DNA from: a virus
Strand: one strand, 5' to 3'
DNA length: 64,000 nucleotides
Virus genome (UHGV): UHGV-0310767
Shown: piece by piece, positions 1 to 64,000 of the stretch
Layout of the letters: each line of letters opens with the position of its first letter
How positions within the stretch are numbered: the first letter of the stretch is position 1
Position numbers and translations under genes: made by a program
The notes under the pieces: model-generated
What the model was told of the DNA's origin: nothing
The model's database searches: none
What the model saw: only the letters and a program-made list of their open reading frames with translations

Positions 1-3000
1 TAAATAGTAGTAATTTTCAGATTTTAGTTGCGGCAACATTGGATGCCGCTAATATACAAAAACAGTTAAACGCAATATCCAAAAAATATGGAACGATGAA
101 GATTAATTTAGATGTAGACAATACATCTTTAAATAATGCCACTAACTCATTAAATAATTATCAGCAAGGTTTAAAACAAACTAGTGAAGCGGCACAAAAT
201 ACATCTCAAAGCATTGGAGACATTATAGGTAAAGTAACCAAATTTGGGGGGGCTACTTTAATTATAAATAAATTTCGACAAGCAATTGTTGATGGATATG
301 GTGCAGTAAAAGAACTTGATGCTTCTGTAACAGAATATAGAAAAGTATCAGAACTTACAGATTCTCAAATGGGAGGTTTCATTGATACCGCCAGAGAATT
401 AGGTTTAACAGTGGCAAGAACAGCAGATGAAATGGTAGAAGCGGCTACAGAATTTAAAAAGATGGGTAATGATGATTCCACATCTTTACAGTTAGGTAGA
501 TTAGCTACTATGTTTCAGAATATTGCTGATGAAGCAATAAGTGCTGGTGATAGTGCTAGTTTTATTAACTCTCAGATGAAAGCATTTAATTTTACAGCTA
601 ATGAAGCTATTCATGTTTTGGATGCTGTTAATGAGGTAGCTAATAATTTTGCTGTTTCTTCTGGTGATATTTCTACAGCTTTACCCAAAGTTGCTAGTAC
701 AATGGCATTAGCTGGAAATAGTTTTGAGGAAACTATAGGATTACTTACGGCTGGTGCTGAAATAATTCCTAATCAGGCTTCCAGAATTGCTAGAGGTTTA
801 CGTTCTATCACTTTGAATCTTCAAGGTTTAAATGAGGATGGAGAGCAAGTTGCTGGAATGGCGGCTTCTATGCAGGAAGAATTTGATAAGTTAGGTATTT
901 CTTTGCTGGACAATCAGGGACAGATTAAAAGTACTTATCAGATTTTTAGCGAATTAGCAGAAATTTTCCCAAAATTAGATAAAAATACACAAACGTATTA
1001 TGCTAGTTTGATTGGCGGTAAAACTCAGGTAGACGTAGTAACAGCCATACTTAAAAACTTTGAAACTGCACTTAACGCTACAGATACAGCTATAAATTCT
1101 GTTGGTTCTGCCATGATAGAAAATGAGAAATATCTTGATTCTATTCAAGGTAAATTATCTGCTTTAAATTCTGAATTTGAGAAATTCTGGACAGAAGGAA
1201 TCAGTTCAGATATGGTAAAACAGATAGTTGAATTTGGAACAGGTGTTCTTAAATTAGTAAATGCTTTAGGTGGATTACCTACTATTCTTACAGCCGTAGT
1301 AGGAATTATAGCTACTTTAAAAGGCTATAACATAATAACTTCTTTAGGTAAAATGGGAAGTTCGTTAGCTAATGTTATAGGTTTAGTAGTTAGTTTAAGG
1401 AAAGATGGTTTTTCTTTAATTGAAATATTTACTGGCTTATCTTCTAGTGCTACATTAGCAAGTGTGGCTATTGGTGGAGTTGCGGCGGCCTTAACTATAG
1501 GTGTTGCGGCCTATTCTTATTATACTCAAGCACAAGCCAAAGCAAGAGAAGAAGCTTTAAAAGCCGCAGAAGATTTCGGCACAGAAGCCACTTCTTTAGC
1601 AGATTTACAGAAAAAGTATAATGAAATATGGACTTCTCAAGATGATGAAGAAACAAAAGCTACTAAATTAGCAGAAGTTAGAAAAACTTTAACTGACCAG
1701 TATGGGCTTGAAAAAGAACAATTGGATAAGTTAAATGAAAGTCGTGAAGCTGGAAATGCTTTATTAAACGAAGAAGCTTTTTCAAAAGCCGCAGAAGCTT
1801 ATGCAAAAAGTGTAGACGAAATACAGAAAGCACAAGAATATCTCCTTAATAATTCTATGCTTAATTATGGTGTAGATATAGGAAATAATTTAAGTGATGA
1901 AGTATTTGCTAAATTAGATAAAGCTTTTAAAGATGTATCTGAAAAAGCGCAAGGAATGATTGTAAATCTTAAAGGTACACCAGAAGAATTAGAAAAAGCT
2001 TTAGTAGAAGCTATCAATTATATGTCAGCTTTAGAGAATCCCACTCAAAATGAAATAAATTTATTAAATCGTTTTAAGAGTGATTTAAGAAGTTTATCGA
2101 AAGAAATTGATAGTTCTAATGAAGTTATAAGTAGAACACAGCAAGCTTATCTGCTTAATAACGATGCAGTTCAAACTTTCCTTAATTCCAGTTATCAAAC
2201 AAAGGAAGAAATGGAAGCGGCAAAACAAGTAGTGTTAGATAGTTTAACACCTCTTGATTCTTACCGTAAAGGTTTTGAAAATATTGTTAGTAGTGCGTTC
2301 CCAGAATGGAGCGAAAGTTCTAAAGAAAATGCAGAAGATTTAAGAGTTGAAATGAACAATGGTTCTGATGCCGCCGAGGAATATGCTAAAAAGATAAAAG
2401 AATTAGCAGGAAGTTTAAGTGAATGTCAAACTGCCTATGATACACTTACAGAGGTAGCAAAGGAATACAATGAAACTGGTAACTTAAATGTTGAAACTTT
2501 ATCGAAATTATTAAAGCTTAATCCAGAGTTTTACCAAGCTTTATCTATGCAAGAGGGAAAGCTGGTTGTCAATACTGAACTTCTTAACCAGATGGCTCAG
2601 GAGTACGCTACAAATGCGTACAGCGCAGTAACAGCGGCCCAAGGGGTTGATACCTTATCTACTTCGTTGGATGGAACTGCAACGGCAGGAATTGACGCTA
2701 CTCAGCGAATAACCGAAGCCGGGAACGCCGCTATAGAAGCAGGACAGAAAGCTTTAGAAGGTGCAAAAGGATTTAGGTCACTTATAGGAAGTATGGGGAC
2801 ATTTGTCAGTACTTTAAAAAGTGGTTTAACTGGTGATAATGGAGATGGAACAAAAGAGTATGGTCATGCTTTTGATGCTCAAGTTCAAGCTTATCAAAAG
2901 AAACAGCAAGATGATTTATTAGCCCATTTATTTGATGGGATTTCAATTGATACTAGTGGTGGAAAGAAAAAGGGTGGTGGCAAATCTGGTAAGGATAGTG

Positions 3001-4535
3001 CAGAGAAAGCCGCCAAAGAAGCCGCAAAAGCTTACAAAGAAGAATTTGAAAAACGTATCAGCGAAATTAAATTTAAGTTTGATATGGGAGATGTTACTGA
3101 ACTAGGATATTGGAAAGAAGTAGATAAAATAGTTCAGGAATTTTATGCTAATAATGAAGCTTATGCAGAAGAATATAGAGATTGGACAGCTAAGATACAA
3201 AAAGGAATGGTATCTGGAACTAAAGCAAACTTTGAATTAGAAAGGGATGCTTTAGACCATAAGTTAGCTATGGATTTGATTTCTCAAGAAACTTATTATA
3301 GAGAACTTGAGAAATTAAGACAAAAGTATTATGCACAGGATGCTATTTATGCGGCACAAAGTGAAGATATCGAAGAAGAAATATATGCTTTTAAGAAAAA
3401 GAAATTAAAAGATTTAGCAGAAGAACGTAAGAGACAGCGTAAAAAAGAATGGGATGAAGAAACAGATTGGTTAAATGAGCAGAAGTCACGTTATGAAACT
3501 GCTTTTAATTATATTGATTCTTTAGCCCAGAAAGAAATTGATGCTCTTGAAGAACAAAAGAAAGCTATTGAAGATAAATACAATGCAGAGATAGATAAAA
3601 TCAATGAAGCGCAAGATGCTTTAAATGATGAAATTGAATTGCAGGAAAAGTTAGAAGCTTTAGCCAAAGCTCAGAACACAAAGATTAGAGTTTATCGTGA
3701 AGGTGTAGGTTTTGTTTATGAAAATGACCAGTCTGCCGTAGATGAAGCCAAAGCCGCTCTTACACAGTATCAGAAAGAACAGGATACTAAGAAAGAGATT
3801 AAACGATTAGAAGATATTAGAGATGCTACAATCGAAAGTGTAGAGGAACAGATTGAGTATTGGGAAAAGTATAGGGATGAATGGAAAGACATGGTTAATT
3901 CCTATACAGAACAACAGAACAAACTTATTGCTGAACAGGTTTTAGGTATTTCACTTGAAGGTGAAAACTGGGAAAAACGTTTAGGAAATTTACAAGATTA
4001 CGTAGATAGATATAACAGCATTCTTTCTCAATTGAAACATAGAGGAAGTTATGATGATGATGATGATGATTGGGACGATGATGATTATGATTATGGTACT
4101 GGTGGAGGTGGTGGCTCTGCTGGTGGAGGTGGCACAATTGGCCCGTCTGACCATGCTGGAAGTGGTGGACATTGGGATTCCAGTGATTCATCACATGGCC
4201 CCGGTGTAGCCGCTAATGGAACAACGACAGGCCATGGTCTTACAATGGTAGGAGAAAAAGGTAGAGAATTAAGAGTTTTAGGAAACGGAGTAAACGAAGC
4301 TGACGGTATTGTTCCTAATCATTTGACTGAGAATCTTATGAAATTAGGACAATATTCACCTAGAGAATGGATTAATGCTCTTACACACAATCCTGGTAAT
4401 CAACAGTGTTCAACGCAGTATTCTTATGCGTTTGATAGTCTAGTATTACCTAATGTAACTAATGCAGATAGCTTTATTAGTGAATTAAAAAATATTAAAA
4501 ATCAGGCAATTCAGATGGGAGGAAGGAGGTTTTAA
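1..4535 (+). CDS. Tail tape measure protein, 5'-partial (the reading frame is open to the window start). Long coiled-coil alpha-helical protein with a C-terminal poly-Asp/poly-Gly low-complexity segment.
   Basis: 1498-aa ORF of TMP-like composition (A/E/K/L/Q-rich, coiled-coil heptads). Position immediately upstream of the tail/baseplate genes. No in-frame stop between nt 3 and 39, so it is probably truncated by the window edge. Confidence 0.8.
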   Translation, partial: NSSNFQILVAATLDAANIQKQLNAISKKYGTMKINLDVDNTSLNNATNSLNNYQQGLKQTSEAAQNTSQSIGDIIGKVTKFGGATLIINKFRQAIVDGYGAVKELDASVTEYRKVSELTDSQMGGFIDTARELGLTVARTADEMVEAATEFKKMGNDDSTSLQLGRLATMFQNIADEAISAGDSASFINSQMKAFNFTANEAIHVLDAVNEVANNFAVSSGDISTALPKVASTMALAGNSFEETIGLLTAGAEIIPNQASRIARGLRSITLNLQGLNEDGEQVAGMAASMQEEFDKLGISLLDNQGQIKSTYQIFSELAEIFPKLDKNTQTYYASLIGGKTQVDVVTAILKNFETALNATDTAINSVGSAMIENEKYLDSIQGKLSALNSEFEKFWTEGISSDMVKQIVEFGTGVLKLVNALGGLPTILTAVVGIIATLKGYNIITSLGKMGSSLANVIGLVVSLRKDGFSLIEIFTGLSSSATLASVAIGGVAAALTIGVAAYSYYTQAQAKAREEALKAAEDFGTEATSLADLQKKYNEIWTSQDDEETKATKLAEVRKTLTDQYGLEKEQLDKLNESREAGNALLNEEAFSKAAEAYAKSVDEIQKAQEYLLNNSMLNYGVDIGNNLSDEVFAKLDKAFKDVSEKAQGMIVNLKGTPEELEKALVEAINYMSALENPTQNEINLLNRFKSDLRSLSKEIDSSNEVISRTQQAYLLNNDAVQTFLNSSYQTKEEMEAAKQVVLDSLTPLDSYRKGFENIVSSAFPEWSESSKENAEDLRVEMNNGSDAAEEYAKKIKELAGSLSECQTAYDTLTEVAKEYNETGNLNVETLSKLLKLNPEFYQALSMQEGKLVVNTELLNQMAQEYATNAYSAVTAAQGVDTLSTSLDGTATAGIDATQRITEAGNAAIEAGQKALEGAKGFRSLIGSMGTFVSTLKSGLTGDNGDGTKEYGHAFDAQVQAYQKKQQDDLLAHLFDGISIDTSGGKKKGGGKSGKDSAEKAAKEAAKAYKEEFEKRISEIKFKFDMGDVTELGYWKEVDKIVQEFYANNEAYAEEYRDWTAKIQKGMVSGTKANFELERDALDHKLAMDLISQETYYRELEKLRQKYYAQDAIYAAQSEDIEEEIYAFKKKKLKDLAEERKRQRKKEWDEETDWLNEQKSRYETAFNYIDSLAQKEIDALEEQKKAIEDKYNAEIDKINEAQDALNDEIELQEKLEALAKAQNTKIRVYREGVGFVYENDQSAVDEAKAALTQYQKEQDTKKEIKRLEDIRDATIESVEEQIEYWEKYRDEWKDMVNSYTEQQNKLIAEQVLGISLEGENWEKRLGNLQDYVDRYNSILSQLKHRGSYDDDDDDWDDDDYDYGTGGGGGSAGGGGTIGPSDHAGSGGHWDSSDSSHGPGVAANGTTTGHGLTMVGEKGRELRVLGNGVNEADGIVPNHLTENLMKLGQYSPREWINALTHNPGNQQCSTQYSYAFDSLVLPNVTNADSFISELKNIKNQAIQMGGRRF

Positions 4536-4570
4536 CCTCCCCTCTTTACATAAAAAAGGAGTGAGATATT

Positions 4571-4843
4571 ATGACAGGAAATTTTGATATAAATAAAGAA
4601 TTATTGGATGTAATGAGAATTATCGCAAGACAAGAAATAGAAAAATGTAATAGAGATATTACAAAAACTGCTAGAGTAATAGCGGTAAATACTGATAAAA
4701 CAGTTAAAATAGAAATGGATGGAAAACAATATGATAATATTCCTAATTATAATGGGACTACTTTAACAACTAATGATATTGTAAAAGTAACTTATCCTCA
4801 AGGACAGACAAGTAATATGTATATATCTGGGGGGGGCGTTTAA
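4571..4843 (+). CDS. Small tail-module protein (90 aa). Ends in GGGV, encoded by a G8 tract, and is possibly the N-terminal half of a protein fused with the next ORF.
   Basis: Good RBS (aaaggagtgagatatt ATG). ORF ends at the G8 tract 4829-4836. Confidence 0.5.
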   Translation: MTGNFDINKELLDVMRIIARQEIEKCNRDITKTARVIAVNTDKTVKIEMDGKQYDNIPNYNGTTLTTNDIVKVTYPQGQTSNMYISGGGV

Positions 4844-4848
4844 TAATA

Positions 4849-5097
4849 TTGGGTATAACTGATTATGGAATTTTGCAATTAAAATCAGAAAATTCAAATC
4901 CTAGTAGTCCAGAAGGTTCGCAAATTTCATTTCATGGAATGGGTGGAGATACAGGAAAAGGTCAAGATTATTTGTGTTTAGATGCTAATAATGGAGATAT
5001 AAGAATATTTGGTAATTTTGGAGGGGGAGATATTGTAAAAGTGTATGCTTTTACAAATGATGGGTTATATTTTGATGGCAAGAAAATAGGGCCTTAA
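4849..5097 (+). CDS. Small tail-module protein (82 aa) with no RBS of its own. Probably the continuation of 4571..4843 after a +1/-2 slip in the G8 tract.
   Basis: TTG start without an RBS. In frame with the upstream ORF if the G tract is 9 (or 6) long. Confidence 0.4.
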   Translation: MGITDYGILQLKSENSNPSSPEGSQISFHGMGGDTGKGQDYLCLDANNGDIRIFGNFGGGDIVKVYAFTNDGLYFDGKKIGP

Positions 5098-5118
5098 TAT
5101 AAAGGGGTGAAAAAATAA

Positions 5119-6264
5119 ATGGTAACAAAACCAATACTTAATGCTATGATAGCATTCGATGCTACCAATCCTGCAACATTTACATTTTACTCTGTTGGTG
5201 GTAATCAGGTAGTAAAAAATCAGCTTACTATAAGAAATAATTCTACTAATCAGATAATTTATCAAAACTCAGTAGAAACATTTAAGTTTGAGCATACTGT
5301 TCCTGGTGGGACTTTAACTAATGGAACATATTATAATGCTTCTATTATCACTTATGATGCTACAGGAGAAGCAAGTACTCCTAGTGAACCTATACAGTTT
5401 TGGTGTTATAGTGCACCTACTTTAACTTTTACTAATATTCCTCCCACATTGATTATAAATGCTTCAAGTTTTTTATTTGAGTTTACTTATAATCAGGCAC
5501 AGGGAGAATTGTTAAATTACTATTCTGTTATTTTATATAACTCAAATCATAGTGAAATAAATAACAGTGGAGAAATTTATCCTGGGGCCGGGACACCTCC
5601 GTTATCATTATCTTATTTATTAACAGGTTTTGATGATAAAACTTCTTATTATATAGAGGTAAAGGGGTATACAGTCAATGGAACTTTAGTTACTACAGGA
5701 CAGACTTTGTTTACAGTAACTTATTCTAGTCCTTCTGTTTTTGGTATTTTAGGATTGACAAATGACTGTAAAGAAGGATATATTACAGGAGAATCTATTA
5801 TTTCTATTATTGAAGGTGAAAGTAATCCTTCTCCACCTATATTTATCGACAATGCTACAGGTCAAGAAATTGACTTAAGAGGTGAGGGGCATTGGGTAAG
5901 ATGGGTGAGCGGATTCCAGGCAAATGGAGATTTCACTGCACAATGGTGGATGCGTGACATGAATCCTGATACAGAAATCAGTTATTTTTACAATAATATA
6001 GGACAAAAAATAACCTTTACTTATAGACATGGTTATTATAGAAATGAAACTACTTTAAAAACTTATGTAGAGTTATGGTGTACTAATAATGCTATAACAG
6101 GAGATATTTACTTTAGATATAGTAATTATATTCCCCTTCCTGCTGACACTGATTATTTAACTTTATGGGTAAGAAGGATTGGAAATATATACGATATTAT
6201 GTTGGTTAATTTAGGGCCTGTAATCCCCGTAGCCAAAGTTATAGGAGGTGGAGAGAATGTTTAG
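5119..6264 (+). CDS. Tail/baseplate structural protein (381 aa)
   Basis: Follows the TMP. Ser/Thr/Asn/Tyr-rich, beta-type composition typical of distal tail and baseplate proteins. RBS aaggggtgaaaaaataa ATG. Confidence 0.5.
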   Translation: MVTKPILNAMIAFDATNPATFTFYSVGGNQVVKNQLTIRNNSTNQIIYQNSVETFKFEHTVPGGTLTNGTYYNASIITYDATGEASTPSEPIQFWCYSAPTLTFTNIPPTLIINASSFLFEFTYNQAQGELLNYYSVILYNSNHSEINNSGEIYPGAGTPPLSLSYLLTGFDDKTSYYIEVKGYTVNGTLVTTGQTLFTVTYSSPSVFGILGLTNDCKEGYITGESIISIIEGESNPSPPIFIDNATGQEIDLRGEGHWVRWVSGFQANGDFTAQWWMRDMNPDTEISYFYNNIGQKITFTYRHGYYRNETTLKTYVELWCTNNAITGDIYFRYSNYIPLPADTDYLTLWVRRIGNIYDIMLVNLGPVIPVAKVIGGGENV

Positions 6265-7018
6265 TTTCGTAGGTTACAACTTCGTACAAGATAGTAACGC
6301 CCTCGACCCATCACCTAGTAGTGTAAATAACATAACTAGCATTCAGTTACAGAATGGTATTTACGATTATTTTCATTTGACCAATAATGTAACAGCCGAA
6401 TATTCTCCTATTGAGCCTTTAGAATGGGCTTATTTGGATATTATCAATGCTAATTTTAATGGTAATATCAATGGTGGTAACGTTGAGTTCTTATTGGATT
6501 ATTTGACAGCTATCAAAGTAAAGAGAAGAATAAAAGGAACTTTCAACTGGGTAACTTTGAAAACAGTTCCAGTTAAAACATTTGATGATTTAAACTTCGT
6601 GTTTAGGGATTATCTTAACGGAAATTTTGTGGATTATGAGTATGCTTTGGTTCCAATTCTAAATGGGGCCGAAGGAGATTATATAACCAATAGTATTACC
6701 AGCCAATTTGCAGGAGTGTTCTTATGTGATAAGGATACTATATACAAATATTATGCTGGTGTTTCTTATGGTAGTGCAAAACGTGTGAAAAAAGTAGGAG
6801 TATTTGAAGCTTTTGGTAGTCAGTATCCTATTGTAGTATCAAACGCTTTAACGAATTATCATTCTGGTAGTGTAAGCGGAACGATTCTTCCTAAAGATTA
6901 TGATGAAACTAGAGCCTTGAATAGAATGGCAATTGTACAACAGGGTAAAGAATTAATTGACTTTATTACAAATAATAAAGCAAAAATTCTAAAAGACTTA
7001 ACATTATGTGTTGCATAA
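6248..7018 (+). CDS. Baseplate/tail structural protein (256 aa). Possibly exon 1 of an intron-interrupted gene.
   Basis: Overlapping start with the upstream gene (translational coupling). Followed by a 310-nt structured non-coding region, an endonuclease ORF, and a short in-frame-looking coding segment at 8205..8370. Confidence 0.5.
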   Translation: MERMFSFVGYNFVQDSNALDPSPSSVNNITSIQLQNGIYDYFHLTNNVTAEYSPIEPLEWAYLDIINANFNGNINGGNVEFLLDYLTAIKVKRRIKGTFNWVTLKTVPVKTFDDLNFVFRDYLNGNFVDYEYALVPILNGAEGDYITNSITSQFAGVFLCDKDTIYKYYAGVSYGSAKRVKKVGVFEAFGSQYPIVVSNALTNYHSGSVSGTILPKDYDETRALNRMAIVQQGKELIDFITNNKAKILKDLTLCVA

Positions 7019-7331
7019 TATAGGTCGCTTTCATAGTGATATGAAAGAAAAATAATATATTGAATTGCTGGAAACCCCTAAAGCCGCATGAACCACAACG
7101 TAAGTATGAAATAAGACTAAGCGTGATGGTGACGAAAGTAGAAAGAATCATGTGGATGGCATAAGGTTAAATCCTAAGTGCTAATATAAAATGGGCAATC
7201 AGCCGCCAAGCCTTGAATAGAGGAAGGTTCAACGACTATCCCGTAAGGGAGTACACTGCAAGCGATTGGCAGTGGAAGTGGTATACGTCTTATAATCTTG
7301 ACCAATACTATAAAAAGAAGGAGGTGAAAAA

Positions 7332-8093
7332 ATGGTGATAGATAATCAAATGGTTGAAATGAAATGGCATCCAAGAAATAAACAATATTATACAGATTTG
7401 GGTTATATCTACACGAAAATAGGTGATAAATTTGAAGTGAAAGTAGAACATTTAACTAAAGGAGCAAAATCTTTAGTAGATGTTCGTTGTGATTATTGTG
7501 GGAAAATAATTAAAGTAAAATACCAAAATTATATAAATAGATATAGTCCCACATTAAAAGATGCTTGCACTCAGTGTAAAACTAAGAAAGCTATAGATTC
7601 TAATTTAAATAGATATGGAGTTTCAAATGTTTTTGAATTAGAAGATATAAAAAGCAAAAGTAAAAATACATTTTTGGAGAAATATGGAGTAGACCATTAT
7701 TCTAAGTCTACTGATTTTAAAAATGTAGTTCCTAACAAAATAAGAAAAACTTTGTATAGAAATGGTACAGTTCCTACTTCCAGTCAACAATTAAATATAT
7801 ATGATTTGTTGAAAACTAAATATAAAGAATGTTTCATTAATTATCCTTGTGGTTCATGCTCTTTAGGTTGTTTAGTGAAGGAAAAAGGTGTATCTATTGA
7901 TATAGAATATGATGGCAATTATTGGCATCAAGATAAACAAAAAGATAGAAAAAGAGATGAATTTATTAAGTCTCAAGGTTATAAAATATTAAGAATAAAA
8001 AGTGATAGAAATATTCCCACTTTAAAACAGTTAGTAAAAGCTATTAATTGTTTGGTCAAGAGCAATCATAGCTATAAGGAAATAAGATTATAA
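7332..8093 (+). CDS. Putative homing endonuclease, either free-standing or intron-encoded. N-terminal CxxC...CxxC zinc ribbon plus a C-terminal nuclease-like domain (IEYDGNYWH ... RDEFIKSQGYKILRI).
   Basis: Two Cys pairs (CDYCG, CTQCK). The C-terminal motif resembles Vsr/PD-(D/E)XK-type homing endonucleases. Inserted into the structural module between coding segments. Strong RBS aagaaggaggtgaaaaa ATG. Confidence 0.4.
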   Translation: MVIDNQMVEMKWHPRNKQYYTDLGYIYTKIGDKFEVKVEHLTKGAKSLVDVRCDYCGKIIKVKYQNYINRYSPTLKDACTQCKTKKAIDSNLNRYGVSNVFELEDIKSKSKNTFLEKYGVDHYSKSTDFKNVVPNKIRKTLYRNGTVPTSSQQLNIYDLLKTKYKECFINYPCGSCSLGCLVKEKGVSIDIEYDGNYWHQDKQKDRKRDEFIKSQGYKILRIKSDRNIPTLKQLVKAINCLVKSNHSYKEIRL

Positions 8094-8388
8094 GACGAAG
8101 ATATAGTCTGTGCTTTATAGAAATATAAAGATGCACGTAATGGTGCTGACATAATGTAGCGAATTATGTTGAACAAAAACAGGGAATGGAAATGTATGGT
8201 TGATTATGCCAATTGGAGAGCCAACTACTAGTTATAATAGTAGCTGGGGTATGGGTAAAATTGATGTAAACTTTGAGTATGTAGAGGTAGGAGATGCCAA
8301 TTCAGAAAGTGATTTAATGTCACTGGGATTGATTGAACCATCGGTTGATACTTCTACAATTAATAAATAAAGAAAGGAGTAGATTAAT

Positions 8389-9804
8389 ATGGCTTTAATA
8401 ATAAATCAAGATTTATACACAGTTACTAAGCAAAGAGTTAAAAATCGTCAGATAAAAATTAATCTACTCAATTATTCTTATCAGATTGTAGACGAAATAA
8501 CAGGTAATGTTGTAAGTGGAACCATTAATGTTGATGCTAATAATGACCAGCGAAGGTCTTGCAACATTACCTTAGTTGTAGATGATAGGAATGAATTTGA
8601 GATTAAGAGTGGTGGAAAAATTTGGTTAGATAAGTACATTCAGATTTTTGTTTCTGAGTTTAATTTCTTAACACAGGAATGGCAGTGGGTTAATTTGGGT
8701 ATTTATATTATTAATACTCCCACATGGGCTTATGATGCTTCTACAAATGCTTTATCTTTTGAAGGTTTAGACTTAATGGCTAAATTAACAGGTGTAAGAA
8801 ATGGATATATTAGTGATATGCCTACACTTATTCCCCAGGGAAGTAATGTACGTAATGCTATTATTGAAATTTTGAAATTGGCAGGAGTAGAAAAGTATAT
8901 TGTAGAAGAATTACCTTATACTTTACCTTATGATATACAGGTAGATATAGGAGATACAGTCTATAATTTATTGGCTCAATTAAGAGATGTTGATGCTACA
9001 AAGGAAATCTTCTTTGATGTAAATGGAGTATTTAAATATCAAAGCATTCCTAGTGGTCATGATGAAGCGTCCCTTATAGATGATGATGTATGGAACATAG
9101 TTACATTGACAGAATCTATTGTTACAGATTTTGAATCAGTAAAAAATGTAATAAGAGTATTTGGAAAATCTCTTGACCCAACATATTTTCCTTCGGCAAC
9201 AACGGTTACAAGCAATATTATTAATCTAACAATTGCAGATTATCCTACTAATATTACTGCTGATACAAGTTTCACTGTAGGTTGGGTAAATCCTATAACT
9301 ATGGGTGGGAATCCTTTCATAAAAGTAAATTCTAATACTGCTTTACCTCTTGTTAATGAAGATGGAACACCAGCGGCATTAGATAGAGCTAATCAATACT
9401 ATGTTGCAAGATATCAAAATCAGAAATTTATATTTTTAGGATATCAGCAAATATATGGAGAAGCTAAAGATGAAAACCCAGAAAGTCCTTTCTATATAGG
9501 AAGTACAATAGGAGAAATTGCTATTCCTTTACAGGGTGGAGAATATGACAATATTTATACTAACGAATTAGCCCGTCAAAGAGCAAAATATGAATTATTT
9601 TTGCGTACAAGAATGAATGATGGAGTTAATTTAACATGTGTTCCTATTTGGTGGCTGGATGTAAATATAGTTGTTTCGTATACAGTAAAGGATACTAATA
9701 CGCCAAAACAATATATTATTAAAAGCTTTTCAGCGGATTTGCAAGAAACTGGTGTTCAGAATATCAGTATGATATCTTATTATCCGCAATATGAATCTTT
9801 TTAA
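8389..9804 (+). CDS. Baseplate/tail structural protein (471 aa)
   Basis: RBS aaggagtagattaat ATG. Position in the tail module. Confidence 0.5.
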   Translation: MALIINQDLYTVTKQRVKNRQIKINLLNYSYQIVDEITGNVVSGTINVDANNDQRRSCNITLVVDDRNEFEIKSGGKIWLDKYIQIFVSEFNFLTQEWQWVNLGIYIINTPTWAYDASTNALSFEGLDLMAKLTGVRNGYISDMPTLIPQGSNVRNAIIEILKLAGVEKYIVEELPYTLPYDIQVDIGDTVYNLLAQLRDVDATKEIFFDVNGVFKYQSIPSGHDEASLIDDDVWNIVTLTESIVTDFESVKNVIRVFGKSLDPTYFPSATTVTSNIINLTIADYPTNITADTSFTVGWVNPITMGGNPFIKVNSNTALPLVNEDGTPAALDRANQYYVARYQNQKFIFLGYQQIYGEAKDENPESPFYIGSTIGEIAIPLQGGEYDNIYTNELARQRAKYELFLRTRMNDGVNLTCVPIWWLDVNIVVSYTVKDTNTPKQYIIKSFSADLQETGVQNISMISYYPQYESF

Positions 9805-9815
9805 GGAGGTAAGAA

Positions 9816-10562
9816 ATGAGTGTATTATATCCATCACTTTCTAATACAACGTTTCCAAATACTATTCAAAGTTTTGTAACTTTCTTGAATATTACTCCTA
9901 CTGATGCTTCACTGATTCAAAAATATCAGCTTGCGGTACAGTCAGGAAATATGGAAGAAGCAGAAAATATATTTGGACAAATACAGAATGGTAATCAGAA
10001 AATTATTGATGCTACTAAATTAAATACTTTGGTAGACACTACAGTTGCATTGGAAAACTTTTTTAAAACAGATGTATTTCCTTACATTGATGTTAAGCAG
10101 AATGAATGGCAGAATATTATCAATCTGTTTAATTATAAAGGAGTTTACAGCCCTGTTACTACCTATGTTAAAAATAATTTTGTAACTTTTACTTATAATG
10201 GTGTAGAATATGTATATATTGCTACTGCAAATCCACCTGTAGGAGCAGACCCTACTAATGCCGCTTATTGGAGAAATCTTTCTATTCGTGGTGAAAAGGG
10301 AGACCCAGGAGTAGGAATGTCATTCCTTTATGCATGGGATTCTACGGTTCATTATTCTGTACAAAATGTAGTAACTTATGGTAACTATGTATGGGGTGCG
10401 ACCAAAGAGAATCAGAATCAGGCCCCTTTTGAGGATTCAGAGTATTGGTCTAACATAGGTACGATTAGACCCCGTGTAATCCCTATTACGAGTTCTTACC
10501 CGGCTTTACAGGAGACAGGAGACTTATGGTTCCGCATTTTGACTGATGGGGGGGGTATATAA
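9816..10562 (+). CDS. Tail structural protein (248 aa). The C-terminal GGG is encoded by an in-frame G8 tract.
   Basis: RBS aaggaggtaagaa ATG. G8 at 10548-10555, just before the stop. Confidence 0.45.
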   Translation: MSVLYPSLSNTTFPNTIQSFVTFLNITPTDASLIQKYQLAVQSGNMEEAENIFGQIQNGNQKIIDATKLNTLVDTTVALENFFKTDVFPYIDVKQNEWQNIINLFNYKGVYSPVTTYVKNNFVTFTYNGVEYVYIATANPPVGADPTNAAYWRNLSIRGEKGDPGVGMSFLYAWDSTVHYSVQNVVTYGNYVWGATKENQNQAPFEDSEYWSNIGTIRPRVIPITSSYPALQETGDLWFRILTDGGGI

Positions 10563-10565
10563 AAG

Positions 10566-13500
10566 ATGGAGAATCTTTTTAATTATAAATGGTACGATGG
10601 ATTTACTTCTGCTACTAGAAATGGTATTACTTTTACCAATAATAATGACGGAAGTTTTACTTTATCTGGTACAGAAACATCAGGTATTACAGCCAATTAT
10701 ACCATACAGAACTTAAAATTAACTCATGCACAAAGTCTTGATTTTTTTAAGAATGGGGCAGGAGTTTATACTTTTTCTACTTTTGATAAAAATTCTATGG
10801 TAAATAGTACTCCTAATATGAGAGTTTGGTATTATAAAGATACTTCATCTACTTTTCAAGAACTTTTTAATCCAGCTTTTAATAAAGAAACTTTTAATGT
10901 TACAAGTGATATGCTAAATAGTACATTTTATTTAGAGGTAGGAATTTATAGAAGTATATCTATAAAAGAAACAAACTTTAACAAAACTTTAATACCCTAT
11001 CTTTATTTTGGAGAAGGTACAGGTTTTGACCTTATTAAATGGCAGGATTTAGCCTTAAAGAACGAAAGCTTAAGACAGCAGTTTATGCAGTATTTTAGAG
11101 AAGGATATTATTCTCAGGCATTGGCTCTTATTACAGATAATGCTGATATTGATTCAGAAACAGTAAGACCAGAAGTGTTTAATATGATAAATACTTCTTT
11201 AACTTATTTACAGAATCTTTATTATAATTCTGTAGAGGTTGTATTATCAGAAGATGAACAGCAGTTTCAGCTTATGATAAATAATTTTATTAACAAAAAG
11301 GAATTTAGTGCAACAGCCACATATGTTCCTTATAACTTTGTAGTATATAATCAAGAAATATACATGTGTTTAAAGGCAACTACGGCAGGTATTCTTCCTA
11401 CTAATACAGATTATTGGCTTCTGATTGGATTAAAGGGAGAAATAGGGGCTACAGCTATTGATACCACATTAAAATATAAATGGAATTACAAAATTACTTA
11501 TTCTGTAAAAGATGTAGTCACTTATGATAATATTTTATATGTAGCTAAGACAAGAAATAATAATTCCCAACCTGACACTAATCCAGAAGATTGGGAAATA
11601 TTTATGAAGATTCCTAGAGCGAAAATTATTGTATCTGCTATAGAACCTAATCCAGATGCTTTAGTAGTAGGTGGTCAATGGTGGCAAGTAAATAAAGTAT
11701 ATCCAAATAAAACAGTTACAGTATCAGATGTAAATAATATTTCATTAACAGTAAATGATAGTGAAACAGCACCTATAGAATCAGTAGAAGCTTATGGTAA
11801 TATAGAGCAGTTTTCCACGACCGGGGCACAGATGCTGGATATACCATCATTGTCGGCCCGTACCTCCAATGGAGTAACGTTCACCCCAAATCCAGATGGC
11901 GCCATACTTGCTACCGGAACTGCTACAGGTGGTAATGCCACTTTCTATCTTAGCGATAGACTTTCCGTCCCATCCGGGGATTATTATATTTCAGGCTGTC
12001 CAGACGGTGGCGATAAATCGACCTACGTAATCAAGGGGTATATAAATACGTCCGATGGTACCAGTTATGCATATGCATATGATATCGGTGACGGTGACAC
12101 GTTGACAGTTAAGGACGGACAGACCCTTTCCCTTGCCATAACCATAGGCAACAATGCATCCGGTCCCCTGGTCTTCAGGCCCATGCTCCATGCAGGTTCC
12201 ACGCCCAAGCCCTGGGAACCCTACACTGGCGGCAAACCTTCTCCTAATCCAGAATTTCCACAGGATATTAAAGGAGTAGGTTGGACACCTAATTTATTGA
12301 GTTTTAAAGAGTGGCATGATATTATTGTTTTAAATAGTTCTAAAGGAGTAACAAGAGGAACAGCAATATGGGATTTTTCTCTTAGATATATAACTTTAAC
12401 AGCTACAGAAGAGGATTGTTATACTACTTTTGATGCAAATGATAAAGTTTATAAAATTCCTGTAAAGCCTAATAAGGGATATATTCTTACGTGGGATGCT
12501 ATAGGAGATATAGGAAAAGTATATATATTTCGTAACGGCCTTAGTGCTTCTTCAGTTTCTATAGATAATACTATAGGGGTATTAAGAATGACTACTAATG
12601 CAGATACAGAGTTTATTACGTTTAGATTGGGAGTAACTAATGCAGGAGAATCCTGTACTTATACTAATTTGATGTTTATGGAAGATAATAATTTTATTAC
12701 AGAATATGTAGATTATGCAGAAAAAGGAAAAGGTGTAATGGAAGTAACTACATCTGGATTAAATTTGTTTGATGCTAGTAAGATTCCTACTAAAAGTGAA
12801 AGTGGAGTAACAGTAACCAATAATGGGGATGGTAGTTTTACTATAACAGGAAGTGGTACAGTTACAGCAAGTTTTGGTGGATATTATGTATACAGTAGAA
12901 AAAATGCGATAAAATTTATTGAATATATCGAAAAAAATTTAGGGACTTATTCAATGACCAATGGAGATGTTTTTCCATATTTTTACTGGAAAATTGGTTA
13001 TAGTACTACAAGTGTTTTTGAAATTAATACAAATACTAATTACACAAGAAAAATTTCAAAAGAAATAATAAATACTTTTAAATCAAATGAAAATTTAAAA
13101 ATAATAATTGGTTATCATTTAAGTAATGGGGCTACTATTGTGCCAGGAACAATAAAACCTATGCTTTGGAAAAATGATACTCCACCAACAGTTAATGATT
13201 GGGTTCAATTTTCTGGCATTCCCACTTGTGCAAAAGCTATGTTATCATCTCAACTTTATAAGATAGATAACTATGCACAAGATTATTTTCATTATGGTGA
13301 TGGACAATGGGAAGTAATTCACAAAATAAAGAAAGTTGTGTTAGATGGAACGATTGATTATGACACATATAATATAATGACAAATTCTAAAGAAATAAGA
13401 CCTCTTGGAAGTGCTTATTATAGTATGGTGATTCCTGCAAAAATACAAGGTGCTTATAGCGATAAATTTAGATGGGTTGAAAGTACGTGGAAAAAAGATG

Positions 13501-13829
13501 AAGTAGGAATTTTTTCTAATTTTGCAGGAAATGAAACAAATTACAAATATTTAAGTTTTAGGATTCCTGCTGATGCTGACCCAAATGAGTATATGGATGC
13601 ACACCCTACTACAGTATTATTTATTCCATATAACAATGGAAATGATTATTCTGTAAGTGAAACCATAGAAGATTTTAATGAAGGAAATGAATCTGCTATT
13701 GAATTATCTCAATTGAATAGCTTTTTACCCTCCACACAAATGAGTGTTTCTTCTTATATTGCGCCTACACAAATAGGCTTGACATATTCTGCTGATGTAG
13801 ACACGTATATGAAGAATAATTATACGTGA
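10566..13829 (+). CDS. Large modular tail-fibre / receptor-binding protein (1087 aa) with three copies of a 'G(I/V)TFT(N/P)N(N/P)DGSF(T/I)L(S/T)GT' module and a KPWEPYTGGKPSP linker module also present in the 21488..23038 protein.
   Basis: Internal repeats at aa ~20, ~440 and ~750. Module shared with ORF 21488..23038. Contains a GC-rich patch at 11815-12245. Confidence 0.6.
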   Translation: MENLFNYKWYDGFTSATRNGITFTNNNDGSFTLSGTETSGITANYTIQNLKLTHAQSLDFFKNGAGVYTFSTFDKNSMVNSTPNMRVWYYKDTSSTFQELFNPAFNKETFNVTSDMLNSTFYLEVGIYRSISIKETNFNKTLIPYLYFGEGTGFDLIKWQDLALKNESLRQQFMQYFREGYYSQALALITDNADIDSETVRPEVFNMINTSLTYLQNLYYNSVEVVLSEDEQQFQLMINNFINKKEFSATATYVPYNFVVYNQEIYMCLKATTAGILPTNTDYWLLIGLKGEIGATAIDTTLKYKWNYKITYSVKDVVTYDNILYVAKTRNNNSQPDTNPEDWEIFMKIPRAKIIVSAIEPNPDALVVGGQWWQVNKVYPNKTVTVSDVNNISLTVNDSETAPIESVEAYGNIEQFSTTGAQMLDIPSLSARTSNGVTFTPNPDGAILATGTATGGNATFYLSDRLSVPSGDYYISGCPDGGDKSTYVIKGYINTSDGTSYAYAYDIGDGDTLTVKDGQTLSLAITIGNNASGPLVFRPMLHAGSTPKPWEPYTGGKPSPNPEFPQDIKGVGWTPNLLSFKEWHDIIVLNSSKGVTRGTAIWDFSLRYITLTATEEDCYTTFDANDKVYKIPVKPNKGYILTWDAIGDIGKVYIFRNGLSASSVSIDNTIGVLRMTTNADTEFITFRLGVTNAGESCTYTNLMFMEDNNFITEYVDYAEKGKGVMEVTTSGLNLFDASKIPTKSESGVTVTNNGDGSFTITGSGTVTASFGGYYVYSRKNAIKFIEYIEKNLGTYSMTNGDVFPYFYWKIGYSTTSVFEINTNTNYTRKISKEIINTFKSNENLKIIIGYHLSNGATIVPGTIKPMLWKNDTPPTVNDWVQFSGIPTCAKAMLSSQLYKIDNYAQDYFHYGDGQWEVIHKIKKVVLDGTIDYDTYNIMTNSKEIRPLGSAYYSMVIPAKIQGAYSDKFRWVESTWKKDEVGIFSNFAGNETNYKYLSFRIPADADPNEYMDAHPTTVLFIPYNNGNDYSVSETIEDFNEGNESAIELSQLNSFLPSTQMSVSSYIAPTQIGLTYSADVDTYMKNNYT

Positions 13830-13868
13830 TTGATATAAATATTAAAATAATTGAAAGGAGTGGTAAAA

Positions 13869-14234
13869 ATGGCTCAGATGAACATTGAAATGAACGTAAA
13901 AAATGATACTGGGTATGACCAGCTTCATCCTAAAACCAATGTTGATGTAGTAGAAGGAGCGGCCCCTAAATCCATAGGGGCTACTGCTACTGCCACTGTA
14001 GCAGGATGGACAGGAACAGCGGCACCATTTACACAAATAATTAGTATAGCTGGTGTTACTACTACAAATAATATTGAAGTAGGTTTAGCTTCTACTGTTA
14101 ATTTAGACCAACTTAAAATGGCTATGAAATGTATTATTCAGTGTACAGCACAAGCGAATAATCAGGTTACTTTAACAGCGTTTAAGAATAAACCTACAAT
14201 TGATTTACCTATCCAGGTAATAATTTTGGGTTAA
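13869..14234 (+). CDS. Small Ala/Thr-rich structural protein. The start is probably the ATG at 13869, which sits after the RBS gaaaggagtggtaaaa.
   Basis: The ORF track begins at 13851, but the RBS sits directly upstream of the internal Met (MAQMNIEMNVK). Confidence 0.45.
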   Translation: MAQMNIEMNVKNDTGYDQLHPKTNVDVVEGAAPKSIGATATATVAGWTGTAAPFTQIISIAGVTTTNNIEVGLASTVNLDQLKMAMKCIIQCTAQANNQVTLTAFKNKPTIDLPIQVIILG

Positions 14235-14264
14235 GAACAAAAAGAAAGAAAGGAAAATAGTTTT

Positions 14265-15133
14265 ATGAGTGTGTTAAACAGATTCCCAACTGGGGGGGCA
14301 GTAATGATGGTTTGACAGCCACCCCAGGAGAAGTTTTAAGTGGTTACAAATTCGTAGGGGCCAGTACAGACGATGTTCAAGTGGGTACTTTACAACTTAC
14401 TGGTAATGCCGCAACGAACCATGTACTTAGTGGTACTACGTTTTATACAAACAACCCCAAGAATAAGCTTACTGGTTATATGGCAATCAATAACATCAGA
14501 GGATTTTCTGTAAGTCTTATAAGTGGCAGAAATGTAACGGTTCAATGGACTAATCCTGTACAAACTGCTGGATATCCTTACAGTGGGGTATATGTAAAAT
14601 ACCAAACAGGTTCCTATCCCACTCCTTCCACTGGTACACAGGCGTACAAGGGAGTAGGAAGCAGTGGGGCAAGTGGGGCCGCTTCTACTGTTTTCAGAAA
14701 TGGTGTAGTTTTATGTAGTGCAGATGGTGGTAAATCCAATACCAGTAAAACTTATGATGGTGGCTCTGGCGGCTCTGGTGGCGGCGGTGGTGGTCAGAGA
14801 GATGGTAATATTCCTGGACAATGGGGTGGTTCTAATGGTGCTGGTGGAGGTAGTGTAGCGGCTAGTGGTAGTGGCGGTAGAGGTCAAGGATTTACTACTA
14901 CTGCTTTTAGAGAAAACTGGGGAACTGTTTACTCAGGTGGTGGCGGCGGTGCTGGTGCTAATACTGGCTCTGGTGGCGGTGGAAACGCTGGCGGTGGAGG
15001 TGGTGGAGGCGCTTATGGTGGTGGCGGCTGGGGTTCAGCTAATACAGGTGGTGGGGGAGGTGGTCAATACTGGCCCAACGGAACCAACGGTGGAAATGGA
15101 GGTTCTGGTGTAATATTGATAAGAATAAAATAA
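14265..15133 (+). CDS. Glycine-rich tail-fibre paralog 1. The conserved N-terminus MSVLNRFPTGG is followed by a G7 tract (14292-14298) that puts the body (tracked as ORF 14312..15133) out of frame; G8 would restore it.
   Basis: ATG at 14265 with RBS aaaggaaaatagtttt. The N-terminal peptide matches the paralogs at 17631 and 48467. The body is homologous to 15174, 17631 and 47324 and ends in the family C-terminus GSGVILIRIK. Confidence 0.65.
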
Positions 15134-15173
15134 TTTAACGGTATGAAAATTTAAAGAAAGGAAATAATTAAGT

Positions 15174-16526
15174 ATGGCTATAATGAATAACTTTGCTTCT
15201 GGTGGTGCGCCTACAGATGAATTGACGGCAACCCCGGCAGAAGTAATGAAAGGTTATAAATTTCTAGGTGCTGGTTCTGATGAAGAACAAACTGGTACAT
15301 TGGAATTAACTGGAAATGCGGCTGTTAATCATGTTTTACAAGGTGAAACATTTTATAATACAAATCCTAAGAACAAACTTACAGGTACTATGACTGTAAA
15401 TAGTATATTTTCTTTTAAGGCGCAAGTAGTCAGTGGGCGGCAGATTTTGTTTACATGGCAAAATCCGACTACTGCGACAGGAAAGCCGTTCAGCGGAGTA
15501 TGTATAAATTATTCTACTTCTGGATATCCTGGTACGGGAGGTACACGATTATATACAGGAGTAGGAAGCAATAGTGCTTCTGGTGGTACATCTCAAGCTT
15601 ATTTAAATTTACCTAATCTTAATACAGCTTATTATTTTAGTTGTTATTCTTTTGTGAATATTAATAATAATGCAGATAATAAGTATGGTACAGTATTCAA
15701 TGCTAGTGCAACTACAGGAAGAAACATAAGTTTAACTTTTACTCAAAGTCAAGACTATACAATTCCAGGAGGATTTACATTGTTAGATGTATTCCTTGTA
15801 GGAGGTGGAAATAGTGGTATAAGAGGTAACGGAAGAGCTAATAATTGGAAATATGCAGGAGATGGAGGTGGCGGTGGTTATACCAAAACGCAAAGAAATA
15901 TTGGTATAGCTGGCGGTCAAGTTTTAAGATTTAATGTAGGTGGTGGTGGTGGATTTGTTGCAGGTTTAGCATACAATCAATCTGGACAAAGAACTTTTAA
16001 TGTAGGAGGGGTTTCAAGTGTAGTAAGAAGTGGAAGTGTTTTAGCTACTGTTAATGGAGGAAATGATTTTAATGGTGGCTCTGGTGGCGGCGCATATGGT
16101 GAACAAGTATATTTTGGAGAGAATGATTTTAAACACTATGTAGGAAATGGAGGTTCTAATGGTGGAAATGGTGGTTCTACTTTAATAAATAGAAATGGAA
16201 CTACAAGACCAGGAGGTGCAGGACAGAGATTTAGTACAAGAGCCTGGGATGGAACAGGTGCACAATACTCTGCTGGTGGCGGTGGTGGTGCACAACCAGG
16301 AGCAAGATTAGCTGGTTCTGGCGGCTCTGGTGGTAGCCCAGGTGGAGGTAAAGGTGGTAATGCTTGGGCTGGTGGAACAAATGGAGAAAATGGACAAAAC
16401 GGTTCTGCAAATACTGGCTCTGGCGGCGGTGGTGGCGGCGGTTGTGCCTATTATCAAGGTCGTTCTGGTGGTAGTGGTGGAGGCGGTGCTGGTGGTTCTG
16501 GTATCATTTTAGCCATTCTTCATTAA
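15174..16526 (+). CDS. Glycine-rich tail-fibre paralog 2. Intact, with no homopolymer at the N-terminus (MAIMNNFASGGAP).
   Basis: 450 aa. Conserved N-terminal domain (LTATPxEVxxGYKFxG ... TGNAxxNHV ... NPK ... SGR ... PYSGV). Long Gly-rich C-terminal part ending in GSGIILAILH. Confidence 0.7.
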   Translation: MAIMNNFASGGAPTDELTATPAEVMKGYKFLGAGSDEEQTGTLELTGNAAVNHVLQGETFYNTNPKNKLTGTMTVNSIFSFKAQVVSGRQILFTWQNPTTATGKPFSGVCINYSTSGYPGTGGTRLYTGVGSNSASGGTSQAYLNLPNLNTAYYFSCYSFVNINNNADNKYGTVFNASATTGRNISLTFTQSQDYTIPGGFTLLDVFLVGGGNSGIRGNGRANNWKYAGDGGGGGYTKTQRNIGIAGGQVLRFNVGGGGGFVAGLAYNQSGQRTFNVGGVSSVVRSGSVLATVNGGNDFNGGSGGGAYGEQVYFGENDFKHYVGNGGSNGGNGGSTLINRNGTTRPGGAGQRFSTRAWDGTGAQYSAGGGGGAQPGARLAGSGGSGGSPGGGKGGNAWAGGTNGENGQNGSANTGSGGGGGGGCAYYQGRSGGSGGGGAGGSGIILAILH

Positions 16527-16564
16527 TTTTAAAAATAAATTTTAAGAATGAAAGGAAAAGAAAA

Positions 16565-17284
16565 ATGATTGTACATCAGGTTTATGCGTATATTTGGAAT
16601 GAAACTGTACAGAATGTTGTAGTATGTGATAATTACCAGTTAGCGAATGATATCGCCAAAGGTTGTTATGGTAATGATGCTTTTGCTGTAGATTGCTTAC
16701 AATATCCTTGTCAAATTGGAGATAAATATGTAGATGGGAGATTCTATAGAGTTCCAGACGCTACTGAAAATGGAGTGTTGATAGCAAAACCTATGGATAC
16801 TACACCTGTTGATGTTAGTAAATTAGTGGAAATTGAATATGTTTCAACACAGGAACAGGAAGTTGCTACTTTAAAAGCACAGAATGCTATATTAGCTACT
16901 GCTACTTCGTTTATGATTAACACCTTTACAGATGAACAAGCTATTATGGTAGCTGACCTTTATCCTTTATGGTCTGGTGAAAGTGTAAAATATGAAGTTG
17001 GAGAAAGAATAAAGGATGAAAATTATATCCTTTATAAAGTAATTACTGCTCATACGTCACAGCCAGATTGGAAACCTTCTGTATCTCCTTCATTATTTGC
17101 AAAAGTATTAGTGGAAAATCCTAATGAAGTTACTGAGTGGAAACAGCCTGATAGCACTAATGGTTATGATAAAGACATAGTAGTACTTCATAATGGAAAG
17201 GAGTGGAAGTCCCTTGTAAACGGTAATATATGGGAACCAGGAGTTGTAGGAACAGAAACTTTATGGGAAGAAGTAATAAAATAG
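16565..17284 (+). CDS. Hypothetical protein within the tail-fibre cluster (239 aa). Possibly a fibre assembly or accessory protein.
   Basis: RBS gaaaggaaaagaaaa ATG. Located between fibre paralogs 2 and 3. Confidence 0.4.
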   Translation: MIVHQVYAYIWNETVQNVVVCDNYQLANDIAKGCYGNDAFAVDCLQYPCQIGDKYVDGRFYRVPDATENGVLIAKPMDTTPVDVSKLVEIEYVSTQEQEVATLKAQNAILATATSFMINTFTDEQAIMVADLYPLWSGESVKYEVGERIKDENYILYKVITAHTSQPDWKPSVSPSLFAKVLVENPNEVTEWKQPDSTNGYDKDIVVLHNGKEWKSLVNGNIWEPGVVGTETLWEEVIK

Positions 17285-17389
17285 ACATTAAACTACAAAT
17301 TCTACAAAGTAAATGTATATTATACCCTAAAAAGGGTATAATATAAATGTAACCATAAAAAATGATTTCAAGAAAGAGAGGAATTTATA

Positions 17390-17553
17390 ATGGCAGTTTT
17401 AAAAGGTCACAGTGACAAGAGGACACCGGAACAGAGACATGATGATGCAATTAATATGCGTGAGGATGTAAAGCCCACTGCTCTTAACACAGAAAAGAAT
17501 TACGTGACTACTGGCCCAGGTACAGGCAAGGAAGATGAACGTAACGATTGATA
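17390..17553 (+). CDS. Small hypothetical protein (54 aa). Not in the ORF track.
   Basis: ATG preceded by agagaggaatttataATG. Followed by a hairpin terminator at 17561-17590. Confidence 0.3.
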
Positions 17554-17630
17554 ATTGAAAAAGGGAAGGGTAAAACCTTCCCTTTTTACATATTTTTTAA
17601 TATGAATAAAAGGAAAAGAGGGAAATAAAA

Positions 17631-18866
17631 ATGAGTATATTAAACCACTTCCCTACTGGGGGGGGCATAAGTGATACACTAACGGCTACGCCAGAGGATG
17701 TAATGAAAGGGTTTAAATTTGTAGGTTTGCTTCAAGATGATGTGGAAATTGGCACTTTAGAACTTACAGGAAACGCTTTAATTAATCACGTTACAAAAGA
17801 CAAGACATTTTATACTACTAATCCCAAACAAATAATGACAGGAATTATGGAAGTTAATAATGCTAGTAATCTTGTGCTAAGTTTGGCTAGTGGACGTAAC
17901 GTAATAATAAAATGGACTAATCCCAAAGTGACTACAGGCAGACCTTATAGTGGCGTTTATGTTCGTTATCAGACAGGAAGTTATCCAACGCCAACTACAG
18001 GTACACAAGGGTACAAAGGGGTAGGGAGTACTTCTTCGGCTGGTAGCGTATCTCAGGTCACTTTGGCTTTACCTAACCTTAATACCACTTATTACTTCAT
18101 TGTTTACTCTTATTGCACTACCAGTAATGGAGAATTAATTGGCTCTCAATTAAAAGGTACTATAAAAACAGGAAATACTCAAACAATTACCATAAAAAGT
18201 AATCAAAATTACACTGTGCCAGCAGGATATAAAACAGCAGACATATTTTGTGTTGGTGGTGGTGGAGGTAATTATTCCAGTTCTAAATATTATAGTGGAG
18301 GTGGTGCTGGGGGAGGATATACTAAAACTGTTAGCAATATAGGCATTTCTTCTGGTCAAGTACTAAGTTGTACAATAGGAGGAAGTGGTGGGGCAACTTC
18401 GGTTTCTCGTAGTGGAACAGTACTTTGTATTGCTAATGGAGGGAAACAAAGTTCTGCTGGTACTGCTAGTGTAGGTGGTTCTGGTGGTGGCGGTTATACA
18501 GATAATTCAAGATACAATGGAGGAAATGGTGGTAGTAATGGAGGTGGTGGTTCAAGTTCTGGTGCTGGTGCTGGTGCTTTAGGACAGGGAACAACCACAA
18601 GAGCATTTGGTGAAAGTTCTGGTGCTTTATACTCAGGAGGGGGTGGCGGCGGTGCCTACTACTCTAGTTCATCTTCTGGTGGTGCAGGAGGTGCAGGAGG
18701 CGGTGGTGCTGGTGGAAGAAGAAGTAGCCGTCCAGGACAAAATGGGGCCGCTAACACAGGTGGGGGTGCAGGAGGTGGATTTCAAAGTAATACTTCTAAT
18801 CCTTCTGAAAATCCTGATAACAGTAGCCAAGGAGGAAGCGGTATTATTTTAATTAGATTAAAGTAA
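17631..18866 (+). CDS. Glycine-rich tail-fibre paralog 3. In frame, with a G8 tract (17658-17665) encoding the conserved FPTGGG.
   Basis: 411 aa. N-terminus MSILNHFPTGGGISDTLTATPEDVMKGFKF. Ends in GSGIILIRLK. Closest to the minus-strand copy at 47324..48467. Confidence 0.7.
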   Translation: MSILNHFPTGGGISDTLTATPEDVMKGFKFVGLLQDDVEIGTLELTGNALINHVTKDKTFYTTNPKQIMTGIMEVNNASNLVLSLASGRNVIIKWTNPKVTTGRPYSGVYVRYQTGSYPTPTTGTQGYKGVGSTSSAGSVSQVTLALPNLNTTYYFIVYSYCTTSNGELIGSQLKGTIKTGNTQTITIKSNQNYTVPAGYKTADIFCVGGGGGNYSSSKYYSGGGAGGGYTKTVSNIGISSGQVLSCTIGGSGGATSVSRSGTVLCIANGGKQSSAGTASVGGSGGGGYTDNSRYNGGNGGSNGGGGSSSGAGAGALGQGTTTRAFGESSGALYSGGGGGGAYYSSSSSGGAGGAGGGGAGGRRSSRPGQNGAANTGGGAGGGFQSNTSNPSENPDNSSQGGSGIILIRLK

Positions 18867-18905
18867 CAAATAGTGTAAAAAATAAATGAAAGAAAGGGAA
18901 TAATT

Positions 18906-19763
18906 ATGGCAATACTTAATCGTTTTCCTACTGGGGGGAGGCTTATCTTCTGAGGTCACAGCAACTAACAATCAGCTTTTAACAGGGTATACAGCTATAA
19001 CGGCTAACTCTGATGATGAACCAATTGAAGGAACTATGCCTAATTGTGGTACACAGAATTATAGTTTACCTATAAATGGAAGTTATACTATCCCAGAAGG
19101 TTATCATTCTGGCGAAGGTAAGGTAACTCAATCTGTTACTACTATGAAGAGTTCTAATATAACACCTAATACATCTGTAGTAACAATTCCCACCAATCAG
19201 AAATATATTGATGGGAATTTTACTATTCCTGCATTTGCTTTACCATCTGCTTCTATTTTGAAAAAAAAGGAGCAACATATACTTTATATGGAAAAAAGGT
19301 TACAGGAGAATTTGAGGGCTTCGTTCCTAGTGTTACAGATTTATATTACAAAGGAAATAATATAGCTAATTTCAGTTTTAAGGTGGCATATGGATATTCT
19401 GTACTAGGCTCTGTTAAATTTGAAACTGCTCAAATGATAACTACATCAGATAGAAATGGAACTGCTGGCCCTTTATGTAGTGGAAGAAGTTATAATTTAA
19501 CTCCTTATAATTCAATTAATATTGAAGTAAATCCTCCAACTCCATCTATTTCTTTATCTACAGTTTATAGGGGTGTAGTATTTCATTATGGGAGTGATTT
19601 AAATACAAGAGATGCATTTATAAATTCAACAAAACCATCAACTTATGTATTTAGTTTTGATATATCAGGAATAAATGCAACTAAATGGTTTGCGTTTATG
19701 TTTTTTTATAAAGAAAATACTAGTGCCTATAAAGGAATTATAAATCGTATTTGGTTCAGTTAA
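18906..19763 (+). CDS. Tail-fibre-like protein 4. It has the same FPTGG N-terminal leader and a different, non-Gly-rich body. It is currently broken into three ORFs by a G6 tract (18933-18938) and an A8 tract (19261-19268).
   Basis: ATG 18906 with RBS gaaagggaataatt. The frame reconnects to ORF 19036..19365 with G5 or G8. ORF 19036..19365 reconnects to 19383..19763 with A9, giving a plausible continuous sequence ...ILKKKGATYTLYGKKVTGEFEGF... Confidence 0.5.
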
Positions 19764-19781
19764 AAAGAAAGGAAGATTATT

Positions 19782-20702
19782 ATGGCAGATTTAAAAACAG
19801 CAAAAGGACTGGTGGAATTTGCACAGTCTAAAATTGGTACTCATTATGCATATGGGGCAAAGGGAGAGATACTTACTAAAACAAAAATATACTCCTGGGC
19901 CAGAATGTATCCAAACATTTATACCCAAGCATATATTAATCAGCTTTTGAAATGGGTTGGTGAATATGCAGTTGATTGTTCTGGACTTATTTCATGGTAT
20001 ACTGGTGTCATTCGTGGTTCCAGTAATTTTGAACAGACTGGTACAAACAAGATACAGCCTTCAAAACTTGATGATGGTAAGTTTGGTTGGGCGGTATGGA
20101 AAAACGGTCATATCGGCATTGTAGAGAGTTCTACCAAGGTCATAGAGGCCAAGGGCATTAACTACGGCACCATCAGAAGCAATCGAACAGCTACCCCCTG
20201 GGTAAATGCTTTTCAGATAAAGGATATTAATTATCAGGCAGAGGAAGGTTTACAGGGGTGGAAAAAAGTTAAAGTTGGTTATGTATATTTTCAGAATGGA
20301 GTTATGCTGAAAAATGCATGGGTAAGAGATAAAGATAGATGGTATATCTTATCTGGAAACGGCCTTATGATTCATGATGAATGGTTTTATGAAAATGGCA
20401 GATGGTATTATCTTGCTGGGGATGGAGGTATGATTTCTAACCAGTGGCTTCTATACAAAGATAATTGGTATTATTTTGATGGAGCCGGTGTTTGTTTAAC
20501 AGACACATGGTATAAATACAATGGAGATTGGTATTATTTAGATGATACAGGAGCTATGCATAAAGGAATGCTTTATGATAGTGGCGAATGGTATTATCTG
20601 AATAACGAAGGTAAATTAGTTACAAATAAAAGTATTGTATTTGACGCTAAAGACGATGGAGCATTAAAATTTGCTGGACTTGTAAATAAATTTGATGAGT
20701 AA
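19782..20702 (+). CDS. Endolysin: N-terminal NlpC/P60 cysteine peptidase domain plus C-terminal choline-binding-type cell-wall-binding repeats.
   Basis: Catalytic Cys in the VDCSGLISWY context and His in NGHIGIV. Six or more tandem WYY/WYYL ~20-aa repeats (GxWYYLxxxGxMxxxW) at the C-terminus. RBS aaaggaagattatt ATG. Confidence 0.8.
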   Translation: MADLKTAKGLVEFAQSKIGTHYAYGAKGEILTKTKIYSWARMYPNIYTQAYINQLLKWVGEYAVDCSGLISWYTGVIRGSSNFEQTGTNKIQPSKLDDGKFGWAVWKNGHIGIVESSTKVIEAKGINYGTIRSNRTATPWVNAFQIKDINYQAEEGLQGWKKVKVGYVYFQNGVMLKNAWVRDKDRWYILSGNGLMIHDEWFYENGRWYYLAGDGGMISNQWLLYKDNWYYFDGAGVCLTDTWYKYNGDWYYLDDTGAMHKGMLYDSGEWYYLNNEGKLVTNKSIVFDAKDDGALKFAGLVNKFDE

Positions 20703-20716
20703 TGGAGGTAAAAAAT

Positions 20717-20903
20717 ATGGTAACTATGAATAAGTGGGGGGGCAAATGGTACTGCCGAAGCAGAATTTTGCGGTTTAAGTACTGACAATAAACCCGTAGA
20801 CGAAGGAATTCCTAATGGTTCATCATTTTTTGAGATGGATACATTTAAGGTATATTTCTTTAATAAAATGACAAAAACATGGATAACTGAGGGAGGTGTT
20901 TAA
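20717..20903 (+). CDS. Small protein downstream of the lysin. A G7 tract at 20736-20742 gives a 22-aa truncation; G6 (or G9) would give a 62-aa protein (..ANGTAEAEFCGLSTDNKPVDEGIPNGSSFFEMDTFKVYFFNKMTKTWITEGGV).
   Basis: Strong RBS ggaggtaaaaaat ATG. The alternative frame is open to 20903 and abuts the next gene. Confidence 0.35.
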
Positions 20904-21488
20904 ATGTCTCCTATGCAAGTTTTAGCTATTTGTTTGAATAAAATTGCAAAGATAAATAGTGAAATAGAATCTATTCCTGCCGCATTAGTTTTTAAAGCTT
21001 CAATAGATAATGTGGATTTACTTCCTACCAATCCAAAAGTAGGAGATATGTATAATATAACAGTTAAATCTATTTATGGCGAACCAGGAATGAATGTAGC
21101 CTGGAATGGAACAGAATGGGATGCGTTGGGAAGCACCATAGATTTAAGTCAGTATTATACTAAAACAGAAACAGATAATAAATTTTCTTATAAAAGTACT
21201 TCTGAAACAGTTGCAGGAACAGCAATATCTCAAAATTTAACTTCTAATGTTTTGTATATATTTTCAGATGAATTAACATCTTTAAATATTACAGGATTAG
21301 ATGGTGGAAATGAGCCTTATAATGTTATAAGAGAATGGATGTTTCAGTTTACTTCTGGGGCAACACCCACAGTTTTAACACTTCCTACAGGGGTACAATC
21401 TGAATTGGTTGTATCCCCTAATACCATATATCAGTGTAGCATAGTTAATAATTTGCTTACATTTCAAGGATGGAAGGTGAGTAGCTAA
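20904..21488 (+). CDS. Hypothetical structural protein (194 aa)
   Basis: RBS gagggaggtgtttaa ATG. Start/stop overlap with the next gene (ATGA). Confidence 0.4.
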   Translation: MSPMQVLAICLNKIAKINSEIESIPAALVFKASIDNVDLLPTNPKVGDMYNITVKSIYGEPGMNVAWNGTEWDALGSTIDLSQYYTKTETDNKFSYKSTSETVAGTAISQNLTSNVLYIFSDELTSLNITGLDGGNEPYNVIREWMFQFTSGATPTVLTLPTGVQSELVVSPNTIYQCSIVNNLLTFQGWKVSS

Positions 21489-23038
21489 TGAGTTTTTTAC
21501 GTAGAGAACAAATGGATTGTTGTAACTATGTGGAAGCTATGGGAAGTAAAATTTTAGTAAATTCTAAAAGTAACTGGATGCATTTAGAGAGTTTAGAAGG
21601 TAATACTACTCAAGTTCAAACTACTGGTGCGCAGTTATTTGATATAAAAAATATCGTATCTCCGCAAACTGTAAATGGAATTACTTTAACAACAGATTTA
21701 ACTAATGGAACTATAACAGTAAATGGAACGGCTACTGCTGTAACTATATTTACTATTCCTTTAACCAATATTATACCTACAGGTAAGATAATATATATGG
21801 GAGCAAATAATCCTATTGCTGGAAATAGTGAATTACAATTGAGATTAATGACAGAAGATGAAAGTGTAATTGTTGTAGGTTTACAATTATTAACTATTGA
21901 TACTAGTATTGTTACTACTTTAACTAATGATGTTTCTAAAATAGGTTTTAGAATAGGGGCTAATCAAACTGTTAATAATTTTGTTATAAAAATTATGTTA
22001 GCTTATGATTCAGCTAAACCTTGGGAACCATATACAGGTGAGAAGCCCAGTCCATCAGTGGAATATCCTCAAGATTTTGTAGGGGCTGATATCAAATATA
22101 TTGAAGTACAAGGTGCGCAGTTATTTGATATAAGTAATCCTTATTCGTCAATTAATCAATGGGTTATTACGAATGATACCATTTCTATAACTAATCCTAC
22201 AGGTAGTTATTTAACTGTAATTTATAAAATAGATTGTAAGCCAAATACAACTTATACTATTTATAGCATTATAGTTAATGATGTTCCAGATGCTAATAGT
22301 ATGCATATTGCTATTAGTTTATTAAAAAAAGATGGGACAACTCAAGATAATATAGTTGTTTTAAATAATACTTCATCTGCCACTTTTATTACTACATCAG
22401 ATACACAATCTATTTATATTTATTTTAGAAATAGAACTATTGGTAATGGAGGGTATTTTAAAGATATTATAGTTAATGAAGGAAAAACTGCTTTACCATG
22501 GCAACCTTATTACTCTCCACAAAATATTTCTATTACTTTAACAAAGCCTTTATATGGTATTGATAATTATAATGACGAAATTGCTGTGACTAAACGTATT
22601 GATAAATGTATAGAATTTACTTTTAATGGAAGTGAAAATTGGGCAGTAATTTCAACATATGAAGGATTCTATTATGCGGGCATATTACCATTTACTGCTA
22701 TGAGAAGAGCTGGTTTTTGTAATCAATTTCCTGTAGATACAAAAGGTGAAGCAATTGAATCTATTAGGATTGGTAATGGTAATTCTGTATTGTTCTGCGT
22801 ATATAGCCGTTTCTATGATGATACTGCCGCAGATAAGGGACTTGCCGCCTGGAAAGCCCATCTTTCTACCAATCCTTTAAAAATAGTTACTTATACAAAT
22901 CCAGAAGGTTATGTAGAAACTCCTTTGGAACAAAGCAATATTGATGCTATAAAAAGTCTTTATGCTTATAATGGATATACTATCGTAAACAATAATGAAA
23001 ATACCAACATGAAGATTATGTATAAAACTAAAAGTTAA
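21488..23038 (+). CDS. Modular fibre / receptor-binding-like protein (516 aa). Shares the 'TTGAQxxDI' and 'AKPWEPYTGEKPSPS(V/N)EYPQD' modules with the 10566..13829 protein.
   Basis: Duplicated GAQLFDI(K/S)N segments. KPWEPYTG linker. Last gene before the convergent terminator at 23051-23090. Confidence 0.45.
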   Translation: MSFLRREQMDCCNYVEAMGSKILVNSKSNWMHLESLEGNTTQVQTTGAQLFDIKNIVSPQTVNGITLTTDLTNGTITVNGTATAVTIFTIPLTNIIPTGKIIYMGANNPIAGNSELQLRLMTEDESVIVVGLQLLTIDTSIVTTLTNDVSKIGFRIGANQTVNNFVIKIMLAYDSAKPWEPYTGEKPSPSVEYPQDFVGADIKYIEVQGAQLFDISNPYSSINQWVITNDTISITNPTGSYLTVIYKIDCKPNTTYTIYSIIVNDVPDANSMHIAISLLKKDGTTQDNIVVLNNTSSATFITTSDTQSIYIYFRNRTIGNGGYFKDIIVNEGKTALPWQPYYSPQNISITLTKPLYGIDNYNDEIAVTKRIDKCIEFTFNGSENWAVISTYEGFYYAGILPFTAMRRAGFCNQFPVDTKGEAIESIRIGNGNSVLFCVYSRFYDDTAADKGLAAWKAHLSTNPLKIVTYTNPEGYVETPLEQSNIDAIKSLYAYNGYTIVNNNENTNMKIMYKTKS

Positions 23039-23050
23039 AAAATATTAAAA

Positions 23051-23090
23051 TACCCACCATCCTTATACATGTGATGGTGGGTATTTTTTA
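23051..23090. terminator. Bidirectional rho-independent terminator between the convergent + structural genes and the minus-strand genes.
   Basis: Perfect 11-bp stem (tacccaccatc / gatggtgggta) with a 9-nt loop, flanked by an A-run on one side and a T-run on the other. Confidence 0.7.
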
Positions 23091-23324
23091 TTAATCAAAG
23101 TTACGTACTCTTATATTTTTAACACAATCTGGAATCACAAATGCTTTAATATTATTTTTTTCTGTATAGTTTTTTAAAATATTGACTATTTCTTGAGCCA
23201 CATCTGGTTTGCATTTAGAAGAATCAATACTAATAAACAGTACAGAATCTTTTGAAACATTTATGCACTGTATTCTTTTTATGAGTTGTCTTTTGTTAAT
23301 TTTCTTTCTTTGCCTTGTTGTCAA
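23091..23324 (-). CDS. Hypothetical protein (77 aa)
   Basis: ORF only. Confidence 0.3.
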   Translation of the reverse strand: MTTRQRKKINKRQLIKRIQCINVSKDSVLFISIDSSKCKPDVAQEIVNILKNYTEKNNIKAFVIPDCVKNIRVRNFD

Positions 23325-23335
23325 GATTCTACCTC

Positions 23336-23779
23336 CTATTTATATATTTCTTCAAATGCTTGTTGCCATAATGTCCTATCAAATTTATCCATGATTAATG
23401 ATGGATTTTTCATAAAAGTAATACTATTAATACCATAAATTGTTTGCATCCTACAACAAATTTTTGCACCTTTTGTAGCATTGTCGGAATCACTGTTAAT
23501 TATATTTCTTAATACTTCATCTTCTGGTGCATCTGATTTAACAGGAGATAATTCTACTAAATATTCCTTTATAATTTCTTTAGATAAAATATCTCCCCCT
23601 TTACATCTCAAAAAAGTGCAATTTATAATCTGCATTTTTTCATAATCCCAATAATGTTTTTTAACATATTTATAAGCAAATGTTATTGTTCCTTTCATAG
23701 ATTGGCTACGTACATGAATAATTTCTTTTATTTTATTATTTTCATCACATATACCAAAACGAGTAAGTGTTATTTCCAT
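23336..23779 (-). CDS. Hypothetical protein (147 aa)
   Basis: ORF with RBS (aaggaggaatataaaa ATG on the minus strand). Confidence 0.4.
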   Translation of the reverse strand: MEITLTRFGICDENNKIKEIIHVRSQSMKGTITFAYKYVKKHYWDYEKMQIINCTFLRCKGGDILSKEIIKEYLVELSPVKSDAPEDEVLRNIINSDSDNATKGAKICCRMQTIYGINSITFMKNPSLIMDKFDRTLWQQAFEEIYK

Positions 23780-23793
23780 TTTTATATTCCTCC

Positions 23794-24438
23794 TTATTTT
23801 ACTCCCGTTGAGCCAAACCCACCTCTATTTGGATTTCCCAGGGTATTAACTGGTACAAATGAGATAGAGGGCTGATTCTGATAAATTCTGAACTGGGCTA
23901 TACGGTCGTTTACATAGATGGTTGTATCTCTTATTGCCAAGGCTAAAAATGACCATACATCATCATCTCCGCAATAACTGTTGTCAATAATACCCTGTGA
24001 ATGCGCCATGATAATGCCAAATTTCTCAGGTGCACTACTTCTGGGAAGAATATGGGCTTCATAGTTTTCTGGTAACTGCATAGATATACCTAAAGAAATT
24101 CTACGAATCTCCCCTTTTTTAAGGGTTACTTCTTCGGCGGCTCTTAAATCAATCCAATCAGATTTATTACCATCAATCTTTTGTAGGTGAGTTAATTCTG
24201 GATTATGATATTTGATAGGAATAGTAAAACTTTTGCCTATAAGTTTTTTTATAACTTTATTTTTAATCCAAAATGTACCTAAACTATTTTCCATTTGAAT
24301 TTCATATGGAAGGTTAGTATTTTGAGCATCTATGCTTATTATTTGTCCTCTACATCCTTCATAACCTTCCATTCCTATAGCTTTTAATAAGTTATATTTT
24401 TTTGTTAAAACAACAATATCTCCTACTTTAAATTTCAT
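23794..24438 (-). CDS. dut: dUTP diphosphatase (trimeric dUTPase) with an ~70-aa N-terminal extension.
   Basis: dUTPase motifs: ILPRSSAPEKFGI (motif 3), GIIDNSYCGDDD (motif 2-like) and RGGFGSTG (motif 5). Confidence 0.8.
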   Translation of the reverse strand: MKFKVGDIVVLTKKYNLLKAIGMEGYEGCRGQIISIDAQNTNLPYEIQMENSLGTFWIKNKVIKKLIGKSFTIPIKYHNPELTHLQKIDGNKSDWIDLRAAEEVTLKKGEIRRISLGISMQLPENYEAHILPRSSAPEKFGIIMAHSQGIIDNSYCGDDDVWSFLALAIRDTTIYVNDRIAQFRIYQNQPSISFVPVNTLGNPNRGGFGSTGVK

Positions 24439-24656
24439 TTTTAATCTCCTTTTATATTATAATTTTCTAATTAAAGTATCATCAATATGCCAAAAACATT
24501 GTGCACTCTCCTTTTCATGACTAAGACTAAGGTAAAAACAGGTACAACATGGTTACAAGCTTTTATTTTAATGTTCATGAGGAAATCCCTTGGCTAACTC
24601 CATGTGTATATTTTACCACTTAATACGAAGTTAGTCAAGGATTTCTCCGTCAGACT

Positions 24657-24902
24657 TTATAGAGATTTATTTCCATTTTTCTGACAATAGATGCATAATA
24701 ATCCTGTACGCAGATACATATATTTCTTTTGCAGATATTGTCTGTAATCATAAGTTAATTGGCCTTTAAGTTCTAATTCAATCTGATAAATTTGATTTAA
24801 ATACCAGTCTATCATTTCTTTTTCGTTAAAACCAAAAGTGGCTGTTTGTGTATAAAATGTATAAAAATTTTCTAATGTATAAGGATTATTTGGATTTTTC
24901 AT
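24657..24902 (-). CDS. Hypothetical protein (81 aa)
   Basis: ORF only. Confidence 0.3.
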   Translation of the reverse strand: MKNPNNPYTLENFYTFYTQTATFGFNEKEMIDWYLNQIYQIELELKGQLTYDYRQYLQKKYMYLRTGLLCIYCQKNGNKSL

Positions 24903-25221
24903 TTACTTTTGTTTCCTCCTGTTTTAACAAACTTTTTCTATCCCATTTTATAATATGATAAGGACTAGAATTATAAAGAGAAAATATAGGAGTTACTACG
25001 TATCCTTGACTTTTTAATATTTTTATTTCTTCTTTTGTTAAAGGGCCTATTTCTTTAGTTTCCCAACGAAATTCTCCTTTTTCAGATTGCCAAGTAAGAC
25101 GTTCACATATAATATCCCATCTTATATTACATGTTTCTTCCATTAATAAGTCTGCATGAGGAAGTGAAGGAACAACATTATTCATTTTAAACTCCTTATT
25201 AATATATTTTTTAATAATCAA
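24886..25221 (-). CDS. Hypothetical protein (111 aa)
   Basis: ORF overlapping the nrdG start. Confidence 0.35.
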   Translation of the reverse strand: MIIKKYINKEFKMNNVVPSLPHADLLMEETCNIRWDIICERLTWQSEKGEFRWETKEIGPLTKEEIKILKSQGYVVTPIFSLYNSSPYHIIKWDRKSLLKQEETKVNEKSK

Positions 25222-25744
25222 TATTTTTATATAAAATTTCTTGATTGGTACTTCCCCTTAGTTCAAGAGTAATATCCCTTTTATCCTGTTCGTACCGCCC
25301 TGTAATTAGAGTATCTACTAACTCAATTGCTTTTAATCGGAACATTTCTTTATTGGTTATAGTGTTTTTTTCTTTCTTTTTTATTCTTATTAATTCTTCT
25401 TTTGTATATCCAGTCCATAAGAAAATTTTAATATATGGATAGTGCTTTCTTATTTCTTTTAAAACTAACCATGTAAAGATTACATTTTCATTACATAAAG
25501 GTTCTCCCCCTAATATAGAAAAATTTCTGATTACTTCATTTTTGTTAATAGCTTTTATTATTTTGTCTAAAAGAATATGAAAATCTTCTTCTATTCCCCC
25601 ATCAAAATCCCATGTTTCTTGATTATGACAACCCGGACAATGAAAGGGGCAACCTTGTGTCCAGAGAGATACGCATACATCTTCTCCATTTACTATATCG
25701 TTTTCTTTTAATGCGGCATATCGTATAGTTGAAAATGGTTTCAT
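25211..25744 (-). CDS. nrdG: Anaerobic ribonucleoside-triphosphate reductase activating protein (radical SAM).
   Basis: CX3CX2C cluster in GCPFHCPGCHN near the N-terminus. Size 177 aa. Immediately downstream of nrdD. Confidence 0.85.
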   Translation of the reverse strand: MKPFSTIRYAALKENDIVNGEDVCVSLWTQGCPFHCPGCHNQETWDFDGGIEEDFHILLDKIIKAINKNEVIRNFSILGGEPLCNENVIFTWLVLKEIRKHYPYIKIFLWTGYTKEELIRIKKKEKNTITNKEMFRLKAIELVDTLITGRYEQDKRDITLELRGSTNQEILYKNIDY

Positions 25745-25885
25745 TTTTATTCCTCCTTCTATATGGTTAAAACTCTGTAGAAGCTAAATCTAGCCGTTTA
25801 ACACCCTTAGATGAACAACTGTTAGCCTATGGGGTTAAAACAGCTAGAAACGGGTTTTACGAGGTCGTTTTAAAATGAATACGAT

Positions 25886-28102
25886 TTAATCCTCATTATC
25901 TCCTAAATGAACAAATCTATCTCTAATTTCTTCTGTTCGTCCATAATTCCAGTAATGAGTTCCTATATATCCGCAGGTACGTCTTGCGATATTCATTGTA
26001 TCTTGATTAGTATTTCCACAATTAGGGCAATACCAACTCATATCTTCTGAATTGATTTTCATTTCTCCGTCATAGCCACATTCATGACAATAATCACTCT
26101 TTGTATTTAATTCCGCATACATGATATTATCATAAATGAAGCGCATAACAGTTAAAACTGCATCTATATTTCCTGTTAAATCGGCAGTTTCAATATAGCT
26201 TATAGCACCACCAGGAGAAAGTTTCTGGAATTTTGATTCTATTTTCAATTTAGTAAATGGGTCGATATGCTCAAATACAGGAACATGATAACTATTGGTT
26301 ATATAGTCTCTGTCTTTTCCATCAAGTTTAATGAATACATCATCACCAAATCTCTTTTTAAGACATTTAGCAAATTTGTAAGTTCCGCTTTCCAGAGGGG
26401 TGCCATATACAGAATAATCTATATCTTCTGCCGCTTTCCACTGTGCACATTTATCATTAAGTCTTTGCATAACTTCAAGGCCAAATTTTTCACCTTCTGC
26501 CCCATCTGTATGAGAATGACCTGTCATATATTTTACACATTCATATAATGCCCCATATCCTAATGATACAGTGCAGTATCCATGATGAAGTAATTCATAT
26601 AAACCTTCTTCTTTGTCTAATCGTGCTAATGCACCATTCTGCCATAAAATAGGGGCAACATCAGAAGTAACCTGTTCCAATCTCTTTAATCTTGCTTTCA
26701 ATCCTAAATGACAAAGTTCTGTTCTTTCTTCAAACAGTTCCCAGAACTTATTAAAATCTCCACCAGAAGATAAAGCAAGGTCAGCTAAATTAATAGTTGT
26801 AACCCCAGCATTAAATCTTCCATAGTATTTATTACCTTTTTCCCAGGTATTACATTTACTGTAATTTTCTGTTGTTCTATCAGGAGTAAGAAAAGACCTA
26901 CAACCCATACAGGCGTACACTGCATTCTTATATTCCTTCATCTTTTTTGCAGAAATATAATCTGGAACCATACGCTTTGCTGTGCACTTAGCCGCTAATA
27001 CTGTTAGATTGTAATTAGGAGAATCTTTATAGATATTATCTTCATCTAATACATAGATTAACTTAGGAAATGCAGGAGTAATATAAACTCCTTTTTCATT
27101 CTTCATTCCTTTTATTCTCTGATTTAAAAATTCTTCAATGAGCATAATTGTTTCAGTTTTATATCTTATATCTTCATTAGCATACATATAAACTGTAAGA
27201 AATGGTGCCTGACCATTAGTGGTGCTCATACTGTTTATCTGATAATTAAAGGTTTGTACACTGTCTTTAACTTCTTTTTTCAAATCTTCTGTAGCCCATT
27301 TAATAGATTCTTCACGGGTGAATCCTCTTTCTTTGTATTTGTTATAATAAATTTCATAACTCTTTCTAACAAATGGTGCTAAATGAGTTAGAGAAATAGT
27401 AATTCCTCCATACTGGCTAGAGGAAACGGCAGTAATTATTTGAGTTGCCACTGTTACAGCCGTACTTAATCGTTTCTGAGCATCAATAGCAATACCATTG
27501 ATTATTGTACCGTAATTTAACATATCTTCCAGATTGCATAAACAACAATTATGAAGTGCTTTCTGGGCCATATAATCCATATCGTGCTGATGAATTATAC
27601 CTTCATCATGAGCCTTACATACTTCTGGTGGAAGTAAAAATCTTCTGGCAATATCAGTGGAAGTAATACCAGCTAAATAATCACGCTGAACTGTTACTAC
27701 CTTACTATTCTTATTTGAATTTTCAGAAGTCCAGTATTCGCTTTTATTGCTGAGTAATTCTATAACGTCTTTATCAGTAATGTTTCCTCTAGCAATAGTA
27801 CGATTGTTGCGGTATACAATGTACGCTTTTGCTACATCTTTATATTTTGATTTCATTAATGACTGTTCTACTATATCCTGTATTTCTTCTACGGTATATA
27901 TGTTACCTTTTTTCTCCAAAGTTTCTTCTATATGATAAACGATATGACGTATATCATTTTCATATTCAGAACGTTTCTGTATTAAGTCTTTTCGTGTCTC
28001 TTTAAAAGCTTTAAATATAGCTGTGATTATACGTTCTACATCATAACTTACCTTCCTTCCATCTCTTTTAATAACCTGTCTTTCTACTTCTTTTACTTTC
28101 AT
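25886..28102 (-). CDS. nrdD: Anaerobic ribonucleoside-triphosphate reductase (class III): N-terminal ATP-cone, C-terminal Cys4 zinc site and glycyl-radical motif.
   Basis: C-terminus CHECGYDG...CPNCGN plus RRTCGYIG (glycyl radical loop). 738 aa. Confidence 0.9.
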   Translation of the reverse strand: MKVKEVERQVIKRDGRKVSYDVERIITAIFKAFKETRKDLIQKRSEYENDIRHIVYHIEETLEKKGNIYTVEEIQDIVEQSLMKSKYKDVAKAYIVYRNNRTIARGNITDKDVIELLSNKSEYWTSENSNKNSKVVTVQRDYLAGITSTDIARRFLLPPEVCKAHDEGIIHQHDMDYMAQKALHNCCLCNLEDMLNYGTIINGIAIDAQKRLSTAVTVATQIITAVSSSQYGGITISLTHLAPFVRKSYEIYYNKYKERGFTREESIKWATEDLKKEVKDSVQTFNYQINSMSTTNGQAPFLTVYMYANEDIRYKTETIMLIEEFLNQRIKGMKNEKGVYITPAFPKLIYVLDEDNIYKDSPNYNLTVLAAKCTAKRMVPDYISAKKMKEYKNAVYACMGCRSFLTPDRTTENYSKCNTWEKGNKYYGRFNAGVTTINLADLALSSGGDFNKFWELFEERTELCHLGLKARLKRLEQVTSDVAPILWQNGALARLDKEEGLYELLHHGYCTVSLGYGALYECVKYMTGHSHTDGAEGEKFGLEVMQRLNDKCAQWKAAEDIDYSVYGTPLESGTYKFAKCLKKRFGDDVFIKLDGKDRDYITNSYHVPVFEHIDPFTKLKIESKFQKLSPGGAISYIETADLTGNIDAVLTVMRFIYDNIMYAELNTKSDYCHECGYDGEMKINSEDMSWYCPNCGNTNQDTMNIARRTCGYIGTHYWNYGRTEEIRDRFVHLGDNED

Positions 28103-28137
28103 TCTTATATCTCCTTTTTAAAATTTATTTTTAATTT

Positions 28138-28509
28138 TTATAATTCTTGTATCATACATGGGTAAATATACCAATAAGGATACAAATGATTATTTATTCC
28201 ATAAATCTCAGCATAAGAATTTTTAATTACAATAGTAACCATACCTTCAAGCCTTACTATAGTTGTAATAAAATTTTTATGCTTGAAATAAAGAAATTCA
28301 TTCTTATTAATTCCCGCTCTTTTCCAATCATTAAAATCATTACTTAAAAGAATCTTTTGTCCAGCATGAAGTGATAAATCACGATTCGATATTTCATATT
28401 TAGATTTTTTAAGTTTTTCTTTATCTAAAAATAAAATATTCTTTTTTCTTAAATATTCTTTTCTCTTTTTTCTCCTTGTATTTATCTTTTTAGCAATCCT
28501 TTTATTCAT
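28138..28509 (-). CDS. Hypothetical basic protein (123 aa)
   Basis: ORF; Lys/Arg-rich N-terminus. Confidence 0.3.
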   Translation of the reverse strand: MNKRIAKKINTRRKKRKEYLRKKNILFLDKEKLKKSKYEISNRDLSLHAGQKILLSNDFNDWKRAGINKNEFLYFKHKNFITTIVRLEGMVTIVIKNSYAEIYGINNHLYPYWYIYPCMIQEL

Positions 28510-28721
28510 TTTTTCTTCTCCTTTTTATTATTTTTTAAAATAGAAGTGTGCCTATCTGAGTAGTACACAAGATGTAGGCACACTTCTATTATACACCACA
28601 ATATATAGTTTGTCAATAAATAAATCTAATATTTTCGCTTAGTACAAAATAGATTTAAAACTAAAAAGTCTTTAAGTGAGGAATTGTCAGTCTATAACGA
28701 TTTAATGCCTTATACTTTCTT

Positions 28722-29027
28722 TTACTGCTTTTTATCCATATCCTGTTCTTGATATACTTCTTCTTTGGTCAGCACAATAAAATTTAAAGGGACTCGGTTT
28801 TTGTTTGGTTTTTCCAAAAGAATTAAATTTTCTATAGCCCCTATATTATCATTGTTTTCCGTTGTAATTAAAAGATTATTCATGGGACAGATATATTTAT
28901 CAGATTCATGAAGGATTTTATAATACTTTCCTTTTGTCCATATTACCAAAGGGGCAAAATCTTTCCCCTTTGGATTTGGCAAACTTACATCTTTCAAGCA
29001 TTTTAAAAATTTTACACTGCTGTCCAA
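28722..29027 (-). CDS. Hypothetical protein (101 aa)
   Basis: ORF overlapping the helicase stop. Confidence 0.35.
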   Translation of the reverse strand: MDSSVKFLKCLKDVSLPNPKGKDFAPLVIWTKGKYYKILHESDKYICPMNNLLITTENNDNIGAIENLILLEKPNKNRVPLNFIVLTKEEVYQEQDMDKKQ

Positions 29028-32000
29028 AATGTATCATCCTCCGTTTCTTCGTTATTCATAATTTCTTTTTGTGAAGTTTTTAATTCATAACTCTTAAGCA
29101 GAAAATCTTTTAATTGAGTTTGTCGATTTTCATTTCCATCAATAGCAATACAATTTTCTACAGTACTTAAATCTCCTATTTGGGTAGTTTCTTGAGATGC
29201 CCTAGAAATCCCAGTGTAAAGAAGATTATTATTGAAACTTCTTTCATGACATTTTAAGCTAAGAAATATAATATGGGGACACTGAGAGCCTTGATATTTA
29301 TGGATAGTTCCAGCATAACCTAGTACAAGTGAGTTACAATCGTCCCCTTTGAATACTACCATATTTTCATCAAACTGGATGATTAGAACGTTGTTAGCAT
29401 CAATATCCAGGATTTTACCTATATCTCCATTGAACACTCCTACAGTTTCTTGAGCAAGACTTAAATCTACTTCTCCTGTTTCTTCTAAAATTCTTTTGTA
29501 AGTTTCGTAAGTAGGTACAGTGTAATTGTTTTTGGTATTCATTACAATGTCTCCCTTACGAAAAGTAATAGTACAATCTTTTACATCTCTTTCGATTACT
29601 CTTTCATTTTTTCTTGCCGGGTTAATAGCCGATTGAATAAGATTATTAATCCTATAAGTTCCAAATTCTTTTACATTCCATGGAGTAATAACCGCAATAT
29701 CAATTGGTTTAATTCCCCGGTTAATTTTTTCCATGTAAGTATCCAGAATTTGTTCTGTGGTTCCATTACTTTTTATAAATGTGTAATCTTTATTAATTCC
29801 CAATACACATTTAACTCCATCTTCAAAATTAAGTTTTTCGTGTATAGAAAGTTTATTATAAATATCATTGACGATAGCGGATAATCCACCTTCTTTGTAA
29901 CGAAATACTTTAGTAAGAGTGATAACAGGAATGATATTGCTTTCTATAAAATCTCTCATGACACAACCTAAAGCAATGGAAGGAAGCTGATGAATGTCTC
30001 CACTAAATACAAATCTTACATCTGGATTAGAACAAGCTTTAACTAACATCATCATATGTTCTAATCCATACATAGACCATTCATCACATATAATCACATC
30101 TGAATCTATACCACCATCAGCTTGTGCCTGGGAACATCCTTTATGAACAGTAGAAGCTTTTCTATGAGTTTGTTCCGCTAATCTTTTAGCGGCCCTTCCC
30201 GTAGGTGCAAATAGAGAATAGGTTTTTCCATTATCTTCTAGCATATTTATTAATGCCATCATAGAAGATGTTTTACCACAATTCCCAGTAATGAAAATAT
30301 TATTCTTTCTACGTAATACTAACATTCCTGTCTCCACTTCAAAACAATATTTAAAGCCGTCTATAGATTTAACTTTAATTATTTCTGTTTGTTTTTTATG
30401 AGTAGGACGTGAATCTTTAGTGATAGTTAATAAATTTCTGGTGGTAATTGCTAATTCATATTCTGTACTTTTAGTAACATATTCTTTGTTGTTAATCTTT
30501 CTAATTCTTCCTATTCTATTTTTTTCTTTTAAAGATGCTTTATAGTCACAAGCACTAAAAGCAAATTGTATAAAGTTAGCTGTAGAAAGAACAGTTGTGG
30601 AAAAAGTTTTTCTATTTCCAATAATACTTCCATCCCATTGTAAAATATTGTCACACACAATTTGTAACTGTTTTTGTGTACAATTATACCAATAAGATAA
30701 AAATTCTTTTTCTTTACGTGGTGCATAAATATAAAAATCTGTATAACCTTCTGCGGCAGATTCTTTTTCTCTCCATTGTAAATTAGATTCTTTAAAAAGA
30801 TTACGAAGGTCATCTTTTTTTCTTTGTTTCTTTATATGAAATCTACATAATGTAGTATTACTATGCGTAAATGTTCCATCACATATAACAGCACACATTA
30901 TTTTAATTTCATTGTCTGTTAAATCAATACCCTTTCCATCGTATCTAAAGCTGATAATAAATTTTCCTCTAAATCCTCTTTCATTAGTTTCGTGTTTATT
31001 TTTTAAATCTAACATAGTAGTAAATTTTAATTGCTGTTTTCCTCTATCGCTGTAAATATAAGGTATAACATGTTCTTCGCTTAAAGTTTGATTAAGTCCA
31101 TACTTAGTTTCAAAATGATACATTTCATTACATGGCAATTTGATATAGCGCAAAGGCTTTACCAACTCTGCGGTTCCATCAACATTATACTGTAATACTT
31201 TTTCTTCTGGGATATATTGAGCAATAGATTTCCATTCTTTTCCATTAAAATATTCTGTTTCAGAATCTACGCAACCTGCCCCGGCATTAAGTACAGCAAC
31301 TCTATTTTCGCATACTACATGAAGTAATTCACTCTGTTCATCTGTTAATGTGCCGTCTTTTATTTTTGTATATTTTTTCCATTCAAAATTCCAAGCTGGC
31401 CCAGGAGTACATAAGATATCAATAAAAAAATCTGCAATGGTAGATTCTGCTATATAAGTATCTGCTTTAGCAATACGCTTAGTAGCATCATCATACCAAA
31501 TCTTTTGACTTTCAACACATGTTTTTTTAATATGAGGAATACAATCTTTATCTATTTCAGCGCAGAAGCCAGCCATTGTATTTGCATCCATATATGTGTT
31601 ATCATCTTCTTCGTTAAGATTTAATATATGAAGTGCAATATGTTCAATACGATTGGCAGATTCTTTTAACTCTGGTCGTATTTTCATAAGTAATTTATCT
31701 GTTCTTAAAAAGTCTCTATGCAGTACATCTATAAGAACAGAATAAGGTTCTTTGTTAATAGCTTCTTCTACAGCTTCAACAGAACCATATACGTTATCCA
31801 ATTCCTGGCATTCCCCAATAGTTAAATCATAATTCTTATGATGGATTAAAATATAATAATACTTAAATCTGGTATTAATTTCTCTGATGTAACAATTCAA
31901 TCTGTATTCTTTGATGTTTTTTAATTTCTTAACATCTATTTCCTCTGTTTTACCATTTATTACCATGGCAATAAAATTGGGATATACAGTTAATAAAGTA

Positions 32001-32338
32001 TTGGCCTGAGTTTCCGTAGTGAATTTAGTAAGAATCTCCATAGACTGTTCTATAGTTAATTCTTCCAAATCCTTAACTATCTCATAATCCTTTACTTTTT
32101 CTACCATGTACTGTAATCCATACCTGGGATGATTGACTTGTTTTAAATCCAGTGTATAGGATTCCCCATTTTTAAGAAAAGATAAATCTCCTGAGATAGT
32201 AAAATTGCCATATTTGTTAAGGCTTATTTTACTTTCATCTTTTGGATTGTCTAACAAACAGGCGAAAGTCCTATAATTATTAGAAGAATATATTTCCCTA
32301 ATGATAGTACATTTGATTCCCTCAATAAATCTTTCCAT
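29012..32338 (-). CDS. RecD/Dda-like SF1 DNA helicase interrupted by an intein in the Walker A motif (extein about 777 aa).
   Basis: After intein removal the P-loop reads VLNAGAG|CGKTSS. Motif Ia is FAPTGRAAKRL. The C-terminal SF1 motifs include YAGTIHKYQGSQ. Confidence 0.8.
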   Translation of the reverse strand: MERFIEGIKCTIIREIYSSNNYRTFACLLDNPKDESKISLNKYGNFTISGDLSFLKNGESYTLDLKQVNHPRYGLQYMVEKVKDYEIVKDLEELTIEQSMEILTKFTTETQANTLLTVYPNFIAMVINGKTEEIDVKKLKNIKEYRLNCYIREINTRFKYYYILIHHKNYDLTIGECQELDNVYGSVEAVEEAINKEPYSVLIDVLHRDFLRTDKLLMKIRPELKESANRIEHIALHILNLNEEDDNTYMDANTMAGFCAEIDKDCIPHIKKTCVESQKIWYDDATKRIAKADTYIAESTIADFFIDILCTPGPAWNFEWKKYTKIKDGTLTDEQSELLHVVCENRVAVLNAGAGCVDSETEYFNGKEWKSIAQYIPEEKVLQYNVDGTAELVKPLRYIKLPCNEMYHFETKYGLNQTLSEEHVIPYIYSDRGKQQLKFTTMLDLKNKHETNERGFRGKFIISFRYDGKGIDLTDNEIKIMCAVICDGTFTHSNTTLCRFHIKKQRKKDDLRNLFKESNLQWREKESAAEGYTDFYIYAPRKEKEFLSYWYNCTQKQLQIVCDNILQWDGSIIGNRKTFSTTVLSTANFIQFAFSACDYKASLKEKNRIGRIRKINNKEYVTKSTEYELAITTRNLLTITKDSRPTHKKQTEIIKVKSIDGFKYCFEVETGMLVLRRKNNIFITGNCGKTSSMMALINMLEDNGKTYSLFAPTGRAAKRLAEQTHRKASTVHKGCSQAQADGGIDSDVIICDEWSMYGLEHMMMLVKACSNPDVRFVFSGDIHQLPSIALGCVMRDFIESNIIPVITLTKVFRYKEGGLSAIVNDIYNKLSIHEKLNFEDGVKCVLGINKDYTFIKSNGTTEQILDTYMEKINRGIKPIDIAVITPWNVKEFGTYRINNLIQSAINPARKNERVIERDVKDCTITFRKGDIVMNTKNNYTVPTYETYKRILEETGEVDLSLAQETVGVFNGDIGKILDIDANNVLIIQFDENMVVFKGDDCNSLVLGYAGTIHKYQGSQCPHIIFLSLKCHERSFNNNLLYTGISRASQETTQIGDLSTVENCIAIDGNENRQTQLKDFLLKSYELKTSQKEIMNNEETEDDTFWTAV
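30281..31273 (-). mobile_element. Intein (331 aa) inserted in the helicase P-loop, probably with a degenerate LAGLIDADG homing-endonuclease core.
   Basis: Starts CVDSETEY (Cys1) and ends ...IFITGN followed by Cys+1. Block-B-like TLSEEHVIPY. The flanking extein halves reconstitute GAGCGKT. Confidence 0.75.
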
Positions 32339-32982
32339 TATTCTCCTTCTTTCTTTTTGTTTCGTAGTTTCTGAGTTAAATATTTACATTCATATCCATT
32401 ATTTTTCATATGTTTTTTAAGTCTGGGAATAATCTGCCTTGCATAAATTCTGTTTACATCTACAGAAGTTAGTTTTTCTTGTGTTATTTTTTCAGCTATT
32501 TCAAGATTATTTAATCCTTCTATAACTCTTAAGTAAAATATTTCTTTTTGTATAGAATTTAAAGTGGGAATAAATGTTTTTAATATCTGCATCAAATCTG
32601 TATAACCATCTAATTCCTCCATATTATCATAATTACCCAAGGTATCAGCAATGGTTAAACTTTCTAAATCTGGTGATGCATAAGCTGGTTGTTCTAAACT
32701 TAAAACAGATTTATCAAAGTTTCTTTGATGCACCCTACGAATAGTTCTAATATATTCGCTATGCATAAGAAGATACGCAATTGTACTTAATTTTCCTTTT
32801 TCTGGATTATATGTTTTAACTGCTTTACATAATCCTATACATGCTGGGCCATGACCTTCCTCAAAGGGTATTCTATGACTTTGTAAATAACTGATTACAA
32901 GGCCGTAATTATCGTATACAACCTTCTTTTGTTCGGAACTGAGTATAACATCACTTGTAGAAATATAATCTGTTGTTTCCAT
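32338..32982 (-). CDS. Sigma-70-family RNA polymerase sigma factor (214 aa).
   Basis: Region 2-like GLCKAVKTYNPEKGKLSTIAYLLMHSEYIR. Region 4 HTH EIFYLRVIEGLNNLEIAEKITQEKLTSVDVNRIYARQ. Confidence 0.7.
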   Translation of the reverse strand: METTDYISTSDVILSSEQKKVVYDNYGLVISYLQSHRIPFEEGHGPACIGLCKAVKTYNPEKGKLSTIAYLLMHSEYIRTIRRVHQRNFDKSVLSLEQPAYASPDLESLTIADTLGNYDNMEELDGYTDLMQILKTFIPTLNSIQKEIFYLRVIEGLNNLEIAEKITQEKLTSVDVNRIYARQIIPRLKKHMKNNGYECKYLTQKLRNKKKEGE

Positions 32983-33015
32983 TTTGTACTCCTTTCATTC
33001 ATACTATCTAATAAA

Positions 33016-33044
33016 ATAATAACATATTTATATATAAAAGTCAA
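33016..33044 (-). promoter_or_regulatory. Candidate sigma-A-type promoter for the sigma factor gene.
   Basis: Minus strand: TTGACT, 17 nt, TATTAT, about 30 nt upstream of the ATG at 32982. Confidence 0.3.
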
Positions 33045-33060
33045 TAGATTTTTCAAATAA

Positions 33061-33097
33061 AAACAGCTTCCTAGTTAAGTTTAAGAAGCTGTTTTTA
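33061..33097 (-). terminator. Hairpin terminator between 33118..33303 and the sigma factor gene.
   Basis: aaaacagcttc ... gaagctgttttt inverted repeat with flanking A/T runs. Confidence 0.55.
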
Positions 33098-33117
33098 TTA
33101 TTTACATATTAGGTAAT

Positions 33118-33303
33118 TTATACCTTCTTTCTCCATGCTTTTTTATTTGTGTCACTGTATCTTTTACATTGTTTATGTTTGTTAGCTTCGATAGTTTCAA
33201 AATTTACAATACATATATCTTTTCCTGTTCTTTTATCATAAATACATTTATCGCAATTGACACAACTTTCTGATGGAAATAAAATAACTTTGTTTCTACC
33301 CAT
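33118..33303 (-). CDS. Small Cys-rich protein (61 aa; CVNCDKC...C...C)
   Basis: ORF with four or more Cys, abutting the dnaE exon 3 stop. Confidence 0.3.
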   Translation of the reverse strand: MGRNKVILFPSESCVNCDKCIYDKRTGKDICIVNFETIEANKHKQCKRYSDTNKKAWRKKV

Positions 33304-34797
33304 TTATTCTTCCTCTCTATCTGCCCTTTCAAATTGTAATGATAAACTTAAATCAGGATTTACATTACGAATTTTTATTACACTATGCGTAAAGACAGAA
33401 TTTTTATATTTCTTTGCTATAAATTCTTCTTCATCATCTTCACTTTTACGATATCCTGATATCATAAGTAGTGTACCTTTTTTAAACCAATTAGTATCTT
33501 CGTCAAATTCTTCTGTTTCACTAATACTTTTTTTATAGTAAGCATACTGTCCTTCATTAAATTTAACCATAACTACATCATTATCTGGTGTAAGAAGATT
33601 AATAAAATGTTTACTGTCGTTACGACTTAATACCACACCACATATTCTTGAAAGGTCGTATTGTCTCCATTTTCTTTTCCCATTCTTACTACTTTTTTCT
33701 ACAAAAATAGGAGATGTGGGTAAATCTTGATAATGACTAATATTATATTCTTCAAAATCAATACCTGTAAGTTCGTGCTTATCTGGATAAAAAGAAATGG
33801 TTTCCATACTCCATTTAGGAATATTTTCATACTTTACCAGATTCATATATTCTTGTTGCCAATATTTCTTATTGTATTCTTCTACTAAAGATGGATTATT
33901 AATATAGCTTATTAATTCATCTAATTCTGGTTTTAGAACTTTATCCAAAGATTTATCAATAACAATAAGCATATCATTCTCGTAATAAAAATCTTTTCCT
34001 TCTGTAAGGTCATTAATATAATGTTCCTCAAAGAATGGTCTAGCAAATTTATCCTCAAGTATATAATCTTTTTTAGTCTTAAATTTCTCATTCTTACGAT
34101 AAAAGAAATTAGGACTTTCTACATATTTTCTAAAGTTATATACTTTAACAAGGTGTTTAGGAAGCGTACAACCCAATTCTAAGCATTTAGAAAGATTAGC
34201 CATAGTAAGAGTTGTCTTAGCTGGATTCTCCCAGCATATAAGCCATTTAAGCATTAATATCTTATCATCACATAATGAATCGAAACAACCAGCTTTAATT
34301 AAAGTGGCAAATATACTTTTTGTAACTAAACTTTTTCTATAAATCATATTTCCTTTTTCGTCCAATTCTCCCGTGGGAACTAATAAATTCTTCTGATAAT
34401 CATAAAATTCTTTGAACGAATTATAAGGTCTGCCGCTCATAATATCTTTGGCAACATCCCTATTCATTTTAGTAATTCCACCTAATCCAAAAAGAATTAA
34501 ACTTTCGTCTACTAAAGGAGTAAAGGATAAGTCTGATTTATTTATATCTGGCGGCAATGTATTTATACGATAATCTTTCATACGATAAATAGCTTTTGCC
34601 ATTTTTTCATAATTAGTTCCAGTATTCTTTTTCTTTCTTTCTAAATCTTCATATTCATCTTCATTTTCTTCTGTTGATGAAGATTCTACAGTTAAACAGG
34701 CACAAGCCCAAAATACAGGAGGAAAGAAGTAATTTACATTGAGTTCTTGTAAACCAATTACTGAGTAAGCGTACGAATGTAATTGGGAAAAGGAATT
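33304..34797 (-). CDS. dnaE: DNA polymerase III alpha subunit (DnaE-type) exon 3 (C-terminal part: HhH and OB region). The 5' boundary is approximate.
   Basis: The frame is open from 34797. Encodes ...HSYAYSVIGLQ...FWACACLTVESSS...TLPPDINKSDLSFTPLVDESLILFGLGGI, matching the DnaE FNKSHSAAYALVSYQ ... ILPPDIN ... FGLGAIKGVG region. Confidence 0.7.
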   Translation of the reverse strand, partial: NSFSQLHSYAYSVIGLQELNVNYFFPPVFWACACLTVESSSTEENEDEYEDLERKKKNTGTNYEKMAKAIYRMKDYRINTLPPDINKSDLSFTPLVDESLILFGLGGITKMNRDVAKDIMSGRPYNSFKEFYDYQKNLLVPTGELDEKGNMIYRKSLVTKSIFATLIKAGCFDSLCDDKILMLKWLICWENPAKTTLTMANLSKCLELGCTLPKHLVKVYNFRKYVESPNFFYRKNEKFKTKKDYILEDKFARPFFEEHYINDLTEGKDFYYENDMLIVIDKSLDKVLKPELDELISYINNPSLVEEYNKKYWQQEYMNLVKYENIPKWSMETISFYPDKHELTGIDFEEYNISHYQDLPTSPIFVEKSSKNGKRKWRQYDLSRICGVVLSRNDSKHFINLLTPDNDVVMVKFNEGQYAYYKKSISETEEFDEDTNWFKKGTLLMISGYRKSEDDEEEFIAKKYKNSVFTHSVIKIRNVNPDLSLSLQFERADREEE

Positions 34798-36188
34798 TCA
34801 ATAGTTTTAATTGCATTTCTACAACATATGTATTCCATAAACATATGAAATCATATGAACTATTGAGGACTATATCTTTGTAAAAATTAAAAAATGAATG
34901 AATGATATTATAAAAAATAACAAAGACGACAATTTTTTTAGTTTCTATTTAATTTCCTTTTATTAGGATTATTCCTAACTAATGTAGATTTAGTAATCCC
35001 CGTCATTTCAGCCACTTCATCATAGGTATGAGTTTTTAATAATTCTAATGCTTTACTCATATCTTCTTCTGAATAAGCTTTATAACTTTTACCTCTTTCG
35101 ATATTCCACATTCTACCTTCATTATCAGGAACTTCATTATTAAAACAAAACCATAATTGTTCCCTAGTTATAGGTAATGTAGCAATAGAAGTATAAGTGT
35201 TTACTTCATTATTCTTAATAGAAGTATATTTTTTAGGCTTATTATCATTGACAGCTTTTATTCTTTCTACATCTATTTGACTAGGAATTTTTGCATATCT
35301 CTCAATTAAAATATTATAATCTCTATAATAATGATTTTTATAAGATAAACGATACATTCTCATAGTATCTTTATTTTCATCATTATAAGAATTATAAACT
35401 TTAATCAACTCTCCATTTTCGTCATATTCTACACATTTTCTACTATTAGATTCTGTAGCTTTAAGTTGATTAATTCTACAAGATTCTTTACGTTTTTCAC
35501 TATCTTTGTTAATCAAACCAGTAGCAGAAGCATGAATCATATTAAGTTTTCTGTCTACCCATTCTAAATTAGTAGCTTTATTATTAGTTTTATCTCCATC
35601 AATATGATTTACTTCTTTATATTGTTCTGGTTTAGGATTTTCACAAAAAGCAAATGCTACTAATCTATGAACCATATAGTTATGTCCTTTTAAATTAATT
35701 CCCATATATCCAGTATTATTATTTTTGCAAGATTTTATATTCTTTTTGTTATGTTTTATATTGCCTAAATTACTTATATAATAATCTTTACTTCCCTCAA
35801 TCTCTTTCCAAATTTCCATTCTTTCTGAATTTTTCATATTTTCCTCCTTTCTTCATTATTTTTTAAAACAATCATTCATTCATCATCATTCATTTTTTAA
35901 TATTACAGATTTGCACTTCCATTAACGTATCAATAGTTAATGTACTTCCTGTCGGAATAGTCTCTACATCTTCTTTAATATTACTATTAAAGCTTGACAC
36001 GGTATTATCAGCTATCTATATATCTTAATATAGACCTTAGAATTTCTTAGTCAGCGGCTTCGTCCTTTTTATTATGCTGTAATCTAGTTGTAACTCTTGT
36101 ACAGCGGTCTTATTCAACTGATACCGTTAGCATTGCACTTCTATGCAACACACCCCTGATAGGGTTCACAAATCATGACCATTATTAC
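34798..36188 (-). mobile_element. Group-I-intron-like intervening sequence 2 in dnaE, carrying an HNH endonuclease ORF. Boundaries are approximate.
   Basis: About 1.39 kb between the dnaE coding segments. The homologous DnaE sequence stops at ...FGY and resumes at ...SQLHSYAYS. Contains ORF 34938..35837 plus about 350 nt of non-coding structured sequence. Confidence 0.6.
34938..35837 (-). CDS. Intron-encoded HNH homing endonuclease (NUMOD4/HNH_3-like; 299 aa).
   Basis: N-terminus WKEI...YYISNLGNI (NUMOD4-like) then HRLVAFAF...VNHIDGDKTNNKATNLEWV (HNH_3). Confidence 0.7.
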   Translation of the reverse strand: MKNSERMEIWKEIEGSKDYYISNLGNIKHNKKNIKSCKNNNTGYMGINLKGHNYMVHRLVAFAFCENPKPEQYKEVNHIDGDKTNNKATNLEWVDRKLNMIHASATGLINKDSEKRKESCRINQLKATESNSRKCVEYDENGELIKVYNSYNDENKDTMRMYRLSYKNHYYRDYNILIERYAKIPSQIDVERIKAVNDNKPKKYTSIKNNEVNTYTSIATLPITREQLWFCFNNEVPDNEGRMWNIERGKSYKAYSEEDMSKALELLKTHTYDEVAEMTGITKSTLVRNNPNKRKLNRN

Positions 36189-37313
36189 ATAGCCAAAACT
36201 CATACCAAATAATTCATACCATATATAATTGGCAAATAATTCTCTACACCCTTGTTTAATACAATGCTCAAAGAACATGATTCTTGTGGCTTCTAACACT
36301 TCATCGTCTTTTTTTGCTATAGCTTTTCTTAATTTATTGGCCTGTTTAAGACTAAATCCTGCAACTCTTTTATCCATGGAAATAAGCATAACTTTTTCCT
36401 GGGATTCTGGAAGCATACGAGAATCAGAACAATATTGTCTTATAACGTCCATTTCATCTTCTGTTAATCCATATTCATGACAATCTTTTTCCCATTCTTT
36501 TACATCGGCATATCTAGCATATCTCTGTAATGGAGTCTCAGTAGTTTCACCACTACCCATCAATCGTAATATGGAATTAGTTGCAGATAACTCCATTAAA
36601 TTTTTGGGCTGTACTACATTAATAGCATTTACTGACACAGGAGTATCGAACTGAAATAAAGAATAAATATCTTTAATGATTCCCCACATAGAAGGATTGT
36701 CATAATTTATAACATCTGGATGTAAGTACTTATCATATGTTGCTTTTAAATTACCTTGCCATTCTAAATATTTATGCTCAACCAATAAATCCATAGTAGT
36801 TCTTAATTTATCGCTGGCTTTTACTGTAAGCATATCTACTTTAACAATACCGCAATCTTCACAATCCTGCAAATCATAACAAGTACATAAATCTCCATTA
36901 GGGGCTTTCATACAAGAAATATAGTTAGTATAAGGCTCATTTGAGATAATTAATCCTGCGGCATGAAGTCCTCTACCAACGACAATTCCTTCTAAAGCTA
37001 ATGCACACTCTTTAAGATTAGGATACTTGTTAATTTCCTTTATAAATTCTTTTGCTGGTTTTCTATTTTTTTTAGTATTTCCTTCTAAACAATCCTTAAG
37101 ACTCCAAATCATTCCTCTTTCTACTGGAATTAAAGATTTAAGATATCCTGCGGCATCATCAGAAATTCCTAAACCTTTACAGGATTTTTCTATAGCTGTT
37201 TTGGAAGTCATTTCAGAAAATGTAGCCACTTTTAAAACCTTATCAAATCCCCAGAATTTTGCAATGTTGTGTGCAATAATTTGCTTTTTTGTATTCTGTG
37301 AATCTAAATCAAT
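36189..37313 (-). CDS. dnaE: DNA polymerase III alpha exon 2 (polymerase core middle part). Boundaries are approximate.
   Basis: Begins IDLDSQNTKKQIIAHNIAKFWGFDKVLKVATF (DnaE PD|IDIDF...VAQIATFG) and contains GRGLHAAGLIIS (DnaE GRHAAGVVI). Confidence 0.7.
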
Positions 37314-38163
37314 CCTTTATACCCCTGGTTTCCCAGTACTTTAACACATTTTATTTCAAATGTGGGAGTAGACTATATCTTCATCTTGTTTTATCAACAA
37401 GAGGATGGCACAGGATAAAAGGAATTTCACCTTTTACCACTTAGTCGTTTGAGTTTCAGCGCAATGTAATAAGTTTGAAATTTCTACTATAACCCCTTCT
37501 CATTAACATAGAATGTGAAACATCTAAATTATGAGAATCAATATATTTCTTTACCTCAGTGTTACCTTTTAATTTTGGACTTTTGTTACCATTAGGATAA
37601 ACTATTATATAATATAAATAATTTCTTACTGCATTTATTCCTGATGTTTCATAACTTTTATTTATATTTTCTTTTTGAGTTACCCATTCTAAATTGGTGT
37701 AATGATTATTAAGTGTATTTGCATCTTTGTGATTTACTACAGCACCTTCAAACCATCCAGGAACAAATGCCATAGCTACCAATTGATGAACCCCTTTTCT
37801 ATACACTTTATTATCCTTACTTAAGTCCACATATTTGTAACCGCCTTTATTAACAAATCCATTTAATATTTTGGGATTTTTATATTTATGGCTAATTACT
37901 TTTCCATCTTCTGTAACACTGTATTTTTCAAACTTATCAATTATTTTTTCTATTCTTTTTTTAATTTCCTTTCTACATATTCTTATTACTTGCGCCGCTT
38001 ACCACAGGATTACCATGCTTTTTTTAAAGTTTAGGCTTCCCCTGTTAGCACAATTCCTAATCATCATTTCCTATGATTCCTAAACGTGAATTGTACACCC
38101 TAGATTTCTAGGTTCACCATCTTATTTTCTATATGTCACCATATAGCCAGACTATTGAAGTTA
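37314..38163 (-). mobile_element. Group-I-intron-like intervening sequence 1 in dnaE, carrying an HNH endonuclease ORF. Boundaries are approximate.
   Basis: Exon 1 ends ...GIEIPD (last nt U) followed immediately by a stop. Exon 2 resumes IDLD after ...taaag|g. Contains ORF 37456..37830. Confidence 0.6.
37456..37830 (-). CDS. Intron-encoded HNH homing endonuclease (HNH_3; 124 aa).
   Basis: HQLVAMAF...VNHKDANTLNNHYTNLEWVTQKEN. Confidence 0.7.
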   Translation of the reverse strand: MDLSKDNKVYRKGVHQLVAMAFVPGWFEGAVVNHKDANTLNNHYTNLEWVTQKENINKSYETSGINAVRNYLYYIIVYPNGNKSPKLKGNTEVKKYIDSHNLDVSHSMLMRRGYSRNFKLITLR

Positions 38164-39585
38164 ATCTGGAATCTCAATACCTCTTTCTGTACTTAAATGT
38201 CTCCAATATGGAGCATAGTCACCCAAAGGTACAGGGTCAATTTGTGTAATTTCTAATAAATAACATGTTAAATATCCAAAAGCTGAACCTCTGGACGGCA
38301 TACAAAAACTATTTGATTCCCAAATTATTTCTACAATTCTACTTACACTAGTATAATAAGCCGCCATATGAGATTTGAATATTTCACTTAATCCTTTTAA
38401 TTCTTTAGCTTCTTTATTGATTCTATCAATATATGTTTCTAAATTCTTTTGTGGCTTACTTTCAATAAGTTTTTCTAACCCTTTTTCTACACGATAGAAA
38501 AAATACTGGTCTTGAATATTATCAGAATAAGCATAATATTTAAAATACTCATATTTATTATAATATTTTTTATATCTATGAGTAATTTTAAATTCTGGTA
38601 TTTTGTCCAATGGAATCTCTGGTATCATAGGCATATGTTTTAAATCATATGTTCTTACTCTATCTGCAATTTCATTACTATTTTTAAATATTGTATCTAT
38701 TTCTTCATCTGTAAATGTAATTCTTAAATGTTCCCTTAATTCCTGGGGAGACATAAGATAAGTAGTTGCATAGAAAGAATCTACTTCTCTGTCTCCATCT
38801 TTAGAATTAAGTAAAGTTTTATGATATAATGCTGATTCTTTGTTAAGATAATGAGTATCAGTTGTGGCTATAATTTTAAAACCATATTGTACTGAAAGTT
38901 CTTTCATGGCTTCATTCACTATAAGCTGGTCAACATTATCCTCTTTACACGGCTGAATCTCCAAGTAAAAATTGTTAGAGCCGAAAACTTTATTACACCA
39001 GGATAAAAAATCGCTTATGCGTTTTAAAACGCCTATACTCTTTTGTACCTCTTTATAACCCGGTTCTGGTTTCTTCCACTGCAAGATAAGTTTGTCAAGA
39101 TAGGAACCAAGACATGCAGAAGATGCAATTAAATGTCCTTTATTATTTCCGATAATTTCTTCTATATCAGAATAATAAGTTGGTCTACGCATAAGTCTAC
39201 GGGATGTATAAGCACGTTGCCATGCTTTACTACTTATTTCTCTTAATTGCTTATGACCTTCTGTATCTAAAGCAGTTAAAATAAAATGGTAATAGGGAGT
39301 ATAATCGGTTCCTTCTCTATTACTCATATCTTCTGCTTCACTCATAAGATATATTTCATTTCCTAATGCTAATTTAAAAGGTCTATCTTTCTCCATCTTT
39401 TCATAATATTTCAATGCTTGCATATGAGAAGATATACCTTCATGTTCTGTAATAGCTATTCCAGATAGCCCCAAATCATAAGCATACTGAATTAACTCAT
39501 TAACTCTAGTAATAGCATCAGGAAAACCTAATAACGCACTACTATAACATGAATGATTATGATTATCAAAATAAATATCTGTCAT
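38164..39585 (-). CDS. dnaE: DNA polymerase III alpha exon 1 (PHP domain plus the start of the polymerase core).
   Basis: N-terminus IYFDNHNHSCYSSALLGFPD (PHP HxH). Ends ...RHLSTERGIEIPD. Confidence 0.75.
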
Positions 39586-39921
39586 TTAGTTCTCCTTTTT
39601 AGGTTGCCACATGATTATATATTTTGTAGGATTATCTATTAAAATTTTATATCCTTCATAATCAAAAGATTCTATTTCTCTTTGTGTTTTAAATACTCCA
39701 TATCCTAAACTCTGTAATTTAATTATTTCATCTAATGTTAAAAGAAAACCTATTTTAACTTTGAAAAAATAAGAAAAAGTATCTTCATCTACAACTAATT
39801 CTGCTTTAGTATTTATAATGTTTACAATATTTTCCCAACGTTTATCAAATAAATTTTTTGCAAGTTTATCTGATGATACAAGAGAATCGGCAGTATAGCC
39901 TTTATAATTTTTTGAGTTCAT
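39586..39921 (-). CDS. Hypothetical protein (111 aa)
   Basis: ORF tightly packed between dnaE and the HNH gene. Confidence 0.35.
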   Translation of the reverse strand: MNSKNYKGYTADSLVSSDKLAKNLFDKRWENIVNIINTKAELVVDEDTFSYFFKVKIGFLLTLDEIIKLQSLGYGVFKTQREIESFDYEGYKILIDNPTKYIIMWQPKKEN

Positions 39922-39924
39922 TTT

Positions 39925-40461
39925 TTATCCTCCTTGCATTCCATATTCTTTTAATAAATCTTTTTGTGGTGCATACTCTCCAAACCATTCTAACTCTGCT
40001 TTTAATCTGGCTTTTATAGCATGTTCTTTTACGCTGTATTCACCTAAATGTTTTTGCCTACCATCTATAACAATATAGGCTCTCCATTTATTAGATTTCT
40101 GTTTCCATGATACTCCAATTATTCCAGAAGTATTATTTTTAGCTTTACTTCTATTCCTATTGTTTTCTTGTGAAGTACATTTTCTTAAATTACATCTTCT
40201 GTTATCTGTTCTTATTTTATTAATGTGGTCTACAAGGATTTCTCCTACCAGAAGGTTATGCATATAAACATTTTTATTATTTATTTTTGTAGTAACATAA
40301 CCGCTTGAATCAATATGCCAAGTGTAATCTTCTACAATTTCTCTATCTATTAGACTACACTTGAAATATTTATCTTTAGTAATATAACCTTTATAATAAG
40401 GGTATGCATAGTCTGAATCATCTTCATCCATACATGATTCCCATAGTTTTATATTACTCAC
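39925..40461 (-). CDS. Free-standing HNH endonuclease with a C-terminal AP2 DNA-binding domain.
   Basis: YMHNLLVG...VDHINKIRTDNRRCNLRKCTSQENNRN (HNH) then SGIIGVSWKQKSNKWRAYIVIDGRQKHLGEYSVKEHAIKAR (AP2). Confidence 0.65.
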   Translation of the reverse strand: MSNIKLWESCMDEDDSDYAYPYYKGYITKDKYFKCSLIDREIVEDYTWHIDSSGYVTTKINNKNVYMHNLLVGEILVDHINKIRTDNRRCNLRKCTSQENNRNRSKAKNNTSGIIGVSWKQKSNKWRAYIVIDGRQKHLGEYSVKEHAIKARLKAELEWFGEYAPQKDLLKEYGMQGG

Positions 40462-40522
40462 TTAAATTATTATCCTTTCTTGACTATTTATAAATATATT
40501 ATAACATAATTGCATATAATTG

Positions 40523-42331
40523 TCAACCAAATACATCCTCCCATGTTAGAACTTTTTTAGGTTCTTTTTCACATATTTCATAATCTATTTCCATTGCTTC
40601 TATTACTGCCTGTAATGTAATTCTGCCTTTCCATTCATTAACCGTAAGATTACATATAGCATTTATTACTAATTCCTTATCTTCTTTTAAATATAATTCT
40701 GCTTTTTCATCCTCTGTAGTTTTAAATTTTATAAATTCAATCCCATCTTTTTTAAACTTTATAGTATTTCCTTTTCCTAAAATTTGAATATCTTTAGAAT
40801 TAATATTAATTCCTTCTATATTAAAAACTGGTTTCACAAAAGTATTATTCCATAAAAAATCCCAATCATCCCCAAAACCAAATAAAGATTTAGGTATACT
40901 CTCCATAGGAAAAACATAAGTTTTAACTACAGGAATTTTATATTTTTCTTGATTAATGCATTCTTTCTGAAAATATTCTTTAATTTTTTCAAGATTTTCT
41001 TTTTTAAATATAATACCATGTGCCGCTTCATGACCAGAAGCTAATTCAAATAATCCACTTTGCTGGCACATTTCTAATGTATTTATATCTGCCCTACAAG
41101 AACCTGTATAGTTATTTTTATCTGTTGAAGATTCATGAATTACAAATATATTACATTCATATTGACGTTTCAATTTATTCGCAATCAATCCTGTATAGGG
41201 GTAAGTTTCAGAATTTGAAAGTTCCATAATCCCTAATACTGGAACCTCGTTACAACTTAGTACAAAGCAAATCTGGCTATCTTCTAATGCCTTATCGACC
41301 GTTTTATCCTGATAGGATTTCTCAGCCTTTAAACTCTCTATTAACGATTCATAATCTTTTGTATCTACACAGGGAACAAATGTTGAAATACAAAATTCTT
41401 CTGTTTTTACTTCCTTATAAACATACCCTATAAAAGCATAAAACAATTCTTTTTTTAATTGCTGATTGGTTCCTCTACATACAGCATTTAAATAGGGGCA
41501 AATATCAAATCCAAATGTATGCTGATTAACAAGAGAATTTCCTTCTTCATCTTTTTTCCATATTAAATTATCAATAAGATATTTAAGAAAAGGATTATTT
41601 ATTGTAGTAGCTCCGTATAAAAAGAAAGACCTATTCTCTTGCGAAGTCATATCACACATATCAGATACTAAACTTAAAGCTACTAAATCAGCATATTTAG
41701 CACTACATTTTAATCCTTCTTTTTCATCAATATACTTTAAAAACTTAGCAACTACTCCTGTGCCACTTAAAGCTTTATTCTTTACCCAGCCTTTTTGATT
41801 GCTGATTATAACTGTTTTATAATTACTTTTGTATTCCTGCATATATTTAGGCTTAGGCTCAATCTTATGATGGTCGATAATAATTATATTAACATTTAAA
41901 AAATTTAAATCCATATGTTGAATATAATCATTGGTGCCAGCATCAGGTACAATTAATAAAAAAATATTATTTTCTATTACCCATGATACTACATTTTCTG
42001 TAATTCCATGTTTTTTATCAGAGTGAAAATATATTTCTAATTTTTCTTGTTCATCTTCTGGCAATAAGTCTAATAAATATTTATATATACTGGCACAAGA
42101 GCAAATGCCATCCACATCACAATCTTGTATAAATCCTATGTTTCCTTCATTGTCCAAAGTATCAATGAGAAGATTATAAGCATCTTCCATTCCATCATAA
42201 ACATTGGGGGATTCTACATATTTGAAAGTAGGATAAAGATATTCCTGTGTATCTTTTATTCCAAACGCTTGTAAATATTGTTCAAGCCACATACTTATTT
42301 CTATATTTGGAACTAGTTCTTTTACTTCCAT
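40523..42331 (-). CDS. DHH-family phosphoesterase, RecJ-like ssDNA exonuclease (602 aa).
   Basis: DCDVDGICS (DxD motif), LLIVPDAG, NIIIIDHH (DHH motif). Confidence 0.6.
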   Translation of the reverse strand: MEVKELVPNIEISMWLEQYLQAFGIKDTQEYLYPTFKYVESPNVYDGMEDAYNLLIDTLDNEGNIGFIQDCDVDGICSCASIYKYLLDLLPEDEQEKLEIYFHSDKKHGITENVVSWVIENNIFLLIVPDAGTNDYIQHMDLNFLNVNIIIIDHHKIEPKPKYMQEYKSNYKTVIISNQKGWVKNKALSGTGVVAKFLKYIDEKEGLKCSAKYADLVALSLVSDMCDMTSQENRSFFLYGATTINNPFLKYLIDNLIWKKDEEGNSLVNQHTFGFDICPYLNAVCRGTNQQLKKELFYAFIGYVYKEVKTEEFCISTFVPCVDTKDYESLIESLKAEKSYQDKTVDKALEDSQICFVLSCNEVPVLGIMELSNSETYPYTGLIANKLKRQYECNIFVIHESSTDKNNYTGSCRADINTLEMCQQSGLFELASGHEAAHGIIFKKENLEKIKEYFQKECINQEKYKIPVVKTYVFPMESIPKSLFGFGDDWDFLWNNTFVKPVFNIEGININSKDIQILGKGNTIKFKKDGIEFIKFKTTEDEKAELYLKEDKELVINAICNLTVNEWKGRITLQAVIEAMEIDYEICEKEPKKVLTWEDVFG

Positions 42332-42406
42332 TATTTTCCTCGTTTATTATATAGAGAAAGGTACTCCATGACAGAGTACCTTTTACATAGGGTTACAAAG
42401 TGGTAA

Positions 42407-43186
42407 TTACAGGTTAAAACCGTCCGCACCAGTTGAGACAGTAACTTCTACCTCTCCCACATTTACATCGTCCATAACCTCTGTTAGCGTGTTAATTGAA
42501 AGTTCATACGCCACACGGGTTTCAAAGTGGCGGTCATTGTTTACCTTCTTATCTTCATCAGGCTGGATAAAGATTTCTTTACGGTATTCCCGGCTCTGCA
42601 TCCTTCCTTTAACTGCAATCTTATCACTTACTTTCAGATAAGATGCATGGTCAGCTTCTTTGTTCCAGGCAATGCAAGGGATATAGTAAGAAGCGTTTAA
42701 CTGTTTGTTGTTTACTGCCAAAAGAATGTCAGTGATTCTGCTGGGCTTCTTGATTACATTTCCCTTTTCATCTGTTCTTCCAGGAGTTTTACGATAGTTT
42801 ACTTCTTTGCAGATATAGCCTTTTAAGCTGATTTCATTTACATGCTTTGTATCTTTAGCCATTAAAGTCATAGTTTTAACTTTGATAAAGATACGAAGCT
42901 TAACCCGGTCTGAAAGCTTTTCATTGAAAGAAGATAATCTTCCTTTAATCTCCACCACTGCACCAACAGGTTTCTTAATTGTTCTTTTAAATTCTCTTAC
43001 GACCTGTTTTGGAACCATGATAGGGAGAACATCTTCTACTCCACTATCCCTTCTTACGATGATAGAGGAACTATACATTTTTGTTCCTCTACAGATGTGA
43101 TTGAAAGAGAAATCTTCTTTCAGTTCGCCAATTAAATGAGCCGCATTGTTGGTAGGAATTGTGGAAGTGGTCTGATTTTTGTTCAT
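42407..43186 (-). CDS. Hypothetical protein, possibly an OB-fold ssDNA-binding protein (259 aa).
   Basis: Position in the replication module. Two beta-rich segments. No diagnostic motif. Confidence 0.3.
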   Translation of the reverse strand: MNKNQTTSTIPTNNAAHLIGELKEDFSFNHICRGTKMYSSSIIVRRDSGVEDVLPIMVPKQVVREFKRTIKKPVGAVVEIKGRLSSFNEKLSDRVKLRIFIKVKTMTLMAKDTKHVNEISLKGYICKEVNYRKTPGRTDEKGNVIKKPSRITDILLAVNNKQLNASYYIPCIAWNKEADHASYLKVSDKIAVKGRMQSREYRKEIFIQPDEDKKVNNDRHFETRVAYELSINTLTEVMDDVNVGEVEVTVSTGADGFNL

Positions 43187-43256
43187 GTTTAAATCTCCTT
43201 TAGTTTTATTTTTTAAAATTTATTTTTAAAACGTATACCGTTTTAAAATCGTTATC

Positions 43257-43454
43257 TTATACTAATTTCTTTTCTTTCCAACTTACATATAAATCATAAG
43301 CCGTTACAGATTCATTAAGTTTTAAAGTGTATTTGCCAGTCTTATTCTGGATTTTACCTTCGTTATTATTAAAGACAATCCTTTCATTTTTGTAAAAAGG
43401 ATATCCATAATAATTGAAAGCTTTCTTAACTACACAATCAATTTTATCAATCAT
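43257..43454 (-). CDS. Small hypothetical protein (65 aa)
   Basis: ORF only. Confidence 0.3.
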   Translation of the reverse strand: MIDKIDCVVKKAFNYYGYPFYKNERIVFNNNEGKIQNKTGKYTLKLNESVTAYDLYVSWKEKKLV

Positions 43455-44139
43455 CTTCTTCTCCTTTACGGTCTTTTGGTTCCATAGTCAAATTACAATC
43501 TTTACATAATATATTTAATCCTAACGACCCTCTTACTGCTTCACCACAACCAGAACATGTATACTTAGTAGTTTTTTTGCTAGGGTCTTTTTCTGATGGA
43601 ACCTTCACTGAAATTTTTCTAAAGAAACTAAAAAGTTCTTTTTTAACTTTTATATTTTCTACAAAGTCCATAAATTCTTCTGTAGGTTCGGTTAATGACC
43701 ATCCAATAGTTGGTGCTCTATCAATATATAACCCTCTTAATTCAGCTTCTCTTTTAAATCTTTTGTTATGATAAACATTCCCATTTGATGTATCTTTAAT
43801 ATCATTAATATGACAATAAAGATGAATCATTTCATGTTGTAGTGTAGCACATAAATGGTAAATATTACGCTTTAAATGTTCTGCCGCAATATTTATTTCA
43901 TGATATTTTATTATTTCTTTTTTATCTTTAGCTACTTCTACTTCCTTATCTGGAATAATTTCGTTTTCTTCCGCTTTATTTTTCCATCTGTCACTAGAAA
44001 AATGTCCATATGCTTTAACCGAAGATTGAATAGTAATTACAACTTTTGGTAATTTACCATCAAAATAATTTTCATTTAAAGCATCAAATATTCTATATAA
44101 TTCATTGGTTGCGTTTAATATAAATCCTGCATCTGACAT
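43447..44139 (-). CDS. SprT-like zinc metalloprotease with a C-terminal zinc ribbon.
   Basis: HEMIH (HExxH) in LQHEMIHLYCH. C-terminus CSGCGEA...CKDCN. Confidence 0.55.
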   Translation of the reverse strand: MSDAGFILNATNELYRIFDALNENYFDGKLPKVVITIQSSVKAYGHFSSDRWKNKAEENEIIPDKEVEVAKDKKEIIKYHEINIAAEHLKRNIYHLCATLQHEMIHLYCHINDIKDTSNGNVYHNKRFKREAELRGLYIDRAPTIGWSLTEPTEEFMDFVENIKVKKELFSFFRKISVKVPSEKDPSKKTTKYTCSGCGEAVRGSLGLNILCKDCNLTMEPKDRKGEEDD

Positions 44140-44246
44140 AGTATAGGCTTCCTTTCTTTTTCTATATTATATCATACTTATCTTTAGAAGTCAATACAAA
44201 ATCCATGATTTCTTCAATTTTTACATTTGTATTTCTTGTTATTTTT

Positions 44247-44699
44247 TTATAAAGTCTTATTAATTCTTTTGTGTCTTTTACCAATTCTTCTTTTTCCTTT
44301 TTTTTCTGTTAATTCTCTTTGTTTTTTTCTTTTATTTTCATAGTAAGATTTTATTTTTGAATTATAATTAGAAATAGCTAATTTCATTGCATTTTCAGAA
44401 ACTTTATCTTCTATAAAAAATCTATCTTTAGGATAATAATTAGCTATACAGTTATTAACTTCAAAATCATAAAGAGAATTTAAAGTATAATATATTCCAT
44501 ATTTTTCTCTAATACATAATTGTTCTTTTGTTAATTCTGAATCCCCATTTCTTTTATAATAAATATAATGAGAATTGATATAAACAATAGGAAATTTTTC
44601 TAATGCAAAATATATACAATCTCCATGTTTATTAAGTGTTAATTTATAAATGCGTTTAAATTTACTTAAATCTTTTCTATTGGGTACAAATACTGCCAT
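44247..44699 (-). CDS. Hypothetical protein, paralog A1 (150 aa; MAVFVPNRKDLSKFKRIYKLTL...).
   Basis: Clear paralog of 46830..47312, sharing N-terminal MAVF(V/I)P..K....SKFK.IY.LTLEK....F.LEKFPI.Y.NS..IY.K.NG and a basic Lys-rich C-terminus. Confidence 0.5.
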   Translation of the reverse strand: MAVFVPNRKDLSKFKRIYKLTLNKHGDCIYFALEKFPIVYINSHYIYYKRNGDSELTKEQLCIREKYGIYYTLNSLYDFEVNNCIANYYPKDRFFIEDKVSENAMKLAISNYNSKIKSYYENKRKKQRELTEKKGKRRIGKRHKRINKTL

Positions 44700-44873
44700 A
44701 ATTTTTCTCCTTTACATAAAACAAATAGTGGCTCTAGCAATTTTTAAACAAAGAATATGAAAAATTTCTTTTAACTCTTTTATGTTAAGAGTATTTAATT
44801 GCTGATGATTAGTAGGATAAAATAATTCTAATTCTTTTATCTTTTTGATATATTCTTCTTTTGTCATTTTCTT

Positions 44874-45197
44874 TTATTCAACAATTTTATAATTGTTTTC
44901 AAACTCCTTTTTTCTTATCATGTGTACGATTCCTTCTTCATCTTCTACTATATAGTCTCCTACATAAATAATTTCATTAATACGCATAAAACTATCTACA
45001 TACTTGAAACTATTCTTTATCATGAAAGTGTTACCAACAAAATATAACACTTTACGTTTAAAAGCATTTATAAAAAAATTAGGCCGTTTTACTTCTACTG
45101 GAATATACATTCCTGTATACTGAAACACTTTATCTTTTTTAATCTCTTTCATTTTCATCTTTTCCTTTCTTAAAAAATTTTTTATATAAATATACAA
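44874..45197 (-). CDS. Hypothetical protein (107 aa)
   Basis: ORF only. Confidence 0.3.
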   Translation of the reverse strand: MYIYIKNFLRKEKMKMKEIKKDKVFQYTGMYIPVEVKRPNFFINAFKRKVLYFVGNTFMIKNSFKYVDSFMRINEIIYVGDYIVEDEEGIVHMIRKKEFENNYKIVE

Positions 45198-45361
45198 CTA
45201 TATCACATATCTTGAATGTTATTATACTTACTAATAACAATGGAGAAATAATAATAAGAGTTAAAGCTTCTGCTAAATATCTAGCCCTACTTACTCCTTC
45301 TCTTGTAAAAAATATTGGCATTAAAGCATCAATAATTTTTATCTCTAATATATCTTTTAAA

Positions 45362-46555
45362 TTAATTACTTCTTTCTTTATCCTTACAGTATCTTTTAAA
45401 TTCTTCACTTTCTCTTTCATCTATACACTCCTTGTTTTTATATAGTAAATTCCAAATTTCCTCACCCTTATCCGATGGAGAATCTTTATAATCAAGTAAG
45501 GGGAAATCATCGTCTGCATCGTATATTACATTTACTTCTGCAAATCCTTTAAATTTATCAGCTATAGCTAATACTTTCTTTTTCCATAAAATAAATTTTT
45601 CTGTAAGTTCTCCCTTTTCATCATACATTTTTTCGTACTGTTTGTCAAGAGCAATATTTACTTTATTTATACCTAGTTTTAATAACATATCTCTACGTTT
45701 ATTTTGTAGATTCATTCCAAACATTCCGACAGTATTATTCAGAAATAATATATCATTCATCTGCATCACACTTTTAGGGGCTTCAAATAAAGTAACTTCT
45801 CCCGTATAGTCTATATTTGATTTTGTTAAATTTAATCCATAAAGTACATTAGATGTATTAAAGCGAAATTCAGTTCCATGATTTCCCTTTTCATCAACTC
45901 CATTTACTAATTTCACAGGTAAATATTTATATCCTGCTTCAATTAATTCTGGAACTAAGTTTCTCCCATGTAATCCTATAAGATTTCCATTTTCATCAAA
46001 TACAGGAATTACTATTTGTTGTGCATAAGGATAGAAACAAATCTCAAACATTTCCATAGTAGGAATACTAATTCCATCGTCTATAAATGATTGATGATAT
46101 ATTTTTGGGAAAAAATTTAATATACTTTTATCATAAGTTTGTATTAAAGATTCACCATTTTTAATTCTGATGTATCTTCCTAAATCTTCTTCCCAATCAT
46201 ATATTTTAGTAGTCTCTTTATGGATGCGTTCAATATTATCATAAGGTATGTTACATACATCACATACAAATTTTAAAGCATCTGGAAAACTGCAAGTTTC
46301 TCCCAAAACTCTTTTACGCTTTTGTACTAAACTGTAAGGAGTATATGAAACACTACAATGATAACATAAAAAGAATTTTCTATCTTTATAGAAATAAAGT
46401 TTATTTTTTAATCCATCTGGATTTTTTTCATGGCAAATATTGGAAAACAATATTTCTTTATCATTCTCATGGTCAATTGTAGCCCCTAATGCTAAAGCAA
46501 TTTGTCTATAATTATCTATAGTTAATTGTTTAGTTAATTTTTTGGCATCAATCAT
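45362..46555 (-). CDS. DNA primase (DnaG-like: zinc-binding N-terminus plus Toprim).
   Basis: CHEKNPDG...FFLCYHCSVS (CHC2-type Zn finger). Downstream acidic Toprim-like segments (VTLFEAPKSVMQ, VNIALDKQYE). Confidence 0.5.
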   Translation of the reverse strand: MIDAKKLTKQLTIDNYRQIALALGATIDHENDKEILFSNICHEKNPDGLKNKLYFYKDRKFFLCYHCSVSYTPYSLVQKRKRVLGETCSFPDALKFVCDVCNIPYDNIERIHKETTKIYDWEEDLGRYIRIKNGESLIQTYDKSILNFFPKIYHQSFIDDGISIPTMEMFEICFYPYAQQIVIPVFDENGNLIGLHGRNLVPELIEAGYKYLPVKLVNGVDEKGNHGTEFRFNTSNVLYGLNLTKSNIDYTGEVTLFEAPKSVMQMNDILFLNNTVGMFGMNLQNKRRDMLLKLGINKVNIALDKQYEKMYDEKGELTEKFILWKKKVLAIADKFKGFAEVNVIYDADDDFPLLDYKDSPSDKGEEIWNLLYKNKECIDERESEEFKRYCKDKERSN

Positions 46556-46602
46556 TATTTTTCTCTTTTCATTGAAAAATTACTGTGTATATTATATATA
46601 AT

Positions 46603-46631
46603 AATATATCATATAAAATACTTTTTGTCAA
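46603..46631 (-). promoter_or_regulatory. Candidate promoter for the primase gene, with a 21-bp upstream motif also found at 61269-61289.
   Basis: Minus strand: TTGACA, 17 nt, TATATT. Preceded by the motif TTTTACTTTACGAATTGAAGG (46649-46669) and a hairpin terminator (46668-46705). Confidence 0.35.
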
Positions 46632-46829
46632 TAGTTTTTATCTTTATCCTTCAATTCGTAAAGTAAAATAACTCCCTAGTTTAAATCTGGGGAGTTATTT
46701 TTATTCACAATATTATTTACACAATGCTTAAACTACCTATTTTGAATAAATGAAAACTGCTATCAGGTTCCCGGTGTTAGCCCACCGGGACTTTTTATAT
46801 CATGTCCACATATCCAGTCAATAATCATA

Positions 46830-47312
46830 TTAATCAAAAAATTGCTTTCGATATTTATGTTTTTTCTTACTATTATTATAGCGTTTTATTAAATTTTGTA
46901 CATCTTCTTCTCTTTTTTTCTTTTCTTTTTTTATTTCTTCTTTTTCTAAATATTGTTTTATATTTCGATTATACATAGAAATAATTTTTTTCATTATTTC
47001 TATAGACAATATATCATCTACGAAATATTCACGTAAAGAATAGTCATTCATATTTAAACAATAAATATCAAAAAGGCGTTCTAAAGTACATTGTAATCCA
47101 TAATTATTATCTACGGTATTATATATAGTTTCCCTAATTAATTTCATATTTCCATTTTGTTTAAAATAAATAAAAGAAGAATTAAGGTAAATAATGGGAA
47201 ATTTTTCTAATGTGAAAAATACATTCCCTTTAGATTTTTCAAGAGTTAATCTATAAATATGTTTAAATTTAGACAACTCTACTTCTTTTTCTTTAGGTAT
47301 AAATACCGCCAT
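46830..47312 (-). CDS. Hypothetical protein, paralog A2 (160 aa).
   Basis: Paralog of 44247..44699. Immediately downstream of the minus-strand tail-fibre paralog. Confidence 0.5.
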   Translation of the reverse strand: MAVFIPKEKEVELSKFKHIYRLTLEKSKGNVFFTLEKFPIIYLNSSFIYFKQNGNMKLIRETIYNTVDNNYGLQCTLERLFDIYCLNMNDYSLREYFVDDILSIEIMKKIISMYNRNIKQYLEKEEIKKEKKKREEDVQNLIKRYNNSKKKHKYRKQFFD

Positions 47313-47323
47313 AATTTTTCTCC

Positions 47324-48467
47324 TTATTTTAATCTTATTAAAACAACACCTGAACCTCCTGTAGAAATATATCCTTGATAATTTCCACCAGCACCACCGC
47401 CCGTATTAGTTCCTCCGTTACCAGCTTGCCAACTGCCATTAGAACCTCCACCGCCGCCCCCGGCACCGCCGCCACCAGGGCTTCCTCCACTTCTTCCAAA
47501 ACCACCACCACCACCACCGCCTGAATATATAGTTCCATTAGATTCCCCAAACGCTCTTGTAGTAGAACCTTGACCTAGGCCACCACCACCAGAACCACCT
47601 TGTCTACCTGCTGAATTAAATCTAGGGTTTCCATCTCCACCATTAGCACTACATAATGTACTACTTCCTTTTTTTACAGTGGTAGTTCCTCCTTTATTAC
47701 CTCCATATCCACCTCCACCAATAGTTATAGATAACACATCTTTTTCAGCTACAGTTATATTATTAACAGTTTTGGTATATCCTGCACCGCCACCACCATT
47801 AGCATAATAACTAGAATCCCCATATTCACTACCACCACCTCCGCCAACACAGAAAACATCTATTTTAGAATATCCTGCTGGAATTGTGTAATTAGAAGTT
47901 GCTTTGATAGTAATTATCTGAGAACTACCTGTATTTACTGTAGCTTTTAATTGTGTTCCTAAGATTTCCCCATTGGATGTTACACAATAAGAGTAAACAA
48001 TGAAGTAATACATAGTATCAAGAGAAGGAAGGGATAAAGCTGTTGTAGATATCCCTCCACTCTCTTGTGATGTTCCTACTCCCTTGTACCCTTCTATACC
48101 TGTATCTGGTGTAGGATAGGAACCTGTTTGATATCGGATATATACTCCACTATAAGGTCTACCTAGTTCTTCAATAGGATTAGTCCATTGGACTGTAATA
48201 TTTCTACCACTAGAAACAGACAAAATTAAATTGCTTACATTTCCTGGCTCTAGGGTGCCTGTTAGTGAATTTTTGGGGTCTACAGTGTAAAACGTAGTAC
48301 CTTTGGTTACATGGTTTTTTACAGCATCACCTGTCAACTGTAAGGAACCAGTCTCTACATCGTCTGTACTGGCCCCTACGAATTTGTAACCATCCATAAC
48401 AACGGATGAATCGGCTGTCAAGCTATCAGGTATGCCCCCCAGTTGGGAAGCGGTTTAGTATTGGCAT
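47324..48467 (-). CDS. Glycine-rich tail-fibre paralog 5 on the minus strand inside the replication module. Its N-terminus MPILNRFPTGG is followed by a G6 tract (+ strand C6 at 48435-48440) that places the body (ORF 47324..48421) out of frame; G8 would restore it.
   Basis: ATG at 48467 with RBS (aaaggagattaag ATG). About 70-75% nucleotide similarity to 17631..18866, including the identical 26-mer tattacttcattgtttactcttattg. Ends in GSGVVLIRLK. Confidence 0.6.
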
Positions 48468-48483
48468 CTTAATCTCCTTTATT

Positions 48484-48762
48484 TTATTTAAGTTTTGCTT
48501 CAATAAGTTTTGTTAATCTCTTGTGTTCTTCACGAATTACGTTAATAGCTTCACTTAATTCGTAAGTTTTTCTCTTAAGTTTACGTCTGGTCAATTCTTC
48601 TACAGCCGCATGAATAGCCGCAGGAAGTGTCCCATAATATCCCAAATCTTTCCATTTAGTATATTCTTTTTTTGACGTTTTGAGTTTTGCCCCTGTATCT
48701 TCTCTTAAAATATATTGACATGGGTCTACGTCAATATATAAATTTTCATAAACATGAATCAT
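48484..48762 (-). CDS. Hypothetical protein (92 aa)
   Basis: ORF only. Confidence 0.35.
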   Translation of the reverse strand: MIHVYENLYIDVDPCQYILREDTGAKLKTSKKEYTKWKDLGYYGTLPAAIHAAVEELTRRKLKRKTYELSEAINVIREEHKRLTKLIEAKLK

Positions 48763-48775
48763 CTTTTTTCTCCTT

Positions 48776-49267
48776 TTATTTAATTAACAGTGAAGTTGTT
48801 TTTCTTAAAGGCCCTACTCCTTTAATTGTTTTTACTTTAGCATCTGCTAATAATTTCTTTTTATCCAGTTTTAAAGAAGCAGGAATCTTTTCAAAATATT
48901 TCTTTGGTATAAGGGTTTCATCAATTTCACCCAACTGGTCTGCCCCATTTTTTAATGTGATGGTATAAATATTTCCACCACATTTTTTAGTTCCAGTAAC
49001 TTCCATAGCCCCCTTAAGAGCATCTTTAAGCCGATTCATAGAATTTTCCACTGTTTTCATTCTGGCATCCAATCTGGCTTTTTCTTTCTTGATTGCTTCA
49101 ATCTGAATTTCATATTCCTTAATTACATAAACATAATTTTCAGCTTTTGAATCAAGTTCCCCTCCTATTCCTTCCAAAGTATCTTTTAATACTTCTGAAT
49201 CAGGTTCTTCCTCCAACATAATCATAAGTTTAAGCATATCCCCTGTAATTTCTCTTAAACTTCCCAT
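48776..49267 (-). CDS. Siphovirus Gp157-like protein (163 aa)
   Basis: Size, coiled-coil-rich composition and position next to the replicative helicase resemble Sipho_Gp157-family proteins. No diagnostic motif was checked. Confidence 0.35.
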   Translation of the reverse strand: MGSLREITGDMLKLMIMLEEEPDSEVLKDTLEGIGGELDSKAENYVYVIKEYEIQIEAIKKEKARLDARMKTVENSMNRLKDALKGAMEVTGTKKCGGNIYTITLKNGADQLGEIDETLIPKKYFEKIPASLKLDKKKLLADAKVKTIKGVGPLRKTTSLLIK

Positions 49268-49289
49268 CTTTTAACCTCCTTTTATTATA

Positions 49290-49526
49290 TTATTTTTTGT
49301 TGTATATCATTCCAAACAAGAATACATATATTCTAAAAAATCTACCCACTTCCTGGTCACTTTCAACAAAATAATTATCACACAAATGCTTCCCATTTTC
49401 ACAAGTTCCCAAAAATATTTTAATTCTGCCAACCAAAATGAGATAACTCCCTCTATTAAGTTTAATCGTTTCATCGTATTTTCTTATTGTTCCTTTCTTC
49501 ATTTTATATACTTCAATTTTATTCAT
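49290..49526 (-). CDS. Hypothetical protein (78 aa)
   Basis: ORF only. Confidence 0.3.
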   Translation of the reverse strand: MNKIEVYKMKKGTIRKYDETIKLNRGSYLILVGRIKIFLGTCENGKHLCDNYFVESDQEVGRFFRIYVFLFGMIYNKK

Positions 49527-51039
49527 TATTTATTATTGTCCTTTCTACACTCAATGGAGAATTGAATTGATTGGTACAAAATATATCTTCTGTTCTACCC
49601 GTTCCTAAGTCTATATACTGCCATACTTTAACACCTTGACCATACATAGAAAATCTGGTTTTATAATTATGAGTAATATGGGTAGGCCGCTTACATGTAC
49701 CAAATCCTTTACGATTTAATAATGTATCTACTAATTCCATTTCTTTAGGTCTTAAAGGAAGGATAATCCCTCCATCATCTAATTTAGTTTTAATCTGTTT
49801 TGAACCAAAAATACAATTTTCGTCAATAATATCATTGACAGATTCTTTTCCGTTAAGCTGAGTACCACTATAAGTTCCTATATCATATTCTTCTGATAAT
49901 GATTTAAGAACTTTTGCAATCTCAAACAATACCATATCTTGACGAATAGGTGTACTGACTCTTTGTTTGTATTCGCTACCAAATTCTGAGTTATCCCAAA
50001 TATAATCAAAGAAACAATATTTTGCACCCCATAAAAAACATTGCCTATAAATATCCTTTAACTTTGGCGTGGTAAAATCTGGCTGGTTAAAAATTTCAAT
50101 ATGAGATTCATATAAAATTTTTCCTGCTTCCAGTAATCTTTCTTTTTCTATTTTATTATAATTTCCATTAAGTATCCTATGATAAGGAATACCACTAATC
50201 CAAGAAATAAATTTAGGCTGTACCTCCGTTTTCTGTTGCATTTCTGTGTGAATCATAAAACCGTCACCATCACGATTAGGATTATCTACATATCTTTCTT
50301 CTTTGTAATCCCAATACTTAGTGGCGCATACGTTGCACAAATCTCCTATAGTTGTGGTTGTTTTGCCCCCTCCACTTCCACCAGACCTCAATAATAAATG
50401 TCCTTGTTGCCATCCTCGATAAAAAGTATTCATATAAGGAGATTGTAACATAGCACCCATAACAGGATTACTTTCAAATTCAAGTAATGTATTTTCCCAA
50501 TCAGCACCAGCCCTCATAGTTTCTTTACATAATTCTGTATCGTACTTCATGTTAAGCTTATCAGTTTTCTCACTAATTTTAGTCAACATTTTCTTTATAT
50601 CAAATAAATTAAGATTCTCTCTTTGACTTTCTTCTGTTTTATCTTCATCATAAAATGAAGTTATATCAATTCCTAAATCTTTGGCATCTCTCAATAAACT
50701 ATATTTTCTTACAATATTGTAATGCAATTCATAATTATCTGGATTTACCAATTGTTTTGCAGTTGATATAAAATCCAAATAATTATTATCCATACATACT
50801 TCTAATTGCGAAGGATAATTTTGTAAGAATTTATCCAATATTATTTCATCTATTTCTTCTGCGCCATTTTTAAACAACCATGCAATAGATTTAAATAATA
50901 TTTCATGAAATAGAATAGGTTTAAAATCATCTGAACAAATAGGAAATTTTCTACTTGTGACCAAAGAAGGATTTTGAAACAATATTCCTAATACCATAGA
51001 ACTGTCAGAAGCAGAATAAAGCATTATAAATCCTCCCAT
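49519..51039 (-). CDS. DnaB-like replicative DNA helicase (506 aa).
   Basis: Walker A LRSGGSGGGKTTTT in the C-terminal RecA-like domain. N-terminal helical domain. Length and position. Confidence 0.6.
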   Translation of the reverse strand: MGGFIMLYSASDSSMVLGILFQNPSLVTSRKFPICSDDFKPILFHEILFKSIAWLFKNGAEEIDEIILDKFLQNYPSQLEVCMDNNYLDFISTAKQLVNPDNYELHYNIVRKYSLLRDAKDLGIDITSFYDEDKTEESQRENLNLFDIKKMLTKISEKTDKLNMKYDTELCKETMRAGADWENTLLEFESNPVMGAMLQSPYMNTFYRGWQQGHLLLRSGGSGGGKTTTTIGDLCNVCATKYWDYKEERYVDNPNRDGDGFMIHTEMQQKTEVQPKFISWISGIPYHRILNGNYNKIEKERLLEAGKILYESHIEIFNQPDFTTPKLKDIYRQCFLWGAKYCFFDYIWDNSEFGSEYKQRVSTPIRQDMVLFEIAKVLKSLSEEYDIGTYSGTQLNGKESVNDIIDENCIFGSKQIKTKLDDGGIILPLRPKEMELVDTLLNRKGFGTCKRPTHITHNYKTRFSMYGQGVKVWQYIDLGTGRTEDIFCTNQFNSPLSVERTIINNE

Positions 51040-51686
51040 TTCTTTATTTCTTTTATTGGCTTCTTTTTTGTGATTTTTACTATTCTATCACCTTCTTCCA
51101 TAGTATTTACCATTTTTTGGATTTCTTGTTTTTCATAATAAAATTTCTTAGCTTCTTCATAATATCGAGGAAAGATTTGGCCTAAGCCATAATCTGGATT
51201 CCAAGAATTTTGTAAAGTTTCAAACCAATATTGAAGGGTTAAAACCATTCCTGTCCATTTAAAATTATACTTGTCATGGTACATTCCTGCCTGTCTTTGA
51301 ATGGAAGGATAATCACATTGTTTTACAGTAATATCAAAGTAAACATAATCTAAAAATGTTTCTTCCCAATAAGCTTCACTGCCTTTATATTTACTTTCAT
51401 ATTCTTGTTCTGAACAATAATAATATCTTTCTTTTACGGCAAAAGCTTTCTCTCTTGCAATTCTTTTACCGCAACAGCGGCAAGTTACTATGCCATCTGC
51501 CGCTGTGCTATTAATTTTTCTTCCTTTATTAGTTTGAAGTTCATTATTATAACAATCTTCATTGCAGTAATAACTTCTAGGTTTTGTAGGATGCGGAAAA
51601 GCCTGTATCTTATTTATTTTTTCTCCACAATACTTACATTTTACCTGTATCCCTTTTGATTGTTTAGGATTTAAATTATCTGCCAA
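51024..51686 (-). CDS. Cys-rich zinc-finger protein (220 aa).
   Basis: Repeated CxxC pairs (KCKYCGEK...C..C ; CRCCGKR...C). Confidence 0.4.
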   Translation of the reverse strand: MADNLNPKQSKGIQVKCKYCGEKINKIQAFPHPTKPRSYYCNEDCYNNELQTNKGRKINSTAADGIVTCRCCGKRIAREKAFAVKERYYYCSEQEYESKYKGSEAYWEETFLDYVYFDITVKQCDYPSIQRQAGMYHDKYNFKWTGMVLTLQYWFETLQNSWNPDYGLGQIFPRYYEEAKKFYYEKQEIQKMVNTMEEGDRIVKITKKKPIKEIKKWEDL

Positions 51687-51739
51687 CTTTCCACCTCCTT
51701 AATAATTATTATATCATTTCATTTATCTTTTGTCAATAT

Positions 51740-51970
51740 AAAGTTAATGGATTCTTATAAGAACTAAACCAGTTCCACCACTACCTCCCATTCCTTCGGC
51801 TCTACCACCACTGGATGAAGTACGAGAGCCGCCACCGCCCCCACCTCCACCGCCGCCTGTGTTAGCCGCGCCAGCAGTTCCAGAAGAAGCCCCACTACCA
51901 CTACTTCCTGTACCACCTCTACCGCCACCGCCAGAGCCACCGGTTGACCAGTATAGCTTTTATATGACGG
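51740..51970 (-). pseudogene. Remnant of a glycine-rich tail-fibre paralog: C-terminal fragment only, frameshifted.
   Basis: The minus strand encodes ...WSTGGSGGGGRGGTGSSGSGASSGTAGAANTGGGGGGGGGSRTSSSGGRAEGMGGSGGTGLVLIRIH*, matching the family C-terminus (GSGVILIRIK). An upstream stop and frame change mean no intact N-terminal domain. Confidence 0.6.
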
Positions 51971-52141
51971 TGAACTTCCAGCATTGAAGTCAAATCCGAT
52001 TATTGAAGGAACCCTCATGTTCCACACTACTTTACAGCAGTATTCTCCTTATACCAGGTACAGAGGGTGACTTAATCAGGAATTTTCAACTTCTGCCCAG
52101 CATAGATGATAGTACCCTTGATGCCGTTCAGGTTGGCAATC

Positions 52142-53526
52142 TCAGGCCAGCGCTTTCTGTTTCAAAGCAGTAACCTTGTTCTTTGTCGGTATCATTTGCG
52201 AAAACACCTTCATAAGAACTTGTTTTACAATACTGTTACCAGCTTGCTTATAGAGTTGGGTGTTGCTGTTCACAGAAGCAGCTTTCCAGTAATCTTCATC
52301 TGTGAAACCCATCAACCTCCAACACTCAAGTGGTGTCAGCTTACGAATACGAATGAGATACAATTCTCCGTTAATCTCATAGATGAATTTGTGAAACTGC
52401 TCTGGAATTTCGTTTGCAAGTCTGCTTTCTAACAGAAAGTTATCCTTCTGTACAGTAGTTATAGTGTTGCAAACACCATCTAATCTAGGTTCGGCTTCTC
52501 TGTGTTCGTTATAGCCGTGGTGTACTTCTCCGGCTTCATACGCTTTTCTAAGACGTTTTCCTTTTCTTGTAGAACTTGAACCACAGTTTGATGTTAGAGT
52601 GGTCATTGTTTTCTGGTCTCTATGAAACCCAATTCTCTTACATTCAATGGCTGCATTGCTACCGTAGTTGCTGAGTCCCTTGTAATCTCTGGACAAGAGT
52701 GTGGCTGCAACATCTGTTTGTCTTGCATCAGGTGTTCTGGCTTCATCGGAACTTCCGCAGTTACGCAAGATGATACCATCCCCCCCTGTTCAAGGAACGG
52801 AACTATCTTCCCAGAGAATACCAGCTTATCAACAAGGTCTTTGGCTTTTTCGGATGTAAGATAGTATTTGTCCTCAACCTGAGGTTCAAGGAAATCAGCC
52901 ATAACAGTTGTGAGAGGTTCAATCTCCGGGAAAATGAACTCATAATCCCCTAAAATGCTTACTGCAATACAGCGATTTCTTGATTGGGGTATTCCATAGT
53001 TCATTGCGTTAAGGTCTTGCCAGAAAGTCTTATATCCTCTTGACTCAAGGTAATTAAGCCAGTTTTCAAAGTCTGGCATATTCTTCTTAGAGTGAACTTG
53101 AGGAACATTTTCCATAACCAGAACTTGCGGTAATTGCTCAGTTTCGTTAAGCAAACGCTCAACTTCCCACAAAAGACCAGAGCGTGTACCACTGTCTTTT
53201 CTCATACCTTTTCCCTTGCCAGCCACAGACAAATCTTGACAAGGAAAAGAATATATAAGCAAGTAAGTATAACGGTCTGTGTCAACAATACCAAGGTCTG
53301 CCCCTGATATTTTTGTAATATCCATCGTTGGAAAGTTGGTTCCATGAATTGCGTTGTAGCTTGCAACCGGGTACTTATCGAACTCAACCACACGGTAGTG
53401 TTCAAAATCTACCCCTATGTCACGCAATGCCATAGCTTGACTACCTACACCTGCGAACAGTTCAATAAGTCGAATAGGCTTATCAATCTCATATTTCATT
53501 AGTGCATCCTCCTCCTTCTTCCTCAC
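52142..53526 (-). CDS. DNA (cytosine-5)-methyltransferase, split into two overlapping ORFs by a G7 tract (+ strand C7 at 52780-52786). G6 (or G9) gives a full-length enzyme.
   Basis: N-terminal ORF: LFAGVGS (motif I), PCQDLSVAG (motif IV), ENV (VI), QSRNRCIAV (VIII). C-terminal ORF: TLLSRDYKG (TLTAR-like) and LYKQAGNSIV (motif X). The frames join as ...FLEQGGDGIILRNCGSS with one G fewer. Confidence 0.75.
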
Positions 53527-53693
53527 ACCCCATAAAGGGGTGTGATTTTAGATTTTGAAAGCGGGACGCACACCGGCAGAGAGAGAAGCGGTTTAGTACT
53601 GCCATAATTTAACCAATTCCTTTCTTTATTTTTTTGATTGACAAGTTACATTTTATAAAAATAATCCCTCCACCAAACGGCAGAGAGATTAAT

Positions 53694-54032
53694 CTATCTC
53701 AACACGATTGGAGATATAACATCAGGCGCAAATTCATCAAAGAAAGTGACTCCAATTATTTTGATATGCTCACAAGTTTTAAGAACTAAAACATCGTCAT
53801 AAGCATCCAAATAATATTTGAATTTTTCTTCCATGTTTTCTGCCATATTAATTATAATCTCAGGTTTTTTTAATCTATCGTCTTTTATAATAACAGCAAT
53901 AAACTTATAATCATTTTCCATTGCTATTAAAAAATAATTGACGAAAGATTCTCGGCTAATGTATGGATTAGCTACATTACTTTTTTTCTTTGGTTTTGGT
54001 TTACGATAAGGATAATAACCACTTACTCCCAT
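53694..54032 (-). CDS. Hypothetical protein (112 aa)
   Basis: ORF only. Confidence 0.3.
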   Translation of the reverse strand: MGVSGYYPYRKPKPKKKSNVANPYISRESFVNYFLIAMENDYKFIAVIIKDDRLKKPEIIINMAENMEEKFKYYLDAYDDVLVLKTCEHIKIIGVTFFDEFAPDVISPIVLR

Positions 54033-55075
54033 TATTCATCCTCCACTACAATTCCTCTGTCACAAGCAAAATCCACCAAAGTATTATAAATACTTTCCAG
54101 ACAAGAAACTTCTTCGTCCGTGGCAGATGTTACAGTACGATTTTTACCTAACTGTCCATAAACCACATCATTTACAAAATCTGGATAAGGTTTATATAAT
54201 CTAGCGATATAAGGTTTGATTAATTCAATCCAATCCTCTTTTGTATGTGCTGTATCTGTCACAGAAAATGTAGTTAATCCAACATTTTCATCTTCCGCTG
54301 ATTTAATAATAGCTTTTTCCATAGCTTCACACATATTAGCCGCTGTAAATGGGTCAATATAAGTCTGCATTGCATAACGGCTTCTTGCGAATACATGAGA
54401 TGTTTCTTTACAAATTCCAGTAGACTTAATAGTCATATTTGTTTCTGGGTCAACACCATTTGCCTTTGTATAAATAGTGAAATCACAAATATCACGTATC
54501 ATACGCATAGAAGATTTTTCATTTCCACTTCCTTTTGGCTGTAAATAAGGAATAATTTCACCTGTTAATTCATTGAAATGCTTTTCATCTAATTCCTCAT
54601 GAGCTATAAAAATAATAAAATAACCCATAGACGTAAGTTTATTAATCTGTGTAGCGAACTGCCGTCTGGCTATTTTATAACCATTTGCTTTACCTTCAAT
54701 TTCAGATAAATCTCTTACTCCAAAAGTTTTACATACTGACTGTTCACAAAGGTCAACAAGATTTTCTGCTGTATCAATTACAATTGTAAAGAATTTTTCT
54801 GACATTTCCTGATAAGTGGAAGGATTAGTTAGCAAAGATACATAATTTATAAAATCAGCCCATAAATTAACTGGCTTTTTATACCCTCTAATTCCATTTC
54901 CACCAGATTCAGTCATTAAGAGTAAGGCTCTATCACACTTCATGGCCTGGAAGGTTTTGCCTGTAGAATTTTTGCCATAAATTAAAACTTTTTGTCCTGC
55001 TAACCCACCAACCATATCCTCAATCTCTAAATCTAATAATGGATTTGATTTCTTTTTCTCAGTTTTTTCTGACAT
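54032..55075 (-). CDS. P-loop ATPase (RecA/AAA-like; candidate recombination or replication initiation ATPase).
   Basis: Walker A IYGKNSTGKT. Walker B-like hydrophobic stretch followed by D/E (FIIFIAHEELDE). Confidence 0.5.
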   Translation of the reverse strand: MSEKTEKKKSNPLLDLEIEDMVGGLAGQKVLIYGKNSTGKTFQAMKCDRALLLMTESGGNGIRGYKKPVNLWADFINYVSLLTNPSTYQEMSEKFFTIVIDTAENLVDLCEQSVCKTFGVRDLSEIEGKANGYKIARRQFATQINKLTSMGYFIIFIAHEELDEKHFNELTGEIIPYLQPKGSGNEKSSMRMIRDICDFTIYTKANGVDPETNMTIKSTGICKETSHVFARSRYAMQTYIDPFTAANMCEAMEKAIIKSAEDENVGLTTFSVTDTAHTKEDWIELIKPYIARLYKPYPDFVNDVVYGQLGKNRTVTSATDEEVSCLESIYNTLVDFACDRGIVVEDE

Positions 55076-55227
55076 TTTATATTACCTTTCTTATTTTTAT
55101 GATGATGAAGTTAAATTATTAAATGTTACAAGACAGTAGAGAGGTTTTAAGTTAATAGGCTACCCAATTCCCCACCTCTTACATTAAAACCTCTCCTATA
55201 CCCTTTGTAACGTTTTTTAGCCTATGT

Positions 55228-56253
55228 TTAGAATGGCGCACCCTCCATGCCAGACATTGAGGCTACATTCGGCTTTCTGTTTCCTAATCCCTTAGACTTC
55301 CCGGCTTTAGAAGCAGGGGCCGCATTAGCAGTTGAACCATCTTTTGCTTTATCTTCAAGAACCTTAAGCTTCATTTCTCTTTCAACCATAAGAGATTTCA
55401 TAATATCTGGCGTGAAAGGCTTTTTCTTTTCATCTTCTGTATCTTCATCATAGGCAGGTTCTCCACCTATAACAAGCAGTTCTAAAATCTCAAACCCTTC
55501 ATTAGTATTGGCTTTTCTACCAAAGCCGCCTTTTTTCTGCTTCTGTCCTCCTATACGATGCATATTAAGTTCTACACCCAAACAGCACGTATCTCCTGGC
55601 GCATATCCTGGAACCTGTTCACCTGTAATTTCATCTACATAGCCATCGACAAATGCTTCGGCTAAATCTTCTGGAACAATCAGAGTGAAAGGTTCTGCTT
55701 CTCCACGGAAATTGATGGTAATAAATTCCACCATGTAGCGGCCTGTTTCTTCTGGTTCATCACTTTCATTTTTAGGAGGAATTGTTTCAGCCTTAATACT
55801 TCTGATTACTCCTTCTAACTGGAAGTCTGTCTGAGATTCCTTATCTGCATTTTCACGGTTCACCTTAATGATTCTTACCTGTGGGGAAGATACCATTTTT
55901 CCTGAGTTCTGATTGTATCTGTCCCAGCAACCTAAGTTTACAGTTGCGCTTATAACATCAGGAGTTAAATCTTTGTTCTTTGCCGCATCTGCCGCTGAAA
56001 CATAAGAATTATGCAATGTTTCCATGTTTGCATAAAGTTTTGCTTTATCTCCTTTTCTGTTATATTCTGACTGATTGATTCTCAAATTGTAATCTCCATT
56101 CTTTGTAGAAATTACAATGTTGCCCTGTACCGCATTACAGGTCATTTTTGTGCCGTCCTCTTTTTCAATTTCCACCTGTTTGATTTCTGTAGATTTCTCA
56201 GACAGAACGCCGATGATAAGTCCATTATTGATTGTCGCTCTTACATTTTCCAT
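55228..56253 (-). CDS. Hypothetical replication/recombination-module protein (341 aa) ending in ...SGMEGAPF, an SSB-like C-terminal tail.
   Basis: ORF. C-terminal Gly/Lys-rich disordered tail ending in APF, resembling the SSB-tip motif (D-I-P-F). Confidence 0.35.
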   Translation of the reverse strand: MENVRATINNGLIIGVLSEKSTEIKQVEIEKEDGTKMTCNAVQGNIVISTKNGDYNLRINQSEYNRKGDKAKLYANMETLHNSYVSAADAAKNKDLTPDVISATVNLGCWDRYNQNSGKMVSSPQVRIIKVNRENADKESQTDFQLEGVIRSIKAETIPPKNESDEPEETGRYMVEFITINFRGEAEPFTLIVPEDLAEAFVDGYVDEITGEQVPGYAPGDTCCLGVELNMHRIGGQKQKKGGFGRKANTNEGFEILELLVIGGEPAYDEDTEDEKKKPFTPDIMKSLMVEREMKLKVLEDKAKDGSTANAAPASKAGKSKGLGNRKPNVASMSGMEGAPF

Positions 56254-56294
56254 TTAATATCTCCTTATTTTAAAAATTAATTTTAATTATTTTT

Positions 56295-56579
56295 TTACTG
56301 ATTGGACTTTTTACCCTTAAGGTAAAGATTACGTGTTCCTTCTTCCAGCATACCTTTTTTATCAAGTTCTGCTGAACAAAATGCTTCAATGTCTGCAATA
56401 GTCTTTCCTGCCGTAATTAAATCTTTTACAGTCTGAATGGCAGAATAGTAACTTGACAAAGCCGCATTAATAGCTATTGTTTTTTCACTTTCTTTAATTC
56501 CATTCATCATATAAGCTTTTTTAGTTTTAAAAGCTTTACTATTGCGATTGAAAACTTTTTTTGCTGGTGCACCACCCAT
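56295..56579 (-). CDS. Hypothetical protein (94 aa)
   Basis: ORF only. Confidence 0.3.
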   Translation of the reverse strand: MGGAPAKKVFNRNSKAFKTKKAYMMNGIKESEKTIAINAALSSYYSAIQTVKDLITAGKTIADIEAFCSAELDKKGMLEEGTRNLYLKGKKSNQ

Positions 56580-56639
56580 TTATAAACCTCCTTCTCTGAA
56601 TTAAATTGTTATTGTTTCTATATCATACAACAATTTAAT

Positions 56640-56876
56640 TTAATTGTCAAGAAGTTTCTGAAAATTTTCATAAAATTCTTTTGTTTCTTCATCCGAACAA
56701 TGAAAAGTAACTACTAATTCCCTTGATAAATCCAAAGAGAATATTCCCATTATAGATTTTGCATCTATTGTGTAATGATTTAAAGAAATATCTATATCAT
56801 AGTTCTGTTGAGAAGTAAATTCAACAAAAGCTTTTACTTCTTCTGGCGTATGAAAATGGATTTTATATTTTGTCAT
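56640..56876 (-). CDS. Hypothetical protein (78 aa)
   Basis: ORF only. Confidence 0.3.
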   Translation of the reverse strand: MTKYKIHFHTPEEVKAFVEFTSQQNYDIDISLNHYTIDAKSIMGIFSLDLSRELVVTFHCSDEETKEFYENFQKLLDN

Positions 56877-56888
56877 ATATTTCCTTTC

Positions 56889-57335
56889 TTATTTTGTGCT
56901 GAACCAATGATTACCTAATTTGGTAAAATTGCGTCCATTGGATTTTCCTACAGAAAAATAAACATAATTAGTGGAGAAAATAGTTGGCCCATTTTCTACC
57001 ACATATTTTACCGCTTCATAATTTTCTTCATTAGGAACAGTACCTTTGAGTTTACTTGCTGTAGAAAATTGTCTCTTTTCGTATATAACGTCATAAACAG
57101 TATCTTCAAAATCACTGTCTAAAACTCGATTCAATACAACTTCTACTACTGCTTTTTGTCCATCTAGAGATTCGCCCCTAGCTTCATGGAAAACCAGAGC
57201 GGCAAGAAGGTCTATATCATCCTCTGAAATGGATATAGTTTCATAGGGGTTTGTAGTTTCTGCTTTTGCTATGTTTGTAAACATTAATGAAAAACTTAAT
57301 GCTAACAAACATATAATTGATTTTATTCCTTTCAT
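56889..57335 (-). CDS. Secreted SleB-like cell wall hydrolase (Hydrolase_2 domain) with a signal peptide.
   Basis: N-terminal signal peptide MKGIKSIICLLALSFSLMFTNIAKA. ALVFHEARGESLDGQKAVVEVVLNRVLDSDFEDTVYDVIYEKRQFS matches the SleB/CwlJ conserved core. Confidence 0.65.
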   Translation of the reverse strand: MKGIKSIICLLALSFSLMFTNIAKAETTNPYETISISEDDIDLLAALVFHEARGESLDGQKAVVEVVLNRVLDSDFEDTVYDVIYEKRQFSTASKLKGTVPNEENYEAVKYVVENGPTIFSTNYVYFSVGKSNGRNFTKLGNHWFSTK

Positions 57336-57587
57336 TTATACCTCCGTATTTTTTTATTTTTATCTTAGAACATTCAATTTAACCACCTTCTTTCTTATTC
57401 TTATTTGAAAATATTCCTGGTTCATATTGTCTGGCACATCTCATAGCCATTACATATTGACATTTATGAATACTTTCCATAAAATCTTTTTGTTCATTAG
57501 GATGTTGGGAATCTAGTTCTAAAAATAAATTCCAACATCTAGTTAATAGTGTCATTACCATTATTTCTTTTATTTTCATTTTTCCTC

Positions 57588-58406
57588 CTATGCTAACTGC
57601 ATATTAAGCATTACATTTTTCACAGTTTCTTCTGTATTATGAGAATATCTCTGAGTAGTAGAGATATCAGAATGACAAATTACATCTTTAGCAATATTGA
57701 TTCCATACTCATTACATATCTCACTAACATAAGTATGTCTTAAAGTATGATTACTAATATGTTCTTCAATATCTGCTTTTTCTGCAACCTTACGTAACAT
57801 TTTAGAAATACAATCCCTTCTCATTGGGGTGCCATGATTACTAACAAATAAGTTAGGGATTCCTGAATTTTTACGTACTTTTATATATTCGTCTACAATT
57901 TTCCTACATTCTTCATTAAAGTATATTTTTCTCTCCCTATCCCCTTTAATTTTAATGGTTACAGTTTGAGAATTATACTGCTCTAAACTTAAATTAATAA
58001 GTTCACTAACACGCATACCCGTAGAAAGATATATAGCAATAATAGCTTTATCTCTAGGATTGCTGGCTTCTGTTAATAAGTTTTTAGCTTCCTTCATAGG
58101 AACATAGTCTTTCTTTTTATTCTTAATTGTTGGAGATTTTATTGTTGTTGCTGGGTTTAATGTCATAGTACCAACCTTACATAAAAAGTCATAGTAACTT
58201 TTTATAGCTGTAAGCTTTCTAGCGATTGTAGCACTGGCGTACCCTCTTTTAACCATCTCTGATTTCCAGTCATAAACTTCTCCATATGTAATTTTTGTTT
58301 CTTCTGTATTTACAAAATCAAAAAATTGATTAATGTCACTTTCGTAAGAAATTCTAGTATCTTCACTTTCAAACCCACCTAAAAATCTTTTAATATTGTT
58401 ATTCAT
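57588..58406 (-). CDS. Small tyrosine site-specific recombinase (XerC/D-like or invertase-like; 272 aa).
   Basis: Box I TGMRVSEL (catalytic Arg). Box II HTLRHTYVSE (HxxR). Tyr in STTQRYSH. No N-terminal arm-binding domain. Confidence 0.75.
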   Translation of the reverse strand: MNNNIKRFLGGFESEDTRISYESDINQFFDFVNTEETKITYGEVYDWKSEMVKRGYASATIARKLTAIKSYYDFLCKVGTMTLNPATTIKSPTIKNKKKDYVPMKEAKNLLTEASNPRDKAIIAIYLSTGMRVSELINLSLEQYNSQTVTIKIKGDRERKIYFNEECRKIVDEYIKVRKNSGIPNLFVSNHGTPMRRDCISKMLRKVAEKADIEEHISNHTLRHTYVSEICNEYGINIAKDVICHSDISTTQRYSHNTEETVKNVMLNMQLA

Positions 58407-58824
58407 AAGTATTACCTCCTTTATTTATATATTTATATTATCATACTTTCTTTAAAAAGTCAATAGTTTTCATCATAATTTTATAAAAGCACCCTTATGA
58501 GGTGCTTTCTTTTTCTGCCTGTATCATATTTCTATTTTTAAATTCTATATAATCTAAGACTTCTACGTCTTTATCTTCATTGATAGAGTACTGTATTTTA
58601 GGAATCTCCATACGACATTTCATAGGAACGGTTTTATTTCTTATCTGTTTTATTAATTGTTTAAAAGTTCTTTTTAAAATTTCTTCTGAGCCTACTCTTT
58701 TTTCTCTATGGACTATTGTGTCCCCTGTCCATATGATAAATTCCACTTCATATTCTATAAAAATATTTCCAAAATTCATTCGTATCCAATCTTCCATATT
58801 AATGTTTGTATACATATAGTTCTC

Positions 58825-59316
58825 CTATATCTCTAAATAATTTTCCCAATAATAATCCAGGTAATCATCCTGGTATACTTCTTTAACCTCCCTATCAGTA
58901 TAATCATAACTAAAGTTGACAAAGATATTATCTTTTTTCTGTAGCCAATACACCTCAACAATATTTCTAACTTGTGGTCTATCTATTTTAAAATAGTCAG
59001 CCATCATATCAAAAATTTGTTCAGCTTCATACTGCGTTTGAGCCGCAATTACACATTTCTTTTTGTTTTTGGTTCTATGTCCGCATTCAACATACGTATA
59101 ATAAAATGTATATAAGGTGAAACTAGGATTCTTTTTATCCTCTTGTTCATCCAAAATTGCTCTTTGTCTTTGTTTCCACCTTTCATATTCATCTGAACTA
59201 CCAAAATTCAAAGGCTTTTTTCTTATATAACTTTTTCTTGATTTACCACTCATATTTTTCTCCTTTCTTATTATGTAAATAAAGGGGATACTCACACTGG
59301 CAAGCACCCCCTCCAT
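58825..59316 (-). CDS. Hypothetical protein (163 aa)
   Basis: ORF only. Confidence 0.35.
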   Translation of the reverse strand: MEGVLASVSIPFIYIIRKEKNMSGKSRKSYIRKKPLNFGSSDEYERWKQRQRAILDEQEDKKNPSFTLYTFYYTYVECGHRTKNKKKCVIAAQTQYEAEQIFDMMADYFKIDRPQVRNIVEVYWLQKKDNIFVNFSYDYTDREVKEVYQDDYLDYYWENYLEI

Positions 59317-59454
59317 TTTAGCATATATGACTGAATCCCTTATTGGGCGATTTGTTTTTCAACAATTGATTTTACATTCTTTTTTAAGGAGCCAGGATAT
59401 CCTTTTGCGCGCGCGGCTCCGGACTCCTTTCTTAGTTTTCAAAAAAATCTCAGT

Positions 59455-59907
59455 TTACTTGATAAACACCAGCCATCTGGTTTTTCCTCTTTGGTCCCCT
59501 AAAAGCGGCTTTTTAGCAAAACATTTTAATACTTCTGTTAATTTTATCTGGTTCTCACTCCATTTAAAAATCAGCAGCCCATCCGATTCTAAAACTCTCA
59601 TGCACTCATTAAAACCTTGTTTCAGATACTCTGGCCAAGCCGCTGGCAGAATACCGTACTTACTGTCCAACCAGCTACCGGTTCCGGCATGGATAAGGTG
59701 CGGTGGGTCAAACACAACCACCTTAAATGTATTGTCATGATACGGCATTTCCCGAAAATCCATTTGCACATCTGGTTTAATCAGCAGTGTGCGCCCATCA
59801 CATAGTGTCGTTTCCAGCTCCCTGTTGTCGGCATATATTACCTCTGGATTCTGCCTGTCGAAATAAAACATTCGGCTGCCGCAACATGCATCTAAAATTC
59901 TTTTCAT
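59455..59907 (-). CDS. Small DNA methyltransferase (amino-MTase, DPPH motif; 150 aa) in a GC-rich island.
   Basis: ILDACCGSRMF (motif I-like) and VVFDPPHL (DPPY/H motif IV). Local GC is clearly higher than the surroundings (e.g. gcgcgcgcggctccggactcc). Confidence 0.55.
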   Translation of the reverse strand: MKRILDACCGSRMFYFDRQNPEVIYADNRELETTLCDGRTLLIKPDVQMDFREMPYHDNTFKVVVFDPPHLIHAGTGSWLDSKYGILPAAWPEYLKQGFNECMRVLESDGLLIFKWSENQIKLTEVLKCFAKKPLLGDQRGKTRWLVFIK

Positions 59908-60026
59908 TATTCACCTCTCCTAAATTTTAATTTTGTATCTCTTACAATAAAGAGTATATCACATACTTTATGATAAGTCAATCACTTTTTCAAAAAATTT
60001 TTTAATTTATTTTTTCATGTTCCGAA

Positions 60027-60614
60027 TTACTTTATATCCAATTCTTTTTTTAATTGTCTTATTAATTTATTTATAATTCTACTAATGTTAGAGTGAGTCG
60101 TGTTAAATTCTTTTGCGATTTCTATTTGTTTATAACCAGCAATAAATTTATATAATATCTTTTTTTCTTTTTCGTTTTTAATTTTATCCAAAAAATTCTC
60201 TAAAACTATTTTAATAATAGTTTCATTTTCTACATCACATCTTATATCAGAAATGCAATTTAATCCATCGTTTATTTCTTTATCATCATTAATTTTCCTA
60301 GATGTATTATAATGAAAAAGATATTTTTCTCCTTCCCTCTTTTGCATGGTTTCTTTTCTCCATTGATGTTTTACTTCATTCCACATAATAAAATATGCAT
60401 AAGTAGAAAATTTTGAACCTTGTTCTGGATTAAAAGTTCGTGCGGCTTTTACTAAACCGATAGCCGCAATATCATAGTAATCATCTATAGTTAAATTCCT
60501 ACTTTTTAAAAAAGAATAAATAAGATTATGATTTTCTGTAATAAAATAATCTAATTCATTCTTTGTGTAAGGGGGTAGTTTCAACGTTTCACTTCCTTTC
60601 TGAGTTTCAGACAA
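60027..60614 (-). CDS. Sigma-70-family sigma factor (195 aa).
   Basis: Region 2-like IAAIGLVKAARTFNPEQGSKFSTYAYFIMWNEVK. Region 4 HTH YKQIEIAKEFNTTHSNISRIINKLIRQLKK. Confidence 0.65.
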   Translation of the reverse strand: MSETQKGSETLKLPPYTKNELDYFITENHNLIYSFLKSRNLTIDDYYDIAAIGLVKAARTFNPEQGSKFSTYAYFIMWNEVKHQWRKETMQKREGEKYLFHYNTSRKINDDKEINDGLNCISDIRCDVENETIIKIVLENFLDKIKNEKEKKILYKFIAGYKQIEIAKEFNTTHSNISRIINKLIRQLKKELDIK

Positions 60615-60676
60615 TTAAAACCGATTTAGATTTTATATATCTAAAAACCAATTTAAATTTTCTGATATCTTATATA

Positions 60677-60960
60677 TTATATATCAACAATTATTTTAAA
60701 ACCTATTATGCCATTCTCTACATAATAAGGAATAATAGAATTATACTCTGTGGTACATATTACCCTTAACATACATTCGGCATAATCTTTACCTGTCATA
60801 TCACAAATTCTTCCTTTGTATAAAGTTTCACCCCCCCACATACATTAAGATGAAGCCCTCTTGTGTCTAAATTAGATGAATAACTTTTGTTCTTGTGAAT
60901 AAAGACATAAGTATTACTATCTAATTTATTTAATATATCCACTAAAAATATACTTTCCAT
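60677..60960 (-). CDS. Small protein gene containing a G7 tract (+ strand C7 at 60831-60837). The current frame stops after 57 aa; G8 gives a 94-aa protein (...HLNVCGGGETLYKGRICDMTGKDYAECMLRVICTTEY...).
   Basis: ATG at 60960 with RBS aaagaaaggaaaattt ATG. The alternative frame is open to 60677. Confidence 0.4.
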
Positions 60961-60992
60961 AAATTTTCCTTTCTTTATTCTTTATTTACTTT

Positions 60993-61152
60993 TCTGACTT
61001 TTATATCCTTTAAAAAATCACCAAAAGTTGCATAATATTCCCTTGCGCCTTTTAACCAAATAAGATATTTAGCTTTAGCATCTGATTCCGCTTCTATAAA
61101 ATTTCCTTGCAGATGTTCTACTGAGTTTGATTCATAATAATAAGTATTCATT
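60993..61152 (-). CDS. Small hypothetical protein (53 aa). Not in the ORF track.
   Basis: RBS gaaggagataaaaa ATG. Promoter-like TTTACA-16-TTATAAT at 61222-61250. Confidence 0.35.
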
Positions 61153-61221
61153 TTTTATCTCCTTCATAAAAAAATATTTTTTGATACTATCTTTAAAAAT
61201 CCTATTTATAGATTTTATTAT

Positions 61222-61250
61222 ATTATAACATAAAAATAAAAAATTGTAAA
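61222..61250 (-). promoter_or_regulatory. Candidate sigma-A-type promoter with the upstream 21-bp motif (61269-61289) and a preceding terminator hairpin (61293-61345).
   Basis: Minus strand: TTTACA, 16 nt, TTATAAT. Same terminator-motif-promoter arrangement as at 46603-46705. Confidence 0.4.
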
Positions 61251-62026
61251 GAATAAAATAAATTTTTCCTTCAATTCGTAAAGTAAAAAAATAAAACAAA
61301 AAACGGCCGGGAATTTTTAATATCGCCATTACCGTTTTTTGTTTTATGTATTTTCGCCTGGAAATTTTCTTTATCGCCATTCTGGGATTTTTAGATTGCC
61401 CCAATTTACATACAAATTATTTATACAATTATTTACAAAAAATATTTTTCAAATTTAAATTGTAAGAATTTTCTGACTTTTAAAAATGGTCATAAAATTT
61501 CTGCTGTCTCGGTCCATCTTGTTTGCATCCTGTTATAAACTCGTAAAAAGCGTTTCTAGCCACTTTACATATGCGCTTGATATTTTATCCATCTTCACTA
61601 TAAAGTGGCTAGAATTAGCTTATAATGCGTTATACGGCATGTTAACATAATACTATGTGGTAAGGAGGATATAACGCCCCTCATTTTACATTGTCGGACA
61701 TTTCCTCATGAACACTGTTAAAACTGGTCTTACTTGCTTTTACCGGGTTTTAACAACCTTCCTACATCGTCTAAACCTCTCAGAATCGCCATAGACGGCC
61801 TAAACACTCTTAAGCTTATATAACTACCTTAAAGCCTTTAAACTCGACTCTCATTGATTCTGATAATCTCTAGTAAATTAATAGGAATGAATTTCAATTC
61901 ATGACATACAGACTTTTACACTTTACTTTATTAAATTATCAATGTCACATAAATAAAAATAAGTAACCCCTAAAGCTTTTACACTTTAAAGATTGCCTAT
62001 ACCTATTTAACGGTTTTATAGTGGCT

Positions 62027-62158
62027 ATTTAATTCAATGTTCCCATGTCAACCTTTTAATACCATTCACCCATATTTCTATATTACTACCTTCTCTAAAC
62101 CACTCTACAGCGGTTTTATGGACTTCTGTACATTCCCCTGTGGTAGTGTTCATGTAAT
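62027..62158 (-). CDS. Small hypothetical protein (43 aa). Not in the ORF track.
   Basis: RBS gaagaaaggagtaaacaacaa ATG. Confidence 0.3.
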
Positions 62159-62407
62159 ATTTATTCATTTGTTGTTTACTCCTTTCTTCTCTTTCCTATA
62201 ATGATATCATACATTTCATATAAAGTCAAGTCTGAATATTTGCTATTTTAAACTGTAATTATCTGATAATTAAAAAATTGTACCTTCCATGTTTGCACAA
62301 TCAAGTTTGCATTCCACACCATACATTATGTAACTATTTAATTATGTAATAATTATATCATCATTTTATGAATCTGTCAATTACTTTTTTATATATTTTC
62401 ATAATAA

Positions 62408-62440
62408 AAACCTTCCATTTCTGGAAGGTTTTAAAAACTT
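62408..62440. terminator. Bidirectional rho-independent terminator.
   Basis: aaaaaccttcc atttct ggaaggtttt: perfect 10-bp stem with A-run and T-run flanks. Confidence 0.6.
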
Positions 62441-62616
62441 AAACTTAATATGCATATGAAATTTTGTTCATAATAGCCCCGTACCGTGTCCCCTCTGGAT
62501 TATATTTGAACATGGTATCAGTTGTAATAGCTGCCGGGTGGCGTTTCCCAGGTCTTTCTAAACAATGCTTTATACCTCCTCATACAAGAATACCCCGCAC
62601 GGCGGCGGGGCTTCTT

Positions 62617-62907
62617 TTAGGCTTCTTTCTTCCAGTATGCCGGATATCTGCCCGTTTCGTTGGTGCAGTTGTAATACATGAAAGCATTAACCACGGTTTC
62701 AAATTCACGGTTGCGGGCTATTGTAGTGTTGAACCCGTCCCCACTAACTTGCGTGTAGCTTTCCCGCTGTGCGTCTGAGTAGCAACCCCACGGGGAAACC
62801 GGGGACAGCTTGCAAGCTGTCAAGCGGATGACCTCACCCGCATTATAGCGGCGGGCGGCTTCCTTCTTACTAATGCGGATATAACCGCCTATTTGTATTT
62901 TATTCAT
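62617..62907 (-). CDS. Hypothetical protein (96 aa) in a GC-rich island.
   Basis: ORF. Local GC content is markedly higher than in neighbouring AT-rich DNA. Confidence 0.4.
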   Translation of the reverse strand: MNKIQIGGYIRISKKEAARRYNAGEVIRLTACKLSPVSPWGCYSDAQRESYTQVSGDGFNTTIARNREFETVVNAFMYYNCTNETGRYPAYWKKEA

Positions 62908-63127
62908 GGTGCAACCTCCTATTTGTGCATTTTGCTATTGTATGCGGTTCTTTCTGTGGTGCTAGTTGGGTAGAAGTAGGCTTGTAATCAGCATAAGGGG
63001 ACTTCATTTTTTCCACCCGTGGAATGTCCTCAATTGCTTTGACATTTGCTTTGTGTATGGAATATCCTACCATTATACCTATACCTATCATAGATACTAA
63101 TACGATTTTAGCAATTAATTTTTTCAT
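62900..63127 (-). CDS. Small membrane-anchored or secreted protein (75 aa).
   Basis: N-terminal hydrophobic helix MKKLIAKIVLVSMIGIGIMVGYSI. Confidence 0.4.
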   Translation of the reverse strand: MKKLIAKIVLVSMIGIGIMVGYSIHKANVKAIEDIPRVEKMKSPYADYKPTSTQLAPQKEPHTIAKCTNRRLHHE

Positions 63128-63278
63128 TTTTTTATTCTCCTTTTTATTCTTTATTCATAAAATTTACCACTCTCGTAAAACCAATAGTTATTGGATTCAC
63201 AAATTTCCTTTAAATCTTTATCTGAAATTTCGTAAAAGAACTCATATCCCATCTTTTCAAATTCCCTAGTTAATGTAG

Positions 63279-63512
63279 TTAAGGAATCTGAAAAAAATCT
63301 TTGAAATTTCTTAACAAGACCGATAGGAAATTTAAGAAATCACTCTCTTGTCTATTGTATTCTTTCATTAAAGTACCTGTAATAAACGCTTTTGCGTCTT
63401 TTTCTGCATCTTCTTGTGAACTAAATTCAAATTCCCCTTGTGTGCCAACGATAACATGGTTTAACAGAATATCGTAAAGCCATACAGTTTCTGTATTTTT
63501 ATATGTATTCAT
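63279..63512 (-). CDS. Hypothetical protein (77 aa)
   Basis: ORF with RBS (caaaaggaggtataaATG on the minus strand). Confidence 0.35.
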   Translation of the reverse strand: MNTYKNTETVWLYDILLNHVIVGTQGEFEFSSQEDAEKDAKAFITGTLMKEYNRQESDFLNFLSVLLRNFKDFFQIP

Positions 63513-63640
63513 TTATACCTCCTTTTGAAATTTTGTGCTGATTGATTATGTACTAAGTATAAAGCATTTATTTTATTTTGTCAATACTTTTTAAAAATAA
63601 ATTTTAAAAAATCCCCATTGTTTAAATGGGGATTTTACAG

Positions 63641-64000
63641 TCTTTAGAATGGTGCAATACCTAACTTCGACTTGTTTGCCTTTTCCTGCTCTTTGGCTTT
63701 TCTTTTTTCTTCTAATTGTTTGTTATAGTCTGCCGTAGACATAATAATGGGTTCCTCTTTTTTGGGGGCCGCTGTTTTAGGTGCAGTAGGTGCCTTTTCT
63801 TTTTCTTTTGGATTGGATACAGGTTTTTCTGGCTTTTTTACCGTTTTCTTCTTTAACTCCTGCTTTGGTTTTTCTACTTTTGGTTGTTCTGGCTCTGGTT
63901 CTGTGATAACAGGGGAATTAAAGTCAATTACTTCATCATAATTTACCCTTTTTTCCTTTTTGTTTTCTTCCTTTGTGTCCTCCTGGTCCTCGTTTTCAAA
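63641..64000 (-). CDS. Lys/Glu/Pro-rich protein, 5'-partial (extends past the window end). The C-terminus ...SKLGIAPF is SSB-tail-like.
   Basis: The minus-strand frame is open from 64000 to the stop at 63641. The + strand ORF 63747..63941 is the mirror artefact. Confidence 0.4.

Follow-up and report, generated by a model that had tools for sequence, protein, structure and literature searches.

Length-variable G tracts as candidate slipped-strand contingency loci in a PMBT24-like phage of Enterocloster bolteae

We found that accessory genes of a virulent gut phage carry G homopolymers whose lengths differ between otherwise near-identical genomes, and we consider it probable (roughly 0.7) from the sequence comparisons that these tracts are slipped-strand contingency loci of the kind known in Fletchervirus. 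The DNA analysed, hereafter the window, is a 64,000-nt stretch of virus genome UHGV-0310767 and comes from a virulent, PMBT24-like siphovirus (~106 kb) that infects Enterocloster bolteae; the relatives closest to it by DNA in the phage collection are Enterocloster phages without exception. An earlier note on this sequence had proposed that fibre-type genes, a methyltransferase and small genes of this phage retain hypermutable G tracts, and had suggested comparing related genomes. The comparative evidence supports that proposal, as orthologous tract sites are kept, at lengths of 5–10, across ~40 independent PMBT24-like Enterocloster phage assemblies.

Homopolymer inventory and base composition

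The earlier note had listed ten G/C tracts and an A8 run, and all eleven homopolymers proved exact in coordinate and length (Table 1). Each of the ten G/C tracts places G on the coding strand, where its productive frame reads Gly-Gly(-Gly). Seven of them, rather than the six that had been counted, leave a gene out of frame (4829, 14292, 18933, 20736, 48435, 52780 and 60831), as does the A8 at 19261; the tracts at 246, 10548 and 17658 are in frame. The concentration at gene 5′ ends that had been described holds for five tracts, namely those of four paralogs, which lie 27 nt after the ATG, and that of the small gene at 20717, but the tract at 246 sits 208 nt into a 4.5-kb gene, those at 4829, 52780 and 60831 are mid-gene, and that at 10548 is confined to the final four codons. 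As had been claimed, every broken tract is arithmetically mended at a length of 8 or 9, but relatives are in frame at the shorter C5 (60831) and A6 (the A8 site). Relative to sibling genomes, the window carries its own expansions at 60831 (+2), 19261 (+2) and 44298 (+1), and by sequence the first two look like +2 expansions of an in-frame C5 and A6, not shortened G8/G9 tracts. The last of these sites is a frame-changing homopolymer absent from the earlier list: the gene concerned encodes 150 aa in the window (A8) versus 178 aa in PMBT24 (A7), and L051, one of the L-numbered assemblies, also has A7. Searches of the window with Rfam at the gathering threshold and for tRNAs returned no matches.

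Table 1 Genes and homopolymers of the window, with the state of each tract
Feature	Coordinates	Strand	Tract and state
Tape measure gene	39-4535	+	G7 at 246-252; in frame (FGGA); not a switch
175-aa gene directly 3′ of tape measure gene	4571-5097	+	G8 at 4829-4836, giving 90-aa and 82-aa ORFs; ON = G9
248-aa tail-fibre-like gene	9816-10562	+	G8 at 10548-10555, last codons (DGGGI*); in frame
Paralog 1, 289 aa when repaired	14265-15133	+	G7 at 14292-14298; OFF; ON = G8
Fifth family member, 450 aa, constitutive	15174-16526	+	No tract; N-terminus TCT GGT GGT GCG
Paralog 2, 411 aa	17631-18866	+	G8 at 17658-17665; sole tract-bearing paralog ON in window
Paralog 3, 285 aa when repaired, different C-terminal domain	18906-19763	+	Two breaks: G6 at 18933-18938 and A8 at 19261-19268
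Small gene, ~62 aa, just after lysin gene	20717-20903	+	G7 at 20736-20742; OFF; ON = G9
Gene with additional A8	44247-44699	-	A8 on coding strand at 44298-44305, near 3′ end; frame-changing
Paralog 4, 381 aa when repaired, in replication module	47324-48467	-	C6 at 48435-48440; OFF; ON = 8
C5-cytosine DNA methyltransferase, 452-461 aa when repaired	52142-53526	-	C7 at 52780-52786, splits gene; ON = 8
94-aa gene	60677-60960	-	C7 at 60831-60837, splits gene; ON = C5 or C8

Expected run counts were calculated with analytic order-0, order-1 and extrapolated models, the comparison of expected with observed G runs having been another suggestion of the earlier note. The window contains 8 G/C runs of at least 7 nt versus ~1.5 expected (~5-fold, P ~1e-4 to 2e-4) and 3 of at least 8 nt versus 0.33 expected, which is also significant; for runs of at least 6 nt the count (10 observed, ~7 expected under the first-order model) is not. 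A/T runs show depletion, with 3 of at least 8 nt observed versus 16–28 expected and none of at least 9 nt versus 6–10 expected, and none of the ~180 A/T runs of 6–7 nt that we checked breaks a gene. G-run lengths in the window are bimodal (64, 8, 1, 3 and 3 runs for lengths 4 to 8). As an internal control, the window's long ORFs contain 222 Gly-Gly dipeptides and 25 Gly runs of 4–7 residues, and a G run above 5 nt occurs only at the flagged tracts; GGG accounts for 10.7% of Gly codons. A distant relative writes the same TGGG motif as ACT GGT GGT GGT.

Genes carrying the tracts

Four of the tracts share a 5′ cassette comprising a ribosome-binding site, an ATG and 27 nt encoding M-x-I/V-L-N-R-F-P-T, followed by a G run that is ON at G8 in every case. 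The family they head has four tract-bearing copies in the window, one of the four being ON, plus one tract-free member that is 44% identical to the 411-aa paralog (E=3e-71) and whose L044 orthologue matches PF21722. The same Pfam model (Gly_rich_2) scores 47.7 bits with the 411-aa paralog and 51.1 bits with the 381-aa paralog (E=2.4e-13; cutoff 24.3), and the 289-aa and 285-aa paralogs fall below its gathering score. The paralog fold resembles those of Bxb1 gp33/gp29 and Pam3 fibre proteins, and the glycine-rich domain of the Pam3 fibre has been described as a host-recognition domain (PMC9608196). Given the fold similarity, the Gly_rich_2 domain and the position in the tail module, the tract-bearing paralogs may be receptor-binding proteins of the virion. 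A scan of 185,579 reference genomes with the paralog N-terminus gave no matches; a protein search extended the family to remoter members in genomes of Enterocloster and Clostridium.

The paralogs differ in how often their reading frames are found intact. For paralog 1, the L037 genome has the ON length, G8, and PMBT24, L011 and L043 have a recoded GGTGGTG allele that is also ON. Paralog 3 would be in frame with G8 or G5 at 18933 and A6 or A9 at 19261; its relatives have G6, G8, G9 or G10 and none of nine is in frame. The A tract is A6 in PMBT24 and L050. A canonical alternative start was sought in its productive frame and none was found. Orthologues of paralog 4 have tracts of 6 (PMBT24, L028, L035, L051), 7 (CB457P1, L034) or 9 (L027), the in-frame length not being seen among them, and the L051 copy bears an additional frameshift outside the tract. 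One paralog survives as truncated remnants in PMBT24, CB457P1 and L028, and given these remnants and the doubly broken paralog 3, some paralog copies may be decaying.

Changing C7 to C8 in the methyltransferase gene yields a product that matches Pfam PF00145 across the tract (E=1.1e-56, model positions 2–322 of 324), and the gene is intact with G8 in five other samples (L034/L054, L039/L057, L051, L055 and L059), L058 having G7. We found no restriction enzyme beside it, the neighbouring genes being without a nuclease domain. A Dam-type methylase is gated by a C8 tract in CB457P2; in CB473P1 the tract is C7 and the gene intact.

The remaining accessory tracts lie in genes of 175, 62 and 94 aa, for which Pfam and PHROGs gave no family match. 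The 175-aa gene is intact, with G9, in CB457P2, CB457P1, CB473P3, L011/L041 and L040, and L043 shares the G8 of the window; this gene occurs with two alternative C-terminal halves, both of which start exactly at the tract. A GGAGG ribosome-binding site precedes the start of the ~62-aa gene by 7 nt, and the tract of this gene is G9 (ON) in CB473P1, G8 in CB457P2 and CB473P3, and G7 in L016, and reads GGGGAGGGG in CB457P1, where the gene is locked ON and annotated as a CDS. A sister allele type at this locus, ON at G8, was observed with G7, G8 and G9. The 94-aa gene has C5 and an intact 93-aa product in PMBT24, L051, L054 and L055, and the site reads GGAGG in CB457P1, L008 and L009.

Two of the ten tracts do not behave as switches: no assembly shows a change of length at 246 or 10548. 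At 246, PMBT24 shares the G7 and the CB phages carry GGTGCGG or GGAGCGG; the site is in frame throughout the assemblies. At 10548, G8 occurs in the window, PMBT24, CB457P2 and L011, and GGGGAGGG in CB457P1, L014 and L043, again always in frame; the 248-aa gene that ends there matches a PHROG tail fibre (E=1.7e-29). We also examined and discarded a fusion of this gene with the 1087-aa fibre gene by way of the tract, as the two share a frame with a stop codon between them and a +1 or −1 shift would add only 7 or 51 unrelated residues.

In PMBT24 and the CB phages, CDS annotations are split or missing at tracts, and the PMBT24 paper does not mention homopolymers or frameshifts.

Tract variation among relatives and competing explanations

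Among genomes 99.5–99.9% identical to the window, changes in tract length are almost the sole frameshifting differences inside genes. Over 4.8 kb, L059 differs from the window by 3 mismatches and the methylase tract; over 3.2 kb, L037 differs by 9 mismatches, one in-frame 3-nt indel and the tract at 14292 (99.6% identity), leaving that tract as the only frameshifting change. L055, L051 and L054, as well as PMBT24 compared with L011, likewise differ mainly at tracts. These near-identical comparisons are more informative than the pairwise count of isolated indels across diverged genomes, which is noisy owing to alignment artefacts. The consequence for the reading frame was computed as ORF length against tract length, with products of 16 versus 289 aa, 13 versus 381 aa and 307 versus 461 aa, and a single repair restores ORFs of 289–461 codons.

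We compared uninterrupted tracts with recoded ones and accessory genes with core genes. Across 30 uninterrupted paralog tracts, lengths span 6–10 and 6/30 are in frame, versus 6/7 for recoded or interrupted alleles (Fisher P=0.002); recoded alleles such as GGTGGTG and GGGGGAGGG are nearly always ON. All tape measure and core fibre tracts keep the frame (6/6), versus 18/53 in accessory genes (P=0.003). No in-frame example was found for two paralog types (0/9 and 0/8), neither value differing significantly from one third. Out-of-frame genes are nonetheless under purifying selection: when OFF alleles are compared in pairs, dN/dS is 0.05–0.34, with dS reaching 0.66. Between PMBT24 and CB457P2, both OFF at C9, dN/dS is 0.16 at a dS of 0.66, and for the never-ON paralog 3 it is 0.17–0.29 at dS of 0.05–0.44.

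Instead of being kept as switches, the tracts could be neutral hot spots, slippage-prone G runs in dispensable, redundant and slowly decaying genes (extra paralogs, an orphan methylase, small genes), and several observations fit that account: the low in-frame fraction with two paralog types never ON, the truncated remnants, the double disruption of paralog 3 and the off-tract frameshift of paralog 4 in L051, the presence of a tract-free constitutive family member, and the locked alleles, which indicate that the tract is not needed for function. We nevertheless regard neutral decay as unlikely, since OFF alleles hold dN/dS of 0.05–0.3 even at the largest dS and need one repair only, tracts persist at orthologous sites although GGG is rare and other Gly runs avoid it, G/C runs are enriched while A/T runs are purged, and the ON length of G8 is conserved across paralogs.

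Slippage of RNA polymerase or the ribosome on the G run could also express out-of-frame alleles, tract length then setting the amount of protein and not an on/off state. Polymerases are documented to slip on homopolymers, chiefly on A/T runs of at least 9, and such recoding would accommodate both the purifying selection on alleles that are mostly out of frame and the location of the paralog tracts at the extreme 5′ end of their genes. It is very unlikely here, as out-of-frame alleles depart from the ON length of 8 by 1 or 2 bases either way (6–10), such that no single fixed signal corrects them, neither a conserved stimulatory structure nor an X XXY YYZ slippery heptamer is present at the tracts, and in-frame and locked alleles exist. 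Nor do the tracts fit a programmed ribosomal frameshift site of the tail chaperone G/GT type, which has a fixed slippery sequence of conserved length and uses both frames in a set ratio: orthologous tracts range in length from 5 to 10, and alleles that are in frame or recoded occur.

Least probable of all, with hardly any weight in our assessment, is that no tract is truly out of frame and that miscalled homopolymers, through either nanopore undercalling or Illumina poly-G errors, account for the lengths observed. Every sequencing platform is prone to errors in long homopolymers, several of the metagenomic contigs have low coverage (2–6x), and lengthening to 8 or 9 would mend each broken window tract. 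The earlier note had rated nanopore-type undercalling as equally likely, but the window is 100% identical, tracts included, to contigs of three short-read pipelines built with different software (a MEGAHIT-style ENA assembly, a JGI assembly and Logan contigs of SRR2565985), and nanopore undercalling is therefore not the cause. PMBT24, sequenced by Illumina MiSeq to ~600x, has out-of-frame tracts of G10, C9, G7 and C6, both longer and shorter than the ON length. The same OFF lengths also recur across independent samples (C6 at 48435 in five, G8 at 4829 in two, methylase G7 in two), the window itself has G8, G8 and G7 tracts in frame at 10548, 17658 and 246, essential-gene G7/G8 tracts are in frame throughout, unlike most accessory ones, and gene-breaking is absent from the short A/T runs. 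CB457P2 and CB473P2, the same phage assembled twice, agree at every tract site; this stability of consensus lengths between repeat assemblies also indicates that switching is too slow to blur a consensus.

Proposed switching and comparison with known systems

Under the contingency-locus reading, eight accessory genes would carry a coding-strand G homopolymer (GGG GGG GG, read as Gly-Gly-Gly) that may gain or lose bases through slipped-strand mispairing during phage DNA replication, and a change of 1 or 2 bases would shift the downstream ORF into or out of frame. The phage population would then be a mixture of genotypes expressing different gene subsets. The core set would be the paralog family of glycine-rich tail-tip proteins, in which the tract is predicted to encode a disordered N-terminal linker, such that an in-frame change of one Gly would be tolerated; other tracts would gate the C5 DNA methyltransferase, the 175-aa gene by the tape measure gene and two small genes. 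On this reading, switching within a lineage would be frequent and reversible, the paralogs would serve as alternative receptor-binding or host-recognition proteins in host-range bet-hedging, and turning the methylase ON or OFF would trade protection from restriction enzymes against exposure to methylation-dependent restriction.

A more ambitious proposal, to which we assign even odds, is a "phage phasome" in which a portable 5′ poly-G cassette heads at least four shuffled glycine-rich tail adhesins, some in the replication module, together with poly-G-gated C5/Dam methylases and small genes. Such a system could take up to ~2^8 states for bet-hedging in host range and restriction evasion, the cassette acting as a recombination joint for paralog gain and loss, and would be the first of its kind in phages of Gram-positive gut commensals. 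Confirmation of the contingency loci would carry phage homopolymer phase variation beyond coliphages and the phages of Campylobacter, to virulent phages of a Gram-positive commensal of the human gut, in a family offering many natural ON, OFF and locked alleles for testing. It also has practical implications, since gene callers fragment or miss tract genes, a phage stock may differ in host range and methylation according to the state of its tracts, and a single "clonal" lysate of an E. bolteae phage used as a tool may be functionally heterogeneous. Finally, it suggests a testable link between the tail-protein repertoires and phage-borne methylases described here and the surface and restriction diversity of gut clostridia.

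Bacterial contingency loci and "phasevarions" of Campylobacter, Helicobacter, Haemophilus and Neisseria use polyG/C tracts within surface-interaction and restriction-modification ORFs for slipped-strand ON/OFF switching. The phage tracts resemble them in lying within ORFs and in the occurrence of interrupted, locked alleles. They differ in belonging to a viral genome, in involving orphan C5 and Dam-type methylases and not Type I or III mod genes, and in implying no regulatory role.

Among phages, the glycine-rich tail fibre or tail-tip proteins Pam3 gp24 (PDB 7YPX) and Bxb1 gp33, the "tail wing brush", and gp29 (PDB 9D93) are like the paralogs, but the N-terminal domain and FN3 insertion of the paralogs are unlike theirs, and homopolymer gating has not been reported for them. 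Tropism switching in Mu and P1 (invertible G/C segments) and in BPP-1 (diversity-generating retroelements), both cited in PMC12823448, shares the outcome proposed here, one genome giving progeny with alternative tail-fibre or adhesin specificities. The mechanism would be homopolymer frameshifting in our phage, as opposed to site-specific inversion in Mu/P1 and mutagenic retrohoming in BPP-1, and family scans of some ORFs found no invertase or reverse transcriptase linked to the tract genes.

Contingency loci described in T2 and T4 (Gomez, Barrick & Waters 2025 preprint, PMC12633550) act by homopolymer slippage, with reversible frameshifts and bet-hedging against host defence. There, the DNA-modification gene agt of T2 toggles between two restriction threats, the same logic that we propose for the C5 methylase. 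The T2/T4 loci are A runs, mostly at chance frequency, and repeats of this sort are under-represented in coliphage tail-fibre genes (PMC12633550), whereas our phage has G runs that exceed expectation, cluster in tail-protein paralogs and in many cases leave the gene OFF in the consensus.

The closest precedent is the Campylobacter Fletchervirus, for which hypermutable polyG tracts, including in receptor-binding protein genes, have been described (Sorensen et al. 2021, Cell Rep 35:109214, as summarised in PMC12633550). According to that summary, an AT-rich Fletchervirus genome has several G runs (~7–11) inside ORFs, as does the phage studied here, and length changes switch expression and create subpopulations, as is proposed for our phage. 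The host here is a Gram-positive gut clostridial species and the phage an unrelated ~100-kb siphovirus; judged against the same summary, it is further set apart by a shared 5′ cassette heading a glycine-rich paralog family, with one copy in the replication module, and by DNA methylases that also appear to be gated.

Distribution and reading frame of the tracts

Over its first 24 kb, the window is 96% identical to Enterocloster phage PMBT24 (73% of the query), a ~100-kb virulent siphovirus from sewage (PMC11035940), and about 90% identical to the CB457/CB473 phages of Enterocloster bolteae. On the + strand the tape measure gene is followed by baseplate and fibre genes and then a lysin, after which replication and nucleotide-metabolism genes occupy the − strand; GC content is 32%, and the sign of the GC skew changes near 23-24 kb.

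Each homopolymer listed in an earlier note was found at its position, and the coding strand carries G in all ten G/C runs, the productive frame encoding Gly-Gly(-Gly). That note had counted six G/C tracts and one A8 as out of frame; the A8 does interrupt an ORF, and the G/C count rises to seven of ten (see table).

Under a first-order model, the ten G/C runs of at least 6 nt are unremarkable (about 7 expected), and an excess begins at 7 nt, with 8 runs of at least this length observed versus about 1.5 expected (P about 1e-4). G/C run lengths are bimodally distributed. A/T runs are strongly depleted at 8 nt or more (3 observed, 16-28 expected) and at 9 nt or more (0 observed, 6-10 expected), and PMBT24 and CB457P2 show the same pattern. 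As an internal control, the long ORFs of the window contain 222 Gly-Gly dipeptides as well as 25 stretches of 4-7 Gly residues; among these sites, G runs longer than 5 nt occur at the flagged tracts only, and GGG makes up 10.7% of Gly codons. Because the other Gly-Gly sites lack such runs and GGG is rare, the tracts are not a by-product of glycine-rich coding.

Homopolymer tracts and associated features of the window, with their counterparts in relatives (L0xx, related phage loci)
Feature	Window position	Frame in window	Relatives
Tape measure tract	246	in frame
G/C tract	4829	interrupts ORF	G8: window, L043; G9 (intact): five others
Core fibre tract	10548	in frame
Paralog 1 (14265-15133) tract	14292	interrupts ORF
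Paralog 2 (17631-18866) tract	17658	in frame
Paralog 3 (18906-19763) tract	18933	interrupts ORF
A8	19261	interrupts ORF
Small-gene tract	20736	interrupts ORF	allele type one: G7/G8/G9; type two: G7/G8/G9/GGGGAGGGG
Paralog 4 (47324-48467, −) tract	48435	interrupts ORF
Methylase tract	52780	interrupts ORF	G7: window, L058; G8 (intact): L034/L054, L039/L057, L051, L055, L059
G/C tract	60831	interrupts ORF	C7: window only; elsewhere C5 or GGAGG
Fifth paralog, without tract	15174-16526
Replication-module slot	51687-53693		PMBT24 76957-78439; CB457P2 71537-73112
Baseplate-region insertion	6993-8183
Its endonuclease-like ORF	7332-8093
First polymerase-gene insertion	34792-36188
Second polymerase-gene insertion	37305-38164

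Two of the three A/T 8-mers (44298 and 19261) alter the reading frame relative to siblings. The former is a T8 at 44298-44305 (A8 on the coding strand) in gene 44247-44699 (−), against 7 in PMBT24 and L051; T8 gives a 150-aa product in place of one of 178 aa. A 51-nt T run in CB457P1 (OP172753.1) probably reflects an artefact of assembly or of the genome end.

Length variation and selection among relatives

Slipped-strand contingency switching is the best-supported reading of these tracts. The earlier note had proposed looking in related phages for the tracts and not just the genes; orthologous tracts are present there, conserved in position, and vary in length between near-identical genomes. 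Our comparison set comprised six isolate genomes, nine IMG/VR loci, sixteen metagenome loci and about twenty loci from exact-protein look-up. Genomes that share 99.5-99.9% identity with the window supply the sharpest comparative evidence. Over 4.8 kb, L059 differs at the methylase tract and by 3 mismatches; over 3.2 kb, L037 differs at the 14292 tract, by 9 mismatches and by one in-frame 3-nt indel. L055, L051 and L054 differ at tracts 52780 and 60831 (L054 also at 48435), the remaining differences being mostly intergenic A/T runs. Between PMBT24 and L011 (99.3% identity), two tracts differ in length, one being G10 versus G9 and the other G7 versus G9.

Tracts in essential genes are invariant: the tape measure G7 and core fibre G8 are in frame in 6/6 tract-bearing assemblies, versus 18/53 for accessory tracts (P = 0.003). 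For the 5′ tract of the glycine-rich paralogs we recovered 37 instances, of which 30 were uninterrupted (8, 7, 5, 9 and 1 at lengths 6, 7, 8, 9 and 10) and 7 recoded or interrupted (alleles GGTGGTG, GGGGGAGGG, GGGGGAGGT and GGTGGGGGC). Six of the 30 uninterrupted tracts were in frame (ON), compared with 6 of the 7 recoded or interrupted ones (Fisher P = 0.002).

The tracts might instead be neutral hot spots within dispensable genes, a reading we regard as unlikely given how the gated genes evolve. A single repair of OFF (out-of-frame) genes yields ORFs of 289-461 codons, and repairing both the G6 and the A8 of paralog 3 gives a complete 285-aa protein. The gated genes are under purifying selection: by the Nei-Gojobori method over the non-glycine-rich N-terminal 178 codons, pairs of alleles that are both OFF gave dN/dS of 0.05-0.34, the same range as ON alleles. 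Between PMBT24 and CB457P2, both C9 and OFF, dN/dS was 0.16 at a dS of 0.66, and the paralog-3 type, in frame in 0/9 cases, gave 0.17-0.29 at dS 0.05-0.44. Judged by these substitution patterns, OFF genes are not pseudogenes. In L051, a 99.5%-identical sibling, paralog 4 (16853-17743, ~window 48275) has additionally lost 1 nt from a C4 run that is not part of the tract; some copies thus gain non-tract frameshifts. Recoding by slippage, through which out-of-frame genes would still be expressed, seems improbable.

Tract lengths in separate assemblies

The earlier note had also raised nanopore-type undercalling, which does not hold up. The window's phage recurs in public assemblies, 100% identical over 7-23 kb stretches: the 106-kb ENA contig ERZ27304110 k141_83189 (MEGAHIT-style), the 106-kb JGI contig 3300045988 and Logan contigs of SRR2565985. 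These short-read assemblies, made with different software from possibly shared reads, jointly span and reproduce all tracts downstream of the tape measure gene. CB457P2 and CB473P2, one phage assembled twice, agree at every tract, with 2 mismatches and 0 indels over 99.9 kb. PMBT24 was sequenced by MiSeq (258,014 read pairs, 2x251; PMC11035940), and its out-of-frame tracts include a G10 whose in-frame lengths are 8 and 11, a C9 whose in-frame length is 8, a G7 and a C6; since some exceed the in-frame length, undercalling cannot explain those. Uncompensated frameshifting differences between window genes and PMBT24 occur only at G/C tracts and two A/T 8-mers, and of some 180 A/T runs 6-7 nt long, none disrupts a gene. 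A sequencing or assembly artefact is therefore very improbable.

Gated genes and known phase-variable systems

The four paralog tracts share a cassette consisting of a ribosome-binding site, ATG, 27 nt encoding M-x-[IV]-L-N-[RH]-F-P-T, and Gn; similarity is lost beyond about 30 nt upstream. The proteins match Pfam Gly_rich_2 (E=1e-12 to 1e-13). Their N-terminal ~90 residues are conserved and are accompanied by an FN3 domain and a glycine-rich C-terminal domain whose last residues read GSG..LIR.K. AlphaFold2 models the 411-aa ON paralog with confidence (pLDDT 89.5), and pLDDT falls below 50 only at the tract-encoded residues 8-10. In the fifth, tractless member the equivalent Ser-Gly-Gly is TCT GGT GGT. 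More than 1,200 relatives are known in the family, and distant ones keep the N-terminal Gly cluster; in a relative with 51% identity, the codons for this cluster are ACT GGT GGT GGT, which implies that the homopolymer is derived within the PMBT24-like clade.

The set of cassettes differs between genomes. PMBT24 has no counterpart to the segment that separates cassettes 17658 and 18933, and paralog 3 is missing from L044. The replication-module slot, flanked by a YorH-like gene and the RecA neighbour, is occupied by a tract-gated paralog in PMBT24 and CB457P2 and by a tract-gated methylase in the window; it appears to be a variable hot spot with both alternative cargoes tract-bearing. These differences suggest that recombination occurs at the cassettes. 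A terminator-like hairpin with a T run after it (GAAAAAGGGAAGGGTAAAACCTTCCCTTTTT, about 17557-17590) lies just upstream of the ON paralog, and PMBT24 has a comparable hairpin ahead of its 78352 paralog; each paralog may form a transcription unit of its own.

Other insertions relative to PMBT24 were also seen. The ~1.2-kb baseplate-region insertion splits a 309-aa gene and carries an endonuclease-like ORF (DUF7487/DUF559). Within it, ~200 nt (7060-7269) match sequence that has no annotation in an Alicyclobacillus phage, and 42 of these nt match an Aeromonas phage region labelled DNA polymerase, with a putative intron. Rfam gave no match to the insertion at gathering threshold; it resembles a mobile intron that carries a homing endonuclease. 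The polymerase-gene insertions, in what is an uninterrupted 4-kb DNA polymerase III alpha gene in PMBT24, hold one ORF each, with I-HmuI-type HNH endonucleases annotated at matching positions in the CB phages, and are probably introns or inteins.

Once repaired, the 52780 gene encodes a complete C5 cytosine methyltransferase (E=1e-56), with no nuclease gene among its neighbours. A Dam-type methylase is split by a C8 tract in CB457P2 and intact, with C7, in CB473P1. PMBT24 also has a C7 (84374-84380; L003 4375-4381) near the 3′ end of an annotated 'Dmt methyltransferase', which yields 175 aa at this length and 214-215 aa when the tract is C6 or C9. The gene is missing from the window, where 0.5 kb (59380-59914) replaces about 1.6 kb. 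Past the window's right end (L051/L052 about 35-1470) lies a GmrSD_N (DUF262) protein, also annotated in PMBT24, from a family that includes modification-dependent restriction enzymes; it may bear on the reason for gating DNA methylation.

Under slipped-strand switching, tract lengths would change reversibly at some rate. The paralogs may serve as receptor-binding proteins, and methylase ON/OFF states could reflect a restriction-related trade-off. The observation is real and biologically meaningful. The PMBT24 paper (PMC11035940) does not mention the tracts, and our literature search turned up none reported in Enterocloster or other gut clostridial phages. The kind of system is already known: PMC12633550 describes 7-11 G tracts inside receptor-binding protein genes of Fletchervirus phages and notes polyG tracts in a methylase gene of BPP-1 and a baseplate gene of the PB1-like type. 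The trade-off proposed for the window methylase would be analogous to that of T2 agt (PMC12633550).

Follow-up and report, generated by a model that had tools for sequence, protein, structure and literature searches.

Related introns and endonucleases

Group I introns of the orf142 type, named after a gene of Staphylococcus phage Twort and reportedly belonging to subgroup IA2, lie in late structural genes of Firmicutes phages, including those of Herelleviridae. The stems P7.1 and P7.2, between P7 and the 3' strand of P3, are the defining or typical peripheral feature of this subgroup. We found an intron with these features in UHGV virus genome UHGV-0310767, in a 64-kb stretch that we will call the window. 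Like the Twort type, it lies in a late structural gene. Its core is 74-76% identical over ~190 nt to records from kayviruses, silviaviruses, and related staphylococcal phages, and it shares a set of helices, including P7.1, P7.2, P9, P9.1, and P9.2, with the orf142-type introns of Twort and its Herelleviridae relatives. (The link to Twort itself and its placement in IA2 follow Landthaler and Shub 1999, as cited in PMC6669764; the sequences that we compared were those of its relatives.) Unlike these introns, the window intron has an open reading frame (ORF) in the P8 loop, and the gene that it interrupts encodes a baseplate protein in an Enterocloster phage.

Within the same phage group, the large-subunit terminase gene of CB457P1/P2 and CB473P1-3 contains an intron whose core is 90.6% identical to the window intron over 266 nt, which includes the P5 extension, P6, P7.1, and P7.2. 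But the terminase intron has another host gene, another guide sequence, and a plain-hairpin P8, and its ORF, which lies 3' of P9, encodes a GIY-YIG endonuclease similar to I-TevI. With the different endonuclease and the different loop, one ribozyme chassis has been invaded independently by two endonuclease families. In the terminase paralog of CB457P2, the 5' site seems well defined (GGAUU|A, with GGUCC as its pairing partner); we found no 3' site in this paralog that restores the terminase frame.

Two other kinds of related cores differ in their contents. In phage DELF3, 3-4 tandem cores lie around the tail tube gene; the three compact ones that we parsed have no ORF and, unlike the window intron, lack the ~110-nt branched extension of P5. 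Clostridium phage c-st and Bacillus phage LY2 have cores that are 79-80% identical to the window's and that enclose transposase ORFs. From their annotation and the IStron literature, we take these loci to be probable IStrons. IStron-type elements carry a transposase of the IS200/IS605 type, while the passenger in the window is a homing endonuclease. For that protein, the relevant described system is I-Bth0305I of the EDxHD family (PMC3239194), whose gene likewise lies within a group I intron in a Firmicutes phage.

A precise insertion in a baseplate gene

The first-pass annotation proposed that an intron with an endonuclease ORF lies within a baseplate gene. Our comparisons bear this out: 6999..8182 (1,184 nt; all features described here are on the + strand) is very probably a group I intron of the Twort-orf142/IA2 type that is mobile and splices itself. 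The late gene that it interrupts encodes a baseplate protein whose fold resembles that of a tail tube. Cultured Enterocloster phages (PMBT24 and the CB457 and CB473 series) contain an uninterrupted gene, 96-98% identical, that lacks the 1,184 bases. Comparison with PMBT24 and CB473P3 shows that the insertion is clean: its ends are fixed at 6998|6999 and 8182|8183, and not even a one-base shift is possible. Also, when the host protein was modeled with AlphaFold, the structures that it matched were baseplate or tube-initiator chains.

Exon 1 of this tube-initiator-like gene (6257..6998) comprises 247 codons and the first base of codon W248, ends in ...AAAGACU, and aligns with positions 1-742 of the PMBT24 coding sequence (WDQ45523.1). 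The ORF that had been annotated as 6248..7018 is present, with a GTG at 6248, but the real start is the ATG at 6257, which has AGGAGG 8 nt upstream and agrees with the start of the PMBT24 homolog. Nor does exon 1 extend to the end of that ORF: coding stops at 6998 and the last 20 nt are read-through into the intron. Exon 2 (8183..8370) runs from the GG of W248 to the stop codon TAA at 8368-8370 and aligns with positions 743-930. This corresponds to an orphan frame that had been interpreted as exon 2, which we agree with, including its end at 8370 and the lack of a convincing ribosome binding site, except that it begins at 8183 instead of near 8205. The presumed intron-less target is AAGGATTGGAACGGAAATGTG in PMBT24, and the presumed cognate site is AAAGACTGGAATGGAAATGTA.

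Excision at the junction GACU|UAAC...ACAG|GGAAUGG restores a frame that is colinear with the intron-less homologs. The joined exons encode 309 amino acids in frame, reading ILKDWNGNVW across the junction; this product has a single residue that differs from PMBT24, and it is identical to P0121 over its full length (100%). Over 100 uninterrupted homologs (300-319 amino acids) span 95-100% of the conceptual product of exons 1 and 2, so it is not the case that homologs end where the first ORF ends or that the orphan frame has no homologs. The insertion point falls within the host protein's most conserved motif, where K246, D247, and W248 are invariant, which is what one would expect for a homing site. 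All but one of the differences between the exons and PMBT24 are synonymous, so purifying selection acts on the gene as one continuous frame.

These observations bear on whether the intron might have decayed and stopped splicing. In that case, the baseplate gene would either be a pseudogene or yield a truncated 253-aa protein and a separately started C-terminal fragment, much as the gene calls in metagenomic contigs have it (a 253-aa exon-1 ORF and a 54-aa ORF from ATG 8206). We consider this quite improbable. The split interrupts the invariant K-D-W motif of a structural protein whose many homologs are unbroken, exon 2 has no ribosome binding site, and the gene is under purifying selection as one frame. 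Two signs of decay, a low Rfam score and a probable inactivating change in the endonuclease, are described below, and the latter shows that there has been some decay; but all of the core helices are intact, with compensatory changes that can be seen even between very similar copies, and the 3' half of the ribozyme has stayed 100% identical in phages that differ by 12-22% in their flanking genes.

Another type of intervening element has, in our view, a negligible chance of being correct, as nothing beyond the interruption of the gene favors it. A group II intron is opposed by the absence of a reverse transcriptase and of any group II match in Rfam, and an intein by the stop codon in the host frame right after the junction (7016-7018). 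At 1,184 nt, the insert is too long for translational bypassing, as no known bypass comes near this length. We rejected all three on these grounds.

The ribozyme

By its match to Rfam and by covariation, the intron is classified as group I. When we scanned a 1.5-kb sub-window, the group I model RF00028 matched both the 5' half (6995-7323, 36.4 bits, E = 2.8e-7) and the 3' half (8013-8130, 24.2 bits, E = 1.3e-3). These scores are below the gathering score of 50 bits, and scanning the window at that threshold gave no matches. A scan of the whole window by E-value also had no matches and missed the intron itself, which reflects the stringency of the filters on long input. The shortfall in score is expected because the 762-nt ORF in L8 splits the RNA match. 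As the first-pass annotation had noticed, the stretch after the first ORF is non-coding and looks structured: we found no credible ORF in 7019-7331, most of which is within the first match to RF00028, and the 5' half folds better than shuffled sequences (z = -2.19).

We found no second copy of the ribozyme or of its ORF within the window. Separately, the polIII alpha gene of the window appears to contain two insertions; the description of our intron as the third one would hinge on these.

Compensatory changes in homologous ribozymes from other Firmicutes phages support the predicted helices from P2 to P9.2. RNAalifold with 10 homologs gave 45 pairs, 27 of which have compensatory changes; this is evidence for the P4-P6 domain. 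P3, P7, P8, and P9 are kept across the 10 homologs, and P2, P3, P6a, P7.1, P7.2, P8, P9, P9.1, and P9.2 are kept with differing sequences. Because MAFFT misaligned distant homologs at the 3' strand of P3, the helices were extracted using sequence anchors. The set parsed in this way does not include DELF3_d.

P1 (6995..7026), as read from the sequence, would pair exon bases GACU (6995-6998) and UA (6999-7000) with UAGGUC (7021-7026). Within it, GACU can pair with GGUC (7023-7026), which places the last exon base, U6998, opposite G7023 as a U.G wobble. The last base of the intron is G8182. A hairpin that extends P1 (7003-7008/7014-7019) was recovered in the minimum free energy fold, and in this region, U7009.G7013 is replaced by C-G in L009, another intron-bearing sequence. 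By inspection of 8183-8190 against 7010-7022, we found no convincing complementarity for P10, the pairing of the guide sequence with the start of exon 2, which many introns form weakly or can do without.

P2 (7028..7047) is an 8-bp stem with a GUGA tetraloop. Its compensatory changes in alignment A2 include U-A to G-C at 7029/7046 in L009 and, in the CB457P2 paralog, C-G to U-A at 7032/7043 and A-U to G-C at 7035/7040. The 5' strand of P3 (UAUAUUG, 7056..7062) pairs with UGGUAUA at 7279-7285, and the homologs that we parsed keep the same register with other sequences (UGUG/CACA, CUACC/GGUAG, CUCC/GGAG, or CCCU/AGGG). The P4-P6 domain (7067..7228) is formed by P4 (7067-7071/7199-7203), P5 (7076-7078/7193-7195), P6 (7206-7207/7226-7227), and P6a (7211-7213/7221-7223), and it includes a large, conserved, and branched extension of P5 (7081-7189). 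P6a has double compensations even relative to the near-identical copies L004 and L008.

The two strands of P7, GACUAU (7234..7239) and AUAGUC (8103-8108), lie within CAACGACUA and GAUAUAGUC, which are invariant in all of the homologs examined and agree with the Rfam consensus. P7.1 (7240-7242/7247-7249) and P7.2 (7254-7259/7269-7274) are covarying stems in all 10 of the homologs that we parsed. The loop of P7.1 is GUAA in the window and GCAA in L004 and L008, so it remains a GNRA loop. The 5' strand of P8 (7286..7299) forms a perfect 14-bp stem with 8084-8097, an exact 14-nt inverted match that encloses the ORF; in the other homologs parsed, P8 is a simple hairpin of 4-9 bp at the same position. 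The 3' half of the ribozyme (8084..8182), where the second Rfam match lies, contains the 3' strand of P8, J8/7, the 3' strand of P7, and the terminal G. P9 (8113-8119/8124-8130, with a GAAA loop), P9.1 (8133-8136/8143-8146), and P9.2 (8149-8155/8163-8169) recur with covariation in most homologs.

With this structure in hand, we can consider whether the insert is instead a free-standing homing endonuclease gene, or some other DNA insertion without an RNA function, whose flanks are a mere promoter and terminator. Such genes are common in phages, and the annotation of PMBT24 includes an HNH homing endonuclease adjoining polIII alpha. But here the flanks match the group I model and show 75-91% identity to ribozyme cores that lie in unrelated genes of other phages and have different ORFs or none. 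The boundaries also show the hallmark U and terminal G, along with exact restoration of the frame. This explanation seems even less likely to us than a decayed intron, although not as far-fetched as the other types of intervening element.

From the structure of the ribozyme, we infer how the group I intron would splice. The baseplate gene would be transcribed as a single pre-mRNA, and the ribozyme would fold into P1-P9.2. An external guanosine would attack after U6998, held in its wobble with G7023, and the freed exon 1 would then attack after G8182, joining GACU to GGAAUGG. This ligation would restore codon W248 within the K-D-W motif and yield the 309-aa protein. Since the ORF is in the P8 loop, its translation may compete with the folding of P8.

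The intron-encoded endonuclease

The ORF in the P8 loop (7332..8093) encodes a putative homing endonuclease of 253 amino acids. The first-pass annotation had described it as a zinc-ribbon and nuclease-like protein with a strong ribosome binding site, and we concur: AGGAGG lies at 7319-7324, 7 nt upstream, and the protein comprises a zinc ribbon, DUF7487 repeats, and a C-terminal nuclease similar to Vsr or DUF559. The stop codon is inside the 3' strand of P8. The zinc ribbon (CxxC...CxxC, with C53/C56 and C79/C82) is invariant or nearly so in 25 homologs, and the homologs vary in the number of repeats of ~30 amino acids (K-YGV). In Pfam, the matches to DUF7487 (37.7 bits) and DUF559 (28.2 bits) are above their cutoffs of 27 and 20.6, while the match to the MTES_1575 REase family is below its cutoff (25.6 vs. 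38.2 bits). The protein also matches PHROG 12131, "homing endonuclease." An NCBIfam search with the endonuclease and its neighbors gave no useful matches.

Because sequence searches against solved structures of the Vsr type gave only marginal matches (E = 0.01-0.1), a comparison of folds was needed. The AlphaFold 2 model has a pLDDT of 93, and its best match by Foldseek is Vsr (1cw0_A; probability 0.99, E = 8.6e-3). It also matches I-Bth0305I (3r3p_B; probability 0.96, target TM 0.60). The E-values from Foldseek are modest, at 9e-3 to 9e-2.

I-Bth0305I and the window endonuclease thus share a Vsr-like nuclease fold at the C terminus, and E192, H199, and D205 of the window protein align with E206, H213, and D222. 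In contrast, their sequence similarity is marginal (E ~ 0.02-0.1), and the N-terminal part of the window protein is not NUMOD2/HTH: a Pfam search found no NUMOD there, and the zinc ribbon and DUF7487 repeats are present instead. Against the EDxHD motif (E170, D196, x208, H213, D222), the window family has D at "x" and, by a tentative mapping, Q153 instead of E at E170 in most members. The full composite motif is not found in the window protein, as the equivalent of D196 is Gly179. So, the family is Vsr-like without being a clear member of EDxHD, and the copy in the window appears to be defective.

The altered codon is GGT at 7866..7868 (Gly179), which is GAT in all sister copies, where it encodes the putative catalytic, magnesium-binding aspartate. 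This position is Asp in every copy from L004 to L008, in 113 of 115 homologs, and in 24 of 24 sequences in alignment A1, and it aligns with a conserved Asp of the DUF559 structure 3hrl. The corresponding change, D196A, was used to inactivate I-Bth0305I (PMC3239194). The substitution D179G has probably disabled the window's endonuclease, with a loss of cleavage. Given the missing Asp, present-day mobility from the window genome is doubtful.

Homing and co-conversion

The intron is found at the same site in phages that are otherwise diverged. The flanking genes of L008 have just 78-88% nucleotide identity to the window, yet the ORF is 99.6% identical, the 5' half of the ribozyme is 95.8% identical, and the 3' half is 100% identical, as it is in L004. 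L009, whose exon 1 is 74% identical, has an intron at the same site as well.

The exons next to the intron record a transfer. PMBT24 and L008 differ at 152 sites. On both sides of the junction, at 11 of 11 of these within spliced positions 663-762, the window agrees with L008, while outside of this tract it agrees with PMBT24 at 139 of 141 sites. The comparison shows a co-conversion tract that, upstream of the intron, covers at least 6919..6998 and starts no earlier than 6746, and downstream, covers at least 8183..8202 and ends no later than 8219; L008 matches the window at every position of 8183-8219. Synonymous markers that flank the intron lie at 6982, 6994, 6997, 8187, 8196, 8200, and 8202. 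The tract in L004 is shorter, which points to separate events. As judged from these comparisons, there are clear traces of recent spread of the intron between phages.

We propose that an active form of the endonuclease, such as the Asp179 version in L008, would cut alleles that lack the intron, close to where it inserts. Repair templated by a genome with the intron would then copy it along with some of the flanking exon sequence.

Implications

The intron is a selfish element of a well-known kind, and it does not change what is known about group I introns. It does affect annotation: metagenomic contigs miscall this gene as three ORFs of 253, 253, and 54 amino acids, instead of a spliced 309-aa baseplate protein and an intron-encoded endonuclease. 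Another contig, L005, joins the terminase gene to the window's endonuclease and is probably a chimera caused by the shared ribozyme core.

For the Enterocloster phages of the gut, this locus is a clean natural case of intron homing, with a measurable co-conversion tract whose length differs between two lineages, and it illustrates how one ribozyme scaffold hosts two unrelated endonuclease families at different loops. DUF7487, for which we found no literature, gains a plausible biological role. It is possible, though less likely than not, that proteins with the zinc ribbon, DUF7487 repeats, and Vsr-like nuclease form an uncharacterized lineage of homing endonucleases that is distinct from the EDxHD prototype and reads DNA via a variable number of tandem helical repeats (the K-YGV repeats). 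If so, the locus would be a natural matched pair for study, with Asp179 intact in L008 and Gly179 in the window. The L004 group has a different change, T149I. Two independent substitutions of near-invariant residues, in genes that are 99.6-99.7% identical at the nucleotide level, would suggest that, after fixation of the intron, selection actively favors a disarmed nuclease.

An intron splits the baseplate gene

Megablast of window positions 5100-9800 against phage genomes found Enterocloster phage PMBT24 (98.1% identity) and five cultured phages of the CB457/CB473 series (95-96%). Each match came in two pieces and covered ~75% of the query. PMBT24 encodes the protein in a single 930-nt CDS (WDQ45523.1, 309 aa), flanked on both sides by genes annotated as "baseplate hub protein." By local alignment, nucleotides 1-737 of this CDS match 6257-6993 and nucleotides 743-930 match 8183-8370. 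Read directly, the upstream junction is ...ATTCTAAAAGACT followed by TAACATTATG..., and the downstream junction is AACAAAAACAG followed by GGAATGGAAATG. If either border is moved by a single base, GAC TGG AAT is no longer matched. The intron therefore spans 6999..8182 (1,184 nt), between exon 1 (6257..6998) and exon 2 (8183..8370).

Joined, the exons form 930 nt in frame, and Q30K is the one difference between the product and the PMBT24 protein. The first-pass annotation had proposed a third intron, with an endonuclease ORF, inside this gene, and had suggested aligning the conceptual spliced product. A protein search with this product went against the outcome named there as a refutation, namely homologues that end with the upstream ORF: over 100 full-length homologues of 300-319 aa span the product (95-100% of the query), and one uninterrupted protein (P0121) is 100% identical to it. 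The intron divides the codon for W248 as T/GG. W248 lies within the block KAKILKDWNGN, in which none of 29 homologues, with identities as low as 48%, departs from K246, D247, or W248.

Some borders in the first-pass annotation need adjustment. Its upstream ORF does stop at 7018, but the true start is ATG 6257 and not GTG 6248; the GTG falls within the RBS (AGGAGG, 6243-6248) that precedes the ATG, and the PMBT24 homologue begins with MFSFVGYNF. Its orphan frame does run to a stop (8368-8370) immediately 5' of the following gene's RBS (that gene is 8389..9804), but this exon begins at 8183 instead of about 8205. Otherwise the layout is as described: the ~310 nt after 7018 lack a credible ORF, and the 253-aa ORF (7332..8093) has its own RBS (AGGAGG, 7319-7324), 7 nt 5' of its ATG.

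The AlphaFold model of the 309-aa host protein is of middling confidence overall (pLDDT 69), with a good C-terminal third (80-88). Its five best Foldseek hits in PDB were all contractile-tail baseplate chains (E = 4e-4 to 8e-4, probability 1.00), from pyocin R2 (6u5b_g), phage Bas63, Agrobacterium phages Milano and 7-7-1, and phiCD508. Baseplate chains from diffocin, Mu, and phi812 followed at weaker E-values. The gene lies two genes past the tape measure gene and ahead of the genes for a DUF5048 tail protein and tail fibres. Given these matches and this position, "baseplate gene" is a fair description, and "baseplate or initiator component with a tube fold" a more precise one.

The intron belongs to group I

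Scanning the window at Rfam's gathering scores gave no match. A permissive scan of 6900-8400 matched the group I model (RF00028) below its gathering score on both sides of the ORF: at 6995-7323 (+ strand, 36.4 bits, E = 2.8e-7) and at 8013-8130 (+ strand, 24.2 bits, E = 1.3e-3). These are the two halves of a single ribozyme, divided by the ORF, and 6999..8182 is a group I intron.

We read the structure from the sequence. P1 pairs exon GACU plus UA with UAGGUC (7021-7026), with U6998.G7023 at the splice site and a small extension hairpin. P2 (7028-7035/7040-7047) has a GUGA loop. The core comprises P3 (7056-7062/7279-7285), J3/4 (AAU), P4 (7067-7071/7199-7203), P5 (7076-7078/7193-7195) with a branched extension of ~110 nt (7081-7189), P6 (7206-7207/7226-7227), P6a (7211-7213/7221-7223), and P7 (7234-7239/8103-8108). 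P7.1 (7240-7242/7247-7249, GUAA loop) and P7.2 (7254-7259/7269-7274) follow; together they are the mark of subgroup IA2. P8 (7286-7299/8084-8097) is a perfect 14-bp stem around the ORF. P9 (8113-8119/8124-8130, GAAA loop), P9.1 (8133-8136/8143-8146), and P9.2 (8149-8155/8163-8169) lead to the terminal G8182. No convincing candidate for P10 was found. Most of these helices were recovered in the minimum free energy fold of 6999-7301 (z = -2.19 relative to shuffles).

When the intron alone served as query in a sensitive DNA search, 255 phage records matched its 5' core; six of the matched loci were retrieved. In CB457P2, the core (90.6% identical over 266 nt) is in the terminase large-subunit gene, with an I-TevI-like ORF; the other four CB phages have the same core. 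The others are from Clostridioides phage ES-S-0173-01 (no annotation at the core), Alicyclobacillus phage KKP_3916 (between hypothetical genes), Bacillus phage LY2 (portal gene, with transposase ORFs), Clostridium phage c-st (between hypothetical genes, with an IS OrfB), and Staphylococcus phage DELF3 (tail tube region, with 3-4 tandem compact cores).

RNAalifold with ten sequences independently predicted P4, P5 and its extension, P6, P6a, and P7.1, with compensatory changes in 27 of 45 pairs. By anchored extraction, P3, P7.1, P7.2, P8, and P9 retain their helices with differing sequences in all ten homologues parsed, and P9.1 and P9.2 are present in most. Variants of P3 include UAUA/UAUA, UGUG/CACA, CUACC/GGUAG, CUCC/GGAG, and CCCU/AGGG, and P2 has three compensatory changes, in the diverged phage L009 and the CB457P2 paralogue. 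Even near-identical copies of the intron have paired changes in P6a: at 7212/7222 and 7213/7221 in metagenome contig L004, and at 7211/7223 in another diverged phage, L008. The P7.1 loop is still GNRA in both (GCAA).

P8 contains an ORF only in the window type; in the other homologues parsed, it is a plain hairpin of 4-9 bp. P8 of the CB457P2 paralogue (CAUCUUAU...AUAAGAUG-like) can be recognised in the inner portion of the P8 in the window, so the endonuclease gene was inserted into the L8 loop of a pre-existing ribozyme.

The LY2 and c-st cores are 79-80% identical to the window's intron, and their transposase ORFs are IS-type (OrfB in c-st; two annotated as "transposase" in LY2). In LY2, these elements split the portal gene. 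Both look IStron-like. In DELF3, the P7 5' motif occurs four times 3' of the annotated tail tube ORF (2676-3650 of the retrieved locus), where three compact cores are complete and in tandem; the region is unannotated in the record and resembles the three-intron orf142 of Twort. The CB457P2 terminase gene has two insertions relative to PMBT24 (at 1956-2232 and 2987-4250 of the retrieved locus): one is 277 nt without an annotated ORF, and the other is the paralogous intron. For the latter, we found no 3' splice site that restores the terminase frame, which may reflect a sequencing indel or an unusual junction.

The endonuclease is Vsr-like and probably disabled

The 253-aa ORF matches DUF7487 (E = 2.8e-9) and DUF559 (E = 1.9e-6) above Pfam's cutoffs; a match to MTES_1575 REase is under its cutoff, and zinc-ribbon matches are weak. 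In PHROGs, it matches phrog_12131, "homing endonuclease" (E = 1e-23). We found 293 homologues, nearly all unnamed, with a common domain set and varying numbers of ~30-aa K-YGV repeats. The AlphaFold model is confident (pLDDT 93.3), and its top Foldseek hit in PDB was the Vsr endonuclease (1cw0, probability 0.99); the catalytic domain of I-Bth0305I (3r3p) was also found (probability 0.96, target TM 0.60). In a sequence alignment to 3r3p, E192, D194, H199, and D205 align with E206, N208, H213, and D222 of I-Bth0305I, whose roles are described in PMC3239194; E170 has no clear equivalent in the window's nuclease. Given these matches, the predicted nuclease is Vsr-like and related to the EDxHD family, although its DNA-binding module differs from that of I-Bth0305I. 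Because the 3' strand of P8 includes the end of the ORF (its final three codons and the stop at 8091-8093), translation and formation of P8 would be mutually exclusive on a single RNA molecule.

The window's ORF has a single residue difference from that of L008 (G179, where L008 has D) and two from the copies on metagenome contigs L004-L007 (G179 for D and T149 for I). Asp occupies position 179 in all 24 aligned homologues and in 113 of 115 fetched homologues, and this position aligns with the conserved Asp of the DUF559 structure 3hrl. By position, it corresponds to D196 of I-Bth0305I (D51 of Vsr). An essential Mg-coordinating aspartate is described among the motif residues of I-Bth0305I, and D196A with H213A was used to inactivate its catalytic-domain construct for overexpression (PMC3239194). 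Given Gly at this position, we infer that the window's enzyme is unable to cleave: it is probably disabled, and seems to be a natural catalytic mutant. (Alternatively, Gly179 may be a sequencing error.)

T149 is nearly invariant and lies in a P-T-S motif. It is Thr in the window and L008 and Ile in L004-L007, so T149I is a second conserved-site substitution, in a second lineage.

Signs of homing, and a co-conversion tract

On human-gut metagenome contigs L004, L006, and L007, the endonuclease (with two differing residues) has the same gene context. Also, two truncated 253-aa matches to the host protein pointed to two further phages, L008 and L009, with an intron at exactly the same site. L008 and the window have 78%, 85%, and 83% nucleotide identity in the upstream gene, exon 1, and the downstream gene, respectively, versus 95.8% in the 5' ribozyme, 99.6% in the endonuclease ORF, and 100% in the 3' ribozyme. 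L009 is more diverged (74% in exon 1, 86% in the 5' ribozyme, and 74% in an ORF fragment).

Across most of exon 1, the window and L008 have 6-18 mismatches per 50 nt, but its last 121 nt (6878-6998) have none, and neither does the start of exon 2 (37 nt). In a three-way comparison, PMBT24 and L008 differed at 152 sites. The window agrees with PMBT24 at 139 of 141 sites (spliced positions 12-489 and 780-923) and with L008 at all 11 sites at 663-762, across the junction (742/743). From this pattern of sites, we identify the L008-like stretch as a co-conversion tract, with a minimum extent of 6919-6998 plus 8183-8202 and a maximum of 6746-8219. L004 has a shorter tract, since it agrees with PMBT24 at 663-687; this suggests that the L004 and window tracts arose from separate transfer or repair events.

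Exon 1 also contains a cluster of five synonymous substitutions within 55 nt (6823-6877) that only the window has, PMBT24, L004, and L008 being identical to each other at these sites. A further donor allele may have contributed this patch.

Other insertions

By comparison with PMBT24, the gene for DNA polymerase III alpha (minus strand) is split into three ORFs (33304..34602, 36141..37229, and 38161..39585) by insertions at 34792-36188 (1,397 nt) and 37305-38164 (860 nt). Each encodes an HNH endonuclease (299 aa with NUMOD4, HNH_3, and HTH_49; 124 aa with HNH_3). The second has a weak group I match in Rfam (37355-37481, 19.6 bits, E = 0.019) and the first has none. These are probably the other two introns of the first-pass annotation, as candidate group I introns only.

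Further insertions relative to PMBT24 are at 10596-11015 (a 420-nt in-frame addition to a 1,087-aa tail fibre gene), 15492-16494 (inside a 450-aa ORF without a Pfam match), 17666-18911 (encoding a 411-aa glycine-rich-domain protein), and 46829-48345 (near the primase gene, with minus-strand ORFs for two proteins of 160 and 365 aa). At 17557-17618 (+ strand), Rfam gives a weak match to Termite-leu RNA (27.2 bits versus a gathering score of 51, E = 0.006), probably due to chance.

In L005 (a JGI 3300029078 contig; 1-4200), the terminase large-subunit gene passes straight into the intron, from window position 7028 on. The terminase part is 99.7% identical to PMBT24 up to position 16343, and ~22 kb of structural genes are skipped. 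L005 is most likely an assembly chimera, joined via the near-identical ribozyme cores of a terminase intron and the baseplate intron.

Relation to known systems

Group I introns with homing endonucleases are long established in late genes of Firmicutes phages (examples cited in the literature are Twort orf142, the terminase genes of LL-H and Moonbeam, and late genes of JCL1032). Vsr-like intron endonucleases are also already known (PMC3239194). The baseplate intron is a well-supported new instance of an established class. In the literature searched, no paper mentions DUF7487. Three features are mildly noteworthy: the architecture of the endonuclease is uncharacterised in the literature searched; sister phages have the same ribozyme scaffold with a GIY-YIG gene, in another loop and in another gene; and the window's nuclease is seemingly a natural catalytic mutant.

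Follow-up and report, generated by a model that had tools for sequence, protein, structure and literature searches.

Length-variable G tracts as probable contingency switches in tail-appendage and other genes of an Enterocloster siphophage

Bacterial contingency loci and phasevarions are built on polyG or polyC tracts in the surface and restriction-modification (R-M) genes of Campylobacter, Neisseria, Haemophilus, and Helicobacter. Among phages, the closest described case is that of the Campylobacter Fletchervirus phages, for which tracts of 7-11 G are reported in receptor-binding protein genes (Sorensen et al. 2021, Cell Rep 35:109214, as cited in PMC12633550, PMC11959909, and PMC12823448), and a poly-G tract in a methylase of BPP-1 is cited in PMC12633550. 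In T2, T4, and other coliphages, short homopolymers give rise to reversible frameshifts via polymerase slippage, which has been proposed to serve bet-hedging (Gomez, Barrick and Waters, bioRxiv 2025, PMC12633550), and the same study found repeats of at least 6 bp to be under-represented in tail fibre genes (PMC12633550).

The DNA analysed here is a stretch of 64,000 nucleotides from virus genome UHGV-0310767 (hereafter the window, with coordinates counted from its first letter). It is closely related to Enterocloster phage PMBT24, with blocks of 97-99.5% identity, and its source, a member of the PMBT24 group, is a virulent siphophage infecting the human gut bacterium Enterocloster. The window holds 10 G runs of at least 6, with lengths of 6-8, each with its G on the sense strand and each inside an open reading frame. 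Measured against dinucleotide shuffles, 8 G/C runs of at least 7 are observed for 1.36 expected (8 or more such runs occurred in 0/300 shuffles) and 3 of at least 8 for 0.24 expected, which bears out the excess over chance that a sequence-only reading of part of this DNA had estimated. A/T runs are strongly depleted (at least 8: 3 observed versus 25 expected; at least 9: 0 versus 9.4), and slippery runs apart from the G tracts are purged genome-wide. Seven of the ten tracts put their gene out of frame or truncate it. It is likely that the G runs are hypermutable homopolymers acting as contingency (phase-variation) switches. Related viruses differ by one or two G's at the runs, and therefore the genes carrying runs of 6-8 G, at least ten in number, probably flip on and off as in the Campylobacter phages. 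Several features of a contingency locus are present, namely homopolymers of slippable length (at least 7) inside reading frames, over-representation of the tracts relative to composition and codon usage, and, as described below, frame-switching differences in tract length between otherwise identical alleles.

One group of the genes concerned is a family of tail-appendage paralogs:

14265..15133, plus strand: P1, glycine-rich tail-appendage paralog; G7 at 14292-14298, OFF; G8 would give 289 aa
15174..16526, plus strand: P2, glycine-rich paralog without a tract; GGT GGT GCG, constitutively in frame, 450 aa
17631..18866, plus strand: P3, glycine-rich paralog; G8 at 17658-17665, ON, 411 aa
18906..19763, plus strand: P4, N-terminal MAILNRFPTGGG motif only, body unrelated; G6 at 18933-18938, doubly OFF
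47324..48467, minus strand: P5, fifth FPTGGG glycine-rich paralog, in the replication module; G6 (C6 at 48435-48440), OFF; G8 would give 381 aa

In the appendage paralogs, the run supplies the Gly-Gly-Gly of the shared N-terminal motif M-x-(I/V)-L-N-(R/H)-F-P-T-G-G-G at codons 10-12, such that G8 (or G5, G11) permits readthrough into an FN3 and glycine-rich tail-tip 'brush' protein and all other lengths lead to a stop after 13-25 codons. P1 begins at ATG 14265 with MSVLNRFPT followed by G7 and stops after 16 codons, its body (ORF 14312..15133) requiring G8. P4 begins at ATG 18906, reads AGG directly after G6, and stops after 15 codons; its body likewise requires G8, and a second frameshift is present at an A8 (19261-19268) that is A6 in PMBT24. 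From ATG 17631, P3 runs in order through the N-terminal motif, an FN3 domain, and a Gly_rich_2 domain. The sequence-only reading had placed the three tracts and their frames correctly, had recognized P2 as tract-free and in frame (its tract site reads TCT GGT GGT GCG), and had taken the GGG homopolymer to be specific to the 5' end. This last point is upheld by codon counts, as GGG accounts for 26/368 Gly codons (7%) in the four paralogs, the longest G run in their bodies is 5, and when synonymous Gly codons were shuffled, 0.7% of gene-shuffles had a run of at least G7 among their first 15 codons. Its description of four tandem fibre genes sharing an FPTGGG start needs revision: P2 begins with MAIMNNFASGGA, and in P4, which lacks a glycine-rich body, the similarity is limited to approximately the first 25 residues. 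P2 and P3 are separated by a CBM5/12 gene (16565..17284) together with a small ORF, and, rather than forming one row of four paralogs, the tracts are dispersed over the window and are also found in a DNA methyltransferase and in non-fibre genes.

The predicted structure of P3 resembles phage tail-tip brush and fibre proteins. Residues 190-410 match Pfam PF21722 (Gly_rich_2) with 47.7 bits (gathering cut-off 24.3), and this domain occurs in nearly all of 120 among the matches listed for P3, which has more than 1,200 homologues. The paralog genes lie in the tail module, adjoining tail-fibre PHROG matches, and the predicted fold suggests that the paralog tracts sit in virion host-recognition proteins. 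A tblastn search with P3 of 50,697 phage records returned matches only in six Enterocloster phages, and no sequence match to PDB chains was detectable. Among known systems, the closest counterparts include gp33 (tail wing brush) and gp29 (tail spike) of Bxb1 as well as the tail fibre of cyanophage Pam3 (PDB 9d93, 7ypx), and the hit descriptions for these phages mention no polyG switch.

Seven tracts had been missed in the sequence-only reading (G7 246, G8 4829, G8 10548, G7 20736, C6 48435, C7 52780, and C7 60831). The C6 tract is that of P5, and the others belong to the following features:

246..252, plus strand: tract in the tape measure gene (39..4535); G7, in frame, and likewise G7 in PMBT24
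4571..5097, plus strand: gene directly after the tape measure gene; G8 at 4829-4836
10548..10555, plus strand: tract in the tail-fibre gene 9816..10562; G8, in frame, three codons 5' of the stop
20717..20903, plus strand: small gene, 62 aa, after the lysin gene; G7 at 20736-20742, OFF; G9 or G6 required
52142..53499, minus strand: C5 cytosine DNA methyltransferase split by its tract; G7 (C7 at 52780-52786); G8 would leave it intact, ~452 aa from ATG 53499
60677..60960, minus strand: 93-aa gene upstream of a sigma-factor-like ORF; G7 (C7 at 60831-60837), OFF

The frame-breaking tracts therefore include those of the fifth FPTGGG paralog, the methyltransferase, the post-tape-measure tail gene, and the two small genes. 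In the post-tape-measure gene, a stop directly follows the tract at G8 and the product is an N-terminal domain of 90 aa, and G9 yields 175 aa including a C-terminal domain, so that changes in length would cut this domain off or add it. When its tract is set to G8, the methyltransferase matches PF00145 (E 1.1e-56, profile positions 2-322 of 324) and contains the motifs FAGVGS, PCQ, ENV, QSRNR, and GNS. It is carried on a 1.6-kb cassette (51946-53584) that replaces most of a sixth paralog (P6), with the junction after paralog codon 7. Its tract may toggle the enzyme, which would hedge classical R-M restriction against methylation-dependent systems, and the two small genes may be toggled likewise. 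Three tracts (246, 10548, and 29354 of PMBT24) are in frame and of constant length across relatives, which speaks against the switch reading; at 10548, PMBT24, CB457P2, and CB473P3 also have G8, and CB457P1 reads GGGGAGGG.

Comparison of independent isolates, which the sequence-only reading had suggested as a check, revealed frame-changing differences in tract length. At six loci, alleles with identical flanks differ solely in the length of the tract, restoring or breaking the frame. Copies of the P6 type are G8 and ON in L141 and L142 (11 contigs) versus G9 and OFF in PMBT24 and L010, and a tail-module copy is G8 and ON in L155 versus G9 and OFF in L154. Three genes that are broken in the window are ON elsewhere: the methyltransferase has identical flanks in contig L144, where G8 leaves its frame open (G7 in the window), the post-tape-measure gene is G9 with identical flanks and the 175-aa ORF in CB457P2 and L150 (G8 in the window), and the 93-aa gene is G5 and in frame within the annotated CDS 86481..86762 of PMBT24 (G7 in the window). 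For the 62-aa gene, G7 (PMBT24 and L151), G8 (CB457P2 and CB473P3), and G9 (L152, ON) alleles are all found. P4 is OFF in PMBT24 (G10) and L014 (G9) and ON in L096 (G6+TTA), and the P5 tract is G6 on a stub in PMBT24, G7 on a stub in CB457P1, and G6 in L139 and L156. Interrupted, 'locked' versions also occur at tract sites (GGGGAGGGG, GGGGGAGGT, and GGTGGTGCG); the first locks the 62-aa gene of CB457P1 ON, where it is annotated with 62 aa, and the last stands at the P1 site of PMBT24, without a tract and in frame.

Such differences might reflect sequencing or assembly artefacts, with the true length in frame (G8 or G9) everywhere and the shorter runs of the window being undercalls. All seven OFF tracts of the window do fall below the nearest longer ON length, and the G8 at 4829 could be an error, as all four relatives keeping a pure tract there have G9 (these include CB457P1 and L149, whose C-terminus differs; PMBT24 reads GGGGGAGG). 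However, PMBT24, which was sequenced by Illumina MiSeq, shares the G6 of P5 and the G7 at 20736 and 246, and it carries the OFF lengths G10, G9, and G6, the first two of which exceed ON lengths. The G7 allele of P1 recurs identically in contig L140 and the G6 of P5 in contig L139. Relative to PMBT24, just seven clean differences in homopolymer length were scored in blocks of at least 90% identity, long genes are intact, and two-base differences (G6 versus G8, A8 versus A6, C7 versus C5) are atypical of miscalls. Since several of the same-flank length alleles come from an Illumina-sequenced isolate or independent metagenome assemblies, a fixed G8 with homopolymer undercalls, the outcome that the sequence-only reading had named as refuting it, is very improbable.

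Some copies are clearly also decaying: P4 bears two frameshifts, P1 a 372-nt internal deletion, stubs are present in PMBT24 and CB457P1, and P6 has been overwritten by the methylase cassette. The ON state is found in 6/19 FPT tracts (a sample not selected by frame), and as one third is expected if length drifts freely, selection for ON leaves no visible trace. Between CB457P2 and CB473P2, which were isolated on different hosts, there are 2 SNPs and no tract difference, and extreme lability of the consensus states can thus be dismissed. All of this would fit plain pseudogene decay of redundant paralogs, in which the homopolymer is the likeliest site for an indel and there is no adaptive reversible switching, but we regard this as an unlikely account of the tracts as a whole. 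Tract-repaired OFF copies are full length, with 260-446 stop-free codons in a genome of 32% GC and a conserved C-terminus, and they are under purifying selection (dN/dS 0.05-0.29), including the OFF-OFF pairs PMBT24 P6 versus CB457P2 P6 (dN/dS 0.16 at dS 0.67) and CB457P2 versus L009 (dN/dS 0.05). Pure tracts are retained despite strong codon bias and the genome-wide purging of homopolymers, six loci occur in nature as both ON and OFF alleles whose flanks are identical, and the same design is found again in unrelated genes. The core of the earlier proposal of slipped-strand contingency is thus supported by the six length-variant loci, the intact OFF bodies with low dN/dS, and the tail-tip-like predicted fold, with the amendment that decay proceeds in parallel and that approximately one third of tracts are ON, as under drift.

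Purifying selection on bodies whose consensus is mostly out of frame, together with the location of the tract on the sense strand in every case, would also be consistent with recoding, in which RNA polymerase stuttering or ribosomal frameshifting gives some full-length protein and 'OFF' amounts to low expression. Neither a stimulatory structure nor a canonical slippery heptamer is evident, however, and the documented bacterial cases of transcriptional slippage involve long runs of A/T, not of G. The required shift also varies by allele (+1, -1, +2), and therefore no single recoding signal suffices. Recoding accordingly seems highly unlikely.

The conserved 5' motif and its G run might instead serve mainly as a recombination junction for swaps of appendage cassettes, with changes of frame as a by-product, a possibility that is compatible with phase variation. 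PMBT24 joins a P3-type 5' end to the P4 body exactly at the tract, equivalent to a tract-to-tract deletion of window positions 17666-18938; homology between relatives in the 4571 gene stops at the tract; a block that is otherwise 99.5% identical diverges over 12 nt at the P1 tract; and the methylase cassette joins a paralog after codon 7. Nevertheless, a repeat of 30-40 nt would favour such events whether or not it included an uninterrupted run of G, and recombination leaves unexplained both the tracts in the methyltransferase, 62-aa, and 93-aa genes and the one- or two-base length polymorphism between otherwise identical alleles, making it an improbable primary role.

Under the favoured reading of the tracts as contingency switches, slipped-strand mispairing at replication would gain or lose a G, and since the phage has its own DnaE-like polymerase, slippage would probably be performed by its own replisome and may be reversible within a population. 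Each genome has in its tail module one copy that lacks a tract and is always on, in addition to several copies that would be switchable, and we therefore propose that the virions in a lysate differ in the set of appendages they bear. The appendages may compete for one docking site, and the benefit may lie in host range or, for the methyltransferase, in anti-restriction.

Fletchervirus phages, as they have been reported, likewise carry several G tracts (~7-11) in host-recognition genes, where changes in length shift the frame and make subpopulations; switching has been experimentally shown there, whereas here it is deduced from sequence comparison. In contrast to those phages, the host here is a Bacillota gut anaerobe and the virion that of a ~100-kb siphovirus, there is no protein homology (P3 matches among the 50,697 phage records being confined to Enterocloster phages), and the tract lies on the shared N-terminal motif of a paralog family as well as in a C5 methyltransferase. 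Unlike in the coliphages, long runs of G cluster in the tail appendage genes, and A/T runs are purged. The system resembles bacterial contingency loci in that a homopolymer in the first codons or mid-gene would turn surface structures and DNA methyltransferases ON and OFF by slipped-strand mispairing, but here a virulent phage encodes the tracts and probably copies them with its own replisome, and the C5 methyltransferase is an orphan carried by a small cassette rather than the Type I or Type III mod gene of a phasevarion. Taken together, the tracts are best read as slipped-strand contingency loci of the Campylobacter-phage type, previously undescribed in the PMBT24 phage group.

P1 to P5 are putative tail-appendage paralogs of the window; all but P2 have the start M-x-(I/V)-L-N-(R/H)-F-P-T-G-G-G, and whether the body of each of these four is in frame depends on the length of the tract that encodes the glycines.

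Appendage paralogs of the window (position, strand, state of the N-terminal tract)
14265 (ATG), plus strand: P1, MSVLNRFPT, G7 at 14292-14298, stop after 16 codons; body ORF 14312..15133 in frame with G8
15174..16526, plus strand: P2, GGT GGT GCG, in frame
17631 (ATG), plus strand: P3, G8 at 17658-17665, open for 411 aa
18906 (ATG), plus strand: P4, G6 at 18933-18938, stop after 15 codons; G8 needed for the body
48435, minus strand: P5, C6, MPILNRFPTGG, in the replication module; 381 aa with G8

The sequence-only reading had placed P1 (G7) and P4 (G6) out of frame and P3 (G8) in frame, and re-reading the sequence returned the same coordinates and frames, as well as the open, tract-free frame of P2. 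Its description of four tandem FPTGGG genes was correct for the tracts but needs amending in other respects, as P2 starts with MAIMNNFASGGA, two other ORFs separate it from P3, and P4 has only ~25 N-terminal residues in common with the other paralogs, followed by a different body. The stated rarity of GGG was borne out: it accounts for 26 of 368 Gly codons in four paralogs, the longest G run in the bodies is 5, and under synonymous shuffling only 0.7% of gene-shuffles had a G7 or longer within their first 15 codons. Between a small ORF (17390..17551) and P3 there is a strong hairpin of terminator type at 17558-17587 (12 pairs, then a T run), and P3 therefore probably has a promoter of its own.

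P3 has more than 1,200 homologues among public proteins, nearly all of them unnamed gut metagenome proteins, and the close ones have M-x-x-L-N-R-F-P-T-G-G-G in common, while in distant ones a short run of glycines occupies that position. Homologues among 50,697 cultured-phage records were confined to six Enterocloster phages, and no homology to Campylobacter phage proteins was found. Residues 190-410 match the Pfam family Gly_rich_2, and searches for NCBIfam and PDB sequence matches to P3 returned none. The AlphaFold model (pLDDT 89.6) starts with a disordered N-terminal peptide, which leads into an FN3 domain and then a glycine-rich one. Because of this predicted structure and the gene context, in which two adjacent ORFs (9816..10562 and 10566..13829) both match a tail-fibre PHROG (phrog_26419), it is reasonable to regard the paralogs as putative tail-tip appendages.

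The window, at 32% GC, contains 10 G/C runs of 6 or more, and in all 10 the strand that bears the G residues is the sense strand of an ORF. The claimed excess of such runs over chance is real: there are 8 runs of at least 7, against 1.36 expected from dinucleotide-preserving shuffles of the window (n = 300), a sixfold enrichment that 0 of 300 shuffles reached, and 3 runs of 8, against 0.24 expected. A/T runs are strongly depleted (3 of at least 8 against 25 expected; 0 of at least 9 against 9.4), and the genome therefore generally purges slippery runs, yet retains long G runs at particular sites.

Further tracts in the window (position, strand, gene and reading frame)
246, plus strand: G7, in frame, tape measure gene
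4829, plus strand: G8, post-tape-measure gene (4571..5097); stop directly beyond the tract at 90 aa, 175 aa with G9
10548, plus strand: G8, in frame, tail-fibre gene 9816..10562, stop three codons on
20736, plus strand: G7, 62-aa gene 3' of the lysin (20717..20903); G9 or G6 needed
52780, minus strand: C7, C5 DNA methyltransferase (52142..53499), split; G8 restores a protein with a PF00145 match (E 1e-56)
60831, minus strand: C7, 93-aa gene (60677..60960); G8 or G5 needed

The two tail-fibre ORFs share a frame, with a single TAA between them three codons past the G8 tract; a change to G7 or G9 would not fuse them, but readthrough of the stop codon would. No matches to the window were returned by the Rfam and tRNA scans.

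A close relative, the Enterocloster phage PMBT24, is 97-99.5% identical to the window in mosaic blocks; its genome was determined by Illumina MiSeq, according to the PMBT24 paper, which makes no mention of homopolymers or frameshifts. The Enterocloster phage isolates CB457P1/P2 and CB473P1/P2/P3, virulent siphoviruses of ~100 kb from sewage, are ~90% identical. The sequence-only reading had proposed that independent isolates be compared, and this comparison yielded frame-changing differences in tract length: at six loci, lengths that keep the gene in frame (ON) and lengths that leave it out of frame or truncated (OFF) both occur among alleles with identical flanks. L-numbers below denote retrieved sequences, mostly metagenome contigs, and P6 is a sixth paralog.

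Tract lengths among alleles
P6-type paralog: ON, G8 in L141 and L142 (11 contigs, 445 aa); OFF, G9 in PMBT24, L010 and L012
P6-type paralog, second allele: OFF, G9 in CB457P2; OFF, G7 in L009 (same allele)
Tail-module copy: ON, G8 in L155; OFF, G9 in L154
P5-type: ON, none seen; OFF, G6 in the window, PMBT24, L139 and L156, G7 in CB457P1
Methyltransferase: ON, G8 in L144; OFF, G7 in the window
Post-tape-measure gene: ON, G9 in CB457P2, CB457P1, L149 and L150; OFF, G8 in the window
62-aa gene: ON, G9 in L152, GGGGAGGGG in CB457P1; OFF, G7 in the window, PMBT24 and L151, G8 in CB457P2 and CB473P3
93-aa gene: ON, G5 in PMBT24; OFF, G7 in the window
P4: ON, G6+TTA in L096; OFF, G6 in the window, G10 in PMBT24, G9 in L014

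Interrupted, 'locked' tracts occur at the same positions, namely GGTGGTGCG in P1 of PMBT24 and GGGGGAGGT in P6 of CB473P1; the tract of its close relative CB473P3 is an uninterrupted G9. A further G9 (OFF) allele, in L157 (~275-312), has AGT instead of ACT as the codon before the tract, and the GTG within A-GTG-GGG, which is in frame with the body, was taken as the start by the gene caller (MGGGINE...); this GTG is possibly an alternative start or a mere annotation artefact. PMBT24 also carries a G7 tract (84374-84380; L004 34374-34380) in a gene annotated 'methyltransferase Dmt', a second poly-G methylase of this phage group. A metagenome scan with a pattern permitting G5 returned mostly unrelated, environmental sequences, the relevant ones among the matches listed being L076, L096 and L126 only. 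The scan of GTDB representative genomes for the FPT+G6 start gave no relevant match and no prophage copies, and nothing was found for the 60831 tract context in the scan of viral contigs.

CB457P2 and CB473P2 were obtained on different strains of E. bolteae; 2 SNPs separate them, with no indel and no tract difference, and majority tract states are therefore not flipping within a few passages. Their 8-bp length difference was considered as tract variation and ruled out, as it lies at the record ends. One of the SNPs (CB457P2 39010; L133) is a Tyr/Asp change in a tract-free, always-on glycine-rich tail gene and is a candidate host-range mutation.

The tract lengths could in principle be products of sequencing, and the sequence-only reading had set out the corresponding scenario of G8 everywhere with homopolymer undercalls. 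This does not agree with the recurrence of the same OFF lengths in an isolate sequenced by Illumina and in contigs of independent origin (P5 G6 in PMBT24 and L139; P1 G7 in L140; 20736 G7 in PMBT24 and L151), nor with OFF tracts that exceed the ON length (G9, G10). In blocks of at least 90% identity, only seven clean homopolymer length differences separate the window from PMBT24, comprising six A/T-run indels, mostly outside ORFs, and C7 versus C5 at 60831, and the listed ORFs of the window are mostly long and contiguous. In the per-run tally against PMBT24, indels are more frequent in longer A/T runs, while G/C tracts with clean flanks are too few to inform. Artefact is thus unlikely as a general explanation, although an individual call, such as the G8 at 4829, may be in error.

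Recombination junctions coincide with the tracts. In PMBT24, the P4 body is joined at the tract to a P3-type 5' end, as if window 17666-18938 had been deleted from tract to tract; relatives are homologous in the post-tape-measure gene up to the tract, with different C-terminal domains beyond; and at the P1 tract, a 12-nt patch differs inside a block that is otherwise 99.5% identical. A 1.6-kb C5-methyltransferase cassette (51946-53584, minus strand) has taken the place of the 5' two-thirds of a glycine-rich paralog in the window, whereas PMBT24 has this paralog intact. Of this sixth paralog, the window retains the RBS with the first seven codons (53585-53605), and the 3' end (~51740-51945). 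The seven codons are followed by a GC-rich hairpin, CACACCCCTTTATGGGGTGTG, and then by the methylase gene. The shared 5' motif probably has a second role in cassette exchange, which leaves the tracts in the methyltransferase and the small genes unexplained.

Decay of paralog copies is visible alongside the proposed switching. P4 is doubly broken in the window, its second frameshift being an A8 at 19261-19268 (the sole A8 in the window) against A6 in PMBT24. Mutual compensation of the -2 in the G tract and the +2 in the A tract was rejected, as the original frame is regained only beyond a stop; the 3' third (19383..19763) is again in the ATG frame, and the stop at codon 16 blocks rescue. P1 has an in-frame deletion of 372 nt (124 codons) relative to PMBT24, P5 is reduced to stubs in PMBT24 and CB457P1, and P6 is mostly lost to the cassette. 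The share of ON states, 6 of 19 FPT tracts in a sample not chosen by reading frame, is close to the one third expected under free length drift. Against decay as the fate of OFF copies in general, tract-repaired copies are full-length (260-446 aa) and end in the family-conserved GGSG-V-V-L-I-R-L-K, and dN/dS is 0.15-0.29 among the glycine-rich paralogs (codons 14-190), 0.16 (dS 0.67) for the OFF-OFF pair PMBT24 P6 and CB457P2 P6, and 0.05 for CB457P2 G9 and L009 G7. Such values are hard to reconcile with dead genes and fit intermittent use of the OFF copies. A value of 0.97 for window P1 against L140 was discarded as an alignment artefact from internal deletions. The 372 nt missing from P1 (at 14666-14681; PMBT24 45698-46085) are flanked by two copies of a 16-nt repeat, and ~1 kb of P2 is absent from PMBT24; repeat-mediated deletions occur in the glycine-rich bodies.

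We consider it likely that the G tracts are slipped-strand contingency loci. When the phage's own DnaE-type replisome copies these sense-strand runs, slipped-strand mispairing would lengthen or shorten them in steps of one G. In the paralogs, an ON length would join the shared N-terminal peptide in frame to alternative bodies of FN3 and glycine-rich brush, with one tract-free copy per genome always on; in the post-tape-measure gene, the tract would select between an N-domain-only and a two-domain form; and in the methyltransferase, it would decide C5-methylation of progeny DNA. The DnaE-like polymerase gene itself (33304..39585, minus strand) is interrupted in the window by insertions at 34792-36188 and 37305-38164, which carry ORFs 34938..35837 and 37456..37830. 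PMBT24 encodes DNA polymerase III alpha as one 4,038-nt CDS, and I-HmuI-like endonucleases are annotated at the equivalent places in CB457P2. The insertions probably represent introns or inteins that carry homing endonucleases, and Rfam at gathering score detected no group I intron in them.

A joint, combinatorial reading, which we regard as speculative and rather improbable, would have the Gly-Gly-Gly of a shared N-terminal docking peptide deliberately encoded as a G homopolymer, such that bursts mix tail-tip brushes on one baseplate site, motif and tract serve as the crossover point for new cassettes, and the switched C5 methyltransferase acts as a phage 'phasevarion'.

Switching of this kind would have implications for genome annotation, in which these genes are at present missed or called 'hypothetical' with false starts, for host-range prediction from consensus genomes, and for phage-therapy design, because lysates would be phenotypically mixed. 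To our knowledge, experimental proof of phage-encoded phase variation exists in essentially one group. G tracts of 7-11 are described in receptor-binding protein genes of Fletchervirus, a genus of Campylobacter phages (PMC12633550; PMC11959909), and a 2025 review terms this case 'exceptional' (PMC11959909). Poly-G tracts are also described in a methylase of BPP-1 and a baseplate gene of PB1-like phages, and T-even phages have been proposed to carry contingency loci (PMC12633550; PMC11959909). In line with the sequence-only reading, which knew of no Firmicutes-type example, our search of the literature found no description of such tracts in Enterocloster or any Bacillota phage. The present case, a virulent phage whose host is a Bacillota species of the human gut, would constitute a second, unrelated lineage in which this design is found, and here it is more extensive, taking in five or six appendage paralogs as well as a tail-tip domain, a DNA methyltransferase and small genes; poly-G bet-hedging would then be a convergent, general phage strategy. 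The kind of design is the same as in Fletchervirus, but the proteins lack homology to those of Campylobacter phages, and what is unusual here is the placement of the tract on a putative docking motif common to a family of paralogs, its coincidence with recombination junctions, and the inclusion of a C5 methyltransferase.

Follow-up and report, generated by a model that had tools for sequence, protein, structure and literature searches.

The window analysed here is a 64,000-nt stretch of the virus genome UHGV-0310767. Within it, a gene that we refer to as gene 4 lies on the plus strand, with tail-fibre genes on one side and a lysin gene on the other. As currently written, gene 4 is read as three separate open reading frames (ORFs). 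The leader ORF (18906..18953, plus strand) encodes MAILNRFPTGGRLIF and ends at a TGA (18951-18953); its first 11 codons are those of a common N-terminal module, and the codons that follow are read out of frame. The change of register occurs within a poly-G tract (18933..18941, plus strand) with the sequence GGGGGGAGG, which consists of six Gs (G6, 18933-18938) followed by AGG. This tract has the same overall length as the G9 of close relatives, carries an A at its seventh position, and is one base out of register (the frame is open at a length of 8). The codons of the body frame that lie between the G tract and an internal ATG at 19036, GGLSSEVTATNNQLLTGYTAITANSDDEPIEGT, occupy 18937..19035 on the plus strand, and no ATG, GTG, or TTG upstream and in frame reaches the body frame before 19036.

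From this internal ATG, ORF2 (19036..19365, plus strand) extends for 109 aa and represents real protein up to ...PSASILKK. There it meets a run of eight As (A8, 19261..19268, plus strand), the sole A8 on the plus strand of the window and two bases longer than the in-frame A6 of relatives. The tail of ORF2 behind this run (KEQHILYMEKRLQ...) is an out-of-frame read of 33 residues, and was rightly set aside in the first-pass annotation as not belonging to the protein. The C-terminal part of the gene (19269..19763, plus strand), which encodes GATYTLYGKKVTGEFEGFVPSV...IINRIWFS and is predicted to form a beta-sandwich domain, includes ORF3 (19383..19763, plus strand; 126 aa), which begins with a GTG.

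Frame arithmetic gives the tract lengths at which these pieces would be joined. Only G5 or G8 connects the leader to the frame of ORF2, in agreement with the original reading of the locus, and the ORF2 frame is joined to that of ORF3 at A9 or A6. The sequence as written yields the 15-aa leader peptide only. We considered whether the two frameshifts might compensate each other, as leader and ORF3 lie in the same frame (+1 then +2), and rejected this possibility: because the intervening 330 bases hold stops in that frame (TGA at 18951), there is no leader-to-ORF3 read-through product. We also consider it unlikely that ORF2 and ORF3 are separate functional proteins, given that the GTG of ORF3 is not preceded by a suitably spaced ribosome-binding site and that ORF2 ends out of frame.

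Intact homologues cross both junctions, which bears out the earlier proposal that the three ORFs, at the coordinates given above, are a single split gene. Following removal of one base at the G run and shortening of A8 to A6, the gene 4 product aligns without gaps to a natural 284-aa protein, P0077 (starting MAILNRFPTGGGLSSEVTATNNQ...), with 281 of 284 residues identical. Relative to P0077, the gene 4 copy carries two frame breaks and only three amino-acid differences. Close homologues identified in a search with the fused product are continuous across the A junction, where they read ILKKGATYTLYGK or ...PSASILKKGATYTLYGKKVTGEFEG..., and most of them start at the internal Met (241 aa), indicating that the gene caller failed to connect the body to the leader.

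AlphaFold modelling of the fused chain, which had been suggested as a check on the split-gene proposal, returned a mean pLDDT of 81.6, with residues 140-285 mostly above 90. The confident beta-sandwich formed by these residues begins ~20 residues past the A-run junction and bridges the former ORF2/ORF3 boundary. In a Foldseek search, this C-terminal domain gave weak matches to CBM86, CBM6, and CBM4 only (E 4e-3 to 3e-2). A Pfam search of gene 4 returned no family, and its PHROG matches (35834, 13589) are to families of unknown function and provide no informative assignment. On these models, the intact product is predicted to be a 284-aa protein in which the ~40-aa common N-terminal module is followed by a linker and then by a C-terminal beta-sandwich similar to carbohydrate-binding modules. 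The position of the gene and the weak fold match lead us to infer that this product is a tail-fibre or receptor-binding accessory protein.

The region containing gene 4 is 94% identical to Enterocloster phage PMBT24 (OQ326496.2), a virulent siphovirus of 99,962 bp whose genome was sequenced on MiSeq (PMC11035940), and also matches five other E. bolteae phages. To follow the G tract through these and further relatives, we compared its length between samples with the body protein held constant. Ten samples carrying an identical 241-aa body protein (P0064) have G9 (four samples), G10 (two), or G7 (four). Carriers of P0069 have G10, G9, G9, and the interrupted tract GGGGGAGGG (G5AGGG), and those of P0011 have G7 and G9. 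The PMBT24 orthologue of gene 4 carries G10, and the two-copy genomes L008 and L046 carry G9 in both copies. Tracts in the PMBT24 record are located at positions 47928 (G10), 49730 (G7), 73705 (G6), and 78317 (G9). The in-frame alleles L058 and L079 carry G8 and encode products of 284 aa (P0077) and 267 aa (P0088), respectively; at tract lengths other than G8, the leader ORF ends after 13-30 codons. P0077, though the product of a G8 allele, is near-identical to body proteins whose tracts vary. Most alleles are displaced from the body frame by +1, with G7, G10, and L047 displaced by +2; L047 is a G9 allele that is two bases out, with differing downstream sequence.

Among all of these alleles, the in-frame length G8 is strikingly rare compared with G7, G9, and G10. 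Tract counts from the contig look-ups are biased toward the "off" state, as the look-ups were keyed on out-of-frame proteins. The cluster listings are a fairer guide, and in-frame members are still a small minority there: four of the five 90%-identity clusters examined list one in-frame member each (P0077, P0088, P0105, and P0111) among many internal-Met starts, and the longer member of the fifth cluster, P0093, starts at a GTG within the tract. These sequences show in-frame and apparently silent out-of-frame alleles coexisting in most sub-lineages, with out-of-frame alleles predominating, and the G tract is a conserved hypervariable feature across the whole phage group. Interruptions of the tract also occur elsewhere, both in L056 (GGGGGAGGG) and in another gene of CB457P1, where the interrupted tract GGGGAGGGG is in frame. 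In the first 15 lineages, a short tract seemed to predict a broken body (three of four with G6 or fewer, versus none of 11 with G7 or more). We dropped this correlation because the A7 frameshift described below was found on wider sampling to occur with G7 and G9 as well.

The tract of gene 4 is one of ten G/C runs of at least 6 nt in the window, all of which place G on the coding strand. Three of the ten are in frame (246, 10548, and 17658), and the other seven (4829, 14292, 18933, 20736, 48435, 52780, and 60831) are out of frame. At a threshold of at least 7 nt, the window contains eight G/C runs, compared with 0.57 on average, and never more than 3, in 200 second-order Markov simulations. 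Several of the window G runs differ in length from their counterparts in close relatives, and sites beyond the fibre-like genes include the post-tape-measure protein, a small post-lysin gene, and a C5 methyltransferase. GGG accounts for 9% of Gly codons in the window, and GGG-GGG for 3 of the 212 Gly-Gly pairs in intact ORFs; we found no phage-encoded tRNA in the window that is able to decode GGG.

There are four occurrences of the leader pattern TTYCCNACNGGNGG in the window, compared with an expectation of zero: it heads gene 4 and three Gly-rich PF21722 paralogues (starting at 14265, 17631, and, on the minus strand, 48467). The first of these paralogues (14265..15133, plus strand) has a G7 at 14292-14298 and is out of frame (it would be in frame at G8); its PMBT24 orthologue carries GGTGGTG in place of the G run and is in frame. 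The second (17631..18866, plus strand) has an in-frame G8 at 17658-17665 and encodes 411 aa. The third (47324..48467, minus strand) has a coding-strand G6 at 48435-48440 and is out of frame, with the same G6 and 100% identical flanks in PMBT24 and a G7 in CB457P1. This third copy lies inside the replication module, an odd location for a virion protein.

Gene 4 resembles these paralogues over its first 40 residues only. In distant phages, the same N-terminus (MGKIWMPGGGGGADLDVVTAG...) is encoded in frame by mixed Gly codons, without a long G run. Both comparisons uphold the view, put forward in the first-pass annotation, that the FPTGG leader and its G tract form a portable N-terminal module (~40 aa) attached to otherwise unrelated bodies. 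Because GGG is rare and distant phages use mixed Gly codons for the same N-terminus, the homopolymer in the leader is a derived, non-random trait of the PMBT24-like group.

We also examined the 31 codons that separate the tract from the internal ATG. Between out-of-frame lineages, dN/dS across these codons is mostly 0.1-0.3; for example, L003 and copy B of L008 differ in this segment by 17.2 synonymous changes over 24 sites and 13.8 non-synonymous changes over 69 sites. These substitution patterns show the pre-Met segment to be under purifying selection. Since the segment is otherwise unreachable, it must be translated from the leader start codon after a change of frame at the tract. This change could take place in a minority of genomes, through DNA slippage, or at the level of RNA or the ribosome. 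The rarity of G8 could in turn indicate that expression is perhaps independent of DNA-level switching.

The A run has a different history. An in-frame A6 is present in PMBT24, L003-L007, L010, and L049, and intact alleles read either TTG AAA AAA GGA (A6) or TTA AAA AAA GGA, the latter also in frame and found in carriers of P0069 (TTA AAA AAA). More distant copies of the gene have AAGAAG or AAGAAA at this position, without a homopolymer. L011 has a frameshifting A7, which recurs in at least 11 further samples and is paired with G6, G7, or G9, and A8 is found only in the window and in L052, its matching contig. Judged against these alleles, A8 is not a conserved second switch but the result of a lineage-specific gain of two bases by an in-frame A6. 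The run is evidently a mutational hotspot, and may be a recurrent one, as opposed to the site of a one-off lesion.

These alleles also alter how the locus should be repaired. The expansion to A9 that was first proposed is arithmetically right but does not recover the ancestral state, as intact alleles carry A6 or the in-frame TTA AAA AAA; because natural intact alleles have A6, the window has two extra As, not one A too few. Similarly, the two tracts are not the equivalent elements that they had been taken for: the G tract is hypervariable group-wide, whereas A8 is lineage-specific, with no homopolymer in distant copies.

Damage to the body of the gene is found elsewhere in the group. L048 is interrupted by two nonsense codons, and 22-67 contigs carry fragments of that type. 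Other frameshifts occur at a T7 run (P0065) and an A4 run (P0066), and the part of CB457P2 that we read has no copy of the gene. To judge from these copies, the gene seems to be dispensable and is often lost or decayed.

We consider it probable that a gene gated, group-wide, by a hypervariable poly-G tract is present in the window as a doubly disabled allele, gene 4. In the PMBT24-like group, the Gly-Gly-Gly codons of the module are written as a homopolymeric G run, whose length would change by slippage during DNA replication. Each change in length would determine whether the sole usable start codon shares the frame of the body, making the gene a contingency locus. In the window copy, the first lesion is a tract in the common register, one base too long, combined with a G-to-A interruption that may slow slippage and thereby freeze this state. 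The second is the growth of the in-frame A6 to A8, which shifts the frame again, such that regaining the full protein would require two independent indels. The G break would then represent the family's normal off state, partly frozen in the window copy, and A8 would reflect mutational decay, the gene being dispensable and mostly silent. Each of the two biological explanations initially offered for the locus retains a place here, although not for the same feature: decay to a pseudogene best fits the window copy, and the G tract, as a feature of the family, is consistent with phase variation.

Homopolymers are a classic site of error, and A8 was found nowhere but in the window and the contig from which the window probably derives; both observations could point to a sequencing or assembly error, in which the true gene is intact, or singly switched, and G6 and A8 are both miscalled. 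Several lines of evidence make this very improbable. The platform undercalls that had been suggested earlier do not match the changes observed, as the G tract is no shorter than G9 and departs from it by one substituted base, and the A run exceeds that of relatives by two bases. Moreover, positions 16383-22763 of the window are 100% identical to a 106,362-bp contig (ENA ERZ27304110, k141_83189), whose MEGAHIT-style k141_ name we take to mean a short-read assembly. The interrupted-tract allele was found through exact-protein look-up alone; an exact search for it among IMG/VR and JGI metagenome contigs returned no match. The window also contains 33 T7, 9 A7, and ~135 A6/T6 runs, and these leave ORFs of 1498, 1108, and 1087 aa intact. 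Across the 50.8 kb aligned to PMBT24, homopolymer indels are almost entirely intergenic, with those inside genes restricted to the G tracts, the A run of gene 4, and one other A run. Finally, PMBT24, which was sequenced on MiSeq, itself has out-of-frame G tracts, including the G6 of the paralogue at 48435; the paper describing this phage (PMC11035940) mentions neither homopolymers nor frameshifts.

The remaining alternatives concern how the tracts might operate. The G tract and the A run could each be a working contingency locus, with expression requiring that the two be in register. Three frame-relevant lengths of the A run (A6, A7, and A8) are present among near-identical sequences, in addition to the in-frame TTA AAA AAA, and at least 12 samples have the A7 allele; the window has another coding-strand A8 (44298-44305), likewise frameshifted relative to the A7 of PMBT24; and a contingency role has been proposed for phage A/T runs of at least 6 nt (bioRxiv 10.1101/2025.10.21.683753). 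We nevertheless regard such a double switch as unlikely: the A run is not kept as a homopolymer in other copies (AAGAAG, AAGAAA), the other lesions of the body (the T7 and A4 frameshifts and the nonsense codons) look like general decay, and no reversion of A7 or A8 to A6 has been demonstrated. A further alternative dispenses with DNA-level change and supposes that the present sequence gives low-level full-length protein, the frame being crossed at both runs. Recoding of this kind, to which we give quite a small chance, would need slippage of RNA polymerase or +1 slippage of the ribosome at GGG_AGG_C, followed by a -1 ribosomal frameshift at A_AAA_AAG. A_AAA_AAG is a dnaX-type -1 slippery heptamer. 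In the ORF2 frame, A8 forms this heptamer at 19263-19269, and a -1 shift there restores the downstream frame and gives LKKKGATY.... Recoding would also be in keeping with the rarity of GGG codons in the window and with the observation that nearly all alleles are out of frame, mostly by +1 (G9), yet have a pre-Met segment under purifying selection. On the other hand, the offset varies, with G10, G7, and L047 two bases out, and in-frame G8 alleles exist. The heptamer occurs in no relative, A7 would require another kind of shift, and relatives use one frame where dnaX uses a programmed shift. We found no stable RNA structure downstream of either tract that could stimulate frameshifting (z +0.4 to +0.9 versus shuffles); the RNA downstream of A_AAA_AAG has a minimum free energy of -9.3 kcal/mol (z +0.41 versus shuffles). 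Two inefficient events in series would, in addition, produce very little protein. Unprogrammed, low-level slippage on long G runs is nonetheless possible, and it figures in a broader reading in which PMBT24-like gut phages carry a multi-locus poly-G system of ~10 tracts per genome and the one-base-out state is the working state, not "off". Protein would then be supplied in a small and tuned quantity by slippage of RNA polymerase or the ribosome on G9, and this would explain why G8 is almost never the consensus despite purifying selection on the coding sequence. We find this broader reading unlikely.

Under the explanation that we favour, a doubly disabled allele of a gene gated by its G tract, the nearest counterpart lies in the Fletchervirus phages of Campylobacter, whose receptor-binding-protein genes contain hypermutable poly-G tracts (Sorensen et al. 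2021, Cell Rep 35:109214). As the Campylobacter phage system is reported, both involve G runs of ~7-11 within coding sequence, in host-recognition genes of a low-GC phage, a role that is putative for gene 4. Relatives of gene 4 fall within this range, carrying G7-G10, and the window copy is degraded to G6 followed by AGG. In both systems, changes in length shift the frame and would turn genes on or off, several tracts are present per genome, and the population would be mixed in the proteins that it makes, a mixture seen here solely as sequence differences between samples. The systems differ in that the host here is a Gram-positive gut relative of Clostridium, not Campylobacter. In addition, the tract here is formed by Gly codons within a short N-terminal module common to paralogues whose bodies are unrelated, and tracts are also found in a C5 methyltransferase and in small ORFs.

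In T-even and other phages, homopolymer runs of at least 6 nt have also been described as contingency loci (Gomez, Barrick and Waters 2025, bioRxiv 10.1101/2025.10.21.683753). The likeness extends to the minimum run length, to reversible frameshifts by polymerase slippage, and to the presence of multiple runs in some genes. In contrast to that survey (bioRxiv 10.1101/2025.10.21.683753), where runs are of any base and are under-represented in coliphage tail-fibre genes, the runs described here are G runs, are strongly enriched, and are concentrated in fibre-like accessory genes.

Similar loci are familiar from bacteria, where poly-G tracts are found in surface-structure genes of Campylobacter, Neisseria, and Haemophilus, and methyltransferases can be phase-variable. 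Gene 4 and its relatives share with these loci a tract near the 5' end and frame-based on/off states, and one methyltransferase in the window likewise carries a tract. The interrupted tract of the phage copy suggests that a substitution may stabilise one state, as may also hold for bacterial loci. The carrier here differs from these bacterial loci, being a virulent phage genome with its own Pol III alpha.

In the literature searched, we found no report of poly-G switching in phages of Gram-positive gut anaerobes. If confirmed, the Enterocloster phages would provide a second, independent case of phage poly-G switching, and one with a modular design in which a conserved N-terminal module and a slippery Gly linker are joined to exchangeable bodies. 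Isolates meant for use against E. bolteae may then be mixtures that differ in their sets of accessory proteins. For the window locus itself the message is modest, as it is a disabled copy that is most likely dead or deeply silenced.

Genes of this type are split or truncated by gene callers, and the public annotations of PMBT24 begin the gene at the internal Met.

The leader of the fibre-like gene 4 (window 18906-19763), an N-terminal FPTGG module with a G tract, recurs together with its tract in a Gly-rich paralogue at window 47324-48467 (minus strand) and in Gly-rich paralogues at about 73.7 kb and 78.3 kb of the related phage PMBT24 record, on the other strand. These paralogues lie within the replication module, flanked by primase and helicase genes, which is an odd location for a virion protein.

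In one variant of the leader, AGT replaces ACT as the last codon 5′ of the tract, creating a new GTG where the tract begins. This variant is carried by the related sequences L011, L053, L059-L061, L063, L066, L074, L075, L077 and L078. In carriers with G6 or G9, the new GTG lies in the body frame (the reading frame of gene 4 downstream of its G tract), and gene callers begin the protein there (MGGLSSEV...). The GTG could offer another entry to the body frame, one that bypasses the leader.

Directly 3′ of the tape measure gene, the gene at window 4571-5097 (plus strand) is split at a G8 run (4829-4836); G9 in its place would give a 175-aa protein. This protein has an 88-aa N-terminal module with GGG at its end, after which the C-terminal part varies from phage to phage. 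Its counterpart in the related phage CB457P1 is in frame with G9 (267 aa), and the 170-aa PMBT24 version lacks a tract.

A C5 cytosine DNA methyltransferase gene (52142-53526, minus strand) is split by a coding-strand G7 at 52780-52786. With G8, its product matches PF00145 over the full length (E 1e-56). PMBT24 has no counterpart of this gene. A phage methyltransferase under poly-G switching would merit separate study.

Small ORFs also carry G tracts. The gene 3′ of the lysin (20702-20903, plus strand) is out of frame with G7 at 20736-20742, requiring G6 or G9 to encode its 67-aa product. Because near-identical relatives show G7, G8, G9 or GGGGAGGGG here, this tract is no less variable than that of gene 4. 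On the minus strand, an ORF at about 60600-60990 is broken at a coding-strand G7 (60831-60837); in PMBT24, where the flanks are 99.3% identical, the run is G5 and the gene, of 93 aa, is intact, and CB457P1 lacks the tract at the matching site. Another run, G8 at 10548-10555 (plus strand), lies in a tail-fibre gene (PHROG 26419), two codons 5′ of its stop codon, and reads G8 in PMBT24, G9 in the related sequence L008 and GGGGAGGG in CB457P1. A change in its length would affect only the last few residues of the protein.

Besides that of gene 4, the window has a second A-run frameshift, a coding-strand A8 at 44298-44305 in the gene at 44247-44699 (minus strand), whose 150-aa product has an altered tail. 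The PMBT24 version has A7 and encodes 178 aa, and deleting one A from the window's run brings back the PMBT24 C-terminus.

The Pol III alpha gene (33304-39585, minus strand) is in three pieces, parted by insertions at about 34792-36188 and 37305-38164, neither of which is present in PMBT24. No Rfam intron family scored above threshold at these insertions; each contains an HNH endonuclease ORF.
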